Shown here: positions 1 to 64,000 of the stretch, one piece after another | Numbering within the stretch: position 1 is the stretch's first letter | Layout of the letters: each line of letters starts with the position of its first letter | Assembly: GCF_964355755.1 (NCBI RefSeq) | Contig: NC_092676.1 | Span: 1,989,788 to 2,053,787, forward strand | Reading direction: 5' to 3' | Origin: Antedon mediterranea | Taxonomy: Eukaryota > Animalia > Echinodermata | Length of the DNA: 64,000 nt | Notes under the pieces: generated by a model | What the model saw: only the letters and a program-made list of their open reading frames with translations | Told to the model about the DNA's origin: nothing | Databases searched by the model: none | Position numbers and translations under genes: made by a program

Positions 1-1709
1 TATATCCAGTGCAATGGCGTCTATGTTGTTTTCAAACATGGTTTTCTGCCAATAGCATGATTGCATGTTGTAAGCCTAGGCCTATATATATAAAGTAAAT
101 CGATAAAAAGTTGTTTCTTATTTAAATTAATTGATGTACACATTCTTATATTATATATATTGGATATTTGTGTGACCATAAAGGCAGGATAGAAAACAGC
201 TCATCTATACTGTGTAAGTAGTCGAATAATCTTCTACCGTTCCAGATGATAACATAATTTATTGAATATACAATTAAATTGGTGGCATATGCTCATACAC
301 ATAAGAATATAAATAATAATAATAATTCAAAACGCATCGATGACTGAAAAGCCAATTCCATCCCCTACCGGTGTGTGGTCACACTTGAAATGCAGTAAAA
401 GTAACAAAATTAAAATACAAATTTATAAAAAGGAATTCAATAACTGAAATCGTTACATACGGTATATATTTATAAAGTGTCTGTAGTTAAAAGATTTCGT
501 TTTTCTCAAACTAATTTGAATATTATTGCTGGAAAGCGGATTTTGTTTCCCTTATTTCCGATAAGTTCTTAAAGTTAAGTTACACCACAAACAAGTATAG
601 TTTGATTAGTTATTCTATGTGACTTTTAATAATAACAACGTATAGTTAGGATTTATATTGCGATAATCACAAACCATACGTAAAAATCAAAGGGAACTTT
701 TAGACGTTAAAAACACCGAATTCGTTTCTTTACAATATCAATTGGTAGTTTGTAAAGGTAGTAAAGGCAGCAGTAGGACATTGACTTTTCTATATTTCGT
801 GTAAACTTTATTTGAGGAAAACTAATTGATCTTAATTTTTTTTTTTTTAAATTCTTAAGATTTTTTCACTGTATAATAATATCAAATGAAAACATTCTGT
901 TTGCTGCTGCACTTCATCTGAGGTTCAAAGGGAAAGGCATGCCAATTAACATTGGCATTGTGCACAGATGGCTTTATATTGTGTGGTACCCGCTTTGACA
1001 AAAATACAAATGATTTTGAACGCTACGCAAATGATACCATGACCCGTAGCATTTTTTTCTTTTTACGAAAAACAGAAATGTAAACTACTAAAAATAAGAT
1101 AGATTCAGAATTTCAATCCAACGAAACAAAACAAAGATGTGACTTGACAACAGTTTATTTCACCTTTGTTCACGGACTATAGTTATTTTGATTTTAAATT
1201 AAATAACTCGGAAACTTGACATTGAAGTTAAGTGTAATCCAGTACCGTACGGTACTTATTTAGTATTAAGATAATATATAATATAATATGAAACATATAA
1301 ATGGACAATAACAAAGTAGAATGAAAATCAAACAAACATTTCAATGAACTGTAAAACCAATAAGAAAAACCGTATTTATCTTAATACAAAGGAGACTACT
1401 TTTTTCATTGTTAAAATGAGTATAGCAAAGCATTTAATGAATAGGCAAACTGCCTTAAAATGTGACATGTTTCGAGAAACTATTCTTGTCATCAGAAGAA
1501 CAGAAAACAACGACTAAAGTATACTTATATACCAATAGGACAGGCTGTATGTAAATAAGAAAGTAATTAGCATGATAAAACAACAAGGATCATTTAAAAA
1601 CAATTTATTTACATAATTGGAAAATTATGACAATAAACAAAGTAAAATAGAATAGATATTAGTAAAACTGTATTCAGAATAAAAAAATATATCCAACGAT
1701 ACCGAACAG

Positions 1710-2045
1710 TACAGTATTTTGGTGAAATTGCATTTTGACCTTTTGACCTTTATTGGTCACGTGATTTGTTTTATTTCGCAATTACTACGTAACTATGCAT
1801 TTATTGATATGGGTGTAATGGAATAAAATAATCAGTATTACATTCCCTTTCCAATGATACCATGGATGACCAACTTTAGTGTTGAACGTCGGCCATTTTG
1901 AAATACAAAATGGCGGCTGAAGGAGTGGTCGAAAAAAATTGCACCTAATTTTTTTGGATTCAGCATCTCAAGAATAACAAAGTTAGCTGAAAAAATCTAT
2001 TTTGGCACAAATATCGAGCTGGAAGACATAATAACCCGTACTAAT
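1710..2045. mobile_element. Probable DNA-transposon fragment (unclassified)
   Basis: Sequence contains motifs common in invertebrate non-autonomous DNA elements (ttttgaccttttgacc, ggccattttgaa..caaaatggcggc). It abuts the start of receptor-array-homologous sequence at about 2050. No partner terminus was found. Confidence 0.3.
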
Positions 2046-2496
2046 ACAGTAACATTGCTGTTTTTTTACATTACAGCATGCAAATATAATAGTTTTTTTA
2101 GTTGAATAACATTGTCAATTAGTCAAATTTATTATTGTCAAGTGTACATTACTGTAAAACCATTTTTTAAGTAAAAAAACTAATTAAAGATTGAAACAGC
2201 TTTATTTTGAGTTAAGACAAGTAGTGTAAACAGATTTAAAATAAGTAGTTTTTAGAATAACGAAGACAGACAACAGTCAAGAAGAATTGAATAATATAAT
2301 AATCTATGATGATTTAATTATAAATTTATTTGGTATTTATATAGTCTTATTTCAATAGACTAGGGATATGTTTCAACATTACAAATACGTTAAAAATACA
2401 TCAAAGAATTTCTAATATTATAAAAACATCAATATCAAAATTTATGCAGTAACATAACTGTAACTACAATTAAAAATCACTTGAACTGATAATTAA

Positions 2497-3320
2497 TATT
2501 AAAGTCTAGAAAAACTATTGCACCTGGCTGATTGTTATTTTCTGTATATGACAATACATCTTCTACTAACCTAATATTCTCTCCTCCAAATCTCCCTTTG
2601 ACATAACCTTTCTGATCATATCCAATTATAGATCAAATTACAATTTGCATTCTATTGGAGAGAACATGAGCCATTACTACATCTACATTCATTAGTCTTA
2701 TAGGCCTCCAGTTTTCTAGTTTTTCTCTTTGTCCGCCTTAAAACAGTTGATTTATAATACCTAGTCTTTGTGAGCCGCCTAATCTTTTGCTAATATAGCA
2801 GTGATTCAAATCGTCACATAACATATCTTTAATATCAACCCAAAAATGTCTATAAAATTCAACACTCAAACCATCCGAACCTGGACTTTTGTTGAGTTTC
2901 ATTTTTTCTATAGCATTTGTAAGTTCTTCTACTGATATTAATCCTTCACATTTCACAGAGTTGTCATAAGAAAGTGTATTTATTTTAGTGTTTCTTACAT
3001 ACTTATTTATCCTACCCTGTGGAATTGTTTTACATGCATACAACTTTTCATAAAAGCTTACTTGTTCTTTTAATATTTCATCTTCATTTGATGTTTATTT
3101 TCCATTATTTTTTAATAGTTTTGTAATATGTTTCCTTTTTGGGTTTTTTTTTTCTAATCCTAGGAAAAATTTATAATTTTTTTCTCCTTTCTCAAACCAT
3201 TCAATCCTAGATCGAATTGTGGCGCCTTGCGCTTCTATTAGATATATATTTTCCAAGTCGTTTGATTTGCTTTTTAATGTGCTTTCTATCTTTATGTCAT
3301 ATGTATTGTCTAATTTAAAT
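2497..3320 (-). mobile_element. Degraded L1/Tx1-clade non-LTR retrotransposon ORF2 internal fragment
   Basis: ORFs 3095-3370 and 2738-3043 plus downstream frames give AQGATIRSRIEWFEKGEKN..FFLGLEK, EELTNAIEKMKLNKSPGSDGLSVEFY, ENWRPIRLMN, DQKGYVKGRFGGENIRLV and GAIVFLDF, typical of L1/Tx1 RT N-terminal motifs. It carries stops and frameshifts and is joined directly to the 3' end of receptor R1. Confidence 0.9.
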
Positions 3321-4613
3321 GTAAGTCTGTCTGTTCTCATTTCTTGCATTTTGTAACCTCTTCTTTTCAATCACAGTGTCAGAGCTGACATACAACTGCT
3401 CAGCTTGTTCTGCTGTTCTGTCATCAACTGAACAGTAAACCTCATTTTCTGCATTAATTTGCTGAACATCAGAAGTATCACCAACATTAATGGTATCATT
3501 ATTACTTTGATAGTGCACAACAGGTACAGGTGTGTTGTGATGTTGCTTCTTTTGTTGTTCATAATAACACACTACACATACCAGTAAAACTATCAATATA
3601 ATAATATTTGTTACCAGTATTATGGTTGTTGTATTAGGTTTCTGAGACTGTGTAGACATGTTGTCATTGGAGGTTTTGTCTTGATAGTTCCCTTGATATG
3701 TTGTCAGTCTGTGTGTTGGCAAGATGCCATCTTTGATTGTAAAAGCTATCTCATCAGATCTGTTCTGAACATCATTACTCACCAGACACTTAACAGTGTA
3801 GTCACCAGCTGGTAAATTAGTAAAGCATCTTTCATCAGTTTCATTGTAATACTGATACTGAGATTCCTCTCCATTCAAACTCCAATTATAAATTCTCTTG
3901 TCATCAGATCCACCTACTACATAGCACTTGAAGCAATTCTGGTTCACATCAACTTCAGGTGTTTCATATAACCTCTTAACCTCCACCATTAATTGAGGGT
4001 GAACCTGCAATATCAATGTGTAGCATCTAATAGTAATATGCATAGGATTTGTACGCTCTATTGAAACACAGTAGAAAAACATTCCCTGTCCAGAATGAAA
4101 ACCTTTTAAAGTCTGATTAACTCTAGTGTTGTCAGTATTTAGATTATGAAACTGTGTGATTTTGTGCTTTCCTTGGATCCATCCAATTGTGACATTGTAC
4201 TGGTTGGTTTCATATTTCTTGATCATGTCACATGAAATATTTACTTCTTGCCCTTCAATGATGTCTTTGATATCATCACAATAAAGTTTTACCAAGTTTG
4301 GTTTACGTTTACTCCATCTTACATCATCTGATGAGCGTTGCAAATACTGTAAATTATAATCATCTTGACATGCATATATTCCTTTTTGAGGCTCAAAAGA
4401 AATGAAAAGTGGACATTTTGTGGTGAATTCCTTTCCAATTAAACTAGTAACTGTGTCATTTTTACTTGATGGTGTAATCGTCACAAATGTCTTGAAGTCT
4501 GATTTGTAATAAAACATACTTTCAAATAGTACCAACTCTTTTGAAGTTCCATGTCTGAATATCAACAAGCAGGTCACCATTACAAAGATGATATTAAAGA
4601 ATTTCAAAGCCAT
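3315..4613 (-). CDS. Receptor R1: Ig-superfamily-like type-I membrane protein (432 aa); tail cut by the L1 fragment after 1 Tyr repeat
   Basis: Signal peptide MALKFFNIIFVMVTCLLIFRHG; Ig-like motifs VNISC..IGWIQG..FFYC and CFKC..YNWSL..GDYTVKC; TM IILVTNIIILIVLLVCVVCYY; tail EVYCSV plus LYVSSDTV; single uninterrupted ORF. Confidence 0.85.
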   Translation of the reverse strand: MALKFFNIIFVMVTCLLIFRHGTSKELVLFESMFYYKSDFKTFVTITPSSKNDTVTSLIGKEFTTKCPLFISFEPQKGIYACQDDYNLQYLQRSSDDVRWSKRKPNLVKLYCDDIKDIIEGQEVNISCDMIKKYETNQYNVTIGWIQGKHKITQFHNLNTDNTRVNQTLKGFHSGQGMFFYCVSIERTNPMHITIRCYTLILQVHPQLMVEVKRLYETPEVDVNQNCFKCYVVGGSDDKRIYNWSLNGEESQYQYYNETDERCFTNLPAGDYTVKCLVSNDVQNRSDEIAFTIKDGILPTHRLTTYQGNYQDKTSNDNMSTQSQKPNTTTIILVTNIIILIVLLVCVVCYYEQQKKQHHNTPVPVVHYQSNNDTINVGDTSDVQQINAENEVYCSVDDRTAEQAEQLYVSSDTVIEKKRLQNARNENRQTYI

Positions 4614-4619
4614 CTTTAA

Positions 4620-5330
4620 AACCTCTGTCTTGATGCAGTTTATAAATAACCAACTTCTAAAGTCCAGACGTCGTCAGAGACGGAGTGTGTGTGTATTATA
4701 GTTTACGATATTCCAACAAGGAAGAATATACTTGGGGATATTTTGTAAAAGTTTTTTACAGGAAGTCTTTAAAAGAAAGTTTAAAGATAGAATATGATTT
4801 TTGCTACTTATATTGAAACTATAAAATTTGTACATTTTGTGCAATGAAAAATTGAACAAAAACAGCTTACTGGTACTGTACTGTACCTATTAATACTAGA
4901 AATGCGTCATCCCACCACCACAAACACAAATTAACCCCCGCTTTTAGCAACCACCTACTTTAATTTGATTATCAATATGCCTACTGAGTGTTTGGGTTTT
5001 AATAATGGTATATTAAGTAATTTAAGGAAGTACATTATAGAGATATTATAGGTTTCGCATTACAATATTTAAAACTAATTTGTTTAGATTGAATCCTGTA
5101 CGGAATTTTTAACGTTTGTATTGCATTATGTGAACTTATTGCTTTCCTTCTTGTTATATGATCTTGATTTAATGTTGTTTGTAGATTTTAACAATTTAGA
5201 AAAAAAAAGCAAAATACAAGTTTTCTGATATTCTGTTGCTAAATTATATTTATTTGTACATTTGAAGCAAAAAGTAACTTTGCTGTTCTTTACATCACAG
5301 CATGCAACTATAATAGTTTTGTTGTTGTTG
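4620..5330 (-). promoter_or_regulatory. Conserved upstream block of the receptor genes (putative promoter/5'UTR), representative copy
   Basis: A clearly homologous 600-700 bp non-coding block lies 5' of R1, R2 (8250-9050), R4 (15280-15960), R5 (17410-18060), R6 (23890-24620), R8 (29390-30110) and R10 (split by an LTR). It includes ACAGGAAGT at 4758-4766 and ACCACA at 4917-4922. Function is inferred from position only. Confidence 0.5.
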
Positions 5331-5630
5331 AATCACATTGTCAATTAGTCAAATTTATTATTGTCAAGTGTACAAAACATTTATAAGATTGAATGAGCTT
5401 TATTAGACAAATCTGTGTGATAGATGGCATGTAAATAGATTTAAAAGAAGTAGTTTTTAGAATAACGAAGACAGACAACAGTCAAGAAGAATTGAATAAT
5501 ATAATAATCTATGATGATTTAATTCGAAATTAATTATTTCACTAGATATATATGGGATATGTTCCAACATTACAAATGCATTCAAAATATACCAAATTTA
5601 TTACTAATGTTATACAAACATCAAACTTTT

Positions 5631-5752
5631 GCTCTGTCTAAACTATCAAAATAGTTTTGCTCAAATATGGTAGTGATATACCAAAATATGGCAATGATAT
5701 ATGACATCATCCTGTCCATATATGGGCACATTTTTTGTGTAGTGTAGACAGA
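5631..5752. mobile_element. Harbinger-like MITE (degenerate copy)
   Basis: gctctgtctaaactatcaaa...agtgtagacaga termini; same family as the copies in dynein introns (e.g. 53437-53575). Confidence 0.7.
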
Positions 5753-6756
5753 ATTTTTGTGTTTGAATTCAATGAAAACTTATTTTACTCTATCTATTTT
5801 TCAAGTGAAATGTTACCTATATTTATAGTCTATTATTTGATACAAAATATCACAACAAAATTAGCCCCCTTCTTCGAGCAACTGTCTTACTTTAATTAGA
5901 AAACCAATAATGTTTTCTAAACCACAAGAGATATTTTGTATTTTATTGTTTTTGTTATATATTAGTACATTTACATTAATAAGGATAGTATAGATAGATA
6001 ACTATTTTTTCATTTAATTATATTTAAACCTAAACTAATGTAATTCTTTACGTTGATTGCTGTACAAAAGTGTAACAACCGTTCCATTGCACCACTACTG
6101 ATATACCATGTACTATAAGGTTGTTTTTATTTTTATTTTATTTTATTTATTTTATTCAATCAAAACCAACAGCGATAAATACCGCCACTAACAGGTTTGA
6201 AACATAAAACAATACAACATCAAAAACGGTTGTTGGTTTCTGTTGTGTTAGATGATTAATTTGTTTCTGTTGTACTTTACATTTGATTCACAAGCAATCA
6301 AAAAACAAGATCATTATTCTGTTTATTCAACAGCAAGTGTGCAGGCTTTTATTTGTTTAAAGAATAATATGGCTAAAGAAACTAACTGTTTGGTTTTTGT
6401 GTGAACAAATTGTAACCTTGCCATTCTTCTAAAAATACTTATTTTATTTATTTATTCAAATTTCTGTCAAATAAAGGTAAAAACAAACTGATCTACAATT
6501 ACAACTTTCTACAAGAAATTGTCCAACTGCAAACATTTCGACATTGACAGACATTTTTTTAATAAGATAAATAATTATTTACTTACTTACTTAAATTTAA
6601 ATTGAGAATTTAACCGGGAATTGTTCCAAATGCAAATAAATGTGGAACGCAAGACTTCTTACTTTTAACATTACCAGTTCAACCAATGTGTGTTCAAAGA
6701 TATAAGCAAATTTTGCTTTCAATTATTCTTTTGTATTATTGGGACTCCAGTACAAA

Positions 6757-8247
6757 CTAATTTGGTGTTTCGTAATATTTATGCTCACCACTCTTTTTTC
6801 TTGCATTTTGTAACTTCTTGTTTTCCATCACAGTGTCAGAACTAACATAGTCAGTCTGTTCTGCTGTCTCTCCGTTCTCATTTCTTGCATTTTGTAACCT
6901 CTTGTTTTCAATCACAGTGTCAGAGCTAACATAATCAGTCTGTTCTGATGTCTCTCTGTTCTCTTTTCTTGCATTTTGTAACCTCTTCTTTTCAATCACA
7001 GTGTCTGAGCTAACATAGTCAGTCTGTTCTGCTGTCTGTCTGTTCTCATTTCTTGCATTTTGTAACCTCTTGTTTTCAATCACAGTGTCAGAGTTAACAT
7101 AGAACTGCTCAGCTTGTTCTGCTGTTTTGTCATCAACTGAACAGTAAACCTCGTCTCCTGCATTCATTTGCAGAACATCAGATGTATCATCGACACCAAT
7201 TATGTCATTGTTTCTTTGAAAGTGCACAACTGGTACAGGTGTGTTGTGATGTTTTCTCTTTTGTTGTTTATAATAACACACAACAAACACAAGTACAGCT
7301 ATCAATACGATGTTACTTGTTATCAGTATTATGGCTGAGGTTTTGTCTTGATAGTTCCCTTGATATGTTGTCATTCTGTCTGTTGGCAAGATGACATCTT
7401 TAATTGTGAATGTTAACTCATCAGATCTGTTCTGAACATCAGTACTCACCAGACACTTAACAGTGTAGTAACCAGCTGGTAAATTACTAAAGCATCTTTC
7501 ATCAGTTTTATTGTAATAATGATACTGAGATTCCTCTCCTCTCAAACTCCAGTTATAAATTGTTGTGTCGTGAGGTTTACCTTCTGCATAGCACTTGAAG
7601 CAATTCTGGTTCACATCGACTTCAGGTGTCTCATATAACCTTTTGACTTCTATCATTAATTTATGGTGAACAGTCAATGTCAATGTGTAGCAATTATTGA
7701 TATACCTAATTGAAGTACAGTAGACAAATATTCCCTCTCCAGAATGAAAACCTTCAAAAGTCTGAGTCACTGTAGTATTCTCAGTATCTGCATTATGATA
7801 CTGTGTAATGTGGCGCTTTCCTTGGATCCAACTTATTGTAACATTTGTTTTGATGTAATATTCGTTGATGATGTCACATGAAATGTTTACTTTTTCTCCT
7901 TCAATTATTGCTTTTATATTGTCACAATAAAGTTTTACATACCATGGTTGACTTATAAAACTTGTTACATTTGAAGAAGGAACCAAATAATATTGTAAAT
8001 CATCTTGACACATATGTATTCCATTTTTGGGATCAAAAGAAATGAATAGTTGGCAGTTGACATTTTTTCCAGTCAAATGAAAGGCTCTGTACTGTTTACT
8101 TGATGGTGTAATTGTCACTAGTTGCTTAGTGTATGATTTGTAATAAAACCTACTTTCAAATTGTACTAACTCCCTAGATGCTCCTCGTCTGAATATCAAT
8201 AACCATGTCACCATTACAAAGATGATATTAAGAAATTTCAAATTCAT
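6757..8247 (-). CDS. Receptor R2: intact Ig-like type-I membrane receptor (496 aa), 4 Tyr repeats, ends HKYYETPN
   Basis: Complete ORF with signal peptide, Ig-like domains, TM (AIILITSNIVLIAVLVFVVCYY), DEVYCSV, 4 x YV(N/S)SDTV repeats and a terminal YYETPN. Confidence 0.9.
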   Translation of the reverse strand: MNLKFLNIIFVMVTWLLIFRRGASRELVQFESRFYYKSYTKQLVTITPSSKQYRAFHLTGKNVNCQLFISFDPKNGIHMCQDDLQYYLVPSSNVTSFISQPWYVKLYCDNIKAIIEGEKVNISCDIINEYYIKTNVTISWIQGKRHITQYHNADTENTTVTQTFEGFHSGEGIFVYCTSIRYINNCYTLTLTVHHKLMIEVKRLYETPEVDVNQNCFKCYAEGKPHDTTIYNWSLRGEESQYHYYNKTDERCFSNLPAGYYTVKCLVSTDVQNRSDELTFTIKDVILPTDRMTTYQGNYQDKTSAIILITSNIVLIAVLVFVVCYYKQQKRKHHNTPVPVVHFQRNNDIIGVDDTSDVLQMNAGDEVYCSVDDKTAEQAEQFYVNSDTVIENKRLQNARNENRQTAEQTDYVSSDTVIEKKRLQNARKENRETSEQTDYVSSDTVIENKRLQNARNENGETAEQTDYVSSDTVMENKKLQNARKKSGEHKYYETPN

Positions 8248-9049
8248 CTTTAAAACCTCTTGATGCAGTTTATAATAACTAACTCCAAGTTCAGACGTCG
8301 TCAGAGACTGAGTGTGTTTGTAATAGTGTACAATATACCAATAAGAAAGAATATACTTGGGGGATTTTTGTGTAAAAGCAAGAAGTGTTTAAAGGGAAGT
8401 TTATACCAAGAAGATAGCATATGATTTTGGCTACTTACAATTACAGTATATTGAAACTAAAACATTTGTGCATTTTGTGAAATGAAAAAAAGAAAACAGC
8501 TTTATCTATTAATACTAGAAATGTGTCGTCCCATCACCAGAAACACAAAATAACTCCTGTCTTTTAGCAACCGCTTACTTTAATTTGATTATCAATATGC
8601 CTACTGATTGTTTGTGTTTTAATAATAGTACACATTAAGTAATTTAAGGAAGTACATTATAGAGATATTATAGGTTTCACATTACAATATTTAAAACTAA
8701 ATTGTTAAGATTAAATGCTGTACGAAAGTTTTAACATTTTTTTTTCCATAGTTGAAGGCTACTGCTCCACTGGCTATATAGCTGTTGCATTTTTTTTCTC
8801 TCTTTTGTTCAAACATTTTTTATTGCATTATGTGAACTTGTTGCTTTTCTTCTTGTTATACAGTATGATCTTGATTTAATCATGTTGTTTGTAGATTTAA
8901 ACAATTGACAAAAAAATAAAATACAAGTTTTCAATATTCTTTTGCTAAATTTTATTTATTTGTACAGACAATTTGCAGGCCTTTTATACATTTGAAGCAT
9001 AAAGTAACATTGCTGTTTTTTTACATCAGAGCATGTATACATACATCTA

Positions 9050-9340
9050 TACATTTTCATCACGTTCTGCTCTATTTGCATAGTAAGCCTCCTCTATCAC
9101 ATTTGTCTGTAGAACATCAGATGAATTCTCACCCACACTTGCACCACTGTTTCTTTGCTAGTACACAGCAGGTTGTGGTGTTGTCACGTTTATTCTTACA
9201 TTACAGCTCCACTACCCAATTTGATGCTACAATTGTTAAAGACAGTGGAAGGTATTTTGAATTGTACAAGATGTCTTGAAGCTCCTCTATGTCTGAATAT
9301 CAACAAGCAGATCACAAATAGATTAAAGGATTTCATCATT
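9050..9340 (-). pseudogene. Internally deleted receptor remnant (signal peptide joined to cytoplasmic relic)
   Basis: The reverse strand reads MMKSFNLFVICLLIFRHRGASRHLVQF and then jumps to degenerate juxtamembrane/tail-like sequence. A homologous remnant lies at about 30110-30590. Confidence 0.65.
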
Positions 9341-10050
9341 AAACCTCTCTCATTGATGCGGTTTGGTTAAATCTAACTATCAGTCCTAATGCGGCCTGAA
9401 ACTGTTATTTGTATTTATAAACTAATTTTATTTACATTTTATACAGAAAGTCTAGGTTTGTAATATCACAAGGAAGAATATATATTTAGTATTGCTAATA
9501 TACTTGAAAACAATAATGACTGTTTTCTATAAAGATTAAAAGCACAAAAACATCTTCTGTATTTGTTATTTTATTATAATTTTACATATTTTTGGTTTTT
9601 AGAATTGTTTTACTGTAACTTCCACAATCCTCCAATCAAATGATCCAATCTAAAATAATGATAATTTAATTCGAAATATAATTTTGTTGTTGCTATTATA
9701 GTCTTATTTCACTATAGGGATATGTTCCAATATTTAACAAATACACCACCAAAGCATTACTAATGTTATATGGTATTATAAAAACACCAAACAATATCAA
9801 ATTTATGCAGTACAGTACATAAAACACATTTTTATAATTAAAAATCACAAATTAATTTTCCCTGTGGTTTAGAAAGAGTTTGGAATTATGGCTATAATTG
9901 TATATATTACATTTTTTTTTCCAAATTGGTATTATTAATATTTAAATAATATTTATTAAAGATAAACAGTCTTCCCCTCTGATTGAGAACTTACTATATT
10001 TTATTTTATCTATTTTCCAATGAAATGTTACATACTGCCTATTATTTGAT

Positions 10051-12048
10051 TCAATCAGTGTCAGAGTTACCATAGTCAGTCTGTTCTGATGTCTCTCTGT
10101 TCTCATTGCTTGCATTTTGTAATCTCTTCTTTTCAATCACAGTGTCAGAGTTACCATAGTCAGTCTGTTCTGATGTCTCTCTGTTCTCATTTCTTGCATT
10201 TTGTAACCTCTTGTTTTCCATCACAGTGTCTGAGCTAACATAGTCAGTCTGTTCTGCTGTCTCTCTGTCCTCATTTCTTGCATTTTGTAACCTCTTCTTT
10301 TCAATTACAGTGTCTGAGCTAACATAATAGTCAGTCTGTTCTGCTGTCTCTCTGTTCTCATTTCTTGCATTTTGTAACCTCTTGTTTTCCATCACAGTGT
10401 CTGAGCTAACATAGTCAGTCTGTTCTGCTGTCTCTCTGTTCTCATTTCTTGCATTTTGTACCCTCTTCTTTTCAATCACAGTGTCAGAGCTAACATAGTC
10501 AGTCTGTTCTGATGTGTCTCTGTTCTCAATTCTTGCATTTTGTAACACCTTCTTTTCAATCACAGTGTCCGAGGTAACATAGTCAGTCTGTTCTGGTGTC
10601 TCTATGTCCTCATTTCTTGCATTTTGTAATCTCTTGTTTTCAATCACAGTGTCTGAGTTACCATAGTCAGTCTGTTCTGTTGTCTCTCTGTTCTCATTTC
10701 TTGCATTTTGTAGCCTCTTCTTTTCAATCAAAGTGTCAGAGCTAATATAGTCAGTCTGTTCTGCTGTCTCTCTGTTCTCATTTCTTGTGTTTTGTACAGT
10801 CTTTTCTTCAATCACAGTGTCAGAGCTAACATAAAATGCATTTTCAGCTTCTTCTGCTATATTATCATCAATCGTAAAGTAAATTTCTTCCTCTGCAATG
10901 GTTTGTGGTGTGTAAGAAATGTCATGCACACTAATTGTGTCATTGTTTCTTTGGTAGTTTACAACAGGTACAGGTGTGTTGTGATGTTTCTTATTCTGTT
11001 GTTCATAACAACACACAACACAAACTAGTAAAACTATTAGTATGGTGTTACTTGTTACCAGTATTATGGTTATTTTATTGGGCTTCTGATTTGTATTTGT
11101 AGCTATTGGCATGTTATCATTGGAGGTTATGTATTGGTTGTTGCCTTGGAGTGTTGTCATTCTCTCTGTTGCCATGACATCTTGAATTGTGAATGCTATC
11201 TCATCAGATCTGTTTTGAACATCAGTACTCACCAGACACTTAACAGTGTAGTTACCAGCTGGTAAATTACTAAAGCATCTTTCATCAGTTTCATTGTAAT
11301 ATTGATTCTTGAATTCCTCTCCTAGGCCTTTCAAACTCCAATTATAAATTGTTTGGTCACCAGATCCACCTTCTGCATAGCACTTGAAGCAATTCTTGTT
11401 CACATCAACTTCAGGTGTTGTATATAACCTCTTAACCTCTACCTTTAATTTAGGGTGAACCAGCAATATCAATGTGTAGCACCTTATGCTCCTATTGGGT
11501 GAGTAATAATATAAAATACAGTGGACAAATATTCCTTCTCCAGAATAAAAACCTTTAAAAGTCAGATTTATTGTAATGTCTGAATCTTCACTATGAAACT
11601 GTGTAATGTTGTGTTTTCCTTGGATCCAACCAATTGTTACTTCATATTGGTTAATGTTATATTTTCTGATGTCACATGAAATGTTTACTTCTTCTCCTTC
11701 AATGATGTCTTTTATATCTTCACAATCAGCTCTTACAAAGTCTGGTTGAGCTCTTCTCCATTGTATATCATCCGATGAAGGAAGCAAATATTGTAAATTA
11801 TCATCATCGTAACATGTGTATATTCCTTTTTGTTGTTGACCAAAGGAAATAAGAAGTGGGCATTTAATTGTGACGTCTCTTCCGTACAAATTATCCAAGT
11901 CCTGTAAACTTGATGGTGTAATTATCACAGGTAGCTCAGTGTATGATAGATAATAAAACTCTCTTTGAAATTGTACAAGATATCTTGAAGCTCCATGTCT
12001 GAATATCAATAAACAAGTCACCAAAAGATTAAGCAATTTTAAATTCAT
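10051..12048 (-). CDS. Receptor R3: intact Ig-like type-I membrane receptor (665 aa), 9 full plus 1 partial Tyr repeats
   Basis: Complete ORF; TM ITIILVTSNTILIVLLVCVVCCY; EEEIYFTI; repeat variants TDYVSS, TDYGNS, TDYISS, TDYVTS and TDYYVSS. Confidence 0.9.
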   Translation of the reverse strand: MNLKLLNLLVTCLLIFRHGASRYLVQFQREFYYLSYTELPVIITPSSLQDLDNLYGRDVTIKCPLLISFGQQQKGIYTCYDDDNLQYLLPSSDDIQWRRAQPDFVRADCEDIKDIIEGEEVNISCDIRKYNINQYEVTIGWIQGKHNITQFHSEDSDITINLTFKGFYSGEGIFVHCILYYYSPNRSIRCYTLILLVHPKLKVEVKRLYTTPEVDVNKNCFKCYAEGGSGDQTIYNWSLKGLGEEFKNQYYNETDERCFSNLPAGNYTVKCLVSTDVQNRSDEIAFTIQDVMATERMTTLQGNNQYITSNDNMPIATNTNQKPNKITIILVTSNTILIVLLVCVVCCYEQQNKKHHNTPVPVVNYQRNNDTISVHDISYTPQTIAEEEIYFTIDDNIAEEAENAFYVSSDTVIEEKTVQNTRNENRETAEQTDYISSDTLIEKKRLQNARNENRETTEQTDYGNSDTVIENKRLQNARNEDIETPEQTDYVTSDTVIEKKVLQNARIENRDTSEQTDYVSSDTVIEKKRVQNARNENRETAEQTDYVSSDTVMENKRLQNARNENRETAEQTDYYVSSDTVIEKKRLQNARNEDRETAEQTDYVSSDTVMENKRLQNARNENRETSEQTDYGNSDTVIEKKRLQNASNENRETSEQTDYGNSDTD

Positions 12049-12959
12049 CTTGAAAAACCTTTGTAATGATGCAATTTGTGAAAATCCAACCTTTAAATTC
12101 CGATGCGGTCAGAGACGAAGTTGTGTTTGCAACGTCTTTTTACAGTACAGAAACATAGAAAATATATTTACTTTATTTGAGTTTGTTTTTTTGCTACAAT
12201 AACAAAACTAATTTTATGGCGAAACTTATAAAGATTTAACTTTAATATACGTAGTGTTTGACAAGTTATCTCATAATTGCTTCTGTTATATTATCAAGGA
12301 GTTGTGTTTTTGCTACAATAACAAAACTAATTTCAGTGAAATATTGATACTGATTGACAATAATATTTAGCATAATTGTTTATTTGTCTTCTGTACTGTA
12401 GCTAGTTTTAATCTCTTTCAACTAAATGCTCTTGTTTTAGCTTTCTAATCGCATCTCATTTTATTTCAGTTTATTGAATTTTTAAAATAACAGTGGACTT
12501 AAATTTAAAAAGTTACCAGAAAACAATATGAAGATTTAACCCAAGAAAGTTTTAAAAGAAAATATTATTTCTATTGAGGTCCTCACAGTCTATCCAATTT
12601 TACTACCTGCAATCTCAATGTTGTGGAAGATCAAAGCATACAGATAAACAGTACAATAGTGGCCTATGTTTATGTTATATTATTAGAAGTACTGGATTAG
12701 AAACAATGTTGGTTTCGGTTTTGAAAATGTTAAACTTTACATTATCTTGACCTGTATGTAGATTAATAATAATATCATCCATCAAAAGCCCTATACTAAT
12801 ATAGTAAACAATGCAATCTATGTCTTTGAAGAGAAATATTATATTGTATATAAGCCTGACATTTGTTCATTTACCAAGGAACAAACTATTCATGCAGACA
12901 AAAGAAGAAGGTTTATATTAAAATATCATAGACGGACAATAGATACATAATAGACTAAA

Positions 12960-13230
12960 CTTATGTTTCTCTACTCATCGATTAACTCCCTAAACCCACC
13001 TCAATTTACAAATTTATTCCAACCAAACGCATCTTTTCACAATTATAGAACTCGAACTGTACAGGATATGCATATCCCTCTTCATAAAAAAACATCATTT
13101 CAATATAACATAAGATTTAGTGGACCTAAACTATGGAATAAACTACCTTCAAATATTAAAGTTGCTGTATCTAAGAAAAGCTTTTCATTTAAACTTAAAA
13201 GATATATCACATCCAAGTATTAATTTTTAT
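12960..13230 (+). mobile_element. CR1/L2-group LINE 3'-end fragment
   Basis: ORF 12963-13223 reads HNYRTR...FSGPKLWNKLPSNIK..S..SF..KLKRY, the typical C-terminus of CR1/L2-group ORF2. Confidence 0.75.
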
Positions 13231-13892
13231 TATATTACATTTTATGATAATAATTTTAATCATATTACCTTTCTTTACACCATTTTGTAGACTGTTTTAT
13301 TTTTAAGAAAATAAATGTTACTTTGAATCGAATATGTATGTATACTGTACATTCAGTTATTGTTATTTACATATTTATTCTCTTATTGTAAATTACACAT
13401 ACTAATATAATAATAATAAATACTTTATTTTAACACGGAAAAGCTTGTGTCACTATAAAGGTGTTCTTCTACAAGGCCGCGATCAACTAACAGTAATACA
13501 TTACAAATTTAAAAATAACAAATGAGAGAACAAAATATATACAGTAAACAGAAACATTAATTACATTTATGCTAGGAGTACAAAATAAATTACACCAATA
13601 ATTTTTTTAAAGTATTTAAATTTGTGGCATTTTTCTTTACGGGAGCCCGGTACCTGATGATTGAAGAGTGATTTTTATCACCTTCATGTAAAGTCTGCAG
13701 TTTGCAATAACATGTTGACATTTTAACCGAGTCATTTATTTATCTATATTGTATACAGTGTATTATAACCTTGCCTTTTTTCTAAATAAATTTAATTAAA
13801 TATCATTTTCCATTGATATTTAATGTTATTGATACATATTTTCAAATTATTAGGAATTCAGTGGGCCTACAAATTAATACAGTTTTTCAATA

Positions 13893-15272
13893 TTATTTAT
13901 GACATCCTCTATCATCATTTCTTGCATTTTGTAATCTCTTCTTTTCAATCACAGTGTCAGAGCTAACATACAACTGTTCAGCTCGTTCTGCTGTCTCTCT
14001 GTTATCAATTCTTGCATTTTGTAACCTCTTCTTTTCAATCACAGTGTCAGAGCTAACATAGAACTGTTCAGCTTGTTCTGCTGTCTGTCTGTTCTCATTT
14101 CTTGCATTTTGTAACTTCTTGTTTTCAATCACAATGTCCGAGTTAACATACAACTGTTCAGCTTGTTCTGCTGTTTTGTCATCAACTGAACAGGGAACCT
14201 CGTCTTCTTCATTTATTTGCAGAACATCAGATGTGTTTCCCGCACTAATTGTGTCAGCGCTTCTTTGAAAGTGCACAACTGGTGCTGGTGTGTTGTGATG
14301 TTTTCTCTTTTGTTGTTCATAAAAACACACAACACACACAAGTACAGCTATCCATATGATGTTACTTGTTACCAGTAGTATTTTTATTTTAGGCTTCTTG
14401 GTATTAGTATCTTGAATTGTGAATGCTATCTCATTAGATCTGTTCTGAACATCAGTACTCACCAGACACTTCACAGTGTAGTCACCAGCTGGTAAATTAC
14501 TAAAGCATCTTTCATCTGTCTCTAGCTGGTCATCATTCTCTGTCAATTCTTCCTTATTCAAACTCCAATTATACATTTTCTTGTCATCAGATCCACCTTC
14601 TGCATAGCACTTAAAGCAATGCTGGTTCACATCAATTTGAGGTGTTTCAGAGTATAACCTTTTAACATCCACCTTTAATTGAAGGTGAACTGTCAATATC
14701 AATGTGTAGCAGTAAATATTTCTATTTTTTAAAATGCAGTAGAAAAATACCCCTTCTCCAGAATGAAAACCTTTTAAAGTCTGATTAATTGTAACAGTGT
14801 CAGTATTTGTATGAAGAGTCTGTGTAATGTTGTGCTTTCTTTGGATCCAACCAATTGTCACTTTATAATTGATGTTACGATTTCTGTTCATGTTACATGA
14901 AATATTTAATTCCTCTCCTTTAATGATGTCTTTCATATTGTCACAGTAAAGTTTTACAAGTTTTGGTTGAACTGCAAACCATACCTGTACATTGGACGTC
15001 GGATTCAAATATTGTAATCTATCCTTTTGACATGTGTATATTCCTGTTTTGTTACCAAAAGAAATAAAAAGTGAACATTTAACTGCAACATCTTTTCCAC
15101 CCACATGAACTATGTTCTGTTTACTTGACGATATAATTCTCACATTTATTTTGGAGTTTGATGAGTAATAAAATCTTCTTTCAAATTTCACCAACTTTTT
15201 TGACGCTCCATGTCTGAATATCAACAACCAGGTCACAAGTACAATAATGATATTAAGGAATTTCAAATTCAT
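13893..15272 (-). CDS. Receptor R4: intact Ig-like type-I membrane receptor (459 aa), short stalk, 3 Tyr repeats with 30-aa spacing
   Basis: Complete ORF; short stalk IQDTNTKKPK; proximal Tyr replaced (DEVPCSV); 90-bp repeat period (cttgcatttt at 13921, 14011, 14101). Confidence 0.9.
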   Translation of the reverse strand: MNLKFLNIIIVLVTWLLIFRHGASKKLVKFERRFYYSSNSKINVRIISSSKQNIVHVGGKDVAVKCSLFISFGNKTGIYTCQKDRLQYLNPTSNVQVWFAVQPKLVKLYCDNMKDIIKGEELNISCNMNRNRNINYKVTIGWIQRKHNITQTLHTNTDTVTINQTLKGFHSGEGVFFYCILKNRNIYCYTLILTVHLQLKVDVKRLYSETPQIDVNQHCFKCYAEGGSDDKKMYNWSLNKEELTENDDQLETDERCFSNLPAGDYTVKCLVSTDVQNRSNEIAFTIQDTNTKKPKIKILLVTSNIIWIAVLVCVVCFYEQQKRKHHNTPAPVVHFQRSADTISAGNTSDVLQINEEDEVPCSVDDKTAEQAEQLYVNSDIVIENKKLQNARNENRQTAEQAEQFYVSSDTVIEKKRLQNARIDNRETAERAEQLYVSSDTVIEKKRLQNARNDDRGCHK

Positions 15273-16247
15273 CTTTAGAACTTCTCTGTCTTGATGCAGT
15301 TTATAATAACCAACTCCAAGTCCAAATGTGGTAAGAGACTGAATGTGTTTGTAATAGTGTATACCAACAAGGAAGAATATACTTCAAGGGTTTGTTAAAG
15401 GTTTTTAACAGGAAGTCTTTAAAGGAAAGTTTATGCCAAGAAGATAGAATATGATTTTTGCTACTATAAAATTTGTGCATTTTGTGAAATGAAAAATTTA
15501 CAGCTTTACAACAGCTTTACCTAATAATACTAGATGTGTCATCCCACAAACACAAAATAATCCGTCTTTTAGCAACCACCTACTTTAATTTGATTATCAA
15601 TATGCCTACTGATTGTTTGTGTTTTAATAATAGTACATTCGGTAATTTAAGGAAGTACGTTATTGGATATTATAAGCTCTCCCATTACAATATTTAAAAC
15701 TAAATTGTTTAGATTGAATGCTATACGGATATTTTAACGTGTTTTTTTTTCATTATGTGAACTTGTTGGTTTCCTTCTTGTTATATGATCTTGATTTAAT
15801 CATGTTGTTTGTAGATTTAAACAATTGAAAAAAAAAAACAAAATACAAGTTTTCAATATTATTCTGTTGCTAAATTTTATTTATTTGTACAAGACTATTT
15901 GCAAGCTTTTTACATTTGAAGCATAAGTAACATTTAAGTTTTTTTACATCACAGCATGGACATATAACATTATGTATTTTCATCATGTTCTGCTGTGTCA
16001 TTAATTTCATAGTAAACCTCCTCTTCCGCATTTGTCTGTAGAACATCACATGAATTCTCACCCACATTGGCACCACTGTTTCTTTGATAGTACACAGCAG
16101 GTTCCCCTCTGAATGAGAACGTATTTATTCTATCTATTTTTCCTGTGGAATGTTACAATCACAGTGTCAGAGCTAACATAGTCTCTCTGTTCTCATTTCT
16201 TTAATCCTCTTCTTTTCAATGACAGTGTCTAACATAGGTTAATTTAA

Positions 16248-17402
16248 TTATTCTGCTGTATGATCATCAATTGAACAGTAAATCTCATTCTTTTCAATGG
16301 TTTGCGAAACATTCAAAGTGTCACCAACACTAATTGTGTCATTATTACTTTGAAAGTGCACAACAGGTACAGGTGTGTTGCGATAGTTTCTCTTCTGTTG
16401 TTCATAACAACACACAACAAACACAAGTAAAACTATCAGTAGGCCTATGATAGTGCTTGTTACAAATATTATGGTTATTTGATTAGTGTTCTTGCATTTT
16501 GTCGGCATGCCAAATTTGATATCTTGAAATGTTGTTATTCTTTCGGTTACATCTTTGATTGTGAATGCTAACTCATCAGATCTGTTCTGAACATCAGTAC
16601 TCACCAGACACTTGACAGTGTAGTTACCAGCTTTTAAATTACTAAAGCATCTTTCATCACGTTCATTGTAATTATATTGAGTCATGATCCCCTCTCCTCT
16701 TAGTCCCCAATTATAAATTGTTTTAATACCAGATCCAACTTCTGCATAGCACTTAAAGCAATTCCGGTTCACATCAACTTTAGGTGTTTCATATAACCTT
16801 TGAACCTCTACCATTAATTGAGAGTGAACCATCAATATCAATGTGTAGCAGTAAATACTTATATTGTTTAAAATACAGTAGAAAAATATCCCTTCTCCAG
16901 AATGAAAACCTTTTAAAGTCTGATTAATTGCAACAGTGTCAGTATCTGTACGAAGAGTCCGTGTAATGTTGTATTTTCCTTGGATCCAACCAATTATCAC
17001 TTTATATCGGATGGTATAATTTCTGTTCATTTTACATGAAATATTTAATTCCTCTCCTTTAATGATGTCTTTCATATTGTCACAATAAAGTTTTACACGT
17101 TTTGGTTGAACTGCAAACCATGTTACCTGTACATTGGACGTCGGAACCAAATACTGTAATCTATCCTTTTGACATGTGTATATTCCTGTTTGGTGACCAA
17201 AAGAAATTAGAAGTGGACATTTAACTGCAACATTTTTTCCAACTATTTTCCGTTTACTTGATGTCATTTTCACAGTTATTTTGGAGTTTGATGAGTAATT
17301 AAAACTTCTTTCAAATTTTACCAACTCTTTTGAAGCTCCATGTCTGAATATCAACAACCAGGTCACAAGTACAAAGATGATATTAAGGAATTTCAAATTC
17401 AT
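16248..17402 (-). CDS. Receptor R5: Ig-like type-I membrane receptor (384 aa) with short tail and no in-frame repeats
   Basis: Complete ORF; N-terminal half close to R4; TM IIFVTSTIIGLLIVLLVFVVCCY; NEIYCSI then stop; scrambled repeat relics at about 16155-16235 after the stop. Confidence 0.85.
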   Translation of the reverse strand: MNLKFLNIIFVLVTWLLIFRHGASKELVKFERSFNYSSNSKITVKMTSSKRKIVGKNVAVKCPLLISFGHQTGIYTCQKDRLQYLVPTSNVQVTWFAVQPKRVKLYCDNMKDIIKGEELNISCKMNRNYTIRYKVIIGWIQGKYNITRTLRTDTDTVAINQTLKGFHSGEGIFFYCILNNISIYCYTLILMVHSQLMVEVQRLYETPKVDVNRNCFKCYAEVGSGIKTIYNWGLRGEGIMTQYNYNERDERCFSNLKAGNYTVKCLVSTDVQNRSDELAFTIKDVTERITTFQDIKFGMPTKCKNTNQITIIFVTSTIIGLLIVLLVFVVCCYEQQKRNYRNTPVPVVHFQSNNDTISVGDTLNVSQTIEKNEIYCSIDDHTAE

Positions 17403-18289
17403 CTTTAGAACTTCTCTGTCTTGATGCAGTTTATAATAACCAACTCCAAGTCCAAATGTGGTAAGAGACTGAATGTGTTTGTAATAGTTTACTATACCAA
17501 CAAGGAAGAATATACTTCAAGGGTTTGTTAAAGGTTTTTTACAGGAAGTCTTTAAAGGGAAGTTTATGCCAAGAAGATAGAATATGATTTTTGCTGCTAA
17601 TATTCAAACTATAAAATTTGTGCATTTTGTGAAATAAAAAATTAAACAAAAACAGCTTACTGATAACTGTACCTACAGTTAATACTAGAAATGCGTCATC
17701 CCATCACCACAAACACAAAATAACCCAGTCTTTCAGCAACCGCCTACTTTAATGTGATTATCAATATGCATAACTGATTGTTTGTGTTTTAATAATAGTA
17801 CATTAAGTACATTATAGAGATATTATAGGTTTCGCATTACAATATTTAAAACTAAATTGTTCAGATTGAATCCTGTACGGAAGTTTTAACATTTTTTATT
17901 GCATTATGTGAACTTGTTGCTTTTCTTCTTCTTATACAGTATGATCTTGATTTGTAAATTTAAACAATTGAGAAAAGTTTTCAATTTTCTTTTGCTAAAT
18001 GTTATTTGCAAGCTTTTTATACATTTGAAGCATAACGTAACATTTATGTTTTTTACTAATACCTACTTTAATTTGAAGACAAATAATATTTTCCAACTAC
18101 AAGATACAGTACATCATTATTGTTTTTGTTATATTATTAGTACATTAGGTACTGTATGTCTTGCTTGGTATATAAGGGTGTTGGTTTCTGTGTTTGTTAG
18201 ATTATATTGATTTGATCATGTTGTAGATTCAATTCGCAAACAATCAAACAAACTAATCTGGCGTTTCATAATATATGCTCACCACCCAC

Positions 18290-19370
18290 TCTTTTTTCTT
18301 GCATTTTGTAACCTCTTGTTTTCAATCACAGTGTCAGAGCTAACATAGTCAGTCTGTTCTGCTGTCTCTCTGTTCTGATTTCTTGCATTTTGTAACCTCT
18401 TGTTTTCCTTCACAGTGTCAGAGCTAACATAGTCAGTCTGTTCTGCTGTCTCTCTGTTCTCATTTCTTGCATTTTGTAACCTCTTGTTTTCAATCACAGT
18501 GTCTGAGCTAACATAGTCAGTCTGTTCTGCTGTCTCTCTGTTCTCATTTCTTGCATTTTGTAACCTCTTGTTTTCAATCACAGTGTCAGAGCTAACATAG
18601 TCAGTCTGTTCTGATGTCTCTCTGTTCTCATTTCTTGCATTTTGTAACCTCTTGTTTTCAATCACAGTGTCAGAGCTAACATAGTCAGTCTGTTCTGCTG
18701 TCTCTCTGTTCTCATTTCTTGCATTTTGTAACCTCTTGTTTTCAATCACAGTGTCAGAGCTAACATAGTCAGTCTGTTCTGATGTCTCTCTGTTCTCATT
18801 TCTTGCATTTTGTAACCTCTTCTTTCCAATCACAGTGTCAGAGCTAACATAGTCAGTCTGTTCTGCTGTCTCTTTTTTCTCATTTCTTGCATCTTGTAAC
18901 CTCTTCTTTTCAATGACAGTGTCTGAGCTAACATAGTCAGTCTGTTCTGCTTTCTCTCTGTTCTCATTTCTTGCATTTTGTAATCTCTTCTTTTCAATTA
19001 CAGTGTCTGAGCTAACATTATAGTCAGTCTCTTCTGCTGTCTCTCTGTCCTCATTTCTTGCATTTTGTAATCTCTTCTTTTCAATCACAGTGTCTGAGCT
19101 AACATAGTCAGTCTGTTCTGCTTTCTCTCTGTTCTCATTTCTTGCATTTTTTAACCTCTTGTTTTCAATCACAGTGTCAGAGCTAACATAGTCAGTCTGT
19201 TCTGCTGTCTCTTTGTTCTCATTTCTTGCATCTTGTAACCTCTTCTTTTCAATGACAGTGTCTGAGCTAACATAGTCAGTCTGTTCTGCTTTCTCTCTGT
19301 TCTCATTTCTTGCATTTTGTAACCTTTTCTTTTCAATCACAGTGTCAGAGCTAACATACAACTGTTCAGC
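18290..19370 (-). repeat. Coding minisatellite, 84-bp/28-aa unit TDYVSSDTVIE(K/N)KRLQNARNENRETAEQ, 13 copies (longest array)
   Basis: Counted from the translated ORF; length of about 1080 bp matches 13 x 84 bp. Confidence 0.95.
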
Positions 19371-21374
19371 CTGTTCTGCTGTTCTGTCATCAACTGAACA
19401 GTGAACCTGATCGTCTTCTGCATTCATTTGCAGAACATCAGATGTGTCTCCCGCACTCATTGTGTCAATGTTTCTTTGAAAGTGCACAACTGGTGCTGAT
19501 GTGTTCTGATGTTTTCTCTTTTGTTGTTCATAAAAACACACAACACACACAAGTACAGCTATCAGTATAATGTTACTTGTTACTATTAGTATTGTTATTT
19601 TAGGCTTCTTGGTATTAGTATCTTGAATTGTGAATGCTGACTCATCAGATCTGTTCTGAACATCAGTACTAACCAGACACTTAACAGTGTAGTCACCAGC
19701 TGGTAAATTACTAAAGCATCTTTCATCAGTTTCATTGTAATACTGGTATTCCTCTCCTCTCAAACTCCAATCATAAATTCTCTTGTCACCAGATCCACCT
19801 TCTGCATAGCACTTGAAGCAATTTTGGTTCACATCAACTTCAGGTGTTTCATATAACCTTTTTACTTCTACCTTTAATTTGGGATGAACAGTTAATATCA
19901 ATGTGTAGCAAGTAATCCTATAATTGGTATTGGTAAATTTAATTGAAGTACAGTAGACAAATATTCCCTCTCCAGAATGAAAACCTTCAAAAGTCTGATT
20001 AACTGTAGTATTCTTAGTTTCTGCATTATGAAACTGTGTAATGTTGTGTTTTCCTTGGATCCAACTTATTGTGACATTAGTTATGATGTTATATCTCTTG
20101 ATGATGTCACATGACATATTTACTTCCTCTCCTTCAATCATATCTTTCATTTCATCACAATAAAGTTTTACATACTTTGGTTGACTTCTTCTCCATGTTA
20201 CATTTGATGAAGGAACTAAATATTGTAAACTATCATCATCTTGACATGTGTGTATTCCTTTTTTGTGATCAAAAGAAATGAAAAGTTGGCAGTTGACATT
20301 TTTTCCAGTCAAATAAAAGGCTCTTTACTGTTTACTTGATGGTGTAATTGTCACAGGTTGCTTAGTGTAAGATTTCATTAGGCGCAGGAGCCCCGGATAG
20401 CGTTACGTTTGAAAACCCCAAAAAGTGAGGTTTTCAACCATTAGCGGCATGACTGATGTGAGTGATTAATGTGTTTTACGGACGGTTTCAAGGACTATCC
20501 TACCAGTGGGCTGTTCACTGGTCAAATGATTGACACTTTGTATCACCGTTTGTAACTGGAGCTGTGACGACCTTTGTAACTGGAGCTGTGACGACCTTGC
20601 AAGAATACTAGGCCAGAATTTTTAATTGAAAAGTGCCTTGGTATTAACAATAACATGGAGATGGAAACAAATTTGTCTATCTTTCTTTCTAAAATAAATG
20701 GTCACTATAGTTTCAAACTAGGCTTAGTCCACCACATTAGTAATTACGAATCGAAACCTAAATTAAAATTGTTGGTATTCTTTGGCCGTTGTTTGATTAA
20801 TTACATCTTCATGCCATGTTTTTTTTTTTCTCTAATGATTTGGCGATACGCTCCTATATTAATTAGGCCTACTAGCAGAGGGTTCGATGAGTTTTGAAAA
20901 GTTATGGAAATGTGGTCTAACATATAGCAATTCAGTTTTTTAAGGCCCTTCTTCCTTGTCCGAGCCTTTGGAAATATTAAAAAGTTATATTAATATAATA
21001 TATTCTGTGTTTTCATGTTTTGAGAAATTGTATATCATTTCAGATGTTTCGCGCTGCGCTTTTATTTGTTTCGCGCTTCGTCTAGTTCGAGCTTCCTCCG
21101 TACATACCGATAATTAATATGATTTTTCATTTCATTTTTTGTACATCATTAACAAATAGCATACAGAACCCCATACAGAACATACCCTTCTCTGAGAAAA
21201 CACTTGTGGGCGATTCCCCGAATACGACATGATGGAATAGCTTTGGAGACTTTGACTTTGGAGTAGGCCTAAATCGAAACGTCAAGCAACTCAACAGTTC
21301 TTTTCAGAACTAATATAGGCCTACGTGGTGTACCGCAAATTTATTTCAACAAATATGTAACTTGTTTAGCACGT

Positions 21375-22740
21375 TTAAAATGGATAGCAAACCATATTTT
21401 TAAAAAAAACCTGAATTATTTCAAACAGACAGCACATTAGTTCAAACAGATAGCACAATAGATAGCTCAATCAAATGGATGATATAACTGTACTGTGCAT
21501 TCTATACGGATTATCGGGTAGCACGTTCTTTCAAATGGATAGCACATTTTTTCAAATGGATACTGTAGCACATTCTTTCAAATGGATAGCACATTATTTC
21601 AAATGGATAGCACATTAGGTAGCACAATCAAATGGATATAGTACTGTACATTATTCTATGATTATCGGGTAGCACATTCTTTCAAATGGATAGCACATTA
21701 GGCCTATTTCAAATGGATAGCACATTCTTTCAAATGGATAGCACATTATTTCAAATGGATAGCACATTATTTCAAATGGATAGCACATTATTTCAAATGG
21801 ATAGCACATTGGGTAGCACAATCAAATAGATATAGTACTGTACATTATTCTATAAGGATTATCGGGTAGCACATTATTTCAAATGGATAGCACATTATGT
21901 AGCACAATCAAATGGATATAGTACTGTACATTATTCTATACGGATTATCGGGTAGCACAGTCTTTCAAATGGATAGCACATTAGGTAGCACAGTCAAATG
22001 GATATAGTACTGTACATTATTCTATACGGATTATCGGGTAGCACATTCTTTCAAATGGATAGAAAATTATTTCAAATGGATAGCACATTCTTTCAAATGG
22101 ATAGCACATTATTTCAAATGGATAGCACATTATTTCAAATGGATAGCACATTAGGTAGCACAATCAAATGGATGTAATTGTACTGTACATTATTCTATAC
22201 GGATTATCGGGTAGCACATTCTTTCAAATAGCACATTATTTCAAATGGATAGCACATTATTTCAAATGGATAGCACATTGGGTAGCACAATCAAATGGAT
22301 ATAGTACTGTACATTATTCTATAAGGATTATCGGGTAGCACATTATTTCAAATGGATAGCACATTAGGTAGCACAATCAAATGGATATAATTGTACTGTA
22401 CATTATTCTATAGCCTACGGATTATCGGGTAGCACATTCTTTCAAATGGATAGCACATTCTTTCAAATGGATAGCACATTGGGTAGCACAATTAAATGGA
22501 TCATAGTACTGTACTGTACATTATTCTATACGGATTATCGGGTAGCACATTCTTTCAAATGGATAGCACATTATTTCAAATGGATAGCACATTAGGTAGC
22601 ACAATCAAATGGATATAATTGTACTGTACATTATTCTATACGGATTATCGGGTAGCACATTCTTTCAAATGGATAGCAAATTATTTCAAATGGATAGCAT
22701 GGATTTGGGTAGCACAATCAAATTGAGCACATTGGGTAAC
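21375..22740. repeat. Composite tandem repeat (about 20-bp TCAAATGGATAGCACATTAT/CTT units interleaved with a longer GTACTGTACATTATTCTATACGGATTATCGGGTAGCAC unit)
   Basis: Directly visible; lies inside the TIR element. Confidence 0.9.
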
Positions 22741-22779
22741 GCATTGCATCAAATGGGAGCCTACTGTACAGTTATTCTA

Positions 22780-22955
22780 TTGAATTGAATTGAAATATAT
22801 ATTTATACTGGGTAACCTCTTCAGTCAAAGACTGGTCTCCCAGGGGGCTCAGTTGGTGATCAGTGGCTGTGATGTACTAATACACCGGGGTAACCCCCCA
22901 CTCGTCTCGAAAGATGTACTAGGTTCTTTAAAGTACACACGAGCTAGATGTGTAT
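22780..22955 (-). mobile_element. SINE 3' fragment (same family as 63195-63480)
   Basis: Shares ctcttcagtcaaagactg..gatcagtggctgtgatgta..ctcgtctcgaaagat and a (GAATT)n tail with the copy at 63195-63480. Confidence 0.75.
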
Positions 22956-24619
22956 TCTATTAACGGGTGTAGCACATTAAAATTGAGAGGATAAGATGGA
23001 CATCATAATTTATTATTAAGGGGAAAAACAGCAAATCCTTACTGAGGGGACACTCCTATAAAGCGGACATTAAGGGGACGGGGAACATTTAAGCTCAGTG
23101 CCAATGTTCACTCAATATATTTTCCATCACAAAATAACAAAAAAGACGAAATATTTATATCCATTTATCGTTATTAAATAAAAATGGATATCATGATAAT
23201 TATGATACTTTGTTTGTCTTGAAAGTTTTCATTGGTGAAACGTTGCCTGCTACATTTTGAATTTCCGAGTCCAGATCAGTATTGGTATTGGTTTTCCGTG
23301 ATCTATTCTAACTAATGAAACAATTTTTAGAAAATGATATATCTGATAGATATCATCTAAGTGATGTTTTACATATAAGTTATAACGTTTAACTTTTCAT
23401 TCTCCATACATTCAATTCTTTTAATATAGTTCTTGTATAACACCATATCAAGTAGTAGTAGAAATTGTTGAATTGAAGGGTTTTCTTATTATTCAGTCAA
23501 TTCAGTGTTTCTATACAGAAAAGAGTAGTCAGTGGCCTTAACATCAATTAATTGTATAATTTGCACCCAAGGTCGAATAGCAAGAAACTCAGGTCCAGTT
23601 ACATTGGTGTTCATTGGTCAATAGGAAATGAACAGCACACTTATGGGTGGTGACAAAGTTTAGTTATTGATAAGTTGTCCTTGGGAAAAACACATTAGTT
23701 GGGTTGACCATGGGCTGACAGAGTTAACGACTTCGTAACGCTATCCGGGGCTCCTGCGCCTAATGGTAATAAAACCTACTTTCAAATTGTACCAACTGTC
23801 GTGATGCTACTCCATGTCTGAATATCAACATCCAGGTCACCATTGGGCCTACAAAGATGATATTAAGGAATTTCAAAGCCATCTTTAACCTATTGATACA
23901 GTTTATAAATAACCAACTAAATAACCAGACGTCGTCAGAGACTGAGTTTGTAATAGTGTACAATACTAAGAAGGAAGAATATACTTAGGGAATTTTACAG
24001 GAAGTCTTTAAAGGAAAGTTTATGTCAAGAAGATACAGTAGAATATGATTTTTGCTGTTAATATTCAAACTGTAAAATGTGTGCATTTTGTGAAATGAAA
24101 AGTTAAACAAAAACAGCTTACTGGTATTAACTGTACCTACAGTTAATACTAGAAATGTGTAATCCCACCACCAGAAATACAAAATAACCCTGTCGTTTAG
24201 CAACCACCTACTTTAACTTGATTGTCAAGATGGTTCATAAAATGTTTGTGTTATATTATTTATAGTACATTAAGTACAGTAATTTAAGGAAGTACATTAT
24301 AGAGATATTATAGGTTTCTCATTACAATATTTAAAACTAAATTGTTTAGATTGAATCCTGTACGGAAGTTTAAAATTTTTTTTTTTTTGCATTATGTGAA
24401 CTTGTTGCTTTCCTTCTTGTTATATAATCTTGATTTAATCATGTTGTTTGTATATTTAAACAATTGAAAAAAAAAAATACAGGTTTTCAATATTCTGTTG
24501 CTAAATTATATTTATTTGTACAAGACAATTTGCAGGCTTTATACATTTGAAGCATAAAGTAACATTTGTGTTTTTTACATCACAGCATGGACATATAACA
24601 TCTATGTTAATTTGTCGTT

Positions 24620-24960
24620 AATTGCATAGTAAACCTCCTCTTCTGCATTTGTCTGTAGAACATCAGATGAATTCTCACCCACACTTGCATCCCTGTTTCT
24701 TTGATAGTACACAGCAGGTTGTGATGTGTGTTTGTGCAATCATCAGTATAATATTACTTGTTAGTATTATTTGTTACTTAATTAGTATCCATGGTTGGCG
24801 TGGTATAATTGATATCTTGAGTTGTTGTCTTCATTCTTTCTGTTTTGCATTGTACCGTACCTTCAATTGTGCCTTGGAGTGTTGTCATCCTCTTTGTTGG
24901 CATGATGACATCTTTAATTTTGAATGCTGTCTCGTCATGAGGTGGTTTCTCGAAAGATTG
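24620..24960 (-). pseudogene. Receptor remnant (stalk/TM/tail relic)
   Basis: The reverse strand gives DETAFKIKDVIMPTKRMTTLQG.., then TM-like and tail-like degenerate sequence. Confidence 0.6.
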
Positions 24961-25029
24961 TAAAATCAAAAACGGTACTGGGTATCACCAACTAGCATAG
25001 CTAACATAAAAATGTTCATTTTATTCATC

Positions 25030-26223
25030 ATTCATCTGTGTGATTAACAATTGAACAGTAAATCTCATTCTTTTCAACAGTTTGCGAAACATTCAAAGTG
25101 TCACCAACACTGATTGTGTCATTGAATCATCTTTTTATACATTATGATTTACTGTATTCTATCTCTAAAAAAAAATAAAAAAATAATTATTTATAAAACA
25201 TCAGAAATTATAATGTTTTTTACTCAAATATGAATGAAAGAAATAAATGTTTATTTGAATTGAATTGAATTGTTTCTTTGATAATGCACAACTGGTACAG
25301 GTGTGTTGTGATGTTTCTACTTCTGTTGTTCATAATAACACACAACAAACTTGAGTAAAACTATCAGTATGATGTTACTTGTTACTAGTATTATGATTAT
25401 TTTATTAGTTTTTATGTTCACCATTCTGTCTGTTTGCATTGTAAACCCTATCTCATCCGATCTGTTCTGAACATCAGTACTCACCAGACACTTAACAGTG
25501 TAGATTGAAGCAATTCTGGTTCACATCAACTTTAGGTGTATCATACAACCTTTGAACCTCTACCTTTATTTGAGGCTGAACTGTTAACATCAATGTGTAG
25601 CACCAAGTGTCTAAACAATTGTTAATTTCAATTGATAAACAGTAGAAAAATATACCTTCTCCGGAATAAAAACCTTTAATAGTTTGAGTATAGCTAATAT
25701 TTCTTTCAGTATTTGAACTGTGGAACTCTGTAATGTTGTACACTCCTTGGATCCAACCACTTGTGACATTATATTTGATAAGATTCTTTCTGATAATACA
25801 TGTAATGTTTACTTCATCTCCTTCAATGATGTTTTTCAAACTTCCACAAAAGACTTTTTCATCATATTTTTCTGATTTAACTTCAGATGAAAGAAAAACA
25901 TATTGTAAATGGTCATCATCTTCACATGTATAGATTCCTTGTTTTTGTTTATCAAAAGATATAAATAATGGACATTTTATAATGAATTGTTGTGTCAAGT
26001 AATTGTTGAACATACGCTGTCCGTTCTCGCCTTTGTTAAAGTATTTACCACCCACATTAATCTGGAACTCCTTACTTGATGTTATGATTGTCACAGGTTG
26101 TTTAGAATCTGATGAGTAAAAGAAATATTAATGAGATCCATCAGGTGATTTTTAAGTTCCGTGTCTGAACATTAGCAAGCAGGTCACTATTCCAACGATG
26201 ATGTTAAGGAATTTCAAAGTCAT
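25030..26223 (-). pseudogene. Receptor R7: frameshifted, partly deleted pseudogene
   Basis: ATG at 26223; ORF 25492-26094 keeps KCPLFISF..GIYTC..VNITC..GWIQG..FFYC..CYTL. The membrane-proximal domain is deleted between NCF and YTVKC, and the tail is interrupted by an insert ending in (GAATT)n at about 25125-25272. Confidence 0.85.
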
Positions 26224-27741
26224 CTTTTAAAAAAAGAAATGTATTGACCCGTGTGGAAATCCCAGAGAAACAGTGTCATTTGCTTTTACTTTGCGTTTGA
26301 TTAAAGTACAGAAAGTGTAGGTTTATATTTAATATGGCAATAAGAAAGTACAAATATTATACTGTACTTAGTTTTGTTTTGATTTTTGTTGTTTGCACAT
26401 TTTGGTATTTTACTCAAACATGAGAAAAGAATGTATGCCTTGCTTGTAACAATTACTGTAAATAGAACAATTACAAAAACACAAAACATTTATTTCTTTT
26501 CTTATTTAGATGATTTTATTTATAAATAAATCGTCATGCAAATATAATTTTTTTTCCCAGAATAACATTGTCAATTAGTCAAATTTATTTTTTCCAATTA
26601 AAACTATTTTCTAGGCTAACAAAAAAAAATGAATGAAATTTATTTTGAGATAAGTCATAGTGAAGAAGAAAAATCTGTGTGGTATAGATGCAATACAGTA
26701 CAAGTAGATTAGATATAGATTTTGGAACAACAAAGACAGACAATATGAACATAAACAGTCAAGAAGATTTTAATAATATATTAATCTATGATGATTTAAT
26801 TCGAAATGTGTATATCTTATTTCTCTAGGAATATGTTTCAACATTAAATAGGTTCAAAATAGCCAAATCATTACTAATTATAAAAACATCAAACTTACAG
26901 TACAATATCACATTTGTTCAGTGACATAACTACAATTAAAAATCACATGAACTGATCATAAATAATATCTTTATTCTGTGAAAAATTTGCAGACTTATAG
27001 ACTACAGTATATTCTTCATCTACAGTAATAACTATTTAAAAATTAATTATTAATTTACAGCACTGGGCTGTTCAGAGTTTCATGGCTGTAAAATATATAC
27101 ATGTATATTAATATATATTTTTGTATTTGAATTCAATGAGAACTTATTTTACTCTATCTATTTTTCCAGTAAAATGTTACCTATATTTAACATAATACAT
27201 GATGCAAAATGTGCTGTCAAAAGTAGCCCCCCCCCCCCCCACCTCTCCAAGCAACTGTCTTACTTTAATAAGACCAATAATATTTTTTATTTAATTGTGT
27301 TTTATTTGTACATTAAGGAAGTATCAACCACTTTCCTTTTAATTATATTTAAACCTAAACTAATGTTTTACATTTATTGCTGTACGAAAGTCTAACTACT
27401 GTAACAACATTTCATTGCACCACTACCGGTATGGAAGGTGACAAATCTAAATTAACAATTTCATCAGGAAATTTGTTCCAAATGCAAATAAACTCATTAA
27501 AAAGATTCATTCGGTTGGTATTCCAAATAAAATATAATAGTTAATTATATCTCAACCGTAATAGTAATAGTAAATAACGATTATTTTATTTACCTGACGT
27601 TTCGCCAACTATCAAATAAACTAAACAAAATAAAGACTTCTTACTTTAAACATTACCAGTTGAACCAATGTGTGTTCAAAGATATTTATAGCTAATTTTG
27701 GTTTCAATTTTTCTTTTGTATTATTGGGACTCCAGTACAAA

Positions 27742-29382
27742 CTAATTTGGTGTTTCGTAATATTTATGCTCACCACTCTTTTTTCTTGCATTTTGTAACC
27801 TCTTGTTTTCCATCACAGTGTCTGAGCTAACATAGTCAGTCTGTTCTGCTGTCTCTCTGTCCTCATTTCTTGCATTTTGTAACCTCTTGTTTTCCATCAC
27901 AGCGTCAGAGCTAACATAGTCAGTCTGTTCTGGTGTCTCTCTGTCCTCATTTCTTGCATTTTGTAATCTCTTCTTTTCAATTACAGTGTCTGAGCTAACA
28001 TAGTCAGTCTGTTCTGCTGTCTCTCTGTTCTCATTTCTTGCGTTTTGTAGCCTCTTCTTTTCAATCACAGCATCAGAGCTAACATAGTCTGTCTGTTCTG
28101 ATGTCTCTCTGTTCTCATTTCTTGCATTTTGTAACCTCTTGTTTTCAATCACAGTGTCAGAGTTAACATACAACTTTTCAGCTTGTTCTGCTGTTTTGTC
28201 ATCAACTGAACAGTAAACCTCATTTTCTGCATTAATTTGCTGAACATCAGAAGTAATACCAACACCAATTGTGTCAATGTTTCTTTGAAAGTGCACAACT
28301 GGTACAGGTGTCTTTTGCTGTTTCCTCTTTTGGTATTCATAACAGCACACTACACACACAAGTAAAACTATCAATATAATAATATTTGTTACCAATATTA
28401 TGGTTGTTGTATTAGGTCTCCGAGACTGTGTAGGCATGTCGTCATTGGAGGTTTTGTCTTGATAGTTGGCTTGATATGTTGTCAGTCTGTCTGTTGAAAA
28501 GATGCTATCTTTGAGTGTAAATGCTATCTCATCAGATTTGTTCTGAACATCAGTACTCACCAGACACTTAACAGTGTAGTTACCAGCTGGTAAATTACTA
28601 AAGCATCTTTCATCAGTTTCATTGTAATACTGATACTGGAAGTCCTCTCCTTTCAGCATCCAATTATAAATTGTTTTGTCACCAGATCCACCTTCTGCAT
28701 AGCACTTGAAGCAATTCTGGTTCACATCAACTTCAGGTTTTTCATATAATCTTTTAACTTTTATTTTCAATTGAGTGTGAACTGTTAATATCAATGTGTG
28801 GCAGTAGATACTCACATAATGGGTATACTTGAATGACATGCATACAAAAAATAATCCTTCTCCAGAATGAAAACCTTTAAAAGTCTGATTAAATGTAGTG
28901 TTCTTGGTATCTGTTTGATGAAACTGTGTAATGTTATGCTTTCCTTGGATCCAACCAATAGTGACATCATTTTGGATGTAGCCATATTTCTTGATCATGT
29001 TGCATGAAATGTTTACTTCCTCTCCTTCAATGGCGTCTTTCATATCTTCACAATAAAGTGTTATGTATGATTGAGATAGGTCCCATGTTCTATGTACCCT
29101 CAATGAACGTCGCAAATATTGTAAATTATAATCATCTTGACATGTGTATATTCCTGTTTGGTTACCAAAAGAAATGAAAAGTGGACATTTAATTCTGAAA
29201 TCCTTTCCACTTATACGAAATACATCATATTTACTTGATGATTTGATTGTCACAGGTTGCTTAGTGTATGATTGGTAATAAAACCTTCTGTCAAATTGTA
29301 CAAACTCTCTTGAAGCTCCATGTCTAATTATCAACAACTAGGTCACAAGTACAAAGATGATATTAAGGAATTTCAAAGCCAT
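27742..29382 (-). pseudogene. Receptor R8: otherwise intact gene (5 Tyr repeats, ends HKYYETPN) with a single TGG>TAG stop in the signal peptide
   Basis: ATG at 29382 reads MALKFLNIIFVLVT then TAG (29340-29338) where R4 and R5 have TGG. The rest (ORF 27742-29337) is fully open. Confidence 0.85.
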
Positions 29383-30109
29383 CTTTAAAACCTCTCTGTC
29401 TTGATGCAGTTTATAAAATCTAACCCCTAAAGTCCAGACATCGTCAGAGACTGAGTAATTTTACTAATAGTTTACGATATACCAACAAGGAAAAATATAC
29501 TTGGGGGATTTTGTTGTAAAGGTTTTTAACAGGAAGTCTTTAAAGGGAAGTTTATGCCAAGAAGATAGAATATGATTTTGGCTGCTTACAATTACAGTAT
29601 ATTGAAACTATAACATTTGTGCATTTTGTGAAATGGGGGGAAAAAAAACCAGCTTATAGTACTTACTGTACCTATTAATACTAGAAATGTGTCATCCCAT
29701 CACCACAAACACAAAATAACCTGTCTTTTAGCAACCATCTACTTTAATTTGATTATCAATATGCCTGCTGATTGTTTGTGTTTTAATAATAGTACATTAG
29801 GTAATTTAAGGAAGTACATTATTAGATGTTGTAGGTTTCCCATTACAATATTTAAAACTAATTTTAGATTGAATCCTGTACGGAAGTTTTAACATTTTTT
29901 TTATTGCATTACGTGAACTTGTTGGTTTCCTTCTTGTTATATGATATTGATTTAATCATGTTGTAGATTTAAACAAATTACAATTTTTCAATATTCTGTT
30001 GCTAAATTTTATTTATTTGATAATTTGCAGGCTTTTTATACATTTGAAGAATACAGTAACATTTCTGTTTTTTACATCACAGTATATACCGTATATTACA
30101 TCTATGCAT

Positions 30110-30590
30110 TTTCATCATGTTCTGCTGTGTCATTAATTGTAAACCTCCTCTTCCGCATTTGCCTGTAGAACATCAGATGAATTCTCAACCACACTTGCAC
30201 CACTGTTTCTTTGATAGTACACAGCAGGTTGTGGTGTTGTCATGTTTCTTTTTACATTACAGTTCCACTACCCAATTTGATGCTACAATTGTTAAAGACA
30301 GTGGAAGGTATTTTGAGTCACATTTAAACTCGCTATCTTCTTCTTCTTCTTCTTCTTCTTCGTATTAGGAGCCAACTTCATATGTGAAGACACTGCTCCT
30401 TCAACTCTGTTTTGCTAGCTCTACTGTATTTGGTTGTGTATTATTCTATTTAGTTATTCTTTTATTATTATTATTTTTTTTTTTTTTTTTTTTTTTTTGG
30501 GGAAATTGTACAAGATGTCTTTAAGCTCCTACATGTCTGAATATCAACAAACACAGATCACCAACAGATTAAAGGATTTCAAAGTCATCT
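30110..30590 (-). pseudogene. Internally deleted receptor remnant (paralogous to 9050-9340) with a small insertion containing (TCT)n and poly-T
   Basis: Shared blocks gtagaacatcagatgaattctc..cacttgcaccactg and aaattgtacaagatgtct..tgtctgaatatcaacaa. Confidence 0.6.
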
Positions 30591-31159
30591 TTAAACCATT
30601 GATGCGGTTTGGTTAAATCTAACTATCAGTCCTAATGCGGCCTGAAACTGTTATTTGCATTTATAAACTAATTTATTTACATTTTATACAGGAAGTCTAG
30701 GTTTGTAATCACAACAAGGAAGAATATCTAGTATGCTTAATTACTGAAACTAAGTTTGTAAAAATAACAATGATAATTGTTTTCTATAAAGATTAAGAAC
30801 ACAAAAATATTTTCTGTATTTGTTATTTTTTTATAATTTTATATATTTTAGGTTTTTAAATTGTTTGACTGTAACTTCCACAATCCTCCAATAAAATGAT
30901 CCAATCTAAAATAAGGATGATTTAATTCAAATTTACGCAGTACATAAAACACATTTTACAATTACAAATTATTTTCCAGTATATCCCCTGCGGTTTAGAA
31001 AGAGTTTGGAGTTATAGCTATACATATATATAATTTTTACTTTTTGTTTTCTAATTGGTGTTTCTAATTAATAATGAAACTTGCCCTCTGAATAAGAACT
31101 TACTGTATTTTATTCTATTTTTCCTGTGAAATGTCACCTATTAGCCTATTATTTGGTAA

Positions 31160-33094
31160 AATATAGCCTGTTCTGCTGTGTCTCAATTCTTGCATTTTGT
31201 AACCTCTTCTTTTCAATTACAGTGTCAGAGTTAACATAGTCAGTCTGTTCTCATTTCTTGCATCTTGTTTTCAATGACAGTGTCTACTGTATGCTAACAT
31301 AGGGATGTTTGGTTTATTCTGCATGATTATCAATTGAACAGTAAAGCTCATTTTTTTCAATGGTTTGCAAAACATTAGAATTGTCACCAACATTAATTGT
31401 ATCAATGCCTCTTTGATAATGCATAGCTGGTACAGCTGTGTTGCGATGTTTCCTCTTTTGTTGTTCATAACAACACACAACAAACACAAGTAAAACTATC
31501 AGTAGGCCTATGATAGTACTTGTTACAAATGTTATGGTCATTTGATTAGTTTTCTTGCTTTTTGTCGGCATGCCAAATTTGATATCTTGAAATGTTGTTA
31601 GTCTTTCTGTTACCATAACATCTTTAATTCTATCTCATCAGATCTGTTCTGAACATCAGTACTCACCAGACACTTAAAGACCCCTTCCCTGCAATTTTGG
31701 ACGTTTTTTGGAAAATAATACATATATATCACTTTAAAAACATTAAACCATGTCATTCCTTGTCTTAAATGTACGTTTTATGGTAAATTATGATAAAAAG
31801 TGAGAAACAATGCACTACCTAAGTAGCTCGCGGCGATCGACCTCTCGTGGACGGTCTTAGGCCTAGCCTAGCTAGGCTTAGTTTTGTAGGCCTAGCTGGT
31901 AAACATCGGTAACGTACGAACATCGTACGCGAGCTATATACCTAGCCTGACGTTGTATAGTTGCTGCATTAATTGTCTTTCTATTTTTGCCAGACTCCGT
32001 TACAAATTGGGGAAAACCCGGTATTTTCGCTGAAAAGTTAGGAGTCTTCCATTTGTTTTGGCCTCACGATCGATCGAAAAGTGGGCGAATTATAGGTGAA
32101 AAACAAAAATATCAATCCGCGCGCAATGCATTCTGGGATTTTTAGCGGGCCGCTATAATTATTAGAATCGGATTATTTTTCACATTTTTAACCGTTTAAA
32201 GACGAAAAAAGTTATCGCAATAGGACCATATAGTATTATTTTTACATTAAATATAGTTTGTGATCTTAAATTAGATCTAAAAAACGTAGGGAATGGGGCT
32301 TTAACAGTGTAGTTACCAGCTGGTAAATTACTAAAGCATCTTTCATCAGTTTCATTGTAATGTAATACTGATACTAAGATTCCTCTCCTTTCAAACTCCA
32401 ATTATAAATGGTTCTGTCACCGGATCCACCTTCTACATAGCACTTGAAGCAATTCTGGTTCACATCAACTTTAGGTGTATCATATAACCTTTTAACCTCT
32501 ACCTTTAATTTAGGGTGAACCAGCAATATCAATGTGTAGCACCTTATGCTCCTATTAGTTAAGTAATAATATGAAATACAGTAGATAAATATTCCTTCGC
32601 CAGAATTAAAACCTTTAAAAGTCAAATGTAATATCAGTATCTGCACTATGATACTGTGTAATGTTGTGTTTTCGTTGGATCCAACTAATTGTGATGTCAT
32701 ATGGTTGATGTTATATTTTCTGATGTCACATGAAATGTTTACTTCTTCTCCTTCAATGATGTCTTTTATATCTTCACAATCAGCTCTTACAAAGTCTGGT
32801 TGAGCTCTTCTCCATTGTACATCATCCGATGAAGGAAGCAAATATTGTAAATTATCATCATCGTAACATGTGTATATTCCTTTTTGTGGTTGACCAAAGG
32901 AAATAAGAAGTGGGCATTTAATTGTGACGTCTCTTCCATACAAATTATCAAAATCTTGATAACTTGATAGTGTAATTATCACAGGAAGATTAGTGTATGA
33001 TAGATAATAAAACTCTCCTTGAAATTGTTGTGAAGCTCTATATCTTGATATCATCAATAGACATGTCACCATGGTTTAGCAATTTTAAACTCAT
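31160..33094 (-). pseudogene. Receptor R9: frameshifted pseudogene interrupted by a TTAA-site element
   Basis: ORF pieces 32374-33072 (ectodomain nearly identical to R3) and 31314-31616 (stalk/TM/tail like R5); degenerate repeats at about 31160-31300. Confidence 0.85.
31678..32300. mobile_element. Kolobok-like non-autonomous DNA transposon
   Basis: TTAA is duplicated (31674-77 and 32301-04) where paralogs have a single cacTTAAcag. Imperfect TIRs AGACCCCTTCCCTGC / GTAGGGAATGGGGCT begin with AG, which fits Kolobok rather than piggyBac (CCC). Confidence 0.8.
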
Positions 33095-33526
33095 CTTTAA
33101 AATCCTCTGTATTGATGCAGTTTATGAAAATCCAACCTTTAAATCGTGATGCTGTCAGAGACTAAGTTGTGTTTGCAATGTCTTTTTACAGTATGGCAAC
33201 ATAGAAGAATATATTTACTTTATTGGAGTTGTTTTTTTGCTGCAATAACGAAACTAATTTTATGGCAAAAATCATCGTTAAACCTCTCTCATTGATGCGG
33301 TTTGGTTAAATCTAACAATCAAAGTCCTAATGCGGCCTGAAACTGTTATTTGAATTTATAAACTAATTTTATTTACATTTTATACAGAAAGTCTAGGTTG
33401 TAATCACAACAAGGAAGAATATCTAGTATGCTTAATTACTGAAACTAATTTTTACAAAAATAACAATGATAATTGTTTTCTGTAAAGATTAAGAACACAA
33501 AAATATCTTGTGTATTTGTTATTTTA

Positions 33527-33950
33527 TCTATATTATCTATATTATAAGTGAGAGAGTTTGTACGTCTGTCTGTTTGTTTGTTTGTTTGTTCGTTATACAA
33601 ATTTTTGTTACTGCACGTAATCTTACATATGGGGTATCAAAATGACCGCAATTGTACCGGGAATGTTTTAAGCTGTATTTGAACATCATCCGCCACCTAG
33701 GATCGAAGCTTAGGTTGAATTGAATTTATCCATCACTGGGAAGAATTTGTTTTTAAGAAAGAGTATGGGGTGTTATTGAAGAGGGGTGGAGGTTGGTGAG
33801 TATAGACAGATACTGGCGTCGGGTGTTAAGTACTGAGAAGGCTGTAAACTAATTTTGAAACACGCCCTGGGGCGGGTATAATTACTAATTTTATATATTT
33901 TTGATTTATAAAATTGTTTTAACTTGTTGTATAATGACACTGCACTAATA
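33527..33950 (+). mobile_element. Helitron-like 5' fragment
   Basis: Begins TCTATATTATCTATATTATAAGTGAGAGAGTTTGT..GTCTGTCTGTTTGTTTG, resembling 5' ends of non-autonomous Helitrons with a microsatellite. No 3' hairpin/CTAG end was found. Confidence 0.45.
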
Positions 33951-34059
33951 AGAAAGAGTGCTATAGTACATTTCTTTGGTATCATGTGATCCACAATCTT
34001 CCAATCAAATGCCAAGAATCTAAAATAATCTATGATAATTTAATTAGAATAGAAATATG

Positions 34060-34835
34060 CTAATTCAATTCAATTTCTTTTTATTTCGGAAATATCATCC
34101 ATATTAATAAACGTATAAATAGAAAAAAAGAGAAATAAAAAATCGTAAACTTTAAACTTAAGTATATAGACTGCTTCTCCATCTACAATACATTTTGGAG
34201 TTATGGAGCATATTTTTGCAAACACAAGCAACAAGGATGTTACCACTATTCAACATACGTTGCATAAAACCATAGGTAGATTTTCGCATGTACTCATTAA
34301 AGGAAGGGACACCATGTTCAATAAACATTGCACTGGCACTGCTACTTCTAGAGACATTAAGTATACGGCGCAGAGCATTATTGTAACATACATTAAGAGA
34401 TCTAATATTCTTCATACGATAGTTACACCAAAGGGCTGCACAATACATATTAATACAGTAAGATCTAAAGAGACAACATTTAACATTGGTAGAGCATTTC
34501 ATAAATTTGCGATTGAGTGAGTTGCTTCTAATACATAAAGATCTGTACTGACTTTGAATGTCAGCCTCATCACTGCAATCACACATAAGAATATGACAAA
34601 CCTTTCTCAACATAAGCAAGTTTTTTACCAAAAAGTTTAGTAATAGAATTACCTTCAAGTTTGCATGTACGAGGACAGAAACACATACAAAAAGATTTCT
34701 TATCATTAAATAAAACATCATTCTCTTGCGAAAACTCTTCACAAACATGTACCAATTGATGGAGACCAGACAATCATCCGCATAACTAAGATGATTCAAG
34801 ATAATGTTTCTACATTGGCAACCCTGGCACAAACC
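34060..34835 (-). mobile_element. Non-LTR retrotransposon 3' fragment (RT YADD to C-terminus; clade uncertain, RTE-X or L2-like)
   Basis: ILNHLSYADD, LFRSYC..MYCAALW, YNNALRRIL..SASAMF; (GAATT)n tail at about 34062. Confidence 0.85.
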
Positions 34836-35307
34836 ACTTATTACTAATATAAAAACATCAAACAATATCAGATTTATGCAGAACATAAAACACATTCATT
34901 ACAAATTACATGAATTACCTACATTCTGTGAAAAAGTTAGCACGCATACAGTATTCTTCATGTTAACCATTTCAGATTTATTTATTTTCCAGTATATCAC
35001 TTGCTGTTTCCTATATGGCTATACATTTATATATTATTACATATTTTTGTTTTCTAATTGGTGTTATTAATAATTCTCTCTGAATGAGAACTTACTGATA
35101 TTTTATTCATATCTATTTTTCCTCTGGAATGTTACCTATTAGCCTATTATTTTGGTTATTTAATTCTGTACAAATGTCTAATCCTTTACATTGCTTGGTA
35201 TATAAGGGTGTTGGTTTCTGTTGTGTTAGATGATATTGATTTGATCATGTTGTAGATTCAATTCGCAAGCAAACAAACAAACCAATCTGGCGTTTCATAA
35301 TATATGC

Positions 35308-36471
35308 TCACCACCCACTCTTTTTTCTTGCATTTTGTAACCTCTTCTTTTCAATCACAGTGTCCGAACTAACATACAACTTTTCTGCTGTTCTGTCATC
35401 AACTGAACAGTGAACCTCATCTTCTGCATTCATTTGCAGAACATCATTTGTGTCTCCCACACTAATTGTGTCAATGTTTCTTTGAAAGTGCACAGCTGGT
35501 GTGTTGGGATGTTTCCTTTTTTGTTGTTCATAATAACACACAACACACACAAGTACAGCTATCCATATGATGTTACTTGTTACCATTAGTATTATTATTT
35601 TAGACTTCTTGTTTTTAGTATCTTGAATTGTGAATGTTATCTCATCAGATCTGTTCTGAACATCAGTACTCACCAGACACTTCACAGTGTAGTCACCAGC
35701 TGGTAAATTACCAAAGCATCTTTCATCAGTTTCATTGTAATTCTTGAATTCCTCACCATTCAAACTCCAATTAATTGTTTTATCAACAGATCTACCTTCT
35801 GCATAACATTTGAAGCAATTCTGGTTAACATCACCTTCAGGTGTTTCATACAACATCTTTACCTCTACAATTAATTGAGGGTAAACTGGCAATATCAATG
35901 TGTAACAATAAATATCTTTATCGGTATCCATTATTAAAATACAGTGAAAAAATATGCCTTCTCCAGAATGAAAACCTTTTAATAAAGTCTGATAAATTGC
36001 AATGTCAGTATCTAGATGATGAAACTGTGTAATGTTGTGTTGTCCTTGGATCCAACCAATTGTCACTTCATATTGGATTTTGTCATTTTTCCTTATGTCA
36101 CATGACATGTGTACTCCCTCTCCTTCAATGATGTCTTTCTTAATATTGTCACAGTAAAGGTTTACATGCGATGGTTGATATCTGCTCTGTATAACATCTG
36201 ATGAAGGTACCACATAGTGTGAATTATCATCATCTTGACATGTGTATATTCCATGTTGGTTACCAAAAGAAATGAAAAGTGGACATTTCATTTTGAAATC
36301 TTTTCCCCCCACACTATATGTGTAATTTTTACTTGATTGTGTCATTATCACAGATTGTCGTGTTTGCAGGTAGTAAAACCTGCTGTCAAATTGTACCAAC
36401 TCTTTTGATGCTCCATGTTTGAGTAACAACAACCAGGTCACAATTATAAACGTGATATTAAGAAGTTGCAT
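35308..36471 (-). CDS. Receptor R10: intact Ig-like type-I membrane receptor (about 387 aa), short stalk, 1 Tyr repeat, ends KKSGW
   Basis: The start at 36471 (MQLLNITFIIVTWLLLLKHG) is chosen by homology to paralogs; an in-frame ATG also exists at 36501. Ig-like domains, TM and DEVHCSV are present. Confidence 0.88.
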   Translation of the reverse strand: MQLLNITFIIVTWLLLLKHGASKELVQFDSRFYYLQTRQSVIMTQSSKNYTYSVGGKDFKMKCPLFISFGNQHGIYTCQDDDNSHYVVPSSDVIQSRYQPSHVNLYCDNIKKDIIEGEGVHMSCDIRKNDKIQYEVTIGWIQGQHNITQFHHLDTDIAIYQTLLKGFHSGEGIFFHCILIMDTDKDIYCYTLILPVYPQLIVEVKMLYETPEGDVNQNCFKCYAEGRSVDKTINWSLNGEEFKNYNETDERCFGNLPAGDYTVKCLVSTDVQNRSDEITFTIQDTKNKKSKIIILMVTSNIIWIAVLVCVVCYYEQQKRKHPNTPAVHFQRNIDTISVGDTNDVLQMNAEDEVHCSVDDRTAEKLYVSSDTVIEKKRLQNARKKSGW

Positions 36472-37381
36472 CTTTAAAATTTCTGTCTTGATGTGGTTCA
36501 TAAATACATTTAGTTCAAAGACTGATTGTGTTCTTAATAGTGGTATAATATACCAACAAGGAAGATATATAAAGCAGTAACCCTAACCCTTTTTATACAG
36601 GAAGTCCTAAAGGACATTTTATGTCCAGAAGGCAAAATATAATATTTCTATTATTTTTTTTTGCTAATAAAACTGTTGTTACTCAAAACCTATCCAGTGG
36701 AATGGTACTGTATGTCCCAGTACTAGAAATGTGTCATCTCACTACCACAAACTTAAAAACAACTTGAATTTTTTTGCAACCTGCCTACTTTAATTTGATT
36801 CTCAATATTGCTTGCCAACCACGTCAAGAGTTTTCATAATTGTTTGTGTGACACACGATAATGAACGGCACGTCAGACATTTGTGTATCAATGGATCTTT
36901 TATTCACATAGACTCTGGAAAAACCCTATAGCATAAAAGAAAAACATATTAAATTCGAGGTCAAGCAAAGCTGTATGAAACATGGCAAAATGCTTAAAGA
37001 CCCCTTCCCTGCAAAATGCTTAATCTTTATCAGCTTTAACACATCAATTTATTATACTACAGTAAGGGATTTATCCTAGTTTTTATATCTTCTACTTGCC
37101 TATATATGATCATGATATGAATCAACCGTACACGCACGCCAATAACAATAATTCTAAAGTAACGCTAAATATAATATATGTCAAAGATAGTGTAATAATA
37201 TAGATTAAAACAGTGAGAAGTTAATGCTTTAGCATAGTATTATAAAAATACTACAACACTACTATTACCAATGCTAACATAAGCTATCAATATAAGTATA
37301 CTAATCCCAATACATACTCAATCCCTGGCCTTATAATACTGTTACAGTATTGATTGATAGGCCGAGATAAAACAGGCCTCT

Positions 37382-37395
37382 GTTGCCATGGAAAC
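37382..37395. promoter_or_regulatory. X-box (RFX) consensus match GTTGCCATGGAAAC
   Basis: Matches the RFX X-box consensus and lies 1.7 kb upstream of the first visible dynein exon, but inside the solo LTR, so function is uncertain. Confidence 0.3.
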
Positions 37396-37500
37396 ATCTG
37401 GTTTCCCAATGCTGCTTATAGAGTTGACATTCCAAAGAAGTTACCGCTACTAAAAACAATGTGACCCTACTTAACCTAGGTAGCCTACTGTACCTTAGTA

Positions 37501-37929
37501 TGGCACGCCAAGACGGACAAAACCATTTCAAATGCCAATCCCTAGCTGTTGAGTTTACAATCCCTACTAGTCGAGATCGACTAGACACATACCTATCGGT
37601 CGAGTTTACCACACAGCACTAGTAGTTAATGACAAACTATACACATCACTAATGGTCGAGCTTTACACATCGCGCTACCGGTCGAGTTTTAAACACACAT
37701 CGCTACCGGTCGAGTTGTTTTTATACACACATCGCTAGTTGTTGAGAATTATTTTAGTAGACATGCGCAGTAAGGGTTTGTAGAACGCCACCAATTGGTC
37801 AAATATTTCACATAAATAACGATCCGTCATTTTGCTGCGAACACCAAAAATGATCCTACTCTGGTTTTTGTCTGGGCGCAACAAGTATATTTAACTTTTC
37901 TGAACGGTTTTGTCCGTCCTGGCGTGCCA
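37501..37929. mobile_element. MITE nested in the solo LTR
   Basis: TIRs TGGCACGCCAAGACGGACAAAACC / GGTTTTGTCCGTCCTGGCGTGCCA, flanked by direct repeat TACCTTAGTA (TSD 6-10 bp depending on where the TIR boundary is placed). Confidence 0.85.
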
Positions 37930-39086
37930 TACCTTAGTATGAGCATGGAGGTATACCTCCATGGTAAAGTTGGCATGAGAGCCTTGTCACCCTATCTAAA
38001 TCTAATACAGTAAAATGTTCTAATAATAATTACTTAATGATTAATCAACACATATAATATCCAATGGTCATATACAAATTACTAATGATTTATCGACTCG
38101 ATTGTATCTCAATACAAAAGCTCATCAATTACTGTAGATGGGTTTCGGAGAAATACGGAATTTACATCCGACCCATCATTCTTGACTAGGGACTAACTAT
38201 GCGCACAATATCCCTTACTTCAACAACTTAACTTAAATAAAGTTTAACAAGTTGTGACATTTACATACGAAACTTGATGATACTATAAACATAAAATCAT
38301 AGCAATATACATACGACCATTGGTCGCTATACCATAGCTTAACTTTAATTAATACATATAGTAACTTATAATAATGAAACATATTGACTCACCCCAGCTG
38401 GAATTCAGTTGGTTTTGATCAAAAAAAGGAAAAGTTTAAAATGTATTCTACAGAAGCTGAGGACTGACTGGTAATGAGGTACAAGTACGCCCATCTACAT
38501 TCCTAGAGGACATTGGGTTATCCCATTTCCTGCAAAGGGTTATCACTGTGACAGGATCCCCCTGTCACATTTGTTATATATATTATTAGTAATTTAAGGA
38601 AGTAGTTATATGGATGTTATAGGCTTCATATTTACAATATTTAAAGCTAAATTTTACGGATGTTTTTATTGCACCGTTATACTTATTGGTTTCCTTACTT
38701 GTTGTACATCATGGACCTATAAATTAATCTTGATTTGATCATGTTCTAGATTCTAGCAATTAAAAAATAATCTATCCACAATGTTAGTCACCATAGTTAT
38801 TTCTTGTACATTCTTTTGCAAAGTTAAATATAGAAAGACATTTTATATAACATTTTGAACATAGAAGTATAATTTTATACCACCATAAGCTACAGTATAA
38901 ATATATTTTTATATAACATTTTTTATTTATGTTTAAAAAGATAAAAACACAAATAAAACAACCTATTTTGTTTCTATCTAGAAATGATTTATACTGGTAA
39001 ATAGTTAATAATGTTTCCCCCTTATTGACCCAAAGGTCATTTGTTGAGACTTTCATTGTTATTATTATTTATATTTTCCTATCAAG

Positions 39087-42000
39087 CTTGCCGAGGCTAC
39101 AAGACTAGAAGTGAGTCAGATTGAAGATTTCTTACTGGGAGATGAGAAAGTAAGTAAAATGATTTTTAATATATTTTGTATATACACTAGTACATACTGA
39201 ACTTTACCGAAAAACTCTGTTATGATCAAAGTTGTCTTTTTGAACATTTGTTCTTTTATATCTTGATAAAGAAGAATGATCAATTATTTCTCATTTTACT
39301 TATGTAAATAATTTTTTTAAACATTTAGTTTGACTTGATTGCTGATTTCTTTGCTGTTGATGGTTCACGTAAACTTATGTTTTTCCACCAAGAGGCTGGC
39401 GGTAGGGAGACGCTGTACTCTCGTTCAGGTAAGAAGTAGTTTAATATTTAATCATGGTTAAGGGAGGAAACATGGCAGTGATTCTGTTAAAGGAAGCTAC
39501 AGTGTCACGCTTTCATTACGCCTAGTAAATATAGCATGGTCTACCAAACATCATAAAGACAAATTTACACAGACGAGCAGTAAAGGTAAGCGGAAAACCT
39601 CGTAGATTGTCCCACGAGGTTCTGTGTCTATCCTGAATGAAAATCACCCATCCACTCTGCGTTGTGTGTAAATGGTTATAAGGAATAACATAGATTCTAT
39701 ATTTTTATTACTGTTACAGCTCGTCTGTGTAATTTGGCCTTAATAAACTAATTTACAGATATTAGAAATGCTAATAATAATAATAGTATTATAGTATATT
39801 AGTAGTATATAGGATTGGATGTTCTAATAAATGCAAATAAAGAAACTAAATCTTATACTATAGTTAAGAAACAGACAGACAAGATTTTTGATTCATTGAT
39901 TTTTCTACACTGCAAAATTAAAAACAATTGAATTATTTTTTCTCTTACTTGGGCATCTTGAACTTGAATTTAAGTTAAGTATTTATCAATTTCAACGTTA
40001 TTTACAGGAGATACAGCTAGTGTGGGAACTATTCCGCATCAGAAGCGTGTGTTCATCACTACAGGTACCGCGGAAGGAGTCAATGGGCTCTGTTACTTCT
40101 TCCTACGTCCCACCAGCAAGCCCATCACTGTGGCTAACATTGCTCAAGAGGTCACATTTACGTTTGTTGATTGTAATGGTGGGAAGCTTCTAGATGGATT
40201 CAGTATGCTGTTCTCAAAAGTTCTTGTTCCTTGCCTGAAGAGTCAAGAGGTAACATGCAATCATCTCAATAATTCTAATCAAATTTTCTTTGCAAGCTTC
40301 TTAAGATAAAACTTAGCTAAGAGGTAATTAATACTAGATTTTTCAGTAGAACCCCTTCTTTCGGACATCCCTATTTGGGGGACATCTCTATTAAGTATAA
40401 AGGGGACATGTTCCCATGAGGAGGGACAATAAAAATTCAATTCAATTCAACTTTATTTCAGACAAACTGTCCATATGAAACATATAAATACAATAAAAAA
40501 TACTACAAAGCATAAAGTTTATGTTTCAAAACTGCAGCCAATCCTGTTCACTAGAGAGCATTATTATGGCAACATTCCCATTTAAAATGACACTTTGTTC
40601 GGACTGAAAGGTATTCCCTAATTAGGGTTTCTACTATATTAAATACTGAAATGATTTCATATTCTTTTGGCTGTTTAGAGTTGGGGCGAATTGACCAACA
40701 ATAACCAGATGTCAGAATTCCTTGAGCAGTTAGAGCGATTTGTTGGCATGCTGTCTGGTGCCAAGGCTAACATGGATGGCCATATCCAGCTGGCTGAGCA
40801 TGAGTATCTGGAGTCAATGTTAGATACATTGAAGACACCTGCTGACTTCCAAGTAGCTGGTAAGTGATCATGATGTTAAAGATAAGATTAATGATTACAA
40901 TGATGAGGATGATTTTTAAGTTGATGATAGTGATGCTGGTGATGATGATGACCACAATGATGTTAATGAGAGGGGGGGATGGTGATGCCAATGCTAAAGT
41001 AATGTTCAATATGGCAATGATAAAGTTGATTATTTAGCTAGACAAGAGAGAACCTGAATTGGAGGCACATGCCTTGGCCTATAGGAGAGAAGCATGTAGT
41101 TAAAAGGGTAACATCACATGAATAACACGACATGAACAATGTTCGATGGAATGTCACTATACAAATGGGCATTATCAGTATCATCATAACTATGATAATG
41201 ATCTGATTTAAAACCATTTCTTATTACCATGATTAATTATTTCCAAATTTTATGTAGAATTTTAATTAGTATATAATGACTTTGTGATATAAGTTAATGC
41301 CCAGTTGTTTTGAATTGTTCAGCATCAGTTCCCGACACGGTAGACAAACTGGAAGCGCTGATCCAACTATGGGCAAGGCAGATAGAGCAAGTTCTAACTG
41401 AGAGTGAACAGATGCGAAAAGAGGCCGATGATATCGGGCCGACTGCTGAACTAGACCACTGGAAACAAAGAATGGCCAAGTTTAATAGTCTGCTTGAGCA
41501 GATTAAGAGCCCTCGTTGTAAGTCAGTTGTCGGGGTGCTTCACTTGGCTAAGTCTAAAGCGTTGAAGCAATGGAAAGAACTTGACAGTAGGATCACCGAT
41601 GCAGCGAACGAAGCCAAGGATAACGTCAAATATCTTTACACTTTGGATAAATTCTTTGGGCCTCTAGTGAAGTGTGATCCAGTAAGTTGTGGAATTTTTA
41701 CTTTTCAAAATTTTAATTTGACTTTTCATGATTAGGTAAATATGTAGCAAAAATTCTATATATTAAGATTGAGGAAAAGTGGAAAAATAAAAATATTAAT
41801 TTTCCTATTAAATATACACTTATCTATAACATTTGTTTACTTATATTCAGGAAATCTTGATACTTGATCTACAAGTACAAGATGCTATTGTTCTTGTAGA
41901 TCAAGTATCAAGTATCTTGCTCTCTTGAAAATAGAAAAAAAAATCTCAACTTCCAAAGACTTGTAATAAGACTTTGTTAATTAATGTAGAGCATCTTGTG

Positions 42001-45000
42001 TATATTTTTGTCTTGTGAACAGGATTGCTAACTTTAAGAAAGATAGTGGATGAATTCGCTTATGGTTATCCTTGGCAATTTGCCTAAATATATAAACAAC
42101 ACATTTATTTTGCCTTATTTTGTAGAAAACCATGGTGGAACACATTCCAAGCCTGATGAATGCCATCAGAATGATCCACAGTATCTCCAGATATTACAAC
42201 ACCTCAGAGAGGATGACCTCTCTTTTTGTAAAGGTCACCAACCAGATGATCAACACCTGCAAAGGGTATATCAATCAAGGAGTCTCCAAAATTTGGGAAC
42301 ACGAGAGGTGAGTTATCTAACTAAATCAATCAATTTGAAGCATGACGTTTATGTAATCAGAAATCCTTGGGGGTTAACATGCTTACTTACCTATACCACG
42401 ATTCTGAGTTAGGTCATTGGCCAAAACTACACAATTTTGTACGACCGGACAGTTAACACTATAATTCACATTCTAATTATCATTCTATACTTTAATTACA
42501 GACCAGAGCTTCTGAAAAGACTAAATGCGTGCATTTATTTGAATGAAATGTACCAGCAGTGTTTTCATAAAACCAAGGAGAGGTTAAAAGAGACACCAGA
42601 AGAACGACAATTTGAATTCAGGTGAGATTTTAAAGAAAATGAAAAAAAAAATTAAAAAAATATAGAGTTGAAAAATGTACTGCTCTATTTTTGTTCAATT
42701 TATCCATCATGAATCATTGACGAATGCTAAGAAAAGGCAGTGCTCCAACTTCAGAAACTCTCATAATTAGCGGGGTATTTTTTGTAAGGTACTTTTTATA
42801 TGTACAACAGTGGCAGTAAATACAATCAATATCACATATGTTTTTGTCTATTTAAAGTTCAAAGGTTAAGGTTCAAATTATCTTGTTTTTAGTGAAAACT
42901 ACATCTTTGGGAAATTTGACACGTTCTGTAAAAGACTGCAACGGATTGCCGACATGGTGAACACGATAGAGAACTTGAGCGGTCTTGCTGATGTACGCAT
43001 CGAAGGCATTGAATCAATTTTCATCCGATTCCAAGGAATTGTCGCAACGTACAAAAAGAAAGGTTATGATATTCTGGATCACAGAAAGGGAGAAGTAAGT
43101 CAAGAAAACAAATTATTTTATCCATGATTTATAATCTAAGAAACAGAAATATTTTATTTTATTCAATTTCATTCAAACCAACAAATACATTATACAGTAC
43201 AAAGCTTTCAAAGAAAACAAAACATACACACTATACATTAATGTTCGTAAATTAGAGGAAAATAAAACTATTAAGAGATTATTGGTGGTTTTTTTTTTGT
43301 ATGTATTGTTTACAATAAATAAAATATATTACGTAATTCAATTCAATTCAACTTTATTTCAGACAAACTGTCCATATGAAACATATAAATACAATAAAAT
43401 ATAATACAAAGCATTATGTGACAACCGTCATGGAGAGAGGACTAATAATTATTTGTTGACATATAGTGCCTCTTAAAATACATGTGGATTATGTTTTGGG
43501 ATTTATTGGATGTAGACTGTAGACATTATTATATTATTGATTACTATAGTTTACAAATCAACACATTATTATGGCTATACTGATACTAGTTAACACACGT
43601 AAAAGTATACATGAGATTATATATACAAAAGTTCTATCCATTTTCTATGTAATGAAGTTCAAATAACATTTTAATGTTCGTAAATTAAAGGGAAATAAAA
43701 CTATTAAGAGATTATTGGTGTTTTTTTTTTTTGTATGTATTGTTTTTTTTCCTTTTAATACATAATTTAAATCCAATAATAGAATATATTACGTAATGAA
43801 GTTCAAATAACATTTTAGTAGAAAAGAAAAGGAGGAAAGAAGTATATATAAAAGTAAATTGTTGATATTGAGGTGGTACGTATACTGTATTTGTGGATTG
43901 CTAAAAAATAATGAAATTCATTTTATTTTTAGTTTGATGCTGACTACTTTGAGTTCAAAGTTCAAATAGACAGTGTGTATACCCATCTTCAGAACTTTTT
44001 AGATTCATGGTTTGAAAGAAGTTTGTCTGTAAGTGTATTTTGAATATTACGTTGTTTAGTTTTTAGAAATCTTTTCCATGAATATGAGATACTTTGCTTG
44101 CAACAATTTCTGTTACTGTTATTGTAGCCATCTTTTCTGAAGACACATGGCTCTTTGACGGATACTTAGTATCAGCTGACTTCACTGCTGGTGTACTAGA
44201 GATCTACGTTTATACCATGCTATCACTTTTATTTTATTTTTATTTATTTTTTATTTTAATTATTGATTTATATAACATTGAACCTAAAAGTTGTCTTTAA
44301 TTTTTATGAATGAGTATTGTTGACTAATTAACAACCATTTAAATAATAATATATCTATTGTTTTAAACATTATTTTCTTTAGACTGAAAAGGCTCTGGAT
44401 TTATTGGGCAAATTTGAACGCATCAATGCTTCGGATAATCTCAACTTGAACGAGAAGTACATGCGAGTTCTATCCAGCTATGGCCGCGACCTAGAAACAG
44501 TGCGTAAGCTGTACCAAAAAGGCAAAGATGATCCAACCATTCCTCGAAACGTTCCCCCAGTCGCTGGCAAAATCACATGGGCCAGGCAGTTGTATCGAAG
44601 AGTGGACATACCAATGAAGGCATTCAAGAGAAAAACTGATATTCTTAGGGTATGTTGGTGGTCGTGTTGTTGTTTCTTAGGGTATGTTGGTGGTCGTGTT
44701 TTTTGTTTCTTAGGGTATGTTGGTGGTCGTGTTGTTGTTTCTTAGGGTATGTTGGTGGTCGTGTTGTTGTTTCTTAGGGTATGTTGGTGGTCGTGTTGTT
44801 GTTTCTTAGGGTATGTTGGTGGTCGTGTTGTTGTTTCTTAGGGTATGTTGGTGGTCGTGTTGTTGTTTCTTAGGGTATGTTGGTGGTCGTGTTGTTGTTT
44901 CTTAGGGTATGTTGGTGGTCGTGTTGTTGTTTCTTAGGGTATGTTGGTGGTCGTGTTGTTGTTTCTTAGGGTATGTTGGTGGTCGTGTTGTTGTTTCTTA

Positions 45001-48000
45001 GGGTATGTTGGTGGTCGTGTTGTTGTTTCTTAGGGTATGTTGGTGGTCGTGTTGTTGTTTCTTAGGGTATGTTGGTGGTCGTGTTGTTGTTTCTTAGGGT
45101 ATGTTGGTGGTCGTGTTGTTGTTTCTTAGGGTATGTTGGTGGTCGTGTTGTTGTTTCTTAGGGTATGTTGGTGGTCGTGTTGTTGTTTCTTAGGGTATGT
45201 TGGTGGTCGTGTTGTTGTTTCTTAGGGTATGTTGGTGGTCGTGTTGTTGTTTCTTAGGGTATGTTGGTGGTCGTGTTGTTGTTTCTTAGGGTATGTTGGT
45301 GGTCGTGTTGTTGTTTCTTAGGGTATGTTGGTGGTCGTGTTGTTGTTTCTTAGGGTATGTTGGTGGTCGTGTTGTTGTTTCTTAGGGTATGTTGGTGGTC
45401 GTGTTGTTGTTTCTTAGGGTATGTTGGTGGTCGTGTTGTTGTTTCTTAGGGTATGTTGGTGGTCGTGTTGTTGTTTCTTAGGGTATGTTGGTGGTCGTGT
45501 TGTTGTTTCTTAGGGTATGTTGGTGGTCGTGTTGTTGTTTCTTAGGGTATGTTGGTGGTCGTGTTGTTGTTTCTTAGGGTATGTTGGTGGTCGTGTTGTT
45601 GTTTCTTAGGGTATGTTGGTGGTCGTGTTGTTGTTTCTTAGGGTATGTTGGTGGTCGTGTTGTTGTTTCTTAGGGTATGTTGGTGGTCGTGTTGTTGTTT
45701 CTTAGGGTATGTTGGTGGTCGTGTTGTTGTTTCTTAGGGTATGTTGGTGGTCGTGTTGTTGTTTCTTAGGGTATGTTGGTGGTCGTGTTGTTGTTTCTTA
45801 GGGTATGTTGGTGGTCGTGTTGTTGTTTCTTAGGGTATGTTGGTGGTCGTGTTGTTGTTTCTTAGGGTATGTTGGTGGTCGTGTTGTTGTTTCTTAGGGT
45901 ATGTTGGTGGTCGTGTTGTTGTTTCTTAGGGTATGTTGGTGGTCGTGTTGTTGTTTCTTAGGGTATGTTGGTGGTCGTGTTGTTGTTTCTTAGGGTATGT
46001 TGGTGGTCGTGTTGTTGTTTCTTAGGGTATGTTGGTGGTCGTGTTGTTGTTTCTTAGGGTATGTTGGTGGTCGTGTTGTTGTTTCTTAGGGTATGTTGGT
46101 GGTCGTGTTGTTGTTTCTTAGGGTATGTTGGTGGTCGTGTTGTTGTTTCTTAGGGTATGTTGGTGGTCGTGTTGTTGTTTCTTAGGGTATGTTGGTGGTC
46201 GTGTTGTTGTTTCTTAGGGTATGTTGGTGGTCGTGTTGTTGTTTCTTAGGGTATGTTGGTGGTCGTGTTGTTGTTTCTTAGGGTATGTTGGTGGTCGTGT
46301 TGTTGTTTCTTAGGGTATGTTGGTGGTCGTGTTGTTGTTTCTTAGGGTATGTTGGTGGTCGTGTTGTTGTTTCTTAGGGTATGTTGGTGGTCGTGTTGTT
46401 GTTTCTTAGGGTATGTTGGTGGTCGTGTTGTTGTTTCTTAGGGTATGTTGGTGGTCGTGTTGTTGTTTCTTAGGGTATGTTGGTGGTCGTGTTGTTGTTT
46501 CTTAGGGTATGTTGGTGGTCGTGTTGTTGTTTCTTAGGGTATGTTGGTGGTCGTGTTGTTGTTTCTTAGGGTATGTTGGTGGTCGTGTTGTTGTTTCTTA
46601 GGGTATGTTGGTGGTCGTGTTGTTGTTTCTTAGGGTATGTTGGTGGTCGTGTTGTTGTTTCTTAGGGTATGTTGGTGGTCGTGTTGTTGTTCCTGAAATT
46701 TATCTCTTATAAGGGGTTTTACTATAATTTCAGTTTCTTTTAATTAAAAAGTCCCATATCAAAACAAAAACAAAAAGCCCTAACAAATGTATATTATATC
46801 TCTATAGAAATAATCTATGTAAATATTTATTATTGTACTGTAAATCTTAAGCCCTGTCTATACTATCAAACTAAGTTTGAGAAAAAAGAAGTGTGATGTG
46901 CCCAAATATGGCAGGGATAGGACATCATATATGGGCACATCAAATTAGTTTGAGAAAAAAGAAGTGTGATGTGCCCAAATATGGCAGGGATAGGACACCA
47001 TATGGGCACATCACATTTTTTGTCACATAATGTTTGATAGTGTAGACAGCGCTTTATAGTCTAAGAACATAAATTTACAAAACTATCAATCTAATATACC
47101 ATATAAATCATATGATTCTATATTCAATTTATGTCTATTGACTTACATTTAATTATAATATAACCATAAAATATGTGTTTTTACGCTTTTTTTCACTTGC
47201 AGACTGCTGAAGCCAAGAAGATTATCCGTAATTTCAACAAGATGGCAGCAGTGTTACTAGAATATGAGGTTGGTTCATTTTTATTTGAAAAAAAATAAAA
47301 CACAAATAATTATAATAATTTGTACTAAAAAATATCAAGGAAAATCCAAAACATTATGTGATGTGCCCATATATGGACATGATGATGTCATGTTACTACC
47401 ATATTTGGGCATATCACTACCATATTTGGGACATTACACTTTTTTGTCGAACTGGTTTGATAGTGTAGAAAGAGCATAAGGACAGCTAGCCTTTAAACTG
47501 ATTTTTATGTTTTAAACCTTTAATTTCGTTTTGTATCAGCTACTGTTTCATCGAGGTTGGTTCCGAGCGGTTGACGCGATAAAGTCTGGACTAAATTCAT
47601 CCCTGCTTGTAAGTCATCCAGAAACGAAGCAATTGTTTGTGAACTTTGACCCCCAAGTGTTGGAGTTAATCGCTGAGACTAAGTACTTGTGTAAGATGAA
47701 CTTAGAGGTTCCAGAAGCAGCGCACACATTGGTCTTAAGAGAACAACAAATCAAGGCACATTATTACATGTAAGTGGTCAGTTTGGTTAACGGTAGTGGT
47801 GACTACAGTCCTGGATTCCTTGACCTACTGTTTTTTCAGTTATTGTTTTTGTCAGGTATCATAGTAGAGCATATCAGTTAATATTTGGATGTTTTTTATT
47901 CATTTTGATATTTTATTTTTTTCCATAGGTTGGTTGATATAATCAAAGAATATGAGGACATCGTGTCTCATATACCATCTGTGCTTCAGCCTCTCATGGT

Positions 48001-51000
48001 TCCTTATTGTAAGCGTGTTGAAGAAGCGCTTGAACCAGGACTGACCAGACTTAACTGGACATCACTCAGTATTGACCAATGTAAGTGTCAACCCCTAAAA
48101 TTTTAAAAATATTATGCAAAAGACAGGACATTAGACTAACATGACAATTGCAAGTATTATGAATATAGTATGATACAAACTGTATATTGGCAATAAATGA
48201 CTGATTAAAAATTTTGAGCATAAAAATAAAAATATCTTGATGATAAAAAAAAGCAAAAATAACAAGAGCATTTGTAAATGTTGATAAGTTGTTTATCTTG
48301 TACGTTTTTCATAAAATTACAGACAGCATGAATATTCATGAAGAGTTGACATTCTTGAAACGTCTGGTAAAAGAGCTGAGTGACCTGTTGGAATGCCGTA
48401 TTGACACCGGACTGAAAGAGATGGCATCCACTGCCCTTTGTTACCTGCCAGATGAAGCCATTACCATTCAGGAGTTTCTGGTTAAAACTGAACAGACGTG
48501 TAATGAATCATGTAAATCTCTAATAAGGTTAGCTTTATAAATTGTTTACATCATTTTTGTTTTTTGTTTTGTTGTTATTTTATAGCTTAGAATCTCTAAT
48601 ACTAGCTTGTGTGCACTTTAAATCAAACCCAGTGCATCTTTCGGAAGAGTAAGGGGTTACTCCGATTTACTGGTCTGTCTCAGCATGTGTCGTCATGGAC
48701 AAACGAAGGAGTGCCGTTTCATGACAGCTGTATTGTTGTGTACTTTGTCCACAACTTTGCCCAATTAAGATTAGTTAGGCATCAAACACACAGGTTATTC
48801 CCACACATTTACATTTGATATTTTTATATCACATCTTTTGATCAAAATCTTGTAATCTCTTTTTTCTTGTAGACAAAGCGGTGCCGTGGAACGTGCAGTG
48901 CAAGAACTTGTGGAAACATTAAAAAGCAACTTGCCCGAAAACGGACGTACAAGCCTCCACGATAACTATGCATGCGTGCATCCAGACTCACGCAACAAAA
49001 AGCAGCGATGCTTGGAATGTCTTCCATGCAGCTATCATACAATGATGGCAAGCTTTGCTCAAAGAAACACAGAGGCCCTTATCAAATGCTAGTACTTTAT
49101 TTTGTATCACCTTCTATGGTATTGATGGTATTAGTATCGATGATACACCAATAATACTAGTATGAGTGGAGTTGTGGCTTGGTGGTTATGATGCTTGCCT
49201 ACCAATCCAAGGGTCTTGGGTTCGAGTCTTGTCATGTCAGGATTTTTTTAACAATTTACAAAGTTTGCGGTACACCACGTATATTAGTAACATCGAGAAA
49301 CTCAACAGTTCTTTTCAGAACTAATATACGTGGTGTATCGCAAACTTTATATCAACATTTGATTTCGCCATGCAAACCTTCAAACAATATGATTCACAAC
49401 CCTATTCCCGAAGACTTGTAATAAGACTGTTTATGTAGAGCATCTTGTTTATATGTTTGTCTGGCGAACAGGATTGCCACATTTAAGAAGGATAGTGAAT
49501 GGATTTGCTTATGATTATCCTTGGCAATTTGCCTAAATATATAAATAAATAATACAGATAGTACTGATAACAATAGTGGTATAATGTCAATATTACATAG
49601 ATACATTATCTACAATATAATTTATGACAATTATCACTTTTTATGATTTCTTCTCCTAATTGTTAGGTACAAGATTGTCCTTAGATGCAATCAAGCGTAG
49701 AATGCAGACATCAACAAATAAGTACACGCTTACCGCATCCGATAAAGACGATGAAAACAAGATAGCTCTTTTTAAGTCCGACATCGTCCTTGCAATCCCA
49801 ACTGTTGTAATGCGACCGAGTCTTGACGACGTTCAACAGACTGTGAACAAAGCAGCGCAGGTCATATTAAAGATGGCGCAGAATATCCCACAATGGGAAC
49901 AGACCTTGATTAATCAAAGGTCCGCCATAAAGGTAAACTAAACATTTATTTTTTATATCATTATTATGATATTCAATTTAATTCAATTATTTTATTCCGT
50001 CAAGCACTCTGTCTCTTCCTTGTCATGTATATAAAATATTAATAAAATGATCATAAAATGGTTAAAATACAAACAATACAACACCAAGCGGTACATAAAA
50101 AGGTTAAAACATGACATGATACAAACTTGTATTGATGTTAATTACAAACAACTTATAATAAAAAAAATAAACGCTTGTCTAGAAATACCCGCTGTATACG
50201 GTATAACCTTTTATGTGCTGATTTTTTTGTTAGGAAATTGAAGAAGGGGATGACAAGGACGATGCGAAGGTTGCTCTATTGAACATGACCCAGAAGCCCT
50301 TGTACAAAGTGATCTCGGAACATAAGGACATTATTAAAGTTGTGATTACATTGAACTCCATCACCAGTACCTTCAAGGCAGAGTGCCTGGAGGTTCTTGC
50401 AAGTTATAAGTCTTTCTCAGAATTGTGGAATGAGGTAACTTTTAATTTTAACAATAGTAGTAGAAATAAACCAATGGAAATATGTCACAAGGAATTTTAA
50501 CTTCTTGTTTTGTATGTATCTGGAATCTTAATTTGCACTGCTTTTAATAATCTAGTCTTAATCTGTAGATACAAAATACATATTTCAATTTTATACATAG
50601 ACTGCAAATACATTGTCTAAAAAGCTCTGTCTACACTGTCAAACTTTATATGACAAGAAAATGTGATGTGCCCATATATGGACACTATGATGTCACATCT
50701 CACTTTTTTTGTCAAACTATTTTAATAGCGTAGACAAAGCTTAACATAAAAATATTAAAAAGGAAAACTAAACTAAAAAATGTTTATTTACTTAATAGGA
50801 TCCAGAAGATAAGGTAAAGCAGTTTATGGAAGAGAAACCGCTTCTGTCAGAGATTGAAGCTCAAATCAGATACTATCAAAACTTACAGTCATCAATAGAG
50901 GAATTACCAGTCACTCGTAAAGTAGGAGCAATAGTATGCGTAACAGAGAAATTACTTAACGCCCTCACCGCGGAAGCAACAGCTTGGAAAAACGCATTTG

Positions 51001-54000
51001 GACGCGCATTGAACACGAAAGCCAGCATGGACATGATGGAGATCTTCGATTTCATTGACAACCTTCAAAAGAAGTTGTCGCGACCAATCAAAGACCTTGA
51101 TGATGTTCGAGCAGCCATGGATGCATTGTCTGTGATCCGAGAGTCGGAGGTTAAGATTGATATGACGATTGGGCCAATTGAGGAATCGTACACGTTGCTG
51201 AATAAGTTTGAATTACATTTTAACGACGGGAATGCTGAGAAGGTGGACAGCTTGACGTACGCCTGGCAAAAGGTTGCTGCTCAGGTAAGTCTCTTGCCAT
51301 ACATTCCGTAAAGCTCTGTCTACACAATCAAACTAGTTTGAAAAAAAGTGCGATTTACCCAAATATGGTAGTGATATGCTTAAATATGGTAGTGATATGA
51401 CAGAAGCATAACACCAGGTAGCATAACAACAAAAACATCAAAGATATTCCCAACATCTTTTTGGAAACGCATGACATGTACTGCAAACCTTTAAACAATA
51501 TCATTATTTGAATCATTAATGTTAATTATAAATTTATTTATGCCATTTTATTTTCAATATTCTGACAGGCATTACAAGTTCAATCACATCTTCTGATCAT
51601 TCAACCAGAATTCAAGTCTAACCTCCTAGAGGGCGTGGCACAATACCAAGGCAAAGTTCAAGCCTTCTATTCAGATTATGAAACCAGGTAATTTTCTTTT
51701 CACTTAAATTTTATAGCTCTCGAACCCTGTCTCTCACATGCTAGTCTTGATTCTCTTACCATTACGCCATATTCCTCTTGCCTAGTTTGTATTAGTTGAA
51801 ATATGAATATTGAAATATTTATTGTTCAATTATTACTTTTCTAACTTTTACTTCTTTTCAAACAGTGGGCCAATGGTGCATGGAATCCCACCGACTGAGG
51901 CTAGTGAGCGACTCCAGCTTTTCCAGGCTAGGTTTGATGAACTTTGGAGGAAGTATGAGACCTACTCTGGAGGAGAGGAGTTGTTTGGTCTTCCAATCAC
52001 AGAATACCAAGATCTACAACGTATCAACAAAGAGCTGAGACTGCTACAGAAGCTGTATACACTGTATAATCTTGTTATTGATAACGTCAATGGCTATTAT
52101 GATATTCCATGGGTTGAAGTCGATATTGAGAAAATCAACCAGGAGTTGTTAGACTTCCAAAACAAGTAAGTGAAGAATTGTGTTATTACTCATATTACTG
52201 GGACTGTTCAGGCTTAGTTATTTACACAGTTAGTTATTCACACACAATTATCACTAACTTTGGTCGGGTAAGTTACCAACTTAAGTTGAACAGGCCCATA
52301 GTTATCAGTATTACAATTAAGATTGATCAATTTATGAAACTCTATTTCAATATACTAAATTACAAAATACACAAAACTTTATTTGCTTCATAAAAGTACA
52401 AAGACATTTCGATTTACTACAATTTCGATTTAAAAAGGTCAAATAACAATATTTATTTTTTTTTTCAAGATGTCGAAAGCTTCCCAAAGCACTAAAGGAT
52501 TGGCAGGCATTCTTAGATCTGAAGAAGAAGATTGATGACTTCAATGAATGTTGTCCGTTGTTGGAACTAATGGCCAACAAGGCTATGAAGACACGTCACT
52601 GGGACAGGCTAGCGAAGCTTACTAGTCATACGTTTGACGTGGAATCCGATGCATTCCAATTGCGCAATATCATGATGGCTCCTTTGTTGAAATTTAAAGA
52701 AGATATCGAGGTAATAAATGAACTAAAGTATATATTTACTGTTTTCAGAAATCAAGGTATTGCAAAACAAATTATAAATAATAAAAAACATACTCTCAAA
52801 CCTGACTTTTTTTTAAGAGTCTTCTTCACAGTCTACCGCATTCTCGATTTTATTAAGCTACTGTAAACACGCTTTTTTTGTTAATACTCGCTAAATGGAG
52901 AATGATGATGAACAAAAGGCTCGCAATAAACCAAAATATAAACTCATGGAAGCTAATTATCTTTACATCTATTAACATTATATACCAGTTCCTTCCCTAC
53001 AGTATTACTCTAAATAACAGTACTATTAAAGAACAGTAAATTAAACTCGCTTTGGCCACTTGCAGCCAGACCTGATTTTTGTTTAAATACTCCTCATTCT
53101 CTACAGTCTACCTCACAAGGTCAGTATTTCAAGCTAAACATGCGTTTCTGTCTCTTATTAAATATACCAGTTCCTACCTTACTATCACTTACTACCAATT
53201 TATGTTGTATTTCAGGATGTCTGCATTTCAGCAGTAAAAGAGAAAGACATCGAAGCCAAGCTGAAACAAGTTGTGCTAGAGTGGAGTCAGCAAGACTTCC
53301 AGTTCATATCCTTCAAGACAAGAGGTGAATTGATGTTGAAAGGAGATGCCACGACAGACACTATCTCATTGATGGAAGACAGCCTCATGGTTCTTGGTTC
53401 TCTCATGAGTAACAGGTTAGTCATGAAAAATGTTAAAGCTCTGTCTACACTATCAAACTTTATGTGACAACAAATGTGATGGGCCCATATATCGACATGA
53501 TGATGTCATATCACTACCATATTTTGGCACATCACACTTTTTTTGTCATACTAGTTTGATAGTTTAGACAGAGCTTAACATTTTAGAAATCCCTAGAATT
53601 TCTTTGTCTTTTTAATAAGTAGTAAAATTATTAGAAGCTTTAGAATTTGTTTATGGGGCAGTGTTACTCTCTCTCATAAACAGCCTCAAATGTTGAATTA
53701 GAAATAATACTTTAAAATCAGATTCTTTTCCTCATTTCGTTCACAACAATGTTATGTCAGAAATTTAGTACATTATAGAGCACACACTTAGGAGATGCAT
53801 TTGGTACCAAAGAAGGTGTTCCTGAGTAGGTATGTCCTAAAAGAATGGCTCTACTGTATTTTACAATTTCCACTTTCAGGTATAATGCTCCCTTCAAACC
53901 AGAAATTCAGAAGTGGGTTCAGAAGTTGTCAAACACGACAGAGATCATTGAAAATTGGATGCAAGTACAGAACTTGTGGGTTTATTTGGAAGCTGTGTTT

Positions 54001-57000
54001 GTAGGAGGAGATATCGCTAAACAGCTGCCACAGGTAATACAATTTACAATACAAAATCAGAGATATTTTAGTCCCTCCTGTTAGACTTCGACATAGTGGC
54101 AGCCGGTTGTGGAAACAAAGACCTTCAGGAGCTTCTGTGCTGTTTATTTGAGACCATATTTGTTATGTTCTAAATTAGAAAAATGTTACCTTTGGATATT
54201 GTTAACTAAAGATTTCTTTTTTAATTTTAGGAAGCTAAGCGTTTCAGCAACATTGACAAGTCCTGGGTTAAGATCATGCAGAAGGCTCATGAGAACACCA
54301 ACGTGGTGCAGTGTTGTGTTGGAGATGACACCATGAACCAGCTGTTACCCCATCTACTAGAACAGCTGGAGATTTGCCAAAAGTCATTGACTGGATACCT
54401 GGAGAAGAAACGACTCGTCTTTCCAAGGTTCTTCTTCGTGTCTGATCCAGCATTGTTGGAGATTCTTGGACAGGCTTCTGATTCTCATACAATCCAGGTA
54501 AGAGGAAGATGTTTGCTGTTAAAGATTGTCTCTTATTTATGCTTTGGATTATTTTTTTAATGAATCAAATTATAAATATTAACCCATTTTATTTTTTTTT
54601 TCTTTTAGGCTCATCTTGAAGGATTGTTTGATAATGTGAAGACAGTTGATTTTCATGAAAAGAATTACGACCAGATTCTTGCCATTGCTTCCAGAGAAAA
54701 AGAGAAGATTGATCTGGACGTCCCAGTAAATGCTCAGGTAATTAAAATTAGCACTATTCTACAGTTTAACTAAATATGCAAAGAGCACCTATTGCTCTAC
54801 TAATGTTATATGTTACCTCTTTAGATCTTATTGTATTAATCTATATTGTGCTGCCCTTTGGTGTGAATGTATGCTACAATAATTCTTTGCGCTGTATACT
54901 GAATGTCTCTAAAAGCAGTAGTGGCAGTATGATGTTTATTGAACATGGTGTCCCTTCCTGTTATGAGTATATGCGGAAATCTATGGTTTCATGCAACGTA
55001 TGTTGAATAGTTGTAATATTCTTGTTGCTTGTGTTTGCAAACATATGCTCCATAACTCAAAAATGTATTGTAGATGGAGAAGTGTCCTATATATTTAAGT
55101 TTGTTTGCATCTTTTTTCTTTTTCTGTTTGTACGTTTGTTGATATGGATGAAGTTTTTTTTAAATAAAACAAATTGAATTGAATTATTGTGGTGTTTCAG
55201 CAACTGTTATGAAATTTGAATTATATATTTTTTTCTGCAGGGTAATGTAGAATTATGGCTTGGAGAACTACTAAAGACAATTAGACGTTCTATTCATGGG
55301 GTTATCAGAACGGCTTATATTTCAATTCAAGACAAGGAAAACTTTAAGTTGATTGAGTTTGAGAACACATATGCAGCTCAAGTAGGCTTGCTAGGTATCC
55401 AGATGCTGTGGACAAGAGACAGTGAAGATGCACTGAAGAATGCCAGGGCTGATAAGAAGGTACATACTTGGTGATTGTATATCCTCTAGTATAATCCCAC
55501 CCCTCTAGAACACGTAATTAGGCCGACATTGGGGTGTGAGACTATACCTGGGTAAAACCCTGGTTGAGGAAGAAAATAATTGATAAGCATATCGTGTAAA
55601 GATTTATCTGAACTGACTAGAGAGAAGCCTACAACATCCAGACCAAATGTTAATACTTGGACTATACCCAGGGGTATGCCTGTTTGTGAAACCAGACATA
55701 ATGTGAGGGTGGGATTAGACCTGAAGTGAGATTATACCCGAGGATATATGGTAATTCTATCTATACCAAATTTGGAATTTCATCTGCCTACTTTCCAATT
55801 TTTTTATATATTTTCTAGAATATTATCACATTTTCACTATTATAACATTCATTTTTATTATGATACACTAATATTGTTGATTTGTTAGTAAATGATTATT
55901 TCAACTTTTTATTGATTTATTGTTTATTAGATAATGTCAACCACCAATCAGTATTTCATGGATATTCTAAACACGCTCATTGATGTGACAACGCAAGACC
56001 TAACCAAATACGAGAGGACAAAGTTTGAAACACTTGTTACGATTCATGTACATCAACGCGACATCTTTGATGATCTGGTTGGTTTAACTTTCTTAATTTA
56101 GATTGTTATCGACAATTAATTATCTTTTATTCTGGGAAAGTTTGGGTGCAATGCTCCTTGAAAACTTATTATATTGATATTTCTTTAGAAACTTATAATA
56201 ATGATATTTCTATCATTGCATTATTCTAGGATAAAATGTTTTGATAAATGCATAGTTCTGCCACAAGCCTTGTCTTCTATGTGTGTTGGTCCTCTCTGTC
56301 TCTGACGGACAATAATCTTTGTATTTTATTGATTACAGGTTCGTATGCACATCAAGTCTATCAATGACTTTGAGTGGTTGAAGCAATCTCGTTTTTATTA
56401 CAATGATGACACAGACCAGTGCTTGATATCGGTCACAGATGTTGATTTCAGTTACATGAATGAGCCGGTTGGATGCACTGATCGTCTCGTCATTACACCA
56501 CTCACTGACAGGTATGAATTGGGATACAGTAAACTGCTCCTATGGAACGCCTCCATTCATTGAACACTTCCCCATAAACGAATAATATACATGCATGATA
56601 GTGAAAAAATAAAGAGTGCACATTTCAGCGCATCTAATTAGGTACATCCTTGAACCAATGTTATAAGATACAATATATATTGCAAGGGCCAGCCCGTATT
56701 CAAGGGACACCACTTTAAAGGAGACATTTTGTTATGTTCAGAAGGTGTCCCCTTAATAGATTACAGAAGATTACAGTTGCAAATATTGGAAAACTACATT
56801 TATTCAGTAGATGGTTTAGTTGATTGATTGATTGATTGCATGTTATATTTATATAGGTGTTACATCACACTATCACAAGCCTTAGGAATGAGTATGGGAG
56901 GTGCCCCAGCAGGACCTGCTGGTACAGGCAAGACAGAAACCACCAAAGACATGGGCAAAGCACTTGGCAAATATGTGGTAGTGTTTAACTGTTCAGATCA

Positions 57001-60000
57001 GATGGATTTCAGAGGGCTAGGAAGAATTTATAAAGGTAATTAATAAATTGTTGCTTATTAGAGCAATTATTAGATTAAATTGATACATTGGATTGACTTT
57101 AGGTTGAAATAATTGCTAGCCAATCTTACGCTCCTGCGTCCAAATCCTTAACCTGCTCTGCCACAGTAACCAGAATGTGTTACCAGTCTCAAATGCTTGC
57201 TTAATACTCTCAGGGCCGTGGTTCAAATCCTAGATTTCCTCTTCCACCGTACCAGTCCTTATCACCAATATCAAATGCTTGCTTACTAATCCCAGAGCCC
57301 TGGTTCAAGTCCTAGCTCTGTTACGCCACAGAAGCCGAATTCTTTATGACCCCAATATTGCCACAAAACTCGTAAAAGTTAGTTATAGTAAACATACTGT
57401 AATTCATATAAAGCTCTTTCTATAAACAAACTAGGTTGACCAAATGTGCCCAAATATGGTAGTGATATGACATCATCATGTTTATATTTGGGCACATCAA
57501 ATTATGTTGTCAAATAAAGTTTGTAGACAGAGCTTTAGGTGTCCTTCGATTTATTTCTGGTTGCTGAAATAAGCAAATCCTGTGTCATTTATATCAACTT
57601 CAATGCCATCTTTTTTTTTCTTTGTACAGGTCTTGCTCAGTCTGGTAGTTGGGGTTGTTTTGATGAGTTCAACCGTATTGAGCTTCCAGTCCTGTCTGTA
57701 GCTGCCCAACAAATTGCTATTGTACTCACTTGTAAGAAAGAACGCAAACCTACATTCATCTTCACTGACGGTGATGTCGTCAGCATGGACCCTGAATTTG
57801 CCATATTTTTGACGATGGTAAGATGTTATTTTATCTTTTAGAAAAAAGGTGCTTTTATAATACTTTTTTCATCCTTTAAAATACAATTATATTTTTGTAA
57901 AATAAAAAGTAACATCTTTTCATTTTTCTCTTTAGAATCCTGGTTACGCAGGAAGGCAAGAACTTCCAGAAAACCTAAAGATTCAATTCCGTACAGTAGC
58001 CATGATGGTTCCCGACAGACAGATTATCATCAGGGTCAAACTTGCTAGTTGTGGTTTCCAAGGCAACGTTTTGCTTGCCAGGAAGTTTTACACATTGTAC
58101 AAACTTTGTGAAGAACAGTTAACGAAGCAAGTTCACTACGACTTTGGATTGAGGAATATTTTATCGGTGTTGAGAACGCTAGGAGCGGTGAAACGATCAA
58201 GTCCAAATGACAGTGAATCCATGATTGTGATGAGAGTGTTACGGGACATGAACTTATCAAAATTGGTATGATTTTAAATTAATTTGTTTAGACTTAAAGA
58301 TGTATTGTCCCCCAAAAACATGAAAAATGAAGATTAATTAAATCAGACTTTGAATATGTTATTTTGTAGTTTTAATAAAGTTAATCACTTCCATAGAAAA
58401 AAAAATAAAAAAAAATTATGTTTTCACTAGTAAAATGACAAAATAAATGGTTAAATTCAACCAAAAATGCATTGGCTGGCAGCCAATTTGACCATTTTTT
58501 GCCTTCAATTAAATTTTTTCAGGTAAATACATATTTTTTCGATCCAATTTTTGGTCAAAGTGGATAACTATTATGTTATGTTATGGAATATTCAACAAAA
58601 ATTTTTTTAAGAATTATTTTTTCAGGGGGACAATACATCTTTAAGTATCTGTCTACACTATCAAACTTTATGTTACAAACAATGTGATGTGCCTATATAT
58701 CTACATGATTGTGTCATATCACTACCATATTTGGTAATATCACTACCATATTTGGGCACATCACACTTTTTTGGTCAAACTAGTTTGATAGTGTGGACAG
58801 AGCTTTATGCCAATCACAAGTGAAAGTTTGAATGATTCCTCCGCTTGTGATTGGTCAAATTACTTGCGTGTTGTTTGCATCCTAGTGGGAACCAAGCTGC
58901 AAGTATAAACTTTTATTACACATATGGTTTTAACAAATATGTTTATACTCATTATAGTTTTATTTTTTATGTTTAATGTTTTATATATAAATCTTGTTAT
59001 AGGTTGATGAGGATGAGCCCCTATTTTTGTCTCTGATTGATGATTTGTTTCCTGGTATGCAGTTGGACAAGGCTGGCTACCCTGACATTGAGGCCGCTAT
59101 TGAAAAACAGGTACATATAAATATTTCATTCTTAATGTATAAGTTTTTAGGTTGTCTTGTAAAACTATAAGCAAAGTAATATATTCAGGAATTAATTAAT
59201 TAATTAACTTAAATGTATTCAAGAATTATCTAAAGTGTCTTTCTTTAACAGGTAAATGATGCTGGCCTTGTTTTCCACCCACCTTGGGTACTAAAACTCA
59301 TACAACTGTTTGAAACACAAAGGGTTCGACATGGAATGATGACGTTAGGACCAAGTGGTGCAGGTAAATTTGCTTCCTTACTTAATAACATAAAGTGTTC
59401 TTAATATTCTTACTGGTACTGGTTCAGGTAACCATACTACATAGAGACATCTGGTAGCCATTGACATCAAGTTGGCATTTAGATTAATGCTACTTTTAAA
59501 TGTACACAATATTATTTGTTTTTTGAGAGTGACATATCACAGACATTGAAAGTCTGACAAAGTAGTCAGTAATATACAAGTTTGGAACTCAGACTTCTAG
59601 TGAAGCTGGCCCTGATGTAGTTGCATCTAGCAAATTGAATTGTTTGCTCAAGTACTGATGTTACTCTCTATTATTGTGTATGAAAAAATATTGTTTTATA
59701 TTTTAGGAAAAACAAAGTGTATTAACATCTTAATGAAAGCTATGGGAGATTGTGGCTCACCCCATCGTGAGATGAGAATGAACCCTAAGGCTATCACGGC
59801 ACCTCAGATGTTTGGAAGACTAGACGTTGCAACAAATGATTGGACAGATGGTATATTCTCAACATTATGGCGAAAAACTCTCAAAGCTAAAAAAGTAGGT
59901 CTATTATAGAGTGTCACTTGATTTTCTTTCTAAAGGGGGTTTTTGAAAGGATCTAAAAGTAGTGTAGGTTGTCCTCTAACAATATCACCATTATTATTAT

Positions 60001-63000
60001 TTTAGAATGAGAGCATCTGGCTTGTGCTTGATGGACCAGTTGATGCCATCTGGATTGAGAACCTGAACAGTGTCTTGGACGACAACAAAACGTTGACCCT
60101 AGCTAACGGCGATCGTATTCCAATGTCGCCAAATTGCAAGATTATCTTTGAGCCTCATAACATTGATAATGCATCACCAGCGACCGTGTCCAGAAATGGA
60201 ATGGTGTACATGAGCTCCTCCATCATGGACTGCAGTCCAATCTTCCAAGTAAGTTGCAAAATAACTATATATCCTCTGGTATAATCCCCTGATTTCACAA
60301 ACATATACACTAATATAGTCCCCGTATTGACTTTTGATCTGGATGTGGGCCTCTCTCTAGCCAGTTCAGATAAGTTTTCACAAAAAATGTTTACCAATCA
60401 TTTTTTTCCTGAACCAGGGTTCCCCTGGGTATAGTCTTACCAAAGCCAGCTCAATTTCGTGTTTCTAGGTGGTGGTATTATAAGAAAAGATATACTGTAC
60501 ATTTTTCTGAAGTATGAAGTGACATTAGAATTACAGTAACTTTCACATAATCTAGTAAAGAGATTGCAACGTCTTTCCAAAATGAAATTTAACATCTCTA
60601 TTGATTTCTAGGGTTGGATAAACTCACGACCAGTAGCCCAGCAGGGTGTCCTGTCTTCCTTATGTGAGGAGAACTTTAAGAAGATACACACCTACTCAAT
60701 CCAGAGCCTGAACCCTCGAATGGACTTACTTGAGTGTATGTACACTAGGCAGACTATTGACCTCTTAGATGGACTAATTCCTGCTGAAGACAACCCTAAC
60801 CAACCAACTGCAGAGCATCTGGAGAGACTCTTTGTCTTTGCTGTTATGTGGTCTGTAGGGGCATTGTTGGAACTTGAGGACAGAAAAAAGGTATCTTTGA
60901 AATTTACCCTATGGAACTGTTAAAGATATATTGTCCCCCTAAAAAATGTTTTTACATTTTGTTTTTATATGCCATTTTAATGTCACACACACAATAGTAG
61001 CAAAAAATACCTAAATTGTTTGTTTATTTGTCTTTTTAAAAGTGAAATCATTATTTTTGTTGATTTTTTTTTTACAGAAGTGAATAACTTTATTTAAACT
61101 ACAAAATGGCTTATTTAAAGTCTGCTTTTATTTATCTTTATTTTTCATAAATCTAGTATTCCCTAAATTGATACCGATTATTTTTAACATTTTTGTCTTG
61201 TTTCTTTCAGTTGGAGATGTTCATAAAGTCTGATTGTTCTCTTAACTTGCCTAATATTGATGACAGCAGTCAGGATACAATATTTGAGTATGTTGTAAAT
61301 GATCAAGGAAAATGGGAACATTGGTCTATCAGGGTATGAAAAGAATTTTAAACTTTACTGATGGCTTTTTATTTTTTTGTCTTTTGTGAGATACACTCAC
61401 CTTTATTTTTTTTTTTTTCAGAGTACATATACAGAGAAAAAAAAACACTTTTATGTATTAACTTTGTAAAAATACTGTATTATAAATGTTTGTTTGCAAC
61501 CAAAATTGCTGTTTTTGTTTCATTTCTTATATGTTTTTTTAAATATTTATTAGTTTCATTCTTACAAATATAATAGAATAAGTATGTACATCGTCAATAG
61601 CTATACATTATACATAAATGGCTTTTTATTGTAAGATAAGATATAATTTATTCATCCAATAACTTTTTGAAATTTGCTTTTTTTTTGGCATTGATATATA
61701 GCTTGCATTGTAGTTTTAGTTAACATTCCTTCCAACCATAAAGCCTCAATTGAAATTGTAATGATGACAAACATATCCAGTAACAATATCTCAATACACT
61801 GTAAGATACATCACATGTTATGAGGAATAAATCAAATTTAAAATCTAGGCTCATCTCATGGCCAAAACATCATGGTCATAATGCCATTTTAACAATATAA
61901 ACAATTAAAGATGGATTGCCCTCCAAAAACATGAAAATAAAGATTAATGAAATCAGATTTTGAATAGGCCATTATGCAGTTTTAATAAAGGTATTCATTT
62001 CTGTAGGAAAAAAATTAAAATTAATTATTTCACTTATAAAAAGATAAAAGAAATGGTTAATTTTTACCAAAAATCATTGTCTGACAATTTGGGTATTTTT
62101 TCTTTAAATTACATTTTTTCGGAAAATAATTTTTTTTGGGATCTAGTTTTTAGTTAAAGTCAATAACTATTGTGACATTAAAATGGCATATTCAACCCCA
62201 AAAAATTGGGAAAAAATTATTTTTGTAGGTGGACAATATATATTTAACACTTGAATCTTGTAGGTACCACAATACCTGTATCCTACTGACAGTACACCAG
62301 AGTATTCCTCCATCCTGGTTCCAAATGTCGACAACATCCGTACAGACTTCCTGATCAACACCATCGCTAAGCAAGAGAAAGGAGTGCTTCTGATTGGTGA
62401 ACAGGGAACAGCAAAGACGGTCATGATTAAAGGATATTGTAACAATTATGACCCAGAGCAACATTTGGCAAAGAGTGTCAACTTTTCCTCAGCCACAACA
62501 CCAAATATGTTTCAGGTATTTAATGCATCATCACGAATGGTGTACGTCTTGTGACTTGGCTTGTATTGTAATAGCGCATTTAACAAGACTTTTCCAATAA
62601 GTGATTATCGGCCATGGACTTAATAACTTTATAACTCTACAAAAACTAGACTGGAATATCTCCTAAAACAAAACTTTTCTTATGCATAAAAATGTCCCAA
62701 ATTCTTTCCTATTAAAACATACATTTGGAAAACCAGCGTTAGTATTATCCTTTTGAAAATCCAGCAAATGCACTACCCACTATAAATTTCTGTGTAATCA
62801 ATATAATGTAAGCAGTTTAAATAAAAGGTTTAATTACTGAGTTTTTTATCCTGAGTCTTCTTGTGTTTTAGCGTACTGTTGAAAGTTATGTTGACAAACG
62901 TGTTGGTACAACATACGGGCCTCCTGCTGGAAAGAAGATGACAGTCTTTATTGATGATATCAACATGCCAGTCATCAATGAATGGGGTGATCAGGTAAAG

Positions 63001-63343
63001 AACATACTTCATATTTTGTATTTTAAGTTTTCAAGTTTCATAACATTAAAAAATATAAAGAATAGGTCAGAGGTCAGAGTTTGAAGGCAGATGGCCTGAA
63101 AGATGAAGAAAAACATGTTGTGTTGGACAAGCCTTAAAAAAAATATTGAATAGACTAACTAGATGAATGAACAATGGTATAGATAAAGAAGAATGAATTG
63201 AATTGAAATATTTATATTGGCCGACCTCTTCAGTCAAAGACTGATCTCCCAGAGGGCCCAGTCATGATCAGTGGCTGTGATGTAATAGTACTCCAGGGTA
63301 ACCCCCTACTCGTCTCGAAAGATATGAGCTAGATGTGTACACT

Positions 63344-63377
<34 letters not shown>

Positions 63378-63892
63378 TCGTTCTACCACCAGAACTATGG
63401 AGCGAGTAAGCCTTGAACCCTTGCCGATGGTATGGCTACTGTACGTAATCAGGTTCCACTGTCTTAACCGCTCAGTCACATATATAAAGATTGAATATCA
63501 TAGGCGGATTTGAGGTGTTTGAGGGATGGGAGATGATATTTCAAAAAAATCCTGGGTCTGCCACCGGTGGTTTAATACTACAAATCCAGCCTAGTAATAT
63601 GGAGGTCATGGGTTCAAGTCTACTATTTACATATCTTATTTTTCTTTAGATCACCAATGAAATTGTAAGACAAGTGATGGAGAACAGAGGGTTTTACAAC
63701 TTAGAGAAGCCTGGTGATTTTACCAACATTGTAGACATCCAGTATATCGCTGCTATGATCCAACCTGGTGGAGGACGTAACGACATCCCTCAGCGTCTTA
63801 AACGACAGTTTAACGTCTTCAATTCCACGCTGCCTTCCAATCAGTCCATTGATAAGATCTTCTCGACTGTAGGGACAGGTCATTATTGTAAG
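39087..63892 (+). CDS. DNAH5: Axonemal outer-arm dynein heavy chain, DNAH5/DNAH8 (gamma-type)-like; partial at both ends, 40 exons traced
   Basis: Exons, bounded by GT-AG except one GC donor: 39087-39149, 39329-39428, 40008-40249, 40679-40859, 41323-41681, 42126-42307, 42502-42621, 42893-43094, 43933-44028, 44383-44649, 47203-47268, 47540-47769, 47929-48080, 48323-48527, 48873-49087, 49667-49932, 50234-50434, 50799-51284, 51569-51687, 51866-52165, 52470-52710, 53216-53415, 53880-54033, 54231-54497, 54609-54737, 55241-55459, 55931-56077, 56339-56511, 56857-57035, 57630-57817, 57936-58265, 59003-59110, 59252-59363, 59707-59894, 60006-60248, 60612-60890, 61211-61333, 62264-62515, 62872-62994, 63650-63892. 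Motifs: AAA1 [42 protein letters not shown]2 GPSGAGKT and [16 protein letters not shown]3 GEQGTAKT. The symbol denotes the DNAH5/8 clade; exact orthology is not established. Confidence 0.93.
44642..46691 (+). repeat. 32-bp minisatellite, 64 copies, (TTCTTAGGGTATGTTGGTGGTCGTGTTGTTGT)n, starting at a dynein exon/intron junction
   Basis: Period of 32 bp (the line pattern recurs every 480 bp). Copies appear identical except copy 2 (33 bp). Confidence 0.97.
46850..47055. mobile_element. Harbinger-like MITE with internal duplication
   Basis: agccctgtctatactatcaaact...gtttgatagtgtagacagcgct termini. Confidence 0.75.
49162..49550 (+). mobile_element. tRNA-derived SINE with a small nested inverted-repeat element (about 49262-49346)
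   Basis: A-box-like TGGCTTGGTGG and B-box GGTTCGAGTC. The 3' part is shared with 41950-42100, and the nested element is also seen at about 21280-21340. Confidence 0.7.
53437..53575. mobile_element. PIF/Harbinger-like MITE, cleanest copy (others at about 47350-47477, 50622-50742, 51312-51400, 57412-57535, 58647-58804)
   Basis: TIR AGCTCTGTCTACACTATCAAACT / AGTTTGATAGTTTAGACAGAGCT with a 3-bp TAA TSD. Confidence 0.85.
54775..55185 (+). mobile_element. LINE 3' fragment, same family as 34060-34835
   Basis: [37 protein letters not shown] matches the 34 kb copy; ends AAATTGAATTGAATT. Confidence 0.85.
55478..55748. mobile_element. MITE (TATATCCTC.GGTATAATC TIRs); second copy inverted at about 60268-60495
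   Basis: Terminal inverted repeats tatatcctctagtataatc / gattatacccgaggatata; two dispersed copies. Confidence 0.65.
58298..58640. mobile_element. Kolobok-like MITE (related copies at 61909-62243 and, partial, about 60924-61140)
   Basis: TIR AGATGTATTGTCCCC / GGGGACAATACATCT flanked by TTAA on both sides. Confidence 0.85.
63195..63480 (-). mobile_element. tRNA-derived SINE with a Deu/Nin-like central domain
   Basis: Reverse strand has A-box-like TGACTGAGCGG, B-box-like GGTTCAAGGC, central TCTCAGATAAGGACTATAAACCGTAGGTCC and a (TTCAA)n tail. Confidence 0.7.
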
Positions 63893-64000
63893 GTGAGATG
63901 TTTTATTTATTTATTCTTTTTACTGGGTGACCTCTTCAGTAAAAAAGCTGTTCGCCCAGTACACAAAACAGTAAAATTACAAAAGAAAAAACAGACCAGA

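Follow-up and report, generated by a model that had tools for sequence, protein, structure and literature searches.

What kind of proteins do the tandem genes at this Antedon mediterranea locus encode, and what might they recognize? The window, the whole 64,000-nucleotide stretch of DNA that was analyzed, carries on its minus strand ten paralogs with intron-free coding regions, six of them open and four broken, along with four relics. The cluster extends from the R1 stop codon at 3315 to the R10 ATG at 36471. A copy was called open if one frame ran from ATG to stop, as in R1, R2, R3, R4, R5, and R10. The first-pass annotation had proposed ten same-strand paralogs, six open and four disabled, plus remnants; its coordinates were exact, and four relics were found. 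Its proposal of birth-and-death diversification was also borne out by these counts, with 8 of the 14 recognizable copies broken or reduced to relics, and by positive selection in one ectodomain segment, described below. Ectodomain identity among eight aligned copies was 59-78%, far above chance. The motif [GS]W[IV]Q[GR] occurred 10 times in the cluster and nowhere else in a six-frame scan, and the named motifs occurred once per copy. The coding regions of the cluster genes contain no introns, and the neighboring dynein gene is intron-rich.

All copies and relics described here lie on the minus strand. R1 (3315-4613, open, 432 aa) has one tail unit, its tail being shortened by a LINE fragment. 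R2 (6757-8247, open, 496 aa) has four tail units from an 84-bp tandem repeat (6797-7102, minus strand, 3.6 copies) and YYETP at the C-terminus. It is followed by a relic (9050-9339) in which a signal-peptide piece is fused to a tail piece and the ectodomain is deleted. R3 (10051-12048, open, 665 aa) has nine full tail units, again from an 84-bp tandem repeat (10056-10833, minus strand, 9.2 copies), and a hemITAM-like EEEIYFTI sequence. R4 (13893-15272, open, 459 aa) has three tail units of 90 bp and has lost the proximal tyrosine. Beyond a tail-only relic (15979-16101), R5 (16248-17402, open, 384 aa) ends at a stop that precedes the repeat, and a decayed repeat lies beyond that stop. R6 was disrupted by an in-frame stop and by a 3.4-kb element with terminal inverted repeats (20376-23766, no strand assigned), which was inserted after the signal peptide and separates the main part (18279-20375; 13 tail units, repeat at 18295-19358) from the 5' part with the ATG and signal peptide (23767-23882). 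A stalk/tail relic (24611-24940) precedes R7 (25031-26223), which is broken by stops, a deletion, and frameshifts. R8 (27742-29382) carries a single TAG in its signal peptide and is otherwise intact, with five tail units and a YYETP C-terminus. Next come a relic with a deleted ectodomain (30130-30588) and R9 (31160-33094), which is broken by frameshifts and contains a high-copy insert of ~630 bp at about 31675-32304. R10 (35308-36471, open, 387 aa) has one tail unit, has lost the proximal tyrosine, and has its YYETP end out of frame.

R10 stands head-to-head with a DNAH5-like axonemal dynein gene. The palindromic motif between the two is presumably an RFX-type X-box; it occurs once in the window, beside R10 alone. 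The promoters of the copies contain motifs that we take to be ETS-like, an RFX half-site, and Runx-like. These are common by descent and were given no weight as evidence.

Each paralog encodes a signal peptide, a three-part ectodomain (D0, D1, and D2), one membrane helix, and a tail. In R1, D0 (4299-4538, minus strand) is about 80 aa with two Cys and the GIYxC motif; D1 (4000-4304, minus strand) is predicted to be a seven-strand Ig-like sandwich; and D2 (3729-3998, minus strand) is predicted to be an FN3/PKD-like sandwich, with a Pfam Y_Y_Y match at the cut-off score. AlphaFold returned two Ig-like beta-sandwiches, with a pLDDT of about 85 for D1, about 62 for D2, and 74 for the D1-D2 model. 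The predicted strands of D1 are A, A', B, C, C', E, F, and G. Strands B and F of D1 each bear an invariant Cys (54 apart) and strand C bears a near-invariant Trp, a combination typical of the Ig superfamily. Structure searches with the D1-D2 model gave Z scores of 8.4-9.5 to FN3, SIRP-alpha, transglutaminase, and Fab chains; the FN3, SIRP-alpha, and transglutaminase sandwiches tied at 9.1-9.5. An ESM Atlas feature search led to Ig/C2-set clusters at 0.91-0.93, which is weak evidence because its recognition value of 2001 was under the 2300 mark. Pfam Ig matches were below cut-off (E 0.01-0.1), and the D-x-G-x-Y-x-C motif is shifted in D1 and D2. Searching the PDB by sequence yielded nothing beyond a chance match.

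The whole ectodomain was modeled poorly (pLDDT 46.5), and structure searches with that model returned only generic sandwiches, for D1. D0, the most divergent part, has no confident fold (pLDDT <50), its two Cys are only 15 apart, and no Pfam family matched it. Thus, the Ig-like ectodomain claimed in the first-pass annotation holds as a predicted fold for D1 and D2, while its GIYxC segment remains of low confidence. A homodimer prediction, run without an alignment, scored 0.00 and counts neither for nor against self-binding. No K, R, D, or E was found in the 19-residue hydrophobic membrane peaks of eight copies. A conserved splice-donor-like site in D2 might have given rise to a secreted isoform, but this idea was rejected, as the site's conservation was unremarkable (27 of 41 invariant D2 columns are also codon-invariant); no downstream exon matching it was found in the window.

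The known range of the family is narrow. A profile search of 1.84 billion representatives yielded three real homologs, namely two uncharacterized Antedon mediterranea proteins and one fragment, in agreement with the earlier proposal of a lineage-restricted family. The other 7 of the 10 profile matches were dropped as generic: bacterial repeat proteins sharing an NLPAGDYTV stretch, and CD22-like or hemicentin-like Ig proteins sharing short stretches. No orthologue among characterized adhesion proteins was found. Public protein sets contain a single close model, P0001, which is truncated and lacks the membrane helix; this scarcity could reflect low or restricted expression. A more distant single paralog, P0002, lies on another contig, shares 33-40% identity, and has no repeat. 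Word-indexed searches found no homolog of R2 among 7894 candidates, none among 6099 longer proteins compared with the profile, and only P0001 among 1214 at near length. These searches are insensitive to distant relatives, since P0002 was missed. The receptor family seems to have gone largely unnoticed in automated annotation, and no description of it was found in the part of the literature that was searched.

Selection differed between domains. NG86 dN/dS was 0.37 for the signal peptide, 0.88 for D0, 0.77 for D1, 0.45 for D2, 0.50 for the membrane helix, and 0.46 for the proximal tail. In M1a/M2a comparisons, made with our own implementation on 6-8 paralogs, D1 gave a 2dL of 26.9 (p 1e-6); about 11% of its sites had an omega of about 5.7. 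The value was 27.6 after columns near indels were masked, 23.8 with only the six open genes, and 16.2 with a double-nucleotide term; it dropped to 8-14 when the two edge sites of D1 were removed. The corresponding 2dL was 0 in D2 and <1 in the membrane helix and tail, and D0 alone was not significant (p 0.02-0.5). Neutral simulations with recombination never attained the observed D1 value (0/55 and 0/57 runs), under a mosaic null that was itself somewhat inflated, with 5/55 and 7/57 runs >5.99. Positive selection in D1 was therefore robust to per-domain trees, indel masking, and recombination simulations, contradicting purifying selection across the whole ectodomain. Purifying selection acts on D2 and on the membrane/proximal tail.

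The variable sites of D1 sit in the predicted distal BC, C'E, and FG loops, which would adjoin the divergent D0. Mean entropy was 1.67 bits in the distal loops vs 0.47 in the proximal loops (permutation p 5e-5, for a distal-loop set chosen after the variable sites had been viewed), and the distal loops hold 12 of the 15 indel columns. Recombination has made mosaics of the copies (PHI p=0.001), and the nearest paralog changes along the gene. Positive selection in D1, variation focused in its predicted distal loops, and the mosaic copies are new in this analysis.

Tail length is set by the in-frame 84-bp tandem repeat, with 0-13 Tyr units per copy. Where the tail is open, all 36 counted units have kept the reading frame, while units behind a stop (R5, R9) have decayed. 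Variants of the repeat were near neutral (10 synonymous vs 26 non-synonymous). The shared architecture first proposed, a signal peptide, ectodomain, and one membrane helix followed by a Tyr-bearing tail, was upheld, with tails that vary widely: the repeat unit is absent from R5, and the membrane-proximal Tyr from R4, R6, and R10. No canonical ITIM, ITSM, or ITAM was found in any of eight tails. YxxV/I cores were present in 5/8 tails and YxN within the repeats of 4/8. The Tyr motifs have an acidic context, with a proximal E-[VI]-Y-x-x-[VI], a repeated DYV/YxN, and a terminal YYETP. The tyrosines are spaced 28-30 residues apart, and the +3 residue in the repeat unit is Ser.

How does this cluster compare with known systems? 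Vertebrate SIRP, CEACAM, and KIR/LILR and fish NITR/DICP form birth-and-death Ig clusters with variable distal domains and both long and short tails. Their genes are multi-exon, and their products carry canonical ITIMs, or charged membrane residues that engage adaptors. The Antedon cluster resembles them in its birth-and-death character, variable distal domain, and mixed tail lengths, and differs in having membrane helices without a charged residue and tails without a canonical ITIM. The SIRP-alpha ectodomain 2wng aligned to the D1-D2 model over 166 residues (Z 9.5, rmsd 7.4). Hydractinia Alr genes are likewise clustered and lineage-restricted; their single-pass products have an atypical Ig fold, a proximal domain that is FN3-like, and Tyr tails, and the family shows pseudogenes and domain-level mosaicism (10.1101/2022.03.04.482883). 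Alr domains are encoded by one exon each and have V-set/I-set folds, and several Alr tails carry canonical ITAM or ITIM (10.1101/2022.03.04.482883), whereas in Antedon a single exon holds the coding region, the predicted D1 fold is seven-strand C2/FN3-type, and the tails lack these motifs. No sequence similarity to Alr was detected among the 10 profile matches, a comparison that very distant homology could escape.

The Botryllus fester family and FcoR also comprise expanded Ig-fold receptors diversified via intergenic recombination (PMC12582321). FcoR tails carry hemITAM-like motifs and non-canonical core motifs (YxxI/L/V; core-2 motifs in pairs with a spacing of 29-33 residues), which resemble the Antedon proximal motif and 28-30-residue Tyr spacing; FcoR differ in having Sushi domains, in being alternatively spliced, and in their pairing with FF genes (PMC12582321). 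No Sushi match was found in the Antedon receptors with Pfam, and no second gene family was recognized between the cluster copies. Also unlike FcoR, Tyr number in Antedon depends on how many units (<=13) the coding tandem repeat has, each with Ser at +3. The Antedon receptors are not members of the FcoR family and appear not to belong to the Alr family. Within the phylum, sea-urchin TLRs are also mostly single-exon, with many pseudogenes and ectodomain-confined positive selection, but they number in the hundreds and have an LRR ectodomain and TIR tail, without an Ig fold or Tyr repeats (PMC3367398). Sea-urchin Sp185/333 (SpTransformer) genes form similarly tight immune clusters shaped by internal repeats, gene conversion, duplication, and deletion, but belong to a different protein family, have GA/GAT microsatellite flanks, and are reported without pseudogenes (PMC5103432).

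Several other explanations of the cluster were weighed. An adhesion, sensory, or developmental surface protein could have been amplified by unstable repeats and now be drifting, most copies being dispensable. The broken and relic copies, the near-neutral tail repeats, a D0 omega near 1, and the single repeat-free P0002 would agree. This explanation is nevertheless unlikely, as omega >1 in D1 alongside about 0.4 in D2 is not drift, and the tail units are all in frame in open tails vs decayed behind the stops of R5 and R9. Gamete proteins also show positive selection, and sperm or egg recognition proteins diversified by sexual conflict or species recognition would fit intron-free genes, fast ectodomain evolution, a narrow taxonomic range, and the R10-dynein arrangement over the presumed X-box. 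That X-box lies next to one copy only, a literature search listed no such echinoderm family, and ten co-existing mosaic paralogs with variable Tyr tails would fit a repertoire better than a one-to-one pair; a gamete role is accordingly rather improbable.

The layout seen here resembles that of allorecognition markers with like-to-like binding, such as Hydractinia Alr1 and Alr2: Ig-like domains and a proximal FN3-like one, followed by a membrane helix and a Tyr tail, in a cluster with pseudogenes (10.1101/2022.03.04.482883). A second Antedon mediterranea sequencing run, treated as DNA because it covers intergenic DNA, gives a weak hint of allelic polymorphism: it matches pieces of R1 and R2 poorly (17 differences in 287, and 39 plus 14 gaps in about 413) and intergenic pieces well (1-5 differences in about 300), although the poorly matching contigs may be other paralogs instead of alleles. 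No Alr protein was among the profile matches. Feather stars are solitary and are not known to fuse, so allorecognition is the weaker half of the immune/allorecognition role first suggested, and we regard it as quite improbable. Capture and tandem spread of a viral or mobile-element gene mimicking the Ig fold is highly improbable. Intron-free coding regions in an intron-rich neighborhood would suit it, but relatives were found in 0/65 candidate viral contigs and 0/197 metagenome contigs, BFVD structure matches were generic sandwiches at 7-18% identity, and no viral gene was recognized among the long ORFs of the window.

The cluster, with its tandem birth-and-death and positive selection on the distal ectodomain, fits the diversifying recognition-receptor kind. 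We consider it probable that these genes encode germline immune-type recognition receptors for fast-changing non-self ligands that signal through tail tyrosines. This is the best reading because positive selection in D1, variation focused in its predicted distal loops, purifying selection on D2 and the membrane/proximal tail, and mosaicism match recognition-receptor families. Positive selection does not identify the ligand. In such receptors, D0 and the D1 tip would form the binding site, and unequal crossover and gene conversion would join new tips to different tails. A kinase would phosphorylate the acidic-context tyrosines and SH2 adaptors would be recruited, with signal strength tuned by repeat number and short-tailed copies acting as weak or decoy members.

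A more specific and tentative possibility is that the cluster is an immunoreceptor repertoire of single-exon genes found in crinoids alone. Gene conversion would reshuffle its CDR-like tip loops, and the coding tandem repeat would fix how many phosphotyrosine docking sites (0-13) a tail has. If true, this would be an independent route to paired strong/weak receptors without exon shuffling or canonical ITIM/ITAM, and a way into the little-studied immunity of crinoids. Single-exon coding regions are readily amplified, typed in different individuals, and expressed, which makes ligand, polymorphism, and signaling directly testable. If these are recognition receptors, the variable Ig-fold clusters that arose repeatedly and independently in Hydractinia, Botryllus, and vertebrates would have an echinoderm counterpart, one that shows another way to tune signaling, in which a coding repeat changes the Tyr count.

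Six-frame translation and self-searches identified ten minus-strand paralogs of an intron-free receptor-like gene (R1 to R10) between window positions 3315 and 36471. Six run uninterrupted from ATG to stop: R1 (432 aa), R2 (496 aa), R3 (665 aa), R4 (459 aa), R5 (384 aa), and R10 (387 aa). Four are broken. R6 has a stop and an inserted 3.4-kb element (20376-23766) that is bounded by ~33-base terminal inverted repeats, contains a satellite (21415-22723), and has no long ORF. R7 carries stops and frameshifts, R8 a single TAG within the signal peptide, and R9 frameshifts plus an inserted short inverted-repeat element of very high copy number (31675-32304). Four family relics lie at about 9.1-9.3, 16.0, 24.7, and 30.1-30.6 kb, so the first-pass annotation, which had listed six open and four disabled same-strand paralogs plus remnants, was borne out. 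A decayed LINE-1-like ORF2 fragment (minus strand, 2741-3320; weak match, E 0.018) adjoins and truncates the R1 tail. An open minus-strand stretch of 245 codons (34161-34895), with a related piece at 54866-55186, looks like a retrotransposon remnant and had no match in a Pfam search. Public sequencing runs contain near-identical contigs of the locus; because the best-matching run may be the source sample, these give it no independent support.

Six copies were duplicated together with some 0.6-1 kb of their upstream DNA. A 9-base site, which we take to be ETS-like, occurs seven times in the window (4758, 15408, 17541, 23997, 29529, 30688, and 36597), and in every case a family ATG follows 100-145 bases downstream; these candidate sites are shared by descent. 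Beyond R10 lies a divergently read axonemal dynein heavy chain gene (plus strand, about 39000-64000; best PDB match human DNAH5), which is rich in introns and contains a near-perfect 32-bp minisatellite of 64 copies (44642-46691). Between it and the R10 ATG is the window's one perfect palindromic RFX-type X-box (37382-37395), and this region is likely the dynein promoter.

A profile search against 1.84 billion representatives, whose 50% clusters may hold further homologs, gave ten matches. Three were real, two of them uncharacterised proteins from Antedon mediterranea and the third a 133-aa fragment without a name. Going by these hits, the host is probably Antedon or a closely related crinoid. 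XP_071957072.1 is R4/R5-like, with up to 95% identity in 40-residue windows, and XP_071950092.1, encoded on another contig, has 33-40% identity and a different tail with terminal tyrosines. XP_071957072.1 departs from the family at a strong splice-donor-like site in the D2 F strand, present in seven of eight aligned copies (e.g. R1, 3780-3790), and ends without a membrane helix; this short form is either a soluble isoform or an artefact of gene prediction. Searches for viral and metagenomic relatives found none, and literature searches found no description of the family, which is apparently undescribed. The earlier view of it as lineage-specific and not recognisable as a named family agrees with these results.

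The N-terminus is hydrophobic (Kyte-Doolittle peak >1.6 in 5/6 open copies). The ectodomain spans about 260-270 residues, contains ten cysteines and 6-8 N-glycosylation sequons, and comprises an N-terminal GIYxC segment (D0), a middle domain (D1), and a membrane-proximal domain (D2). Prediction of the whole ectodomain was poor, and D1-D2 prediction from 12 sequences reached pLDDT 74. D1 was predicted as a seven-strand sandwich with invariant cysteines on strands B and F, a tryptophan on C, and a second cysteine pair on A and G. D2 was less certain and matched Pfam Y_Y_Y at the cut-off score. Three kinds of structural neighbour scored about equally: fibronectin III (Z 9.5, rmsd 4.2, 164 aligned), SIRP-alpha (Z 9.5, rmsd 7.4, 166 aligned), and transglutaminase barrels (Z 9.1). 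Foldseek ranked transglutaminases first, with the highest identity (16-17%) to CD22 and NEGR1, and an Atlas search led to Ig/C2-set clusters at a recognition value under the Atlas mark. The fold predictions and neighbours therefore support an Ig-like fold for D1 and D2, with strict IgSF membership likely for D1 only. The ectodomain, with D0 as its GIYxC segment, had been annotated as Ig-like; no confident fold was obtained for D0.

A variable stalk is followed by one membrane helix without charged residues and with a V-C-V-V-C type edge. The proximal tail motif E-[VI]-Y-x-x-[VI] is kept in R1, R2, R3, R5, and R8 and lost in R4, R6, and R10. It is followed by 28-30-residue units with one tyrosine each, encoded by an 84-90-bp tandem repeat, in numbers from none (R5) through one (R1, R10), three (R4), four (R2), five (R8), and nine (R3) to 13 (R6). 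The helix, its cysteine edge, and the tyrosine units were as first annotated; the tails vary widely among copies. The YYETP C-terminus is present in R2 and R8 and out of frame in R6 and R10 through a 4-base insertion. In open tails the repeats remain in frame, and behind stops they have decayed; their substitutions are near neutral. Canonical ITIM, ITSM, and ITAM motifs were found in none of the eight tails examined, which separates the cluster from ITIM/ITAM receptors; YxN occurs within the repeats of four. EEEIYFTI in R3 resembles, with I instead of L, the hemITAM pattern of Botryllus FcoR (PMC12582321). The acidic di-tyrosine motifs EEVYYEI and EEVYYAI in minus-strand tail relics (16023 and 24640) point to a lost short-tailed subfamily.

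On average, amino-acid identity is lowest in D0 (53%), higher in D1 (61%), and highest in D2 (78%). In the same order, dN/dS was 0.88, 0.77, and 0.45; the signal peptide, membrane helix, and proximal tail had values of 0.37-0.50, and the stalk, which aligns poorly, had 1.03. The paralogs have mosaic sequences (PHI p=0.001): R2 pairs with R6 and R4 with R5 in D1, and R4, R6, and R10 pair in the membrane and tail region. Since recombination can mimic positive selection, each domain was refitted with its own tree. With our own code and 6-8 paralogs (R7 and R9 omitted), the M1a versus M2a comparison for D1 gave 2dL 26.9 (p 1e-6), or 27.6 without indel-adjacent columns. D2 and the tail gave no positive-selection signal on their own trees, and D0 was borderline. 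The D1 signal persisted in the six open genes, under F61 frequencies, and in a model permitting double-nucleotide changes; it was weaker (2dL 8-14) without two edge sites. None of 55 and none of 57 neutral mosaic simulations, under a somewhat inflated null, reached the observed value. Variation and indels in D1 cluster in the N-terminal, BC, C'E, and FG loops, which by predicted strand order lie at the end away from the membrane (1.67 vs 0.47 bits for the other-end loops, with gaps as a state and the loop set picked after the data were seen).

In the likely mode of action, D2, the membrane helix, and the proximal tail would form a conserved stem bearing a variable tip, made up of D0 and the loops of D1. 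New tips, gains and losses of tyrosine units, and the loss of whole copies may all come from unequal crossover and conversion. The tip would bind a changing non-self ligand, and clustering could lead to tail tyrosine phosphorylation and SH2 recruitment, with output graded by tail length. Rival explanations are that the receptors serve gamete recognition, that they serve allorecognition, or that the cluster reflects drift of an adhesion gene.

By analogy, the cluster would work like Hydractinia Alr (10.1101/2022.03.04.482883), the Botryllus fester family (FF/FcoR; PMC12582321), sea-urchin TLR (PMC3367398), and KIR/SIRP/NITR clusters. Sea-urchin Sp185/333 is a further comparison (PMC5103432). 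Alr has an exon per domain, whereas the coding regions here lack introns; FcoR has Sushi domains and gene pairing, and here no Sushi domain was detected and no second gene family was recognised between the copies. The proposed lineage-specific family is apparently undescribed and under positive selection in D1; a recognition function is one that we infer, and other receptor clusters already show the same general pattern. The cluster is real, and it is the pattern of known receptor clusters in a new form.

Follow-up and report, generated by a model that had tools for sequence, protein, structure and literature searches.

Mosaic head and tail modules in a tandem array of putative receptor genes from the crinoid Antedon mediterranea

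How do neighbouring copies of one receptor gene come to carry similar extracellular ends on different stalks and tails? The question is raised by a stretch of 64 kb from Antedon mediterranea (the window, meaning the whole stretch of DNA that was analysed), which contains ten tandem copies of an uncharacterised type I membrane receptor gene. Six copies are open (R1, R2, R3, R4, R5 and R10) and four are broken (R6, R7, R8 and R9); four remnant copies (X), which the preliminary description of this DNA had not listed, precede R2, R4, R6 and R8. The count applies to this window, paralogs elsewhere in the genome lying outside it. In the six open copies a single uninterrupted reading frame runs from the signal peptide to the tail; this is an ORF reading of the DNA, with which splicing in the UTR or inside the gene is still compatible. 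No Rfam match was found in positions 1-40000 of the window. Genes, remnants and insertions are located as follows:

3315..4613, minus strand: R1, open ORF, 432 aa; long stalk; a LINE-like insertion cuts the tail past one repeat
6757..8247, minus strand: R2, open ORF, 496 aa; R6-like head; R1-like, shortened stalk; four tail repeats; YYETPN end
10051..12048, minus strand: R3, open ORF, 665 aa; R9-like head; tail with EEEIYFTI motif and about nine repeats
13893..15272, minus strand: R4, open ORF, 459 aa; R5-like head; short stalk; no YxxI/V tyrosine; three Tyr repeats
16248..17402, minus strand: R5, open ORF, 384 aa; R4-like head; R9-like stalk/TM; 52-aa tail that stops just past EIYCSI
18279..23882, minus strand: R6, broken (interrupted by an insertion and by a stop near 20327); R2-like head, R4/R10-like stalk, about 13 tail repeats
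25020..26223, minus strand: R7, broken (stops, frameshifts, D2 deletion, 148-nt tail insertion); short-tail type
27742..29382, minus strand: R8, open except for a single signal-peptide stop (near 29340); R1-like stalk/TM, R2-like 3' end
31314..33094, minus strand: R9, broken (frameshifts, stop, insertion); R3-like head, R5-like stalk/TM, short tail
35308..36471, minus strand: R10, open ORF; R4/R6-like short stalk; no YxxI/V tyrosine; one Tyr repeat
9070..9336, minus strand: remnant preceding R2, signal peptide fused to a tail fragment
16000..16103, minus strand: remnant preceding R4, tail fragment with EEEVYYEI
24615..24960, minus strand: remnant preceding R6, end of the conserved block, stalk and tail fragment
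30130..30588, minus strand: remnant preceding R8, signal peptide, low-complexity insert and tail fragment
2460..3320, minus strand: reverse-transcriptase fragment truncating the tail of R1
20376..23765, unstranded: 3.39-kb insertion inside R6, perfect 32-bp terminal inverted repeats, target duplication not evident
31678..32300, unstranded: 623-bp high-copy insertion within the conserved block of R9, TTAA at both flanks

The fragment in the tail of R1 had no match in Pfam, and we presume from its reverse-transcriptase motifs that it is LINE-like.

The ectodomain comprises two distal domains, D0 and D1, and a proximal domain, D2, with an N-terminal half (D2a) and a C-terminal half that forms a conserved block of 117 bp. 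D1-D2 were predicted as two beta-sandwiches (pLDDT 69) with Z scores of 9-10 to many Ig-like folds. The D1 model (pLDDT ~80) reached Z 9.8 to Ig-like sandwiches (rmsd 2.3-3.1, 96-97 aligned); the D2 model had a pLDDT of ~60, D0 was unreliable (<40) and the whole-ectodomain model was poor (45). The top fold matches were a mixture of Ig-like, PKD and FN3. Ig-type Pfam matches all fell below the cut-off (E 0.014-0.085), and Y_Y_Y exceeded its own in one of the ten receptor ORFs. Atlas features placed the receptors at 0.90-0.91 to Ig/C2-set clusters, with 143-164 shared features. By these models, D1-D2 would adopt an Ig-like beta-sandwich fold.

A profile search of 1.84 billion representatives returned 11 matches; among the ten that were looked up there were no Alr or FF-FcoR names. 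The only clear named homologues are two proteins of A. mediterranea itself, both annotated "uncharacterized protein", which were recovered with an 11-sequence alignment; a word-index search with residues 20-330 of R2 returned nothing. XP_071957072.1 (P0007) is 81% identical to R4 and stops within the block, while XP_071950092.1 (P0008) is 30-40% identical along the ectodomain and has an unrelated tail lacking repeats; both are true family members. A PDB sequence search gave one chance match (E 0.1), and none of the 273 stretches matched in a metagenome scan was confirmed. No description of the receptor family or its intra-exonic layout was found in the literature, nor of such a family from crinoids. 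Among public runs, X5 (presumed RNA) covers intergenic DNA evenly and is uninformative on expression; in the same run 8/30 bins of the R8-R10 stretch are uncovered at 95%, which may reflect haplotype variation and was not counted as evidence. In X1 there are exact matches to parts of R8, R9 and R10; since this run may represent the source sample, it lends no support. The X6 contig joints between R3, R4 and R5 have sides of only 21-50 nt and were not used.

DNA identities were compared segment by segment across the ten copies. R3 and R9 share 95% in D0 and 93% in D1, where most other pairs reach 66-79%, and only 69% in the stalk and 72% in the tail; the stalk and TM of R9 match R5 (92% and 97%). 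R4 and R5 share the upstream DNA (98%), signal peptide (96%), D0 (88%) and D1 (91%) and then diverge in D2a (73%), stalk (67%), TM (78%) and tail (76%). R2 and R6 are alike in D0 (88%) and D1 (87%) and differ in the stalk (62%), that of R6 being 100% identical to R4 and 89% to R10. R1 and R8 have a common long stalk and TM (90% and 92%). Three head pairs (R3/R9, R4/R5 and R2/R6) thus sit on different tails, and the mosaicism of these paralogs is real, as had been described for all these pairs. The shared heads had been called near-identical; they are similar, at 87-95%. The N-terminus shared by R2 and R6 was likewise found, except that the FYYKSY of R6 is interrupted by the 3.39-kb insertion and the gene is broken. 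R8 does resemble R2 at its C-terminus (93.6% over 455 nt of 3' end and flank), but this match to R2 rather than R1 is no evidence of mosaicism, because the LINE-like insertion removed the tail of R1. D2a tracks neither flank (R4/R5 73%, R4/R10 78%), so that a single clean crossover is insufficient.

Recombination was detected by PHI (p=0.0005 with 10, 9 and 6 copies); restricted to the stalk-to-tail region, the test was not significant (p=0.56). Separate segment trees, the check proposed with the first description, gave conflicting topologies: distal ectodomain and stalk/TM/tail reject each other in AU tests (5' trees fitted to 3' data gave p<=0.0005 and the 3' tree fitted to distal data p=0.016, the log-likelihood gaps being 134 and 215). 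Of 500 datasets simulated on one tree with region-specific rates, none came down to the 5'-3' distance correlation seen here, -0.07 (mean 0.68 and minimum 0.21 in the simulations). R7 was excluded from the trees, simulations and dN/dS estimates owing to its D2 deletion. Fourteen triplet tests identified switches in R9, R5, R4 and R6 (p=0.0005 each); the signal was weak in R2 (p 0.017-0.056), and that in R8 was not significant (p ~0.10). A late-tail switch in R7 adjoins an insertion and was left out. Taken together, these results bear out the proposed shuffling of modules by recombination or conversion between paralogs, in only about three independent exchange events.

All four strong switches lie in columns 891-1226 of 1530, that is, in D2 and its edges. 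Those of R9 and R6 overlap the 117-bp block, whereas those of R5 and R4 map to the D1/D2 junction, 70-190 alignment columns upstream of it. The shared tract of the latter pair is bounded:

16832..17590, minus strand: R4/R5 shared tract, R5 side, spanning about -190 to the D1 end
~14690-15460, minus strand: R4/R5 shared tract, R4 side, ending at the D1/D2 junction

Block-to-block units of duplication were tested for and gave no significant signal (rho 0.15, p=0.23; rho 0.35, p=0.054), so crossover and conversion are indistinguishable here.

Could the mosaics be artefacts of assembly, with different copies fused at the conserved block? Public contigs fail to bridge the block, their longest pieces being <1 kb, and within it copies can be identical over as many as 90 nt. 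The flanks of the block, however, are never identical between copies on either side (at least 5/77 and at least 6/90 differences), R4 and R5 switch outside it, and an array of 64 x 32 bp as well as the 12.6 x 84-bp repeats were resolved without N, which suggests long reads. A further R5/R4 mosaic occurs in a protein of a public assembly; the D0 of an A. mediterranea homologue is R5-like (50/56 vs 44/56 for R4) and carries the deletion of R5, its D2a is R4-like (44/53 vs 31/51) and carries the insertion of R4, and this combination is absent from the window. We consider chimeric assembly very improbable.

Three low-divergence zones (the upstream flank, the block and the tail repeats) bracket two modules of higher divergence, the head and the stalk/TM/proximal tail:

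11179..11298, minus strand: conserved block in R3, 117 bp
~3729-3848, 7396-7515, 14409-14528, 16551-16670, 19620-19739, 28507-28626, 35620-35739, minus strand: conserved block in other copies
4614..5300, minus strand: upstream non-coding zone of ~700 bp, shown before R1, common to R1, R2, R4, R5, R6 and R8
18295..19358, minus strand: tail repeat array in R6, 84-bp repeats, 28 aa per repeat with one Tyr each
6797-7102, 10056-10833, 27782-28170, minus strand: further arrays of 84-bp tail repeats
13907-14174, minus strand: 90-bp form of the tail repeat

The block had been called invariant; pairwise identities of 85-98% contradict this. Its dS is 0.11 [0.05-0.20] against 0.32-0.46 across the other seven segments, and its synonymous mismatch 0.065 against 0.16-0.23 elsewhere (stalk 0.12). 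Synonymous divergence is thus about one third of that in the remainder (scan-corrected p=0.015, nine copies), and the dip loses significance when only the six open genes are used (p=0.12). Identical runs occur in 33 pairs, and in 21 of these the longest one falls in the block. This low synonymous divergence fits homogenisation. JC distances are 0.12 in the upstream non-coding DNA (mean over -660..-260), 0.10 in the block, 0.35 in D0, 0.27 in D1 and 0.20 in TM plus tail; R2, R6 and R8 have identical 54-nt repeat stretches in common. The proposal that the block is a hotspot stands in part: it has the lowest synonymous divergence and two switches overlap it, but the other two lie upstream and the events are few. 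RNA structure was rejected as the cause of block conservation, with folding z-scores of -1.14 to +0.14 in all four copies folded.

The same mechanism might operate with neither a special anchor nor selection, the combinations being a neutral by-product. A unit of two genes plus a remnant would have been duplicated several times, conversion would occur wherever copies are highly similar, and D2 would accumulate breakpoints only through the similarity that protein constraint maintains there. The short-tail-related genes R3, R5, R7 and R9 indeed alternate with long-tail genes, with a remnant after each; four of the ten copies are broken, D2a has a dN/dS of 0.37, and the dip is not significant in the open genes. 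However, D2a is more constrained than the block and yet has a dS of 0.40; protein constraint leaves synonymous divergence unlowered, which weakens the neutral reading. Divergence of the heads is also roughly threefold that of the non-coding flank. dN/dS in D0 is 0.99 [0.68-1.49] and nowhere significantly >1. We regard purely neutral origin as unlikely.

The tails bear on another possibility, that R4/R5, R3/R9 and R2/R6 are true paired receptors, activating and inhibitory, with a shared ligand and 5' conversion as in Siglec-11/16. The R4/R5 tract spans upstream DNA and distal domains like the SIGLEC11/16 tract in the accessible part of PMC5701461, tyrosine motifs are complementary (EIYCSI only in R5, repeats only in R4), and a stop common to R5, R9 and R7 is old. 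Head sharing is loose and confined to the distal domains. Against this reading, the nine tails examined contain no canonical ITIM or ITSM ([SIVL]xYxx[IVL], TxYxx[VI]) and no ITAM; [ED][VIL]Yxx[VI] is present in six, and R3 has a single hemITAM-like motif. There is no K/R/D/E within the hydrophobic span of the nine receptors examined, the K of R4 marking its outer border. A K does occur in the TM of R7, a broken copy. Both partners are open only in R4/R5, R6 and R9 being broken in this haplotype, and the R4 and R5 heads differ at ~36-40 non-synonymous sites, which makes a shared ligand uncertain. The paired-receptor system suggested earlier is thus not borne out, and we consider it improbable. 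With R4/R5, paired signalling that uses neither ITIM nor ITAM can nevertheless be put to a concrete test.

We favour as the probable explanation a tandem birth-and-death array of single-pass, Ig-fold receptors, likely with an immune or self/non-self role, in which repeated non-allelic gene conversion and unequal crossover start or stop in the proximal domain. The three low-divergence zones would act as pairing anchors, homogenised by short conversions, and heads and tails would then travel between copies as cassettes. Src-family kinases are predicted to phosphorylate the tails and SH2 proteins to be recruited, with the kind and strength of the signal depending on the YxxI/V motif and on how many Tyr repeats are present; if so, R4, which has only repeats, and R5, which has only YxxI, would differ in their response to similar ligands. 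Exchange would couple alike binding ends to tyrosine tails of different types, much as known immune receptor clusters do, and by this analogy an immune role is likely. The same genetics would hold for adhesion, neural-wiring or gamete-recognition molecules, since an Ig-fold ectodomain with a tyrosine tail serves all such roles; fast birth and death and a distal dN/dS of ~1 are, however, more typical of immune or self/non-self receptors, and we think these other roles rather unlikely. Whether the array is an independent echinoderm germline cassette system, marked by intronless genes, three homogenised anchors through which old, divergent heads and tails recombine, R4/R5-type pairs, non-canonical tyrosine codes and haplotype variation, is doubtful; if it were, these genes would be a first candidate for allorecognition or pathogen receptors in crinoids. 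Since no introns interrupt the coding sequence, breakpoints can be placed on it directly, which opens a long-standing question to testing: whether conserved proximal domains serve as recombination anchors and whether new head-tail combinations are selected.

The process itself is already known from Botryllus FF, Siglec and CEACAM. Botryllus FF/FcoR are likewise clustered IgSF receptors of an invertebrate deuterostome with conflicting ectodomain and intracellular trees, which the authors read as intergenic recombination, "mixing and matching" (PMC12582321, accessible sections). The same sections describe FcoR tails with YxxI/L/V core motifs, hemITAMs of the form [ED][ED][ED]xYxxL, from which EEEIYFTI of R3 is one residue off, and canonical ITIMs in some; FF tails are given there as lacking tyrosine motifs and FcoR genes as multi-exon (PMC12582321). 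The Antedon copies differ in their one uninterrupted ORF, intra-domain switch and arrays of 28-aa Tyr repeats. No search that we ran found homology to SIGLEC11/16 or CEACAM1-related pairs. In these, as far as the available text goes, a converted stretch running from upstream DNA across the distal ligand-binding region is followed by a different TM and tail, as in R4/R5, and stretches of low synonymous divergence serve as evidence there too; vertebrate pairs are defined by ITIM versus ITAM or a DAP12-binding charged TM residue, neither of which occurs here (PMC5701461; PMC2832619). Hydractinia Alr, in the portions of PMC9546547 available, is a cluster of divergent single-pass IgSF genes and pseudogenes with tyrosine tails, and chimeric alr2 alleles combine various ectodomains with various stem/TM/tail types (also bioRxiv 10.1101/2022.03.25.485889); unlike the Antedon genes, Alr genes are multi-exon and spliced, carry both ITAMs and ITIMs, and are known to act in allorecognition. 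The multi-exon, domain-wise exon structure of Alr and FF-FcoR is not seen in six of our copies, which are single ORFs. Biomphalaria PTC2/GRC are unstable clusters of single-pass genes, six PTC2 genes having an Ig-like domain, with a mapped link to parasite resistance; head-tail shuffling is not among the features described in the accessible text (PMC13712769). Shuffling of ectodomains and tails thus has precedents among vertebrate paired receptors and in a tunicate and a cnidarian, and crinoids appear to be an independent case.

Ten receptor genes (R1-R10) lie in tandem at 3.3-36.5 kb, all on the (-) strand. Each protein begins with a signal peptide, followed by the distal region D0 and the domain D1 (together the head) and by the proximal domain D2; a stalk and a single TM helix lead to a tail, in which a repeat of 28-30 aa with one tyrosine each is present in 0-13 copies. 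R1-R5 and R10 are uninterrupted single ORFs of 384-665 aa. The other copies and further features are:

R6, broken: split by a 3.39-kb element, with one stop in addition
R7, broken: stops, frameshifts and a deletion in D2
R8: one stop, within the signal peptide
R9, broken: frameshifts and a 623-bp insertion
8816-9680, 15742-16103, 24380-24960, 29897-30935: four remnant receptor copies, ahead of R2, R4, R6 and R8, respectively
20376-23765: 3.39-kb insertion in R6, perfect 32-bp terminal inverted repeats
31678-32300: 623-bp insertion in R9, TTAA flanks, imperfect inverted ends starting AG
2460-3320: reverse-transcriptase fragment, by its motifs presumably LINE-like, sense-oriented, inside the R1 tail repeat
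41400-64000, + strand: axonemal dynein heavy chain gene, intron-rich, with DYH2/5/8-type and AAA_6 Pfam matches

The remnants also follow R3, R5, R7 and R9, so that two genes and one remnant together form a higher-order unit; the remnants keep an EEEVYYxI-type motif, and the DNA upstream of them is 85-90% like that of R9. For the R6 element, a target-site duplication was not evident relative to R2; its interior carries a 21-bp-based satellite (21415-22780), and pieces of this interior are found again at 48602-48664, 49289-49357 and 63194-63323. The R9 insertion, which we take to be Kolobok-like, is likely a very high-copy MITE, since its contig depth was thousands of times the flank depth in all four runs. 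High-copy repeats occupy the spacers before R9 (33366-34895) and R3 (12963-13556); the stretch 34158-34895 presumably represents the end of a LINE ORF2 and has no Pfam match, and an inverted copy of 34061-34496 lies at 54793-55186. The dynein gene region contains a 32-bp unit in 64 copies with 99% identity (44642-46691), and the dynein gene itself marks the source of the DNA as an animal.

A profile of nine ectodomains was searched against 1.84 billion representatives (E<=0.001) and gave 11 matches. Only two were strong (E 9e-109 and 3e-55); both come from the crinoid Antedon mediterranea and are uncharacterised, and a second search retrieved the same two. P0013, a 133-aa fragment from a 658-bp contig, aligned to D0, and the remaining eight score over short stretches only. 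The predicted model of R3 D1-D2 is all beta (mean pLDDT 69; D1 ~80, D2 ~60) and resembles numerous Ig-like sandwiches with no one clearly ahead (Z 8-10), including PKD, macroglobulin, FN3, ICAM and B7-H6 domains. The Atlas feature matches (0.90-0.91) are C2-set/Ig clusters, and all Pfam Ig matches of the receptor ORFs are under the cut-off. D1-D2 is therefore predicted to be an Ig-fold, without assignment to a set.

The mosaic structure of the array is real and well supported, and the crinoid receptor family to which it belongs appears to be undescribed. Every resemblance among the copies listed in the preliminary description was reproduced by segment identities, and separate phylogenies (nine copies, R7 excluded) disagree between the head and the 3' half (stalk, TM and tail). 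The heads group R3/R9, R4/R5 and R2/R6 (bootstrap 100% each), the 3' halves R4/R6/R10 (100), R5/R9 (100) with R3 (97), and R1/R8 (95). In AU tests, the 3' data rejected the 5' trees at p about 0.0005, and the distal data rejected the 3' tree at p=0.016 with a log-likelihood gap of 215; PHI gave p=0.0005 whether 10, 9 or 6 copies were used. Regional rate differences do not account for the disagreement, as 500 single-tree simulations show: the observed correlation of 5' and 3' distances, -0.07, was reached by none of them (0.68 +/- 0.12). Mis-assembly is an unlikely source of the mosaics; public contigs covering the region, from three organisms, do not reach across the block (a conserved 117-bp stretch, the C-terminal half of D2) because of their short length, but the flanks differ between all copies, none being identical, and the assembly resolves long repeats without N.

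P0007 (XP_071957072.1), one of the two Antedon proteins, is 81% identical to R4, so that the window likely derives from Antedon or a near relative. It combines an R5-like D0 (50/56, sharing R5's deletion) with an R4-like N-terminal half of D2 (D2a; 44/53, sharing R4's one-residue insertion), a combination absent from the window. This one predicted protein points to a further exchange between the R4 and R5 lineages. The likeness of the R8 C-terminus to that of R2, previously taken as a sign of exchange, shows none, because the R1 tail ends at the LINE-like fragment; the triplet test was not significant. The R2 and R8 C-termini read KKSGEHKYYETPN, those of R10 and R6 (35308-35330, 18279-18300) KKSGW.

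Fourteen triplet tests on a 1530-column alignment (D2, columns 922-1200; block, 1083-1200) located four strong 5'-3' switches, with these support intervals:

R5: columns 891-912
R4: columns 909-1019
R9: columns 1139-1226
R6: columns 930-1203

All are inside D2 or at its edges. The R4 and R5 switches are probably one event, leaving about three independent exchanges. The stretch shared by R4 and R5 also has a 5' end, near -190, and thus has the appearance of a conversion tract (about 760 nt). The switches may reflect crossover or conversion alike, since the first half of D2 agrees with neither flank in segment identities, the D2 tree is star-like, and a test for block-to-block duplication units was not significant.

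The block had been proposed as a crossover or conversion hotspot. Its dS is the lowest (0.11, 0.05-0.20; the remaining seven segments lie at 0.32-0.46); in D2a, dN/dS is lower (0.37) than in the block, yet dS reaches 0.40. Codon mismatch at identical amino acids is 0.065 in the block, 0.16-0.23 elsewhere and 0.12 in the stalk, and the longest identical run (maximum 90 nt) sits in the block for 21 of the 33 pairs having a run of at least 30 nt. Only the R9 and R6 switch intervals overlap it, however, those of R4 and R5 lying outside, and the synonymous dip, corrected for the best window, gives p=0.015 with nine copies but 0.12 with the six open genes. A hotspot confined to the narrow block is plausible, though thinly supported; the proximal domain is likely the exchange zone. 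The blocks of R3 (11179-11298), R8 and R9 contain a 14-bp perfect palindrome inside an imperfect hairpin, predicted in three of four folded copies; the folding stability of hairpin and block was no better than that of shuffles. At the R10 block (35659) the summed contig depth, which is not a copy number, was far above single-copy depth in 4/4 runs, which hints weakly at additional paralogs elsewhere.

Divergence is also low in the non-coding flank at -660..-260 (JC 0.12, vs 0.35 in D0 and 0.20 in TM plus tail), and identical 54-nt tail-repeat stretches are common to R2, R6 and R8. Three young zones (upstream flank, block and tail repeats) bracket two old modules. We propose that these zones may act as exchange anchors; for the upstream flank, regulatory constraint could also keep divergence low.

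R1, R2, R3, R5, R8 and R9 carry a membrane-proximal [ED][VIL]Yxx[VI] motif, which R4, R6 and R10 have lost; reading stops a few codons past it in R5, R9 and R7. It is the sole tyrosine motif of the R5 tail, the R4 tail having the repeats only, and R2 and R8 additionally carry YYETP, a terminal motif removed in R10 by a small insertion. Such tyrosine sites generally serve as substrates of Src and as docking sites for SH2 domains, and the tails would be predicted to act likewise. D0 has a dN/dS near 1 (0.99, 0.68-1.49), and no value significantly above 1 was found. In favour of the paired-receptor reading, similar heads stand on different 3' halves; against it, none of nine tails contains a canonical ITIM, ITSM or ITAM, as defined in PMC9546547, and none of these copies has a charged residue within the hydrophobic span. 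Paired signalling by the array receptors is a possibility.

A literature search, with most subscription papers outside its scope, returned no paper on a crinoid family of such receptors. Among described cases, Botryllus FF is the closest: according to PMC12582321, its ectodomain trees conflict with its intracellular trees as a result of intergenic recombination. The R4/R5 tract resembles the SIGLEC11/16 pair (PMC5701461) and CEACAM pairs (PMC2832619), and chimeric alr2 alleles are described for Hydractinia in bioRxiv 10.1101/2022.03.25.485889. By sequence criteria the array falls outside the paired-receptor class, but genetically it behaves like the Botryllus FF, SIGLEC11/16, CEACAM and Hydractinia cases.

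Follow-up and report, generated by a model that had tools for sequence, protein, structure and literature searches.

The fester/FcoR receptors of Botryllus, an invertebrate deuterostome, are clustered, diverse type I IgSF receptors whose ectodomains and tails are mixed by intergenic recombination. According to the excerpts of PMC12582321 used here, their tails combine hemITAM-like with unassigned tyrosine motifs, hold one to four core-1 motifs each, and are encoded by multi-exon genes that switch by splicing and alleles. The Alr cluster of Hydractinia holds genes and pseudogenes for unusual IgSF proteins with tyrosine-motif tails, in which canonical ITAMs and ITIMs occur and which are too diverse to be aligned (PMC9546547, excerpts). 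In the bacterial effector CagA of Helicobacter, recombination drives the copy number of EPIYA-C, a tyrosine segment of about 30 residues; going from one copy to two raises SHP2 affinity about 100-fold, and further copies add less (PMC5408210, excerpts). LAT-type adaptors carry several pYxN sites that bind Grb2-family SH2 domains cooperatively (PMC6669380, excerpts). Crinoid immune receptors are nearly undescribed.

We analysed a window of 64,000 nucleotides from the feather star Antedon mediterranea, in which ten tandemly duplicated paralogs, R1 to R10, all lie on the minus strand (Table 1). The products of these apparently single-exon genes are type I membrane proteins with a pair of predicted Ig-like domains, and the cluster is likely a previously undescribed set of feather-star surface-receptor genes. 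As judged from sequence, immune or self/non-self recognition is the most likely role of the family. Four of the ten paralogs are broken (R6, R7, R8 and R9). For a nearby dynein gene, the first exon that could be mapped starts the alignment at 39329, with some 115 N-terminal residues unplaced, and the cluster is a candidate dynein intron.

Table 1. Receptor paralogs, repeat arrays and insertion, with positions in the window
Feature	Position	Strand	Description
R1	3315..4613	-	open frame, 432 aa; proximal Tyr site and 1 unit; LINE remnant cuts tail
R2	6757..8247	-	complete, 496 aa, with signal peptide, two Ig-like domains and TM
R2 84-bp array	6797..7102	-	4 Tyr units, YVNS in first
R3	10051..12048	-	open frame, 665 aa; hemITAM-like EEEIYFTI; 10 units
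R3 84-bp array	10056..10833	-	longest among unbroken copies; YGNS in three units
R4	13893..15272	-	open frame, 459 aa; proximal Tyr to Pro; 3 units
R4 90-bp-period array	13907..14174	-	3 units
R5	16248..17402	-	open frame, 384 aa; short tail, only proximal Tyr site
R5 relic units	16150..16247	-	two decayed, frameshifted units behind R5 stop
R6	18279..23882	-	broken: insertion and TAA at 20325-20327; proximal Tyr to His; 13 units
R6 84-bp array	18295..19358	-	13 units
Inserted element in R6 coding sequence	20376..23765	.	3390 bp; perfect 32-bp terminal inverted repeats; no target duplication
R7	25200..26223	-	pseudogene: stops, domain 2 deletion, no array
R8	27742..29382	-	broken: signal-peptide TAG at 29338-29340; 5 units; terminal YYETPN
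R8 84-bp array	27782..28170	-	5 units
R9	31150..33072	-	pseudogene, short-tail type; insert of about 620 bp; relic units behind R5/R9 stop
R10	35308..36501	-	open frame, 389-397 aa; proximal Tyr to His; 1 unit

The cluster resembles fester/FcoR in clustering, diversity, recombination and mixed tail motifs, and the spacing is also close: paired core-2 tyrosines of FcoR are 29-33 residues apart, versus 28-30 in the R1-R10 arrays. FcoR differs in gene structure and switching, and the excerpts of PMC12582321 do not mention a tandem DNA array. With Alr the cluster shares the mixture of genes and pseudogenes and the presence of tyrosine motifs in the tails, but its own tails are homogenised repeats without the canonical motifs. 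CagA is alike in its recombining tyrosine segment and differs in that its variation is allelic and its binding was measured, whereas the cluster consists of host receptor paralogs with another motif. LAT sites, unlike the units described below, are not tandem repeats. In our literature search, no title or abstract opening on crinoid immune receptors pointed to this family, and no report was found of receptor tails with variable tyrosine repeats.

IgSF domains are marked by a Cys-Trp-Cys core with a DxGxYxC-like F strand. An alignment shows this core to be conserved in both domains (domain 1, ISC..W..GEG.F.YC; domain 2, FKC..W..AGDYTVKC). A structure model, weak at a mean pLDDT of 53, has two sandwich domains (residues 102-195 and 196-286) that match various sandwich folds, Ig and FN3 among them (highest Z 7.9; best Foldseek E 2e-5), and the Atlas neighbours of the receptor are Ig proteins (0.89-0.90). 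The Pfam V, I, C1 and C2 sets gave nothing above cut-off in eight receptor copies, the Ig matches lying below it at E 0.014-0.09; a sequence search of solved structures found nothing significant (best E 0.075), and a word-based search with R2 found no match. Broad searches returned as real homologs only two A. mediterranea proteins, both named uncharacterized, and no Botryllus FF/FcoR or Hydractinia Alr protein. Both share the ectodomain of the cluster. XP_071957072.1 (P0001) is 81% identical to R4 and ends before the transmembrane segment (TM). XP_071950092.1 (P0002), a distant paralog 33-40% identical to the copies, has a TM, lacks an array and holds a DYV and a YY at its C-terminal end. Three further candidates, P0003-P0005, were rejected: one matched only through a short sandwich of bacterial type, and the other two through repeat composition.

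The tails carry a 28-residue tyrosine unit, with repeat matches of 90-94% within the 84- and 90-bp arrays. Array detection and a count of tyrosine anchors in each copy bear out the unit numbers of a preliminary description: one in R1, four in R2, ten in R3 (the last cut), three in R4, 13 in R6, five in R8 and one in R10, which with one relic anchor each behind the R5 and R9 stops makes 39 in the window. The range of 0 to 13 given there narrows to 0-10 in unbroken copies (0, 1, 1, 3, 4 and 10), because 13 and 5 are counts from broken ones, R6 with its inserted element and TAA and R8 with its TAG. R8 has 98 codons from this stop to the next in-frame ATG, and R6-like copies with Tyr in place of the R6 stop occur in three sequencing runs. 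The zero reported for R5 is correct in that no unit precedes the stop, but it is due to a TAA (16248-16250), found also in R9, with two frameshifted relic units behind it. The interval originally given, 6757..28200, leaves out R1 and R10. The term coding VNTR suits an in-frame array whose copy number differs between paralogs, but in its strict sense it denotes allelic variation at one locus.

We consider it very improbable that the counts are assembly artefacts. Contigs from public runs are too short to span the arrays, so the counts are those of the assembly, but the arrays measure at most 1.1 kb, the differences among units are patterned, and run contigs bridge the R1 tail/LINE junction (X8), the array ends of R3 (X3) and R4 (X3 and X8, gap-free) and the R5 stop (X8). 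Run X8 covers intergenic stretches and was therefore treated as DNA; the comparison left R7-R10 uncovered and left out runs X2, X4, X7 and X9.

Inside the arrays the indels keep frame, as first described: all 30 spacings are multiples of three (26 of 84 bp, two of 87 and two of 90). None of 36 units contains a stop codon versus 2.0-2.8 expected, a result without significance (P 0.06-0.14). The array ends, however, have no such protection. A LINE cuts R1, a 2-bp loss cuts the tenth unit of R3, and a 4-bp gain ends the arrays of R6 and R10, so that the terminal YYETPN is reached only in R2 and R8 (two of eight tails). The gaps of the relic units behind the R5/R9 stop are not multiples of three.

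We searched the eight tails for known signalling motifs. The ITIM, ITAM and ITSM patterns ([ILVS]xYxx[ILV], Yxx[LI]x6-12Yxx[LI] and [TS]xYxx[VI]) have no match in them, in agreement with the earlier statement that the main unit is none of these. The hemITAM, defined as [ED][ED][ED]xYxxL in the excerpts of PMC12582321, is likewise absent, R3 EEEIYFTI coming nearest. YVSS, with Ser at +3, fits none of eight consensus patterns scanned. The Grb2-type YxN variants noted earlier are present, but in a minority: seven of 39 units, five of them in unbroken copies, have the pYxN ligand sequence of Grb2-family SH2 domains (consensus from the excerpts of PMC6669380), and YVNS is the first unit in R2, R4 and R8. 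The preliminary description overlooked a more conventional site than the unit, a membrane-proximal acidic YxxV/I (core-1-like) in five of the eight tails. In R2 this site is followed by the four units and YYETPN; neither the proximal Tyr nor the terminal motif survives in R4, R6 or R10, so that every tyrosine in the tails of R6 and R10 belongs to a unit, as do the final three in R4.

The proposal that recombination generated the count differences is supported by near-identical units, higher-order duplication and exchange between paralogs. Units are equally alike within and between genes (p 0.25), which rejects within-gene concerted evolution. Across paralogs, units lie as little as one base in 75 apart, where the juxtamembrane parts of the same paralogs are only 70-87% identical, and the R6 array shows higher-order duplication with near-identical recent units. 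In AU tests, with groups chosen after inspection of a pairwise identity table, head clades were rejected in the TM/juxtamembrane tree (p 1.6e-8 and 0.005), and TM/juxtamembrane clades in the head tree (p 7e-71). This conflict between Ig-head and membrane/tail trees indicates that parts were swapped between paralogs. Unequal crossover and gene conversion would change unit number, and crossover or conversion would also swap heads, proximal-Tyr state and arrays, giving three tail types: proximal Tyr with array (R1, R2, R3 and R8), array without proximal Tyr (R4, R6 and R10), and proximal Tyr without array (R5 and R9).

Within the unit, the YVSSDTV core appears weakly constrained and the spacer unconstrained: omega is about 0.37 (0.33-0.39) over these seven Tyr-proximal codons versus 1.4-2.1 in the spacer (p 0.017-0.037). 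The docking-site role proposed for the unit thus gains slight support from the core, with significance lost in unbroken copies alone (p 0.08-0.13). Invariance of the tyrosine by itself is within chance, since four other codons likewise lack amino-acid change. Elsewhere in the gene, purifying selection acts on domain 2 (omega 0.38), the TM (0.44) and the juxtamembrane part (0.47); the Ig heads evolve faster, and their pooled omega of 0.67-0.76 gave no sign of positive selection.

A somewhat unlikely explanation is that signalling runs through the proximal YxxV/I and terminal YYETP, and that the array is a tolerated, mutation-driven expansion whose count is nearly neutral. An omega of about 1 for the whole 25-codon unit (10 synonymous and 38 nonsynonymous alleles) is in line with this, as are the ragged array ends, the non-canonical main unit, the top count and recent units of broken R6, and the short-tail type common to R5 and R9, which was found in a run from another study. 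However, R4, R6 and R10 lack both of these motifs, and constraint centres on the Tyr core. That core also holds three Ser/Thr, and in a single-sequence model of the R3 tail each unit forms one long strand, as expected if the array were a scaffold or spacer, either structural or phosphorylated on Ser/Thr, instead of a phosphotyrosine array. We regard this as improbable: the strand model is likely a repeat artefact, given its mean pLDDT of 52 and lack of an alignment, and a folded repeat would not predict an unconstrained spacer.

It is also improbable that the cluster is mostly silent or decaying, or that splicing keeps the arrays untranslated, for example from a donor-like site at KCLVS that would yield soluble forms. 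The four broken copies, the mobile elements in several copies, and CTG|GTGAGT in seven of eight scanned copies, where the RefSeq model P0001 leaves homology, are points in its favour. But the TM and juxtamembrane parts behind CTG|GTGAGT are under the purifying selection given above, P0002 continues past that position into its TM, and none of the eight copies has a GT[AG]AG donor between TM and array end. The acceptor scan was weak, its pattern being stricter than some apparent dynein acceptors.

Taken together, we give an even chance to a model in which each unit would be a weak phosphotyrosine docking site and their number, 0-10 (13 in a broken copy), would set avidity. Ligand binding would cluster the receptors, a Src-family kinase would phosphorylate the tyrosines, and SH2 proteins would bind: those of Grb2 type to the YxN units, and a Syk-like kinase to the proximal tyrosine. 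Through avidity, array length would tune signalling; CagA EPIYA-C is a precedent for avidity that depends on the number of tyrosine repeats (PMC5408210, excerpts). The broader proposal is unlikely, and we put it forward tentatively: a combinatorial innate family of crinoids in which recombination would independently shuffle an Ig head, an on/off proximal Tyr and a phosphotyrosine array, the count serving as a heritable signal dial read by SH2/PTB proteins of unrecognised specificity. With 0, 1, 3, 4 or 10 almost identical tyrosine sites on a common scaffold, the cluster is a natural series in which the relation of site number to signalling threshold can be tested directly. Should the count prove neutral, the cluster would still represent a new, lineage-specific Ig-like family with birth-and-death evolution and head-tail shuffling, in parallel to Botryllus and Hydractinia.

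The variable-repeat tail array is a real feature of this family of receptor-type genes. Both the arrays and the unit counts of each gene agree with the preliminary description, and frame is kept between units as it had claimed, all 30 Tyr-anchor spacings being multiples of three. Non-3n gaps have accumulated in the relic units behind the stop of R5 and R9, which thus provide an internal control for the in-frame spacing of the arrays. The proposed range of 0 to 13 holds for the counts but not as a spread among live genes, since 13 (R6) and 5 (R8) sit in broken copies; the unbroken copies carry 0 (R5), 1 (R1 and R10), 3 (R4), 4 (R2) and 10 (R3) units. In particular, R6 is interrupted by an inserted element, beyond which a TAA stands where R2 has tyrosine, and the extreme count lies in a dead copy. 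In R8, codon 15 is a TAG, after which 98 codons pass without an in-frame ATG; R7 and R9 are pseudogenes, and R1 is cut by a LINE (class judged by translation rather than by library match). The terminal YYETPN is kept only in R2 and R8.

Contigs from public sequencing runs bear on two of these stops. At the position of the R6 stop, contigs of X3, X5 and X6 (two studies) read tyrosine, and hence an R6-like copy without the TAA exists; they differ from R6 at 4, 2 and 5 positions and from R2 at 10, 5 and 7, respectively, and X3 is possibly the source sample of the window. The X3 contigs run on beyond the R6 insertion site into gene sequence, which may derive from R2 or a different paralog. In X8 (another study) a contig reads across the R5 stop, and R9 has the same stop, which argues that the short tail, a proximal Tyr site lacking the array, is a stable subtype. 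X8 likewise contains the junction of R1 with the LINE and the end of R4. No array-spanning contig was found among the run contigs.

The DNA of the window is AT-rich and of animal origin; from about 39.3 kb onwards its plus strand carries a dynein heavy chain gene. Of five matches in a HMMER search against 1.84 billion representatives, two are real homologs, and both of these are Antedon mediterranea proteins annotated as uncharacterized; a profile search recovered the identical two. One of these, XP_071957072.1, shares 81% identity with R4. Antedon itself or a near relative is hence the likely source of the window. In the literature searched, where most subscription papers are missed, this receptor family appears to be undescribed.

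Positions of features in the window
Feature	Position (nt)	Strand	Remarks
Ten related genes and gene remnants, R1-R10	3.3 to 36.5 kb	-	
First ~40 codons of R6	23882-23766	-	followed by the element
Element inside R6	20376-23765		3390 bp, high-copy; bounded by perfect 32-bp terminal inverted repeats; target-site duplication absent; 21/86/113-bp satellites inside; no long ORF
Insert in R9	31678-32300		about 620 bp, between YTVK and CLVS; GC-rich short inverted ends
Broken LINE-like remnants	about 2500-3300 and 34158-34895		the first truncates R1
Relic juxtamembrane blocks	about 8950-9200, 15950-16110, 24560-24740, 30080-30330		fourth tail type; EEEVYY in 2 of 4; duplicated together with upstream region of next gene
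KCLVS codons (examples)	7449, 11232, 14462	-	splice-donor consensus CTG/GTGAGT in 7 of 8 copies
Short, very high-copy element	5658-5731		inverted-repeat character; occurs in introns of the dynein gene as well
Axonemal dynein heavy chain 5/8-like gene	39329-64000	+	placed exons, without first exons; head to head with R1-R10
32-bp minisatellite	44642-46691		64 copies, 99% identity; the apparent 5' splice site AGG/GTATGT of a dynein exon lies within the unit, so this donor is present 64 times

Each unbroken copy is a single reading frame encoding a predicted signal peptide, an N-terminal region that the structure model leaves unresolved, two beta-sandwich domains, a variable stalk, one transmembrane helix and the tail. 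Both predicted sandwich domains hold Cys-Trp-Cys cores. Fold searches with the ectodomain model returned Ig, FN3 and other sandwiches (Z up to 7.9) with no clear best match, and a Pfam scan gave no Ig family above cut-off; we describe the two domains as probably Ig-like, assigned to no set. The donor-like site at KCLVS, ahead of the transmembrane helix, could allow soluble forms. The RefSeq model of XP_071957072.1 departs from homology exactly there, which hints at a soluble isoform or else at an error of gene prediction. Removal of the arrays from mRNA by splicing had been named as a result that would refute their role, but it is unlikely that an array is spliced out by itself, because no GT[AG]AG donor was found between the transmembrane helix and the array end in eight copies.

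As stated previously, the main unit is not a canonical ITIM, ITAM or ITSM, none of which matched in the eight tails scanned. An acidic YxxV/I site lies 42 residues from the membrane in five of eight tails and comes nearest to a hemITAM in R3; its tyrosine is gone in R4, R6 and R10. Tails therefore fall into three types: proximal site plus array, array only, and proximal site only. The existence of array-only tails suggests that in those copies the signal is carried by the units. The YxN variants do fit by sequence the Grb2-family consensus, as given in the available part of PMC6669380, but they are a minority (7 of 39 units), YVNS being the first unit of R2, R4 and R8. Most units instead read YVSS, with serine at +3, and match none of the established consensus patterns that were scanned.

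Across 30 full units, 10 synonymous and 38 nonsynonymous alleles (one of the 38 misanchored) give an omega of about 1, and no stops are observed against 2.2-2.8 expected. The main rival to a signaling role, to which we give a lower but appreciable probability, is that the array is a tolerated, mutation-driven expansion. Over 36 units, the YVSSDTV core has 7 synonymous and 7 nonsynonymous alleles (omega 0.33-0.39), compared to 5 and 30 (omega 1.4-2.1) in the spacer. The two differ at p 0.017-0.037, but not significantly (p 0.08-0.13) in the 18 units of unbroken copies alone; the split was chosen after the whole-unit result was known and covers neither the truncated final unit of R3 nor the relics in R5 and R9. 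These values suggest that the unit may be a short linear motif within an unconstrained linker.

Several comparisons support exchange between the paralogs. Units are not more similar within genes than between genes (p 0.25), and R2 unit 3 and R6 unit 8, like R3 unit 6 and R6 unit 11, differ at 1 of 75 bases. Units from different genes are 0.18 apart at synonymous sites, compared to 0.30-0.54 for other gene parts. In the tree of the Ig heads, R2 pairs with R6, and R4 with R5, both fully supported, whereas the transmembrane and juxtamembrane tree places R4, R6 and R10 together. Neither set of groups survives AU tests against the other tree (p 1.6e-8, 0.005 and 7e-71); these tests covered eight copies, all except R7 and R9, and their groups were chosen once the identity table was known. 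Heads evolve faster (omega 0.67-0.76, compared to 0.38-0.47 for domain 2, transmembrane and juxtamembrane parts), yet their omega stays below 1.

In the available parts of the reports, the Botryllus FF/FcoR (PMC12582321) and Hydractinia Alr (PMC9546547) clusters work like the R1-R10 cluster, although the latter has no detected homology to them and no canonical motifs. What is generally established about receptor clusters of this kind leads us to infer a putative kinase, an SH2 partner and an immune role. The most likely reading, to which we give about an even chance, is that the units would serve as weak phosphotyrosine sites whose copy number would set avidity, as the accessible part of PMC5408210 describes from measurements of Tyr-repeat number in CagA EPIYA-C with SHP2.
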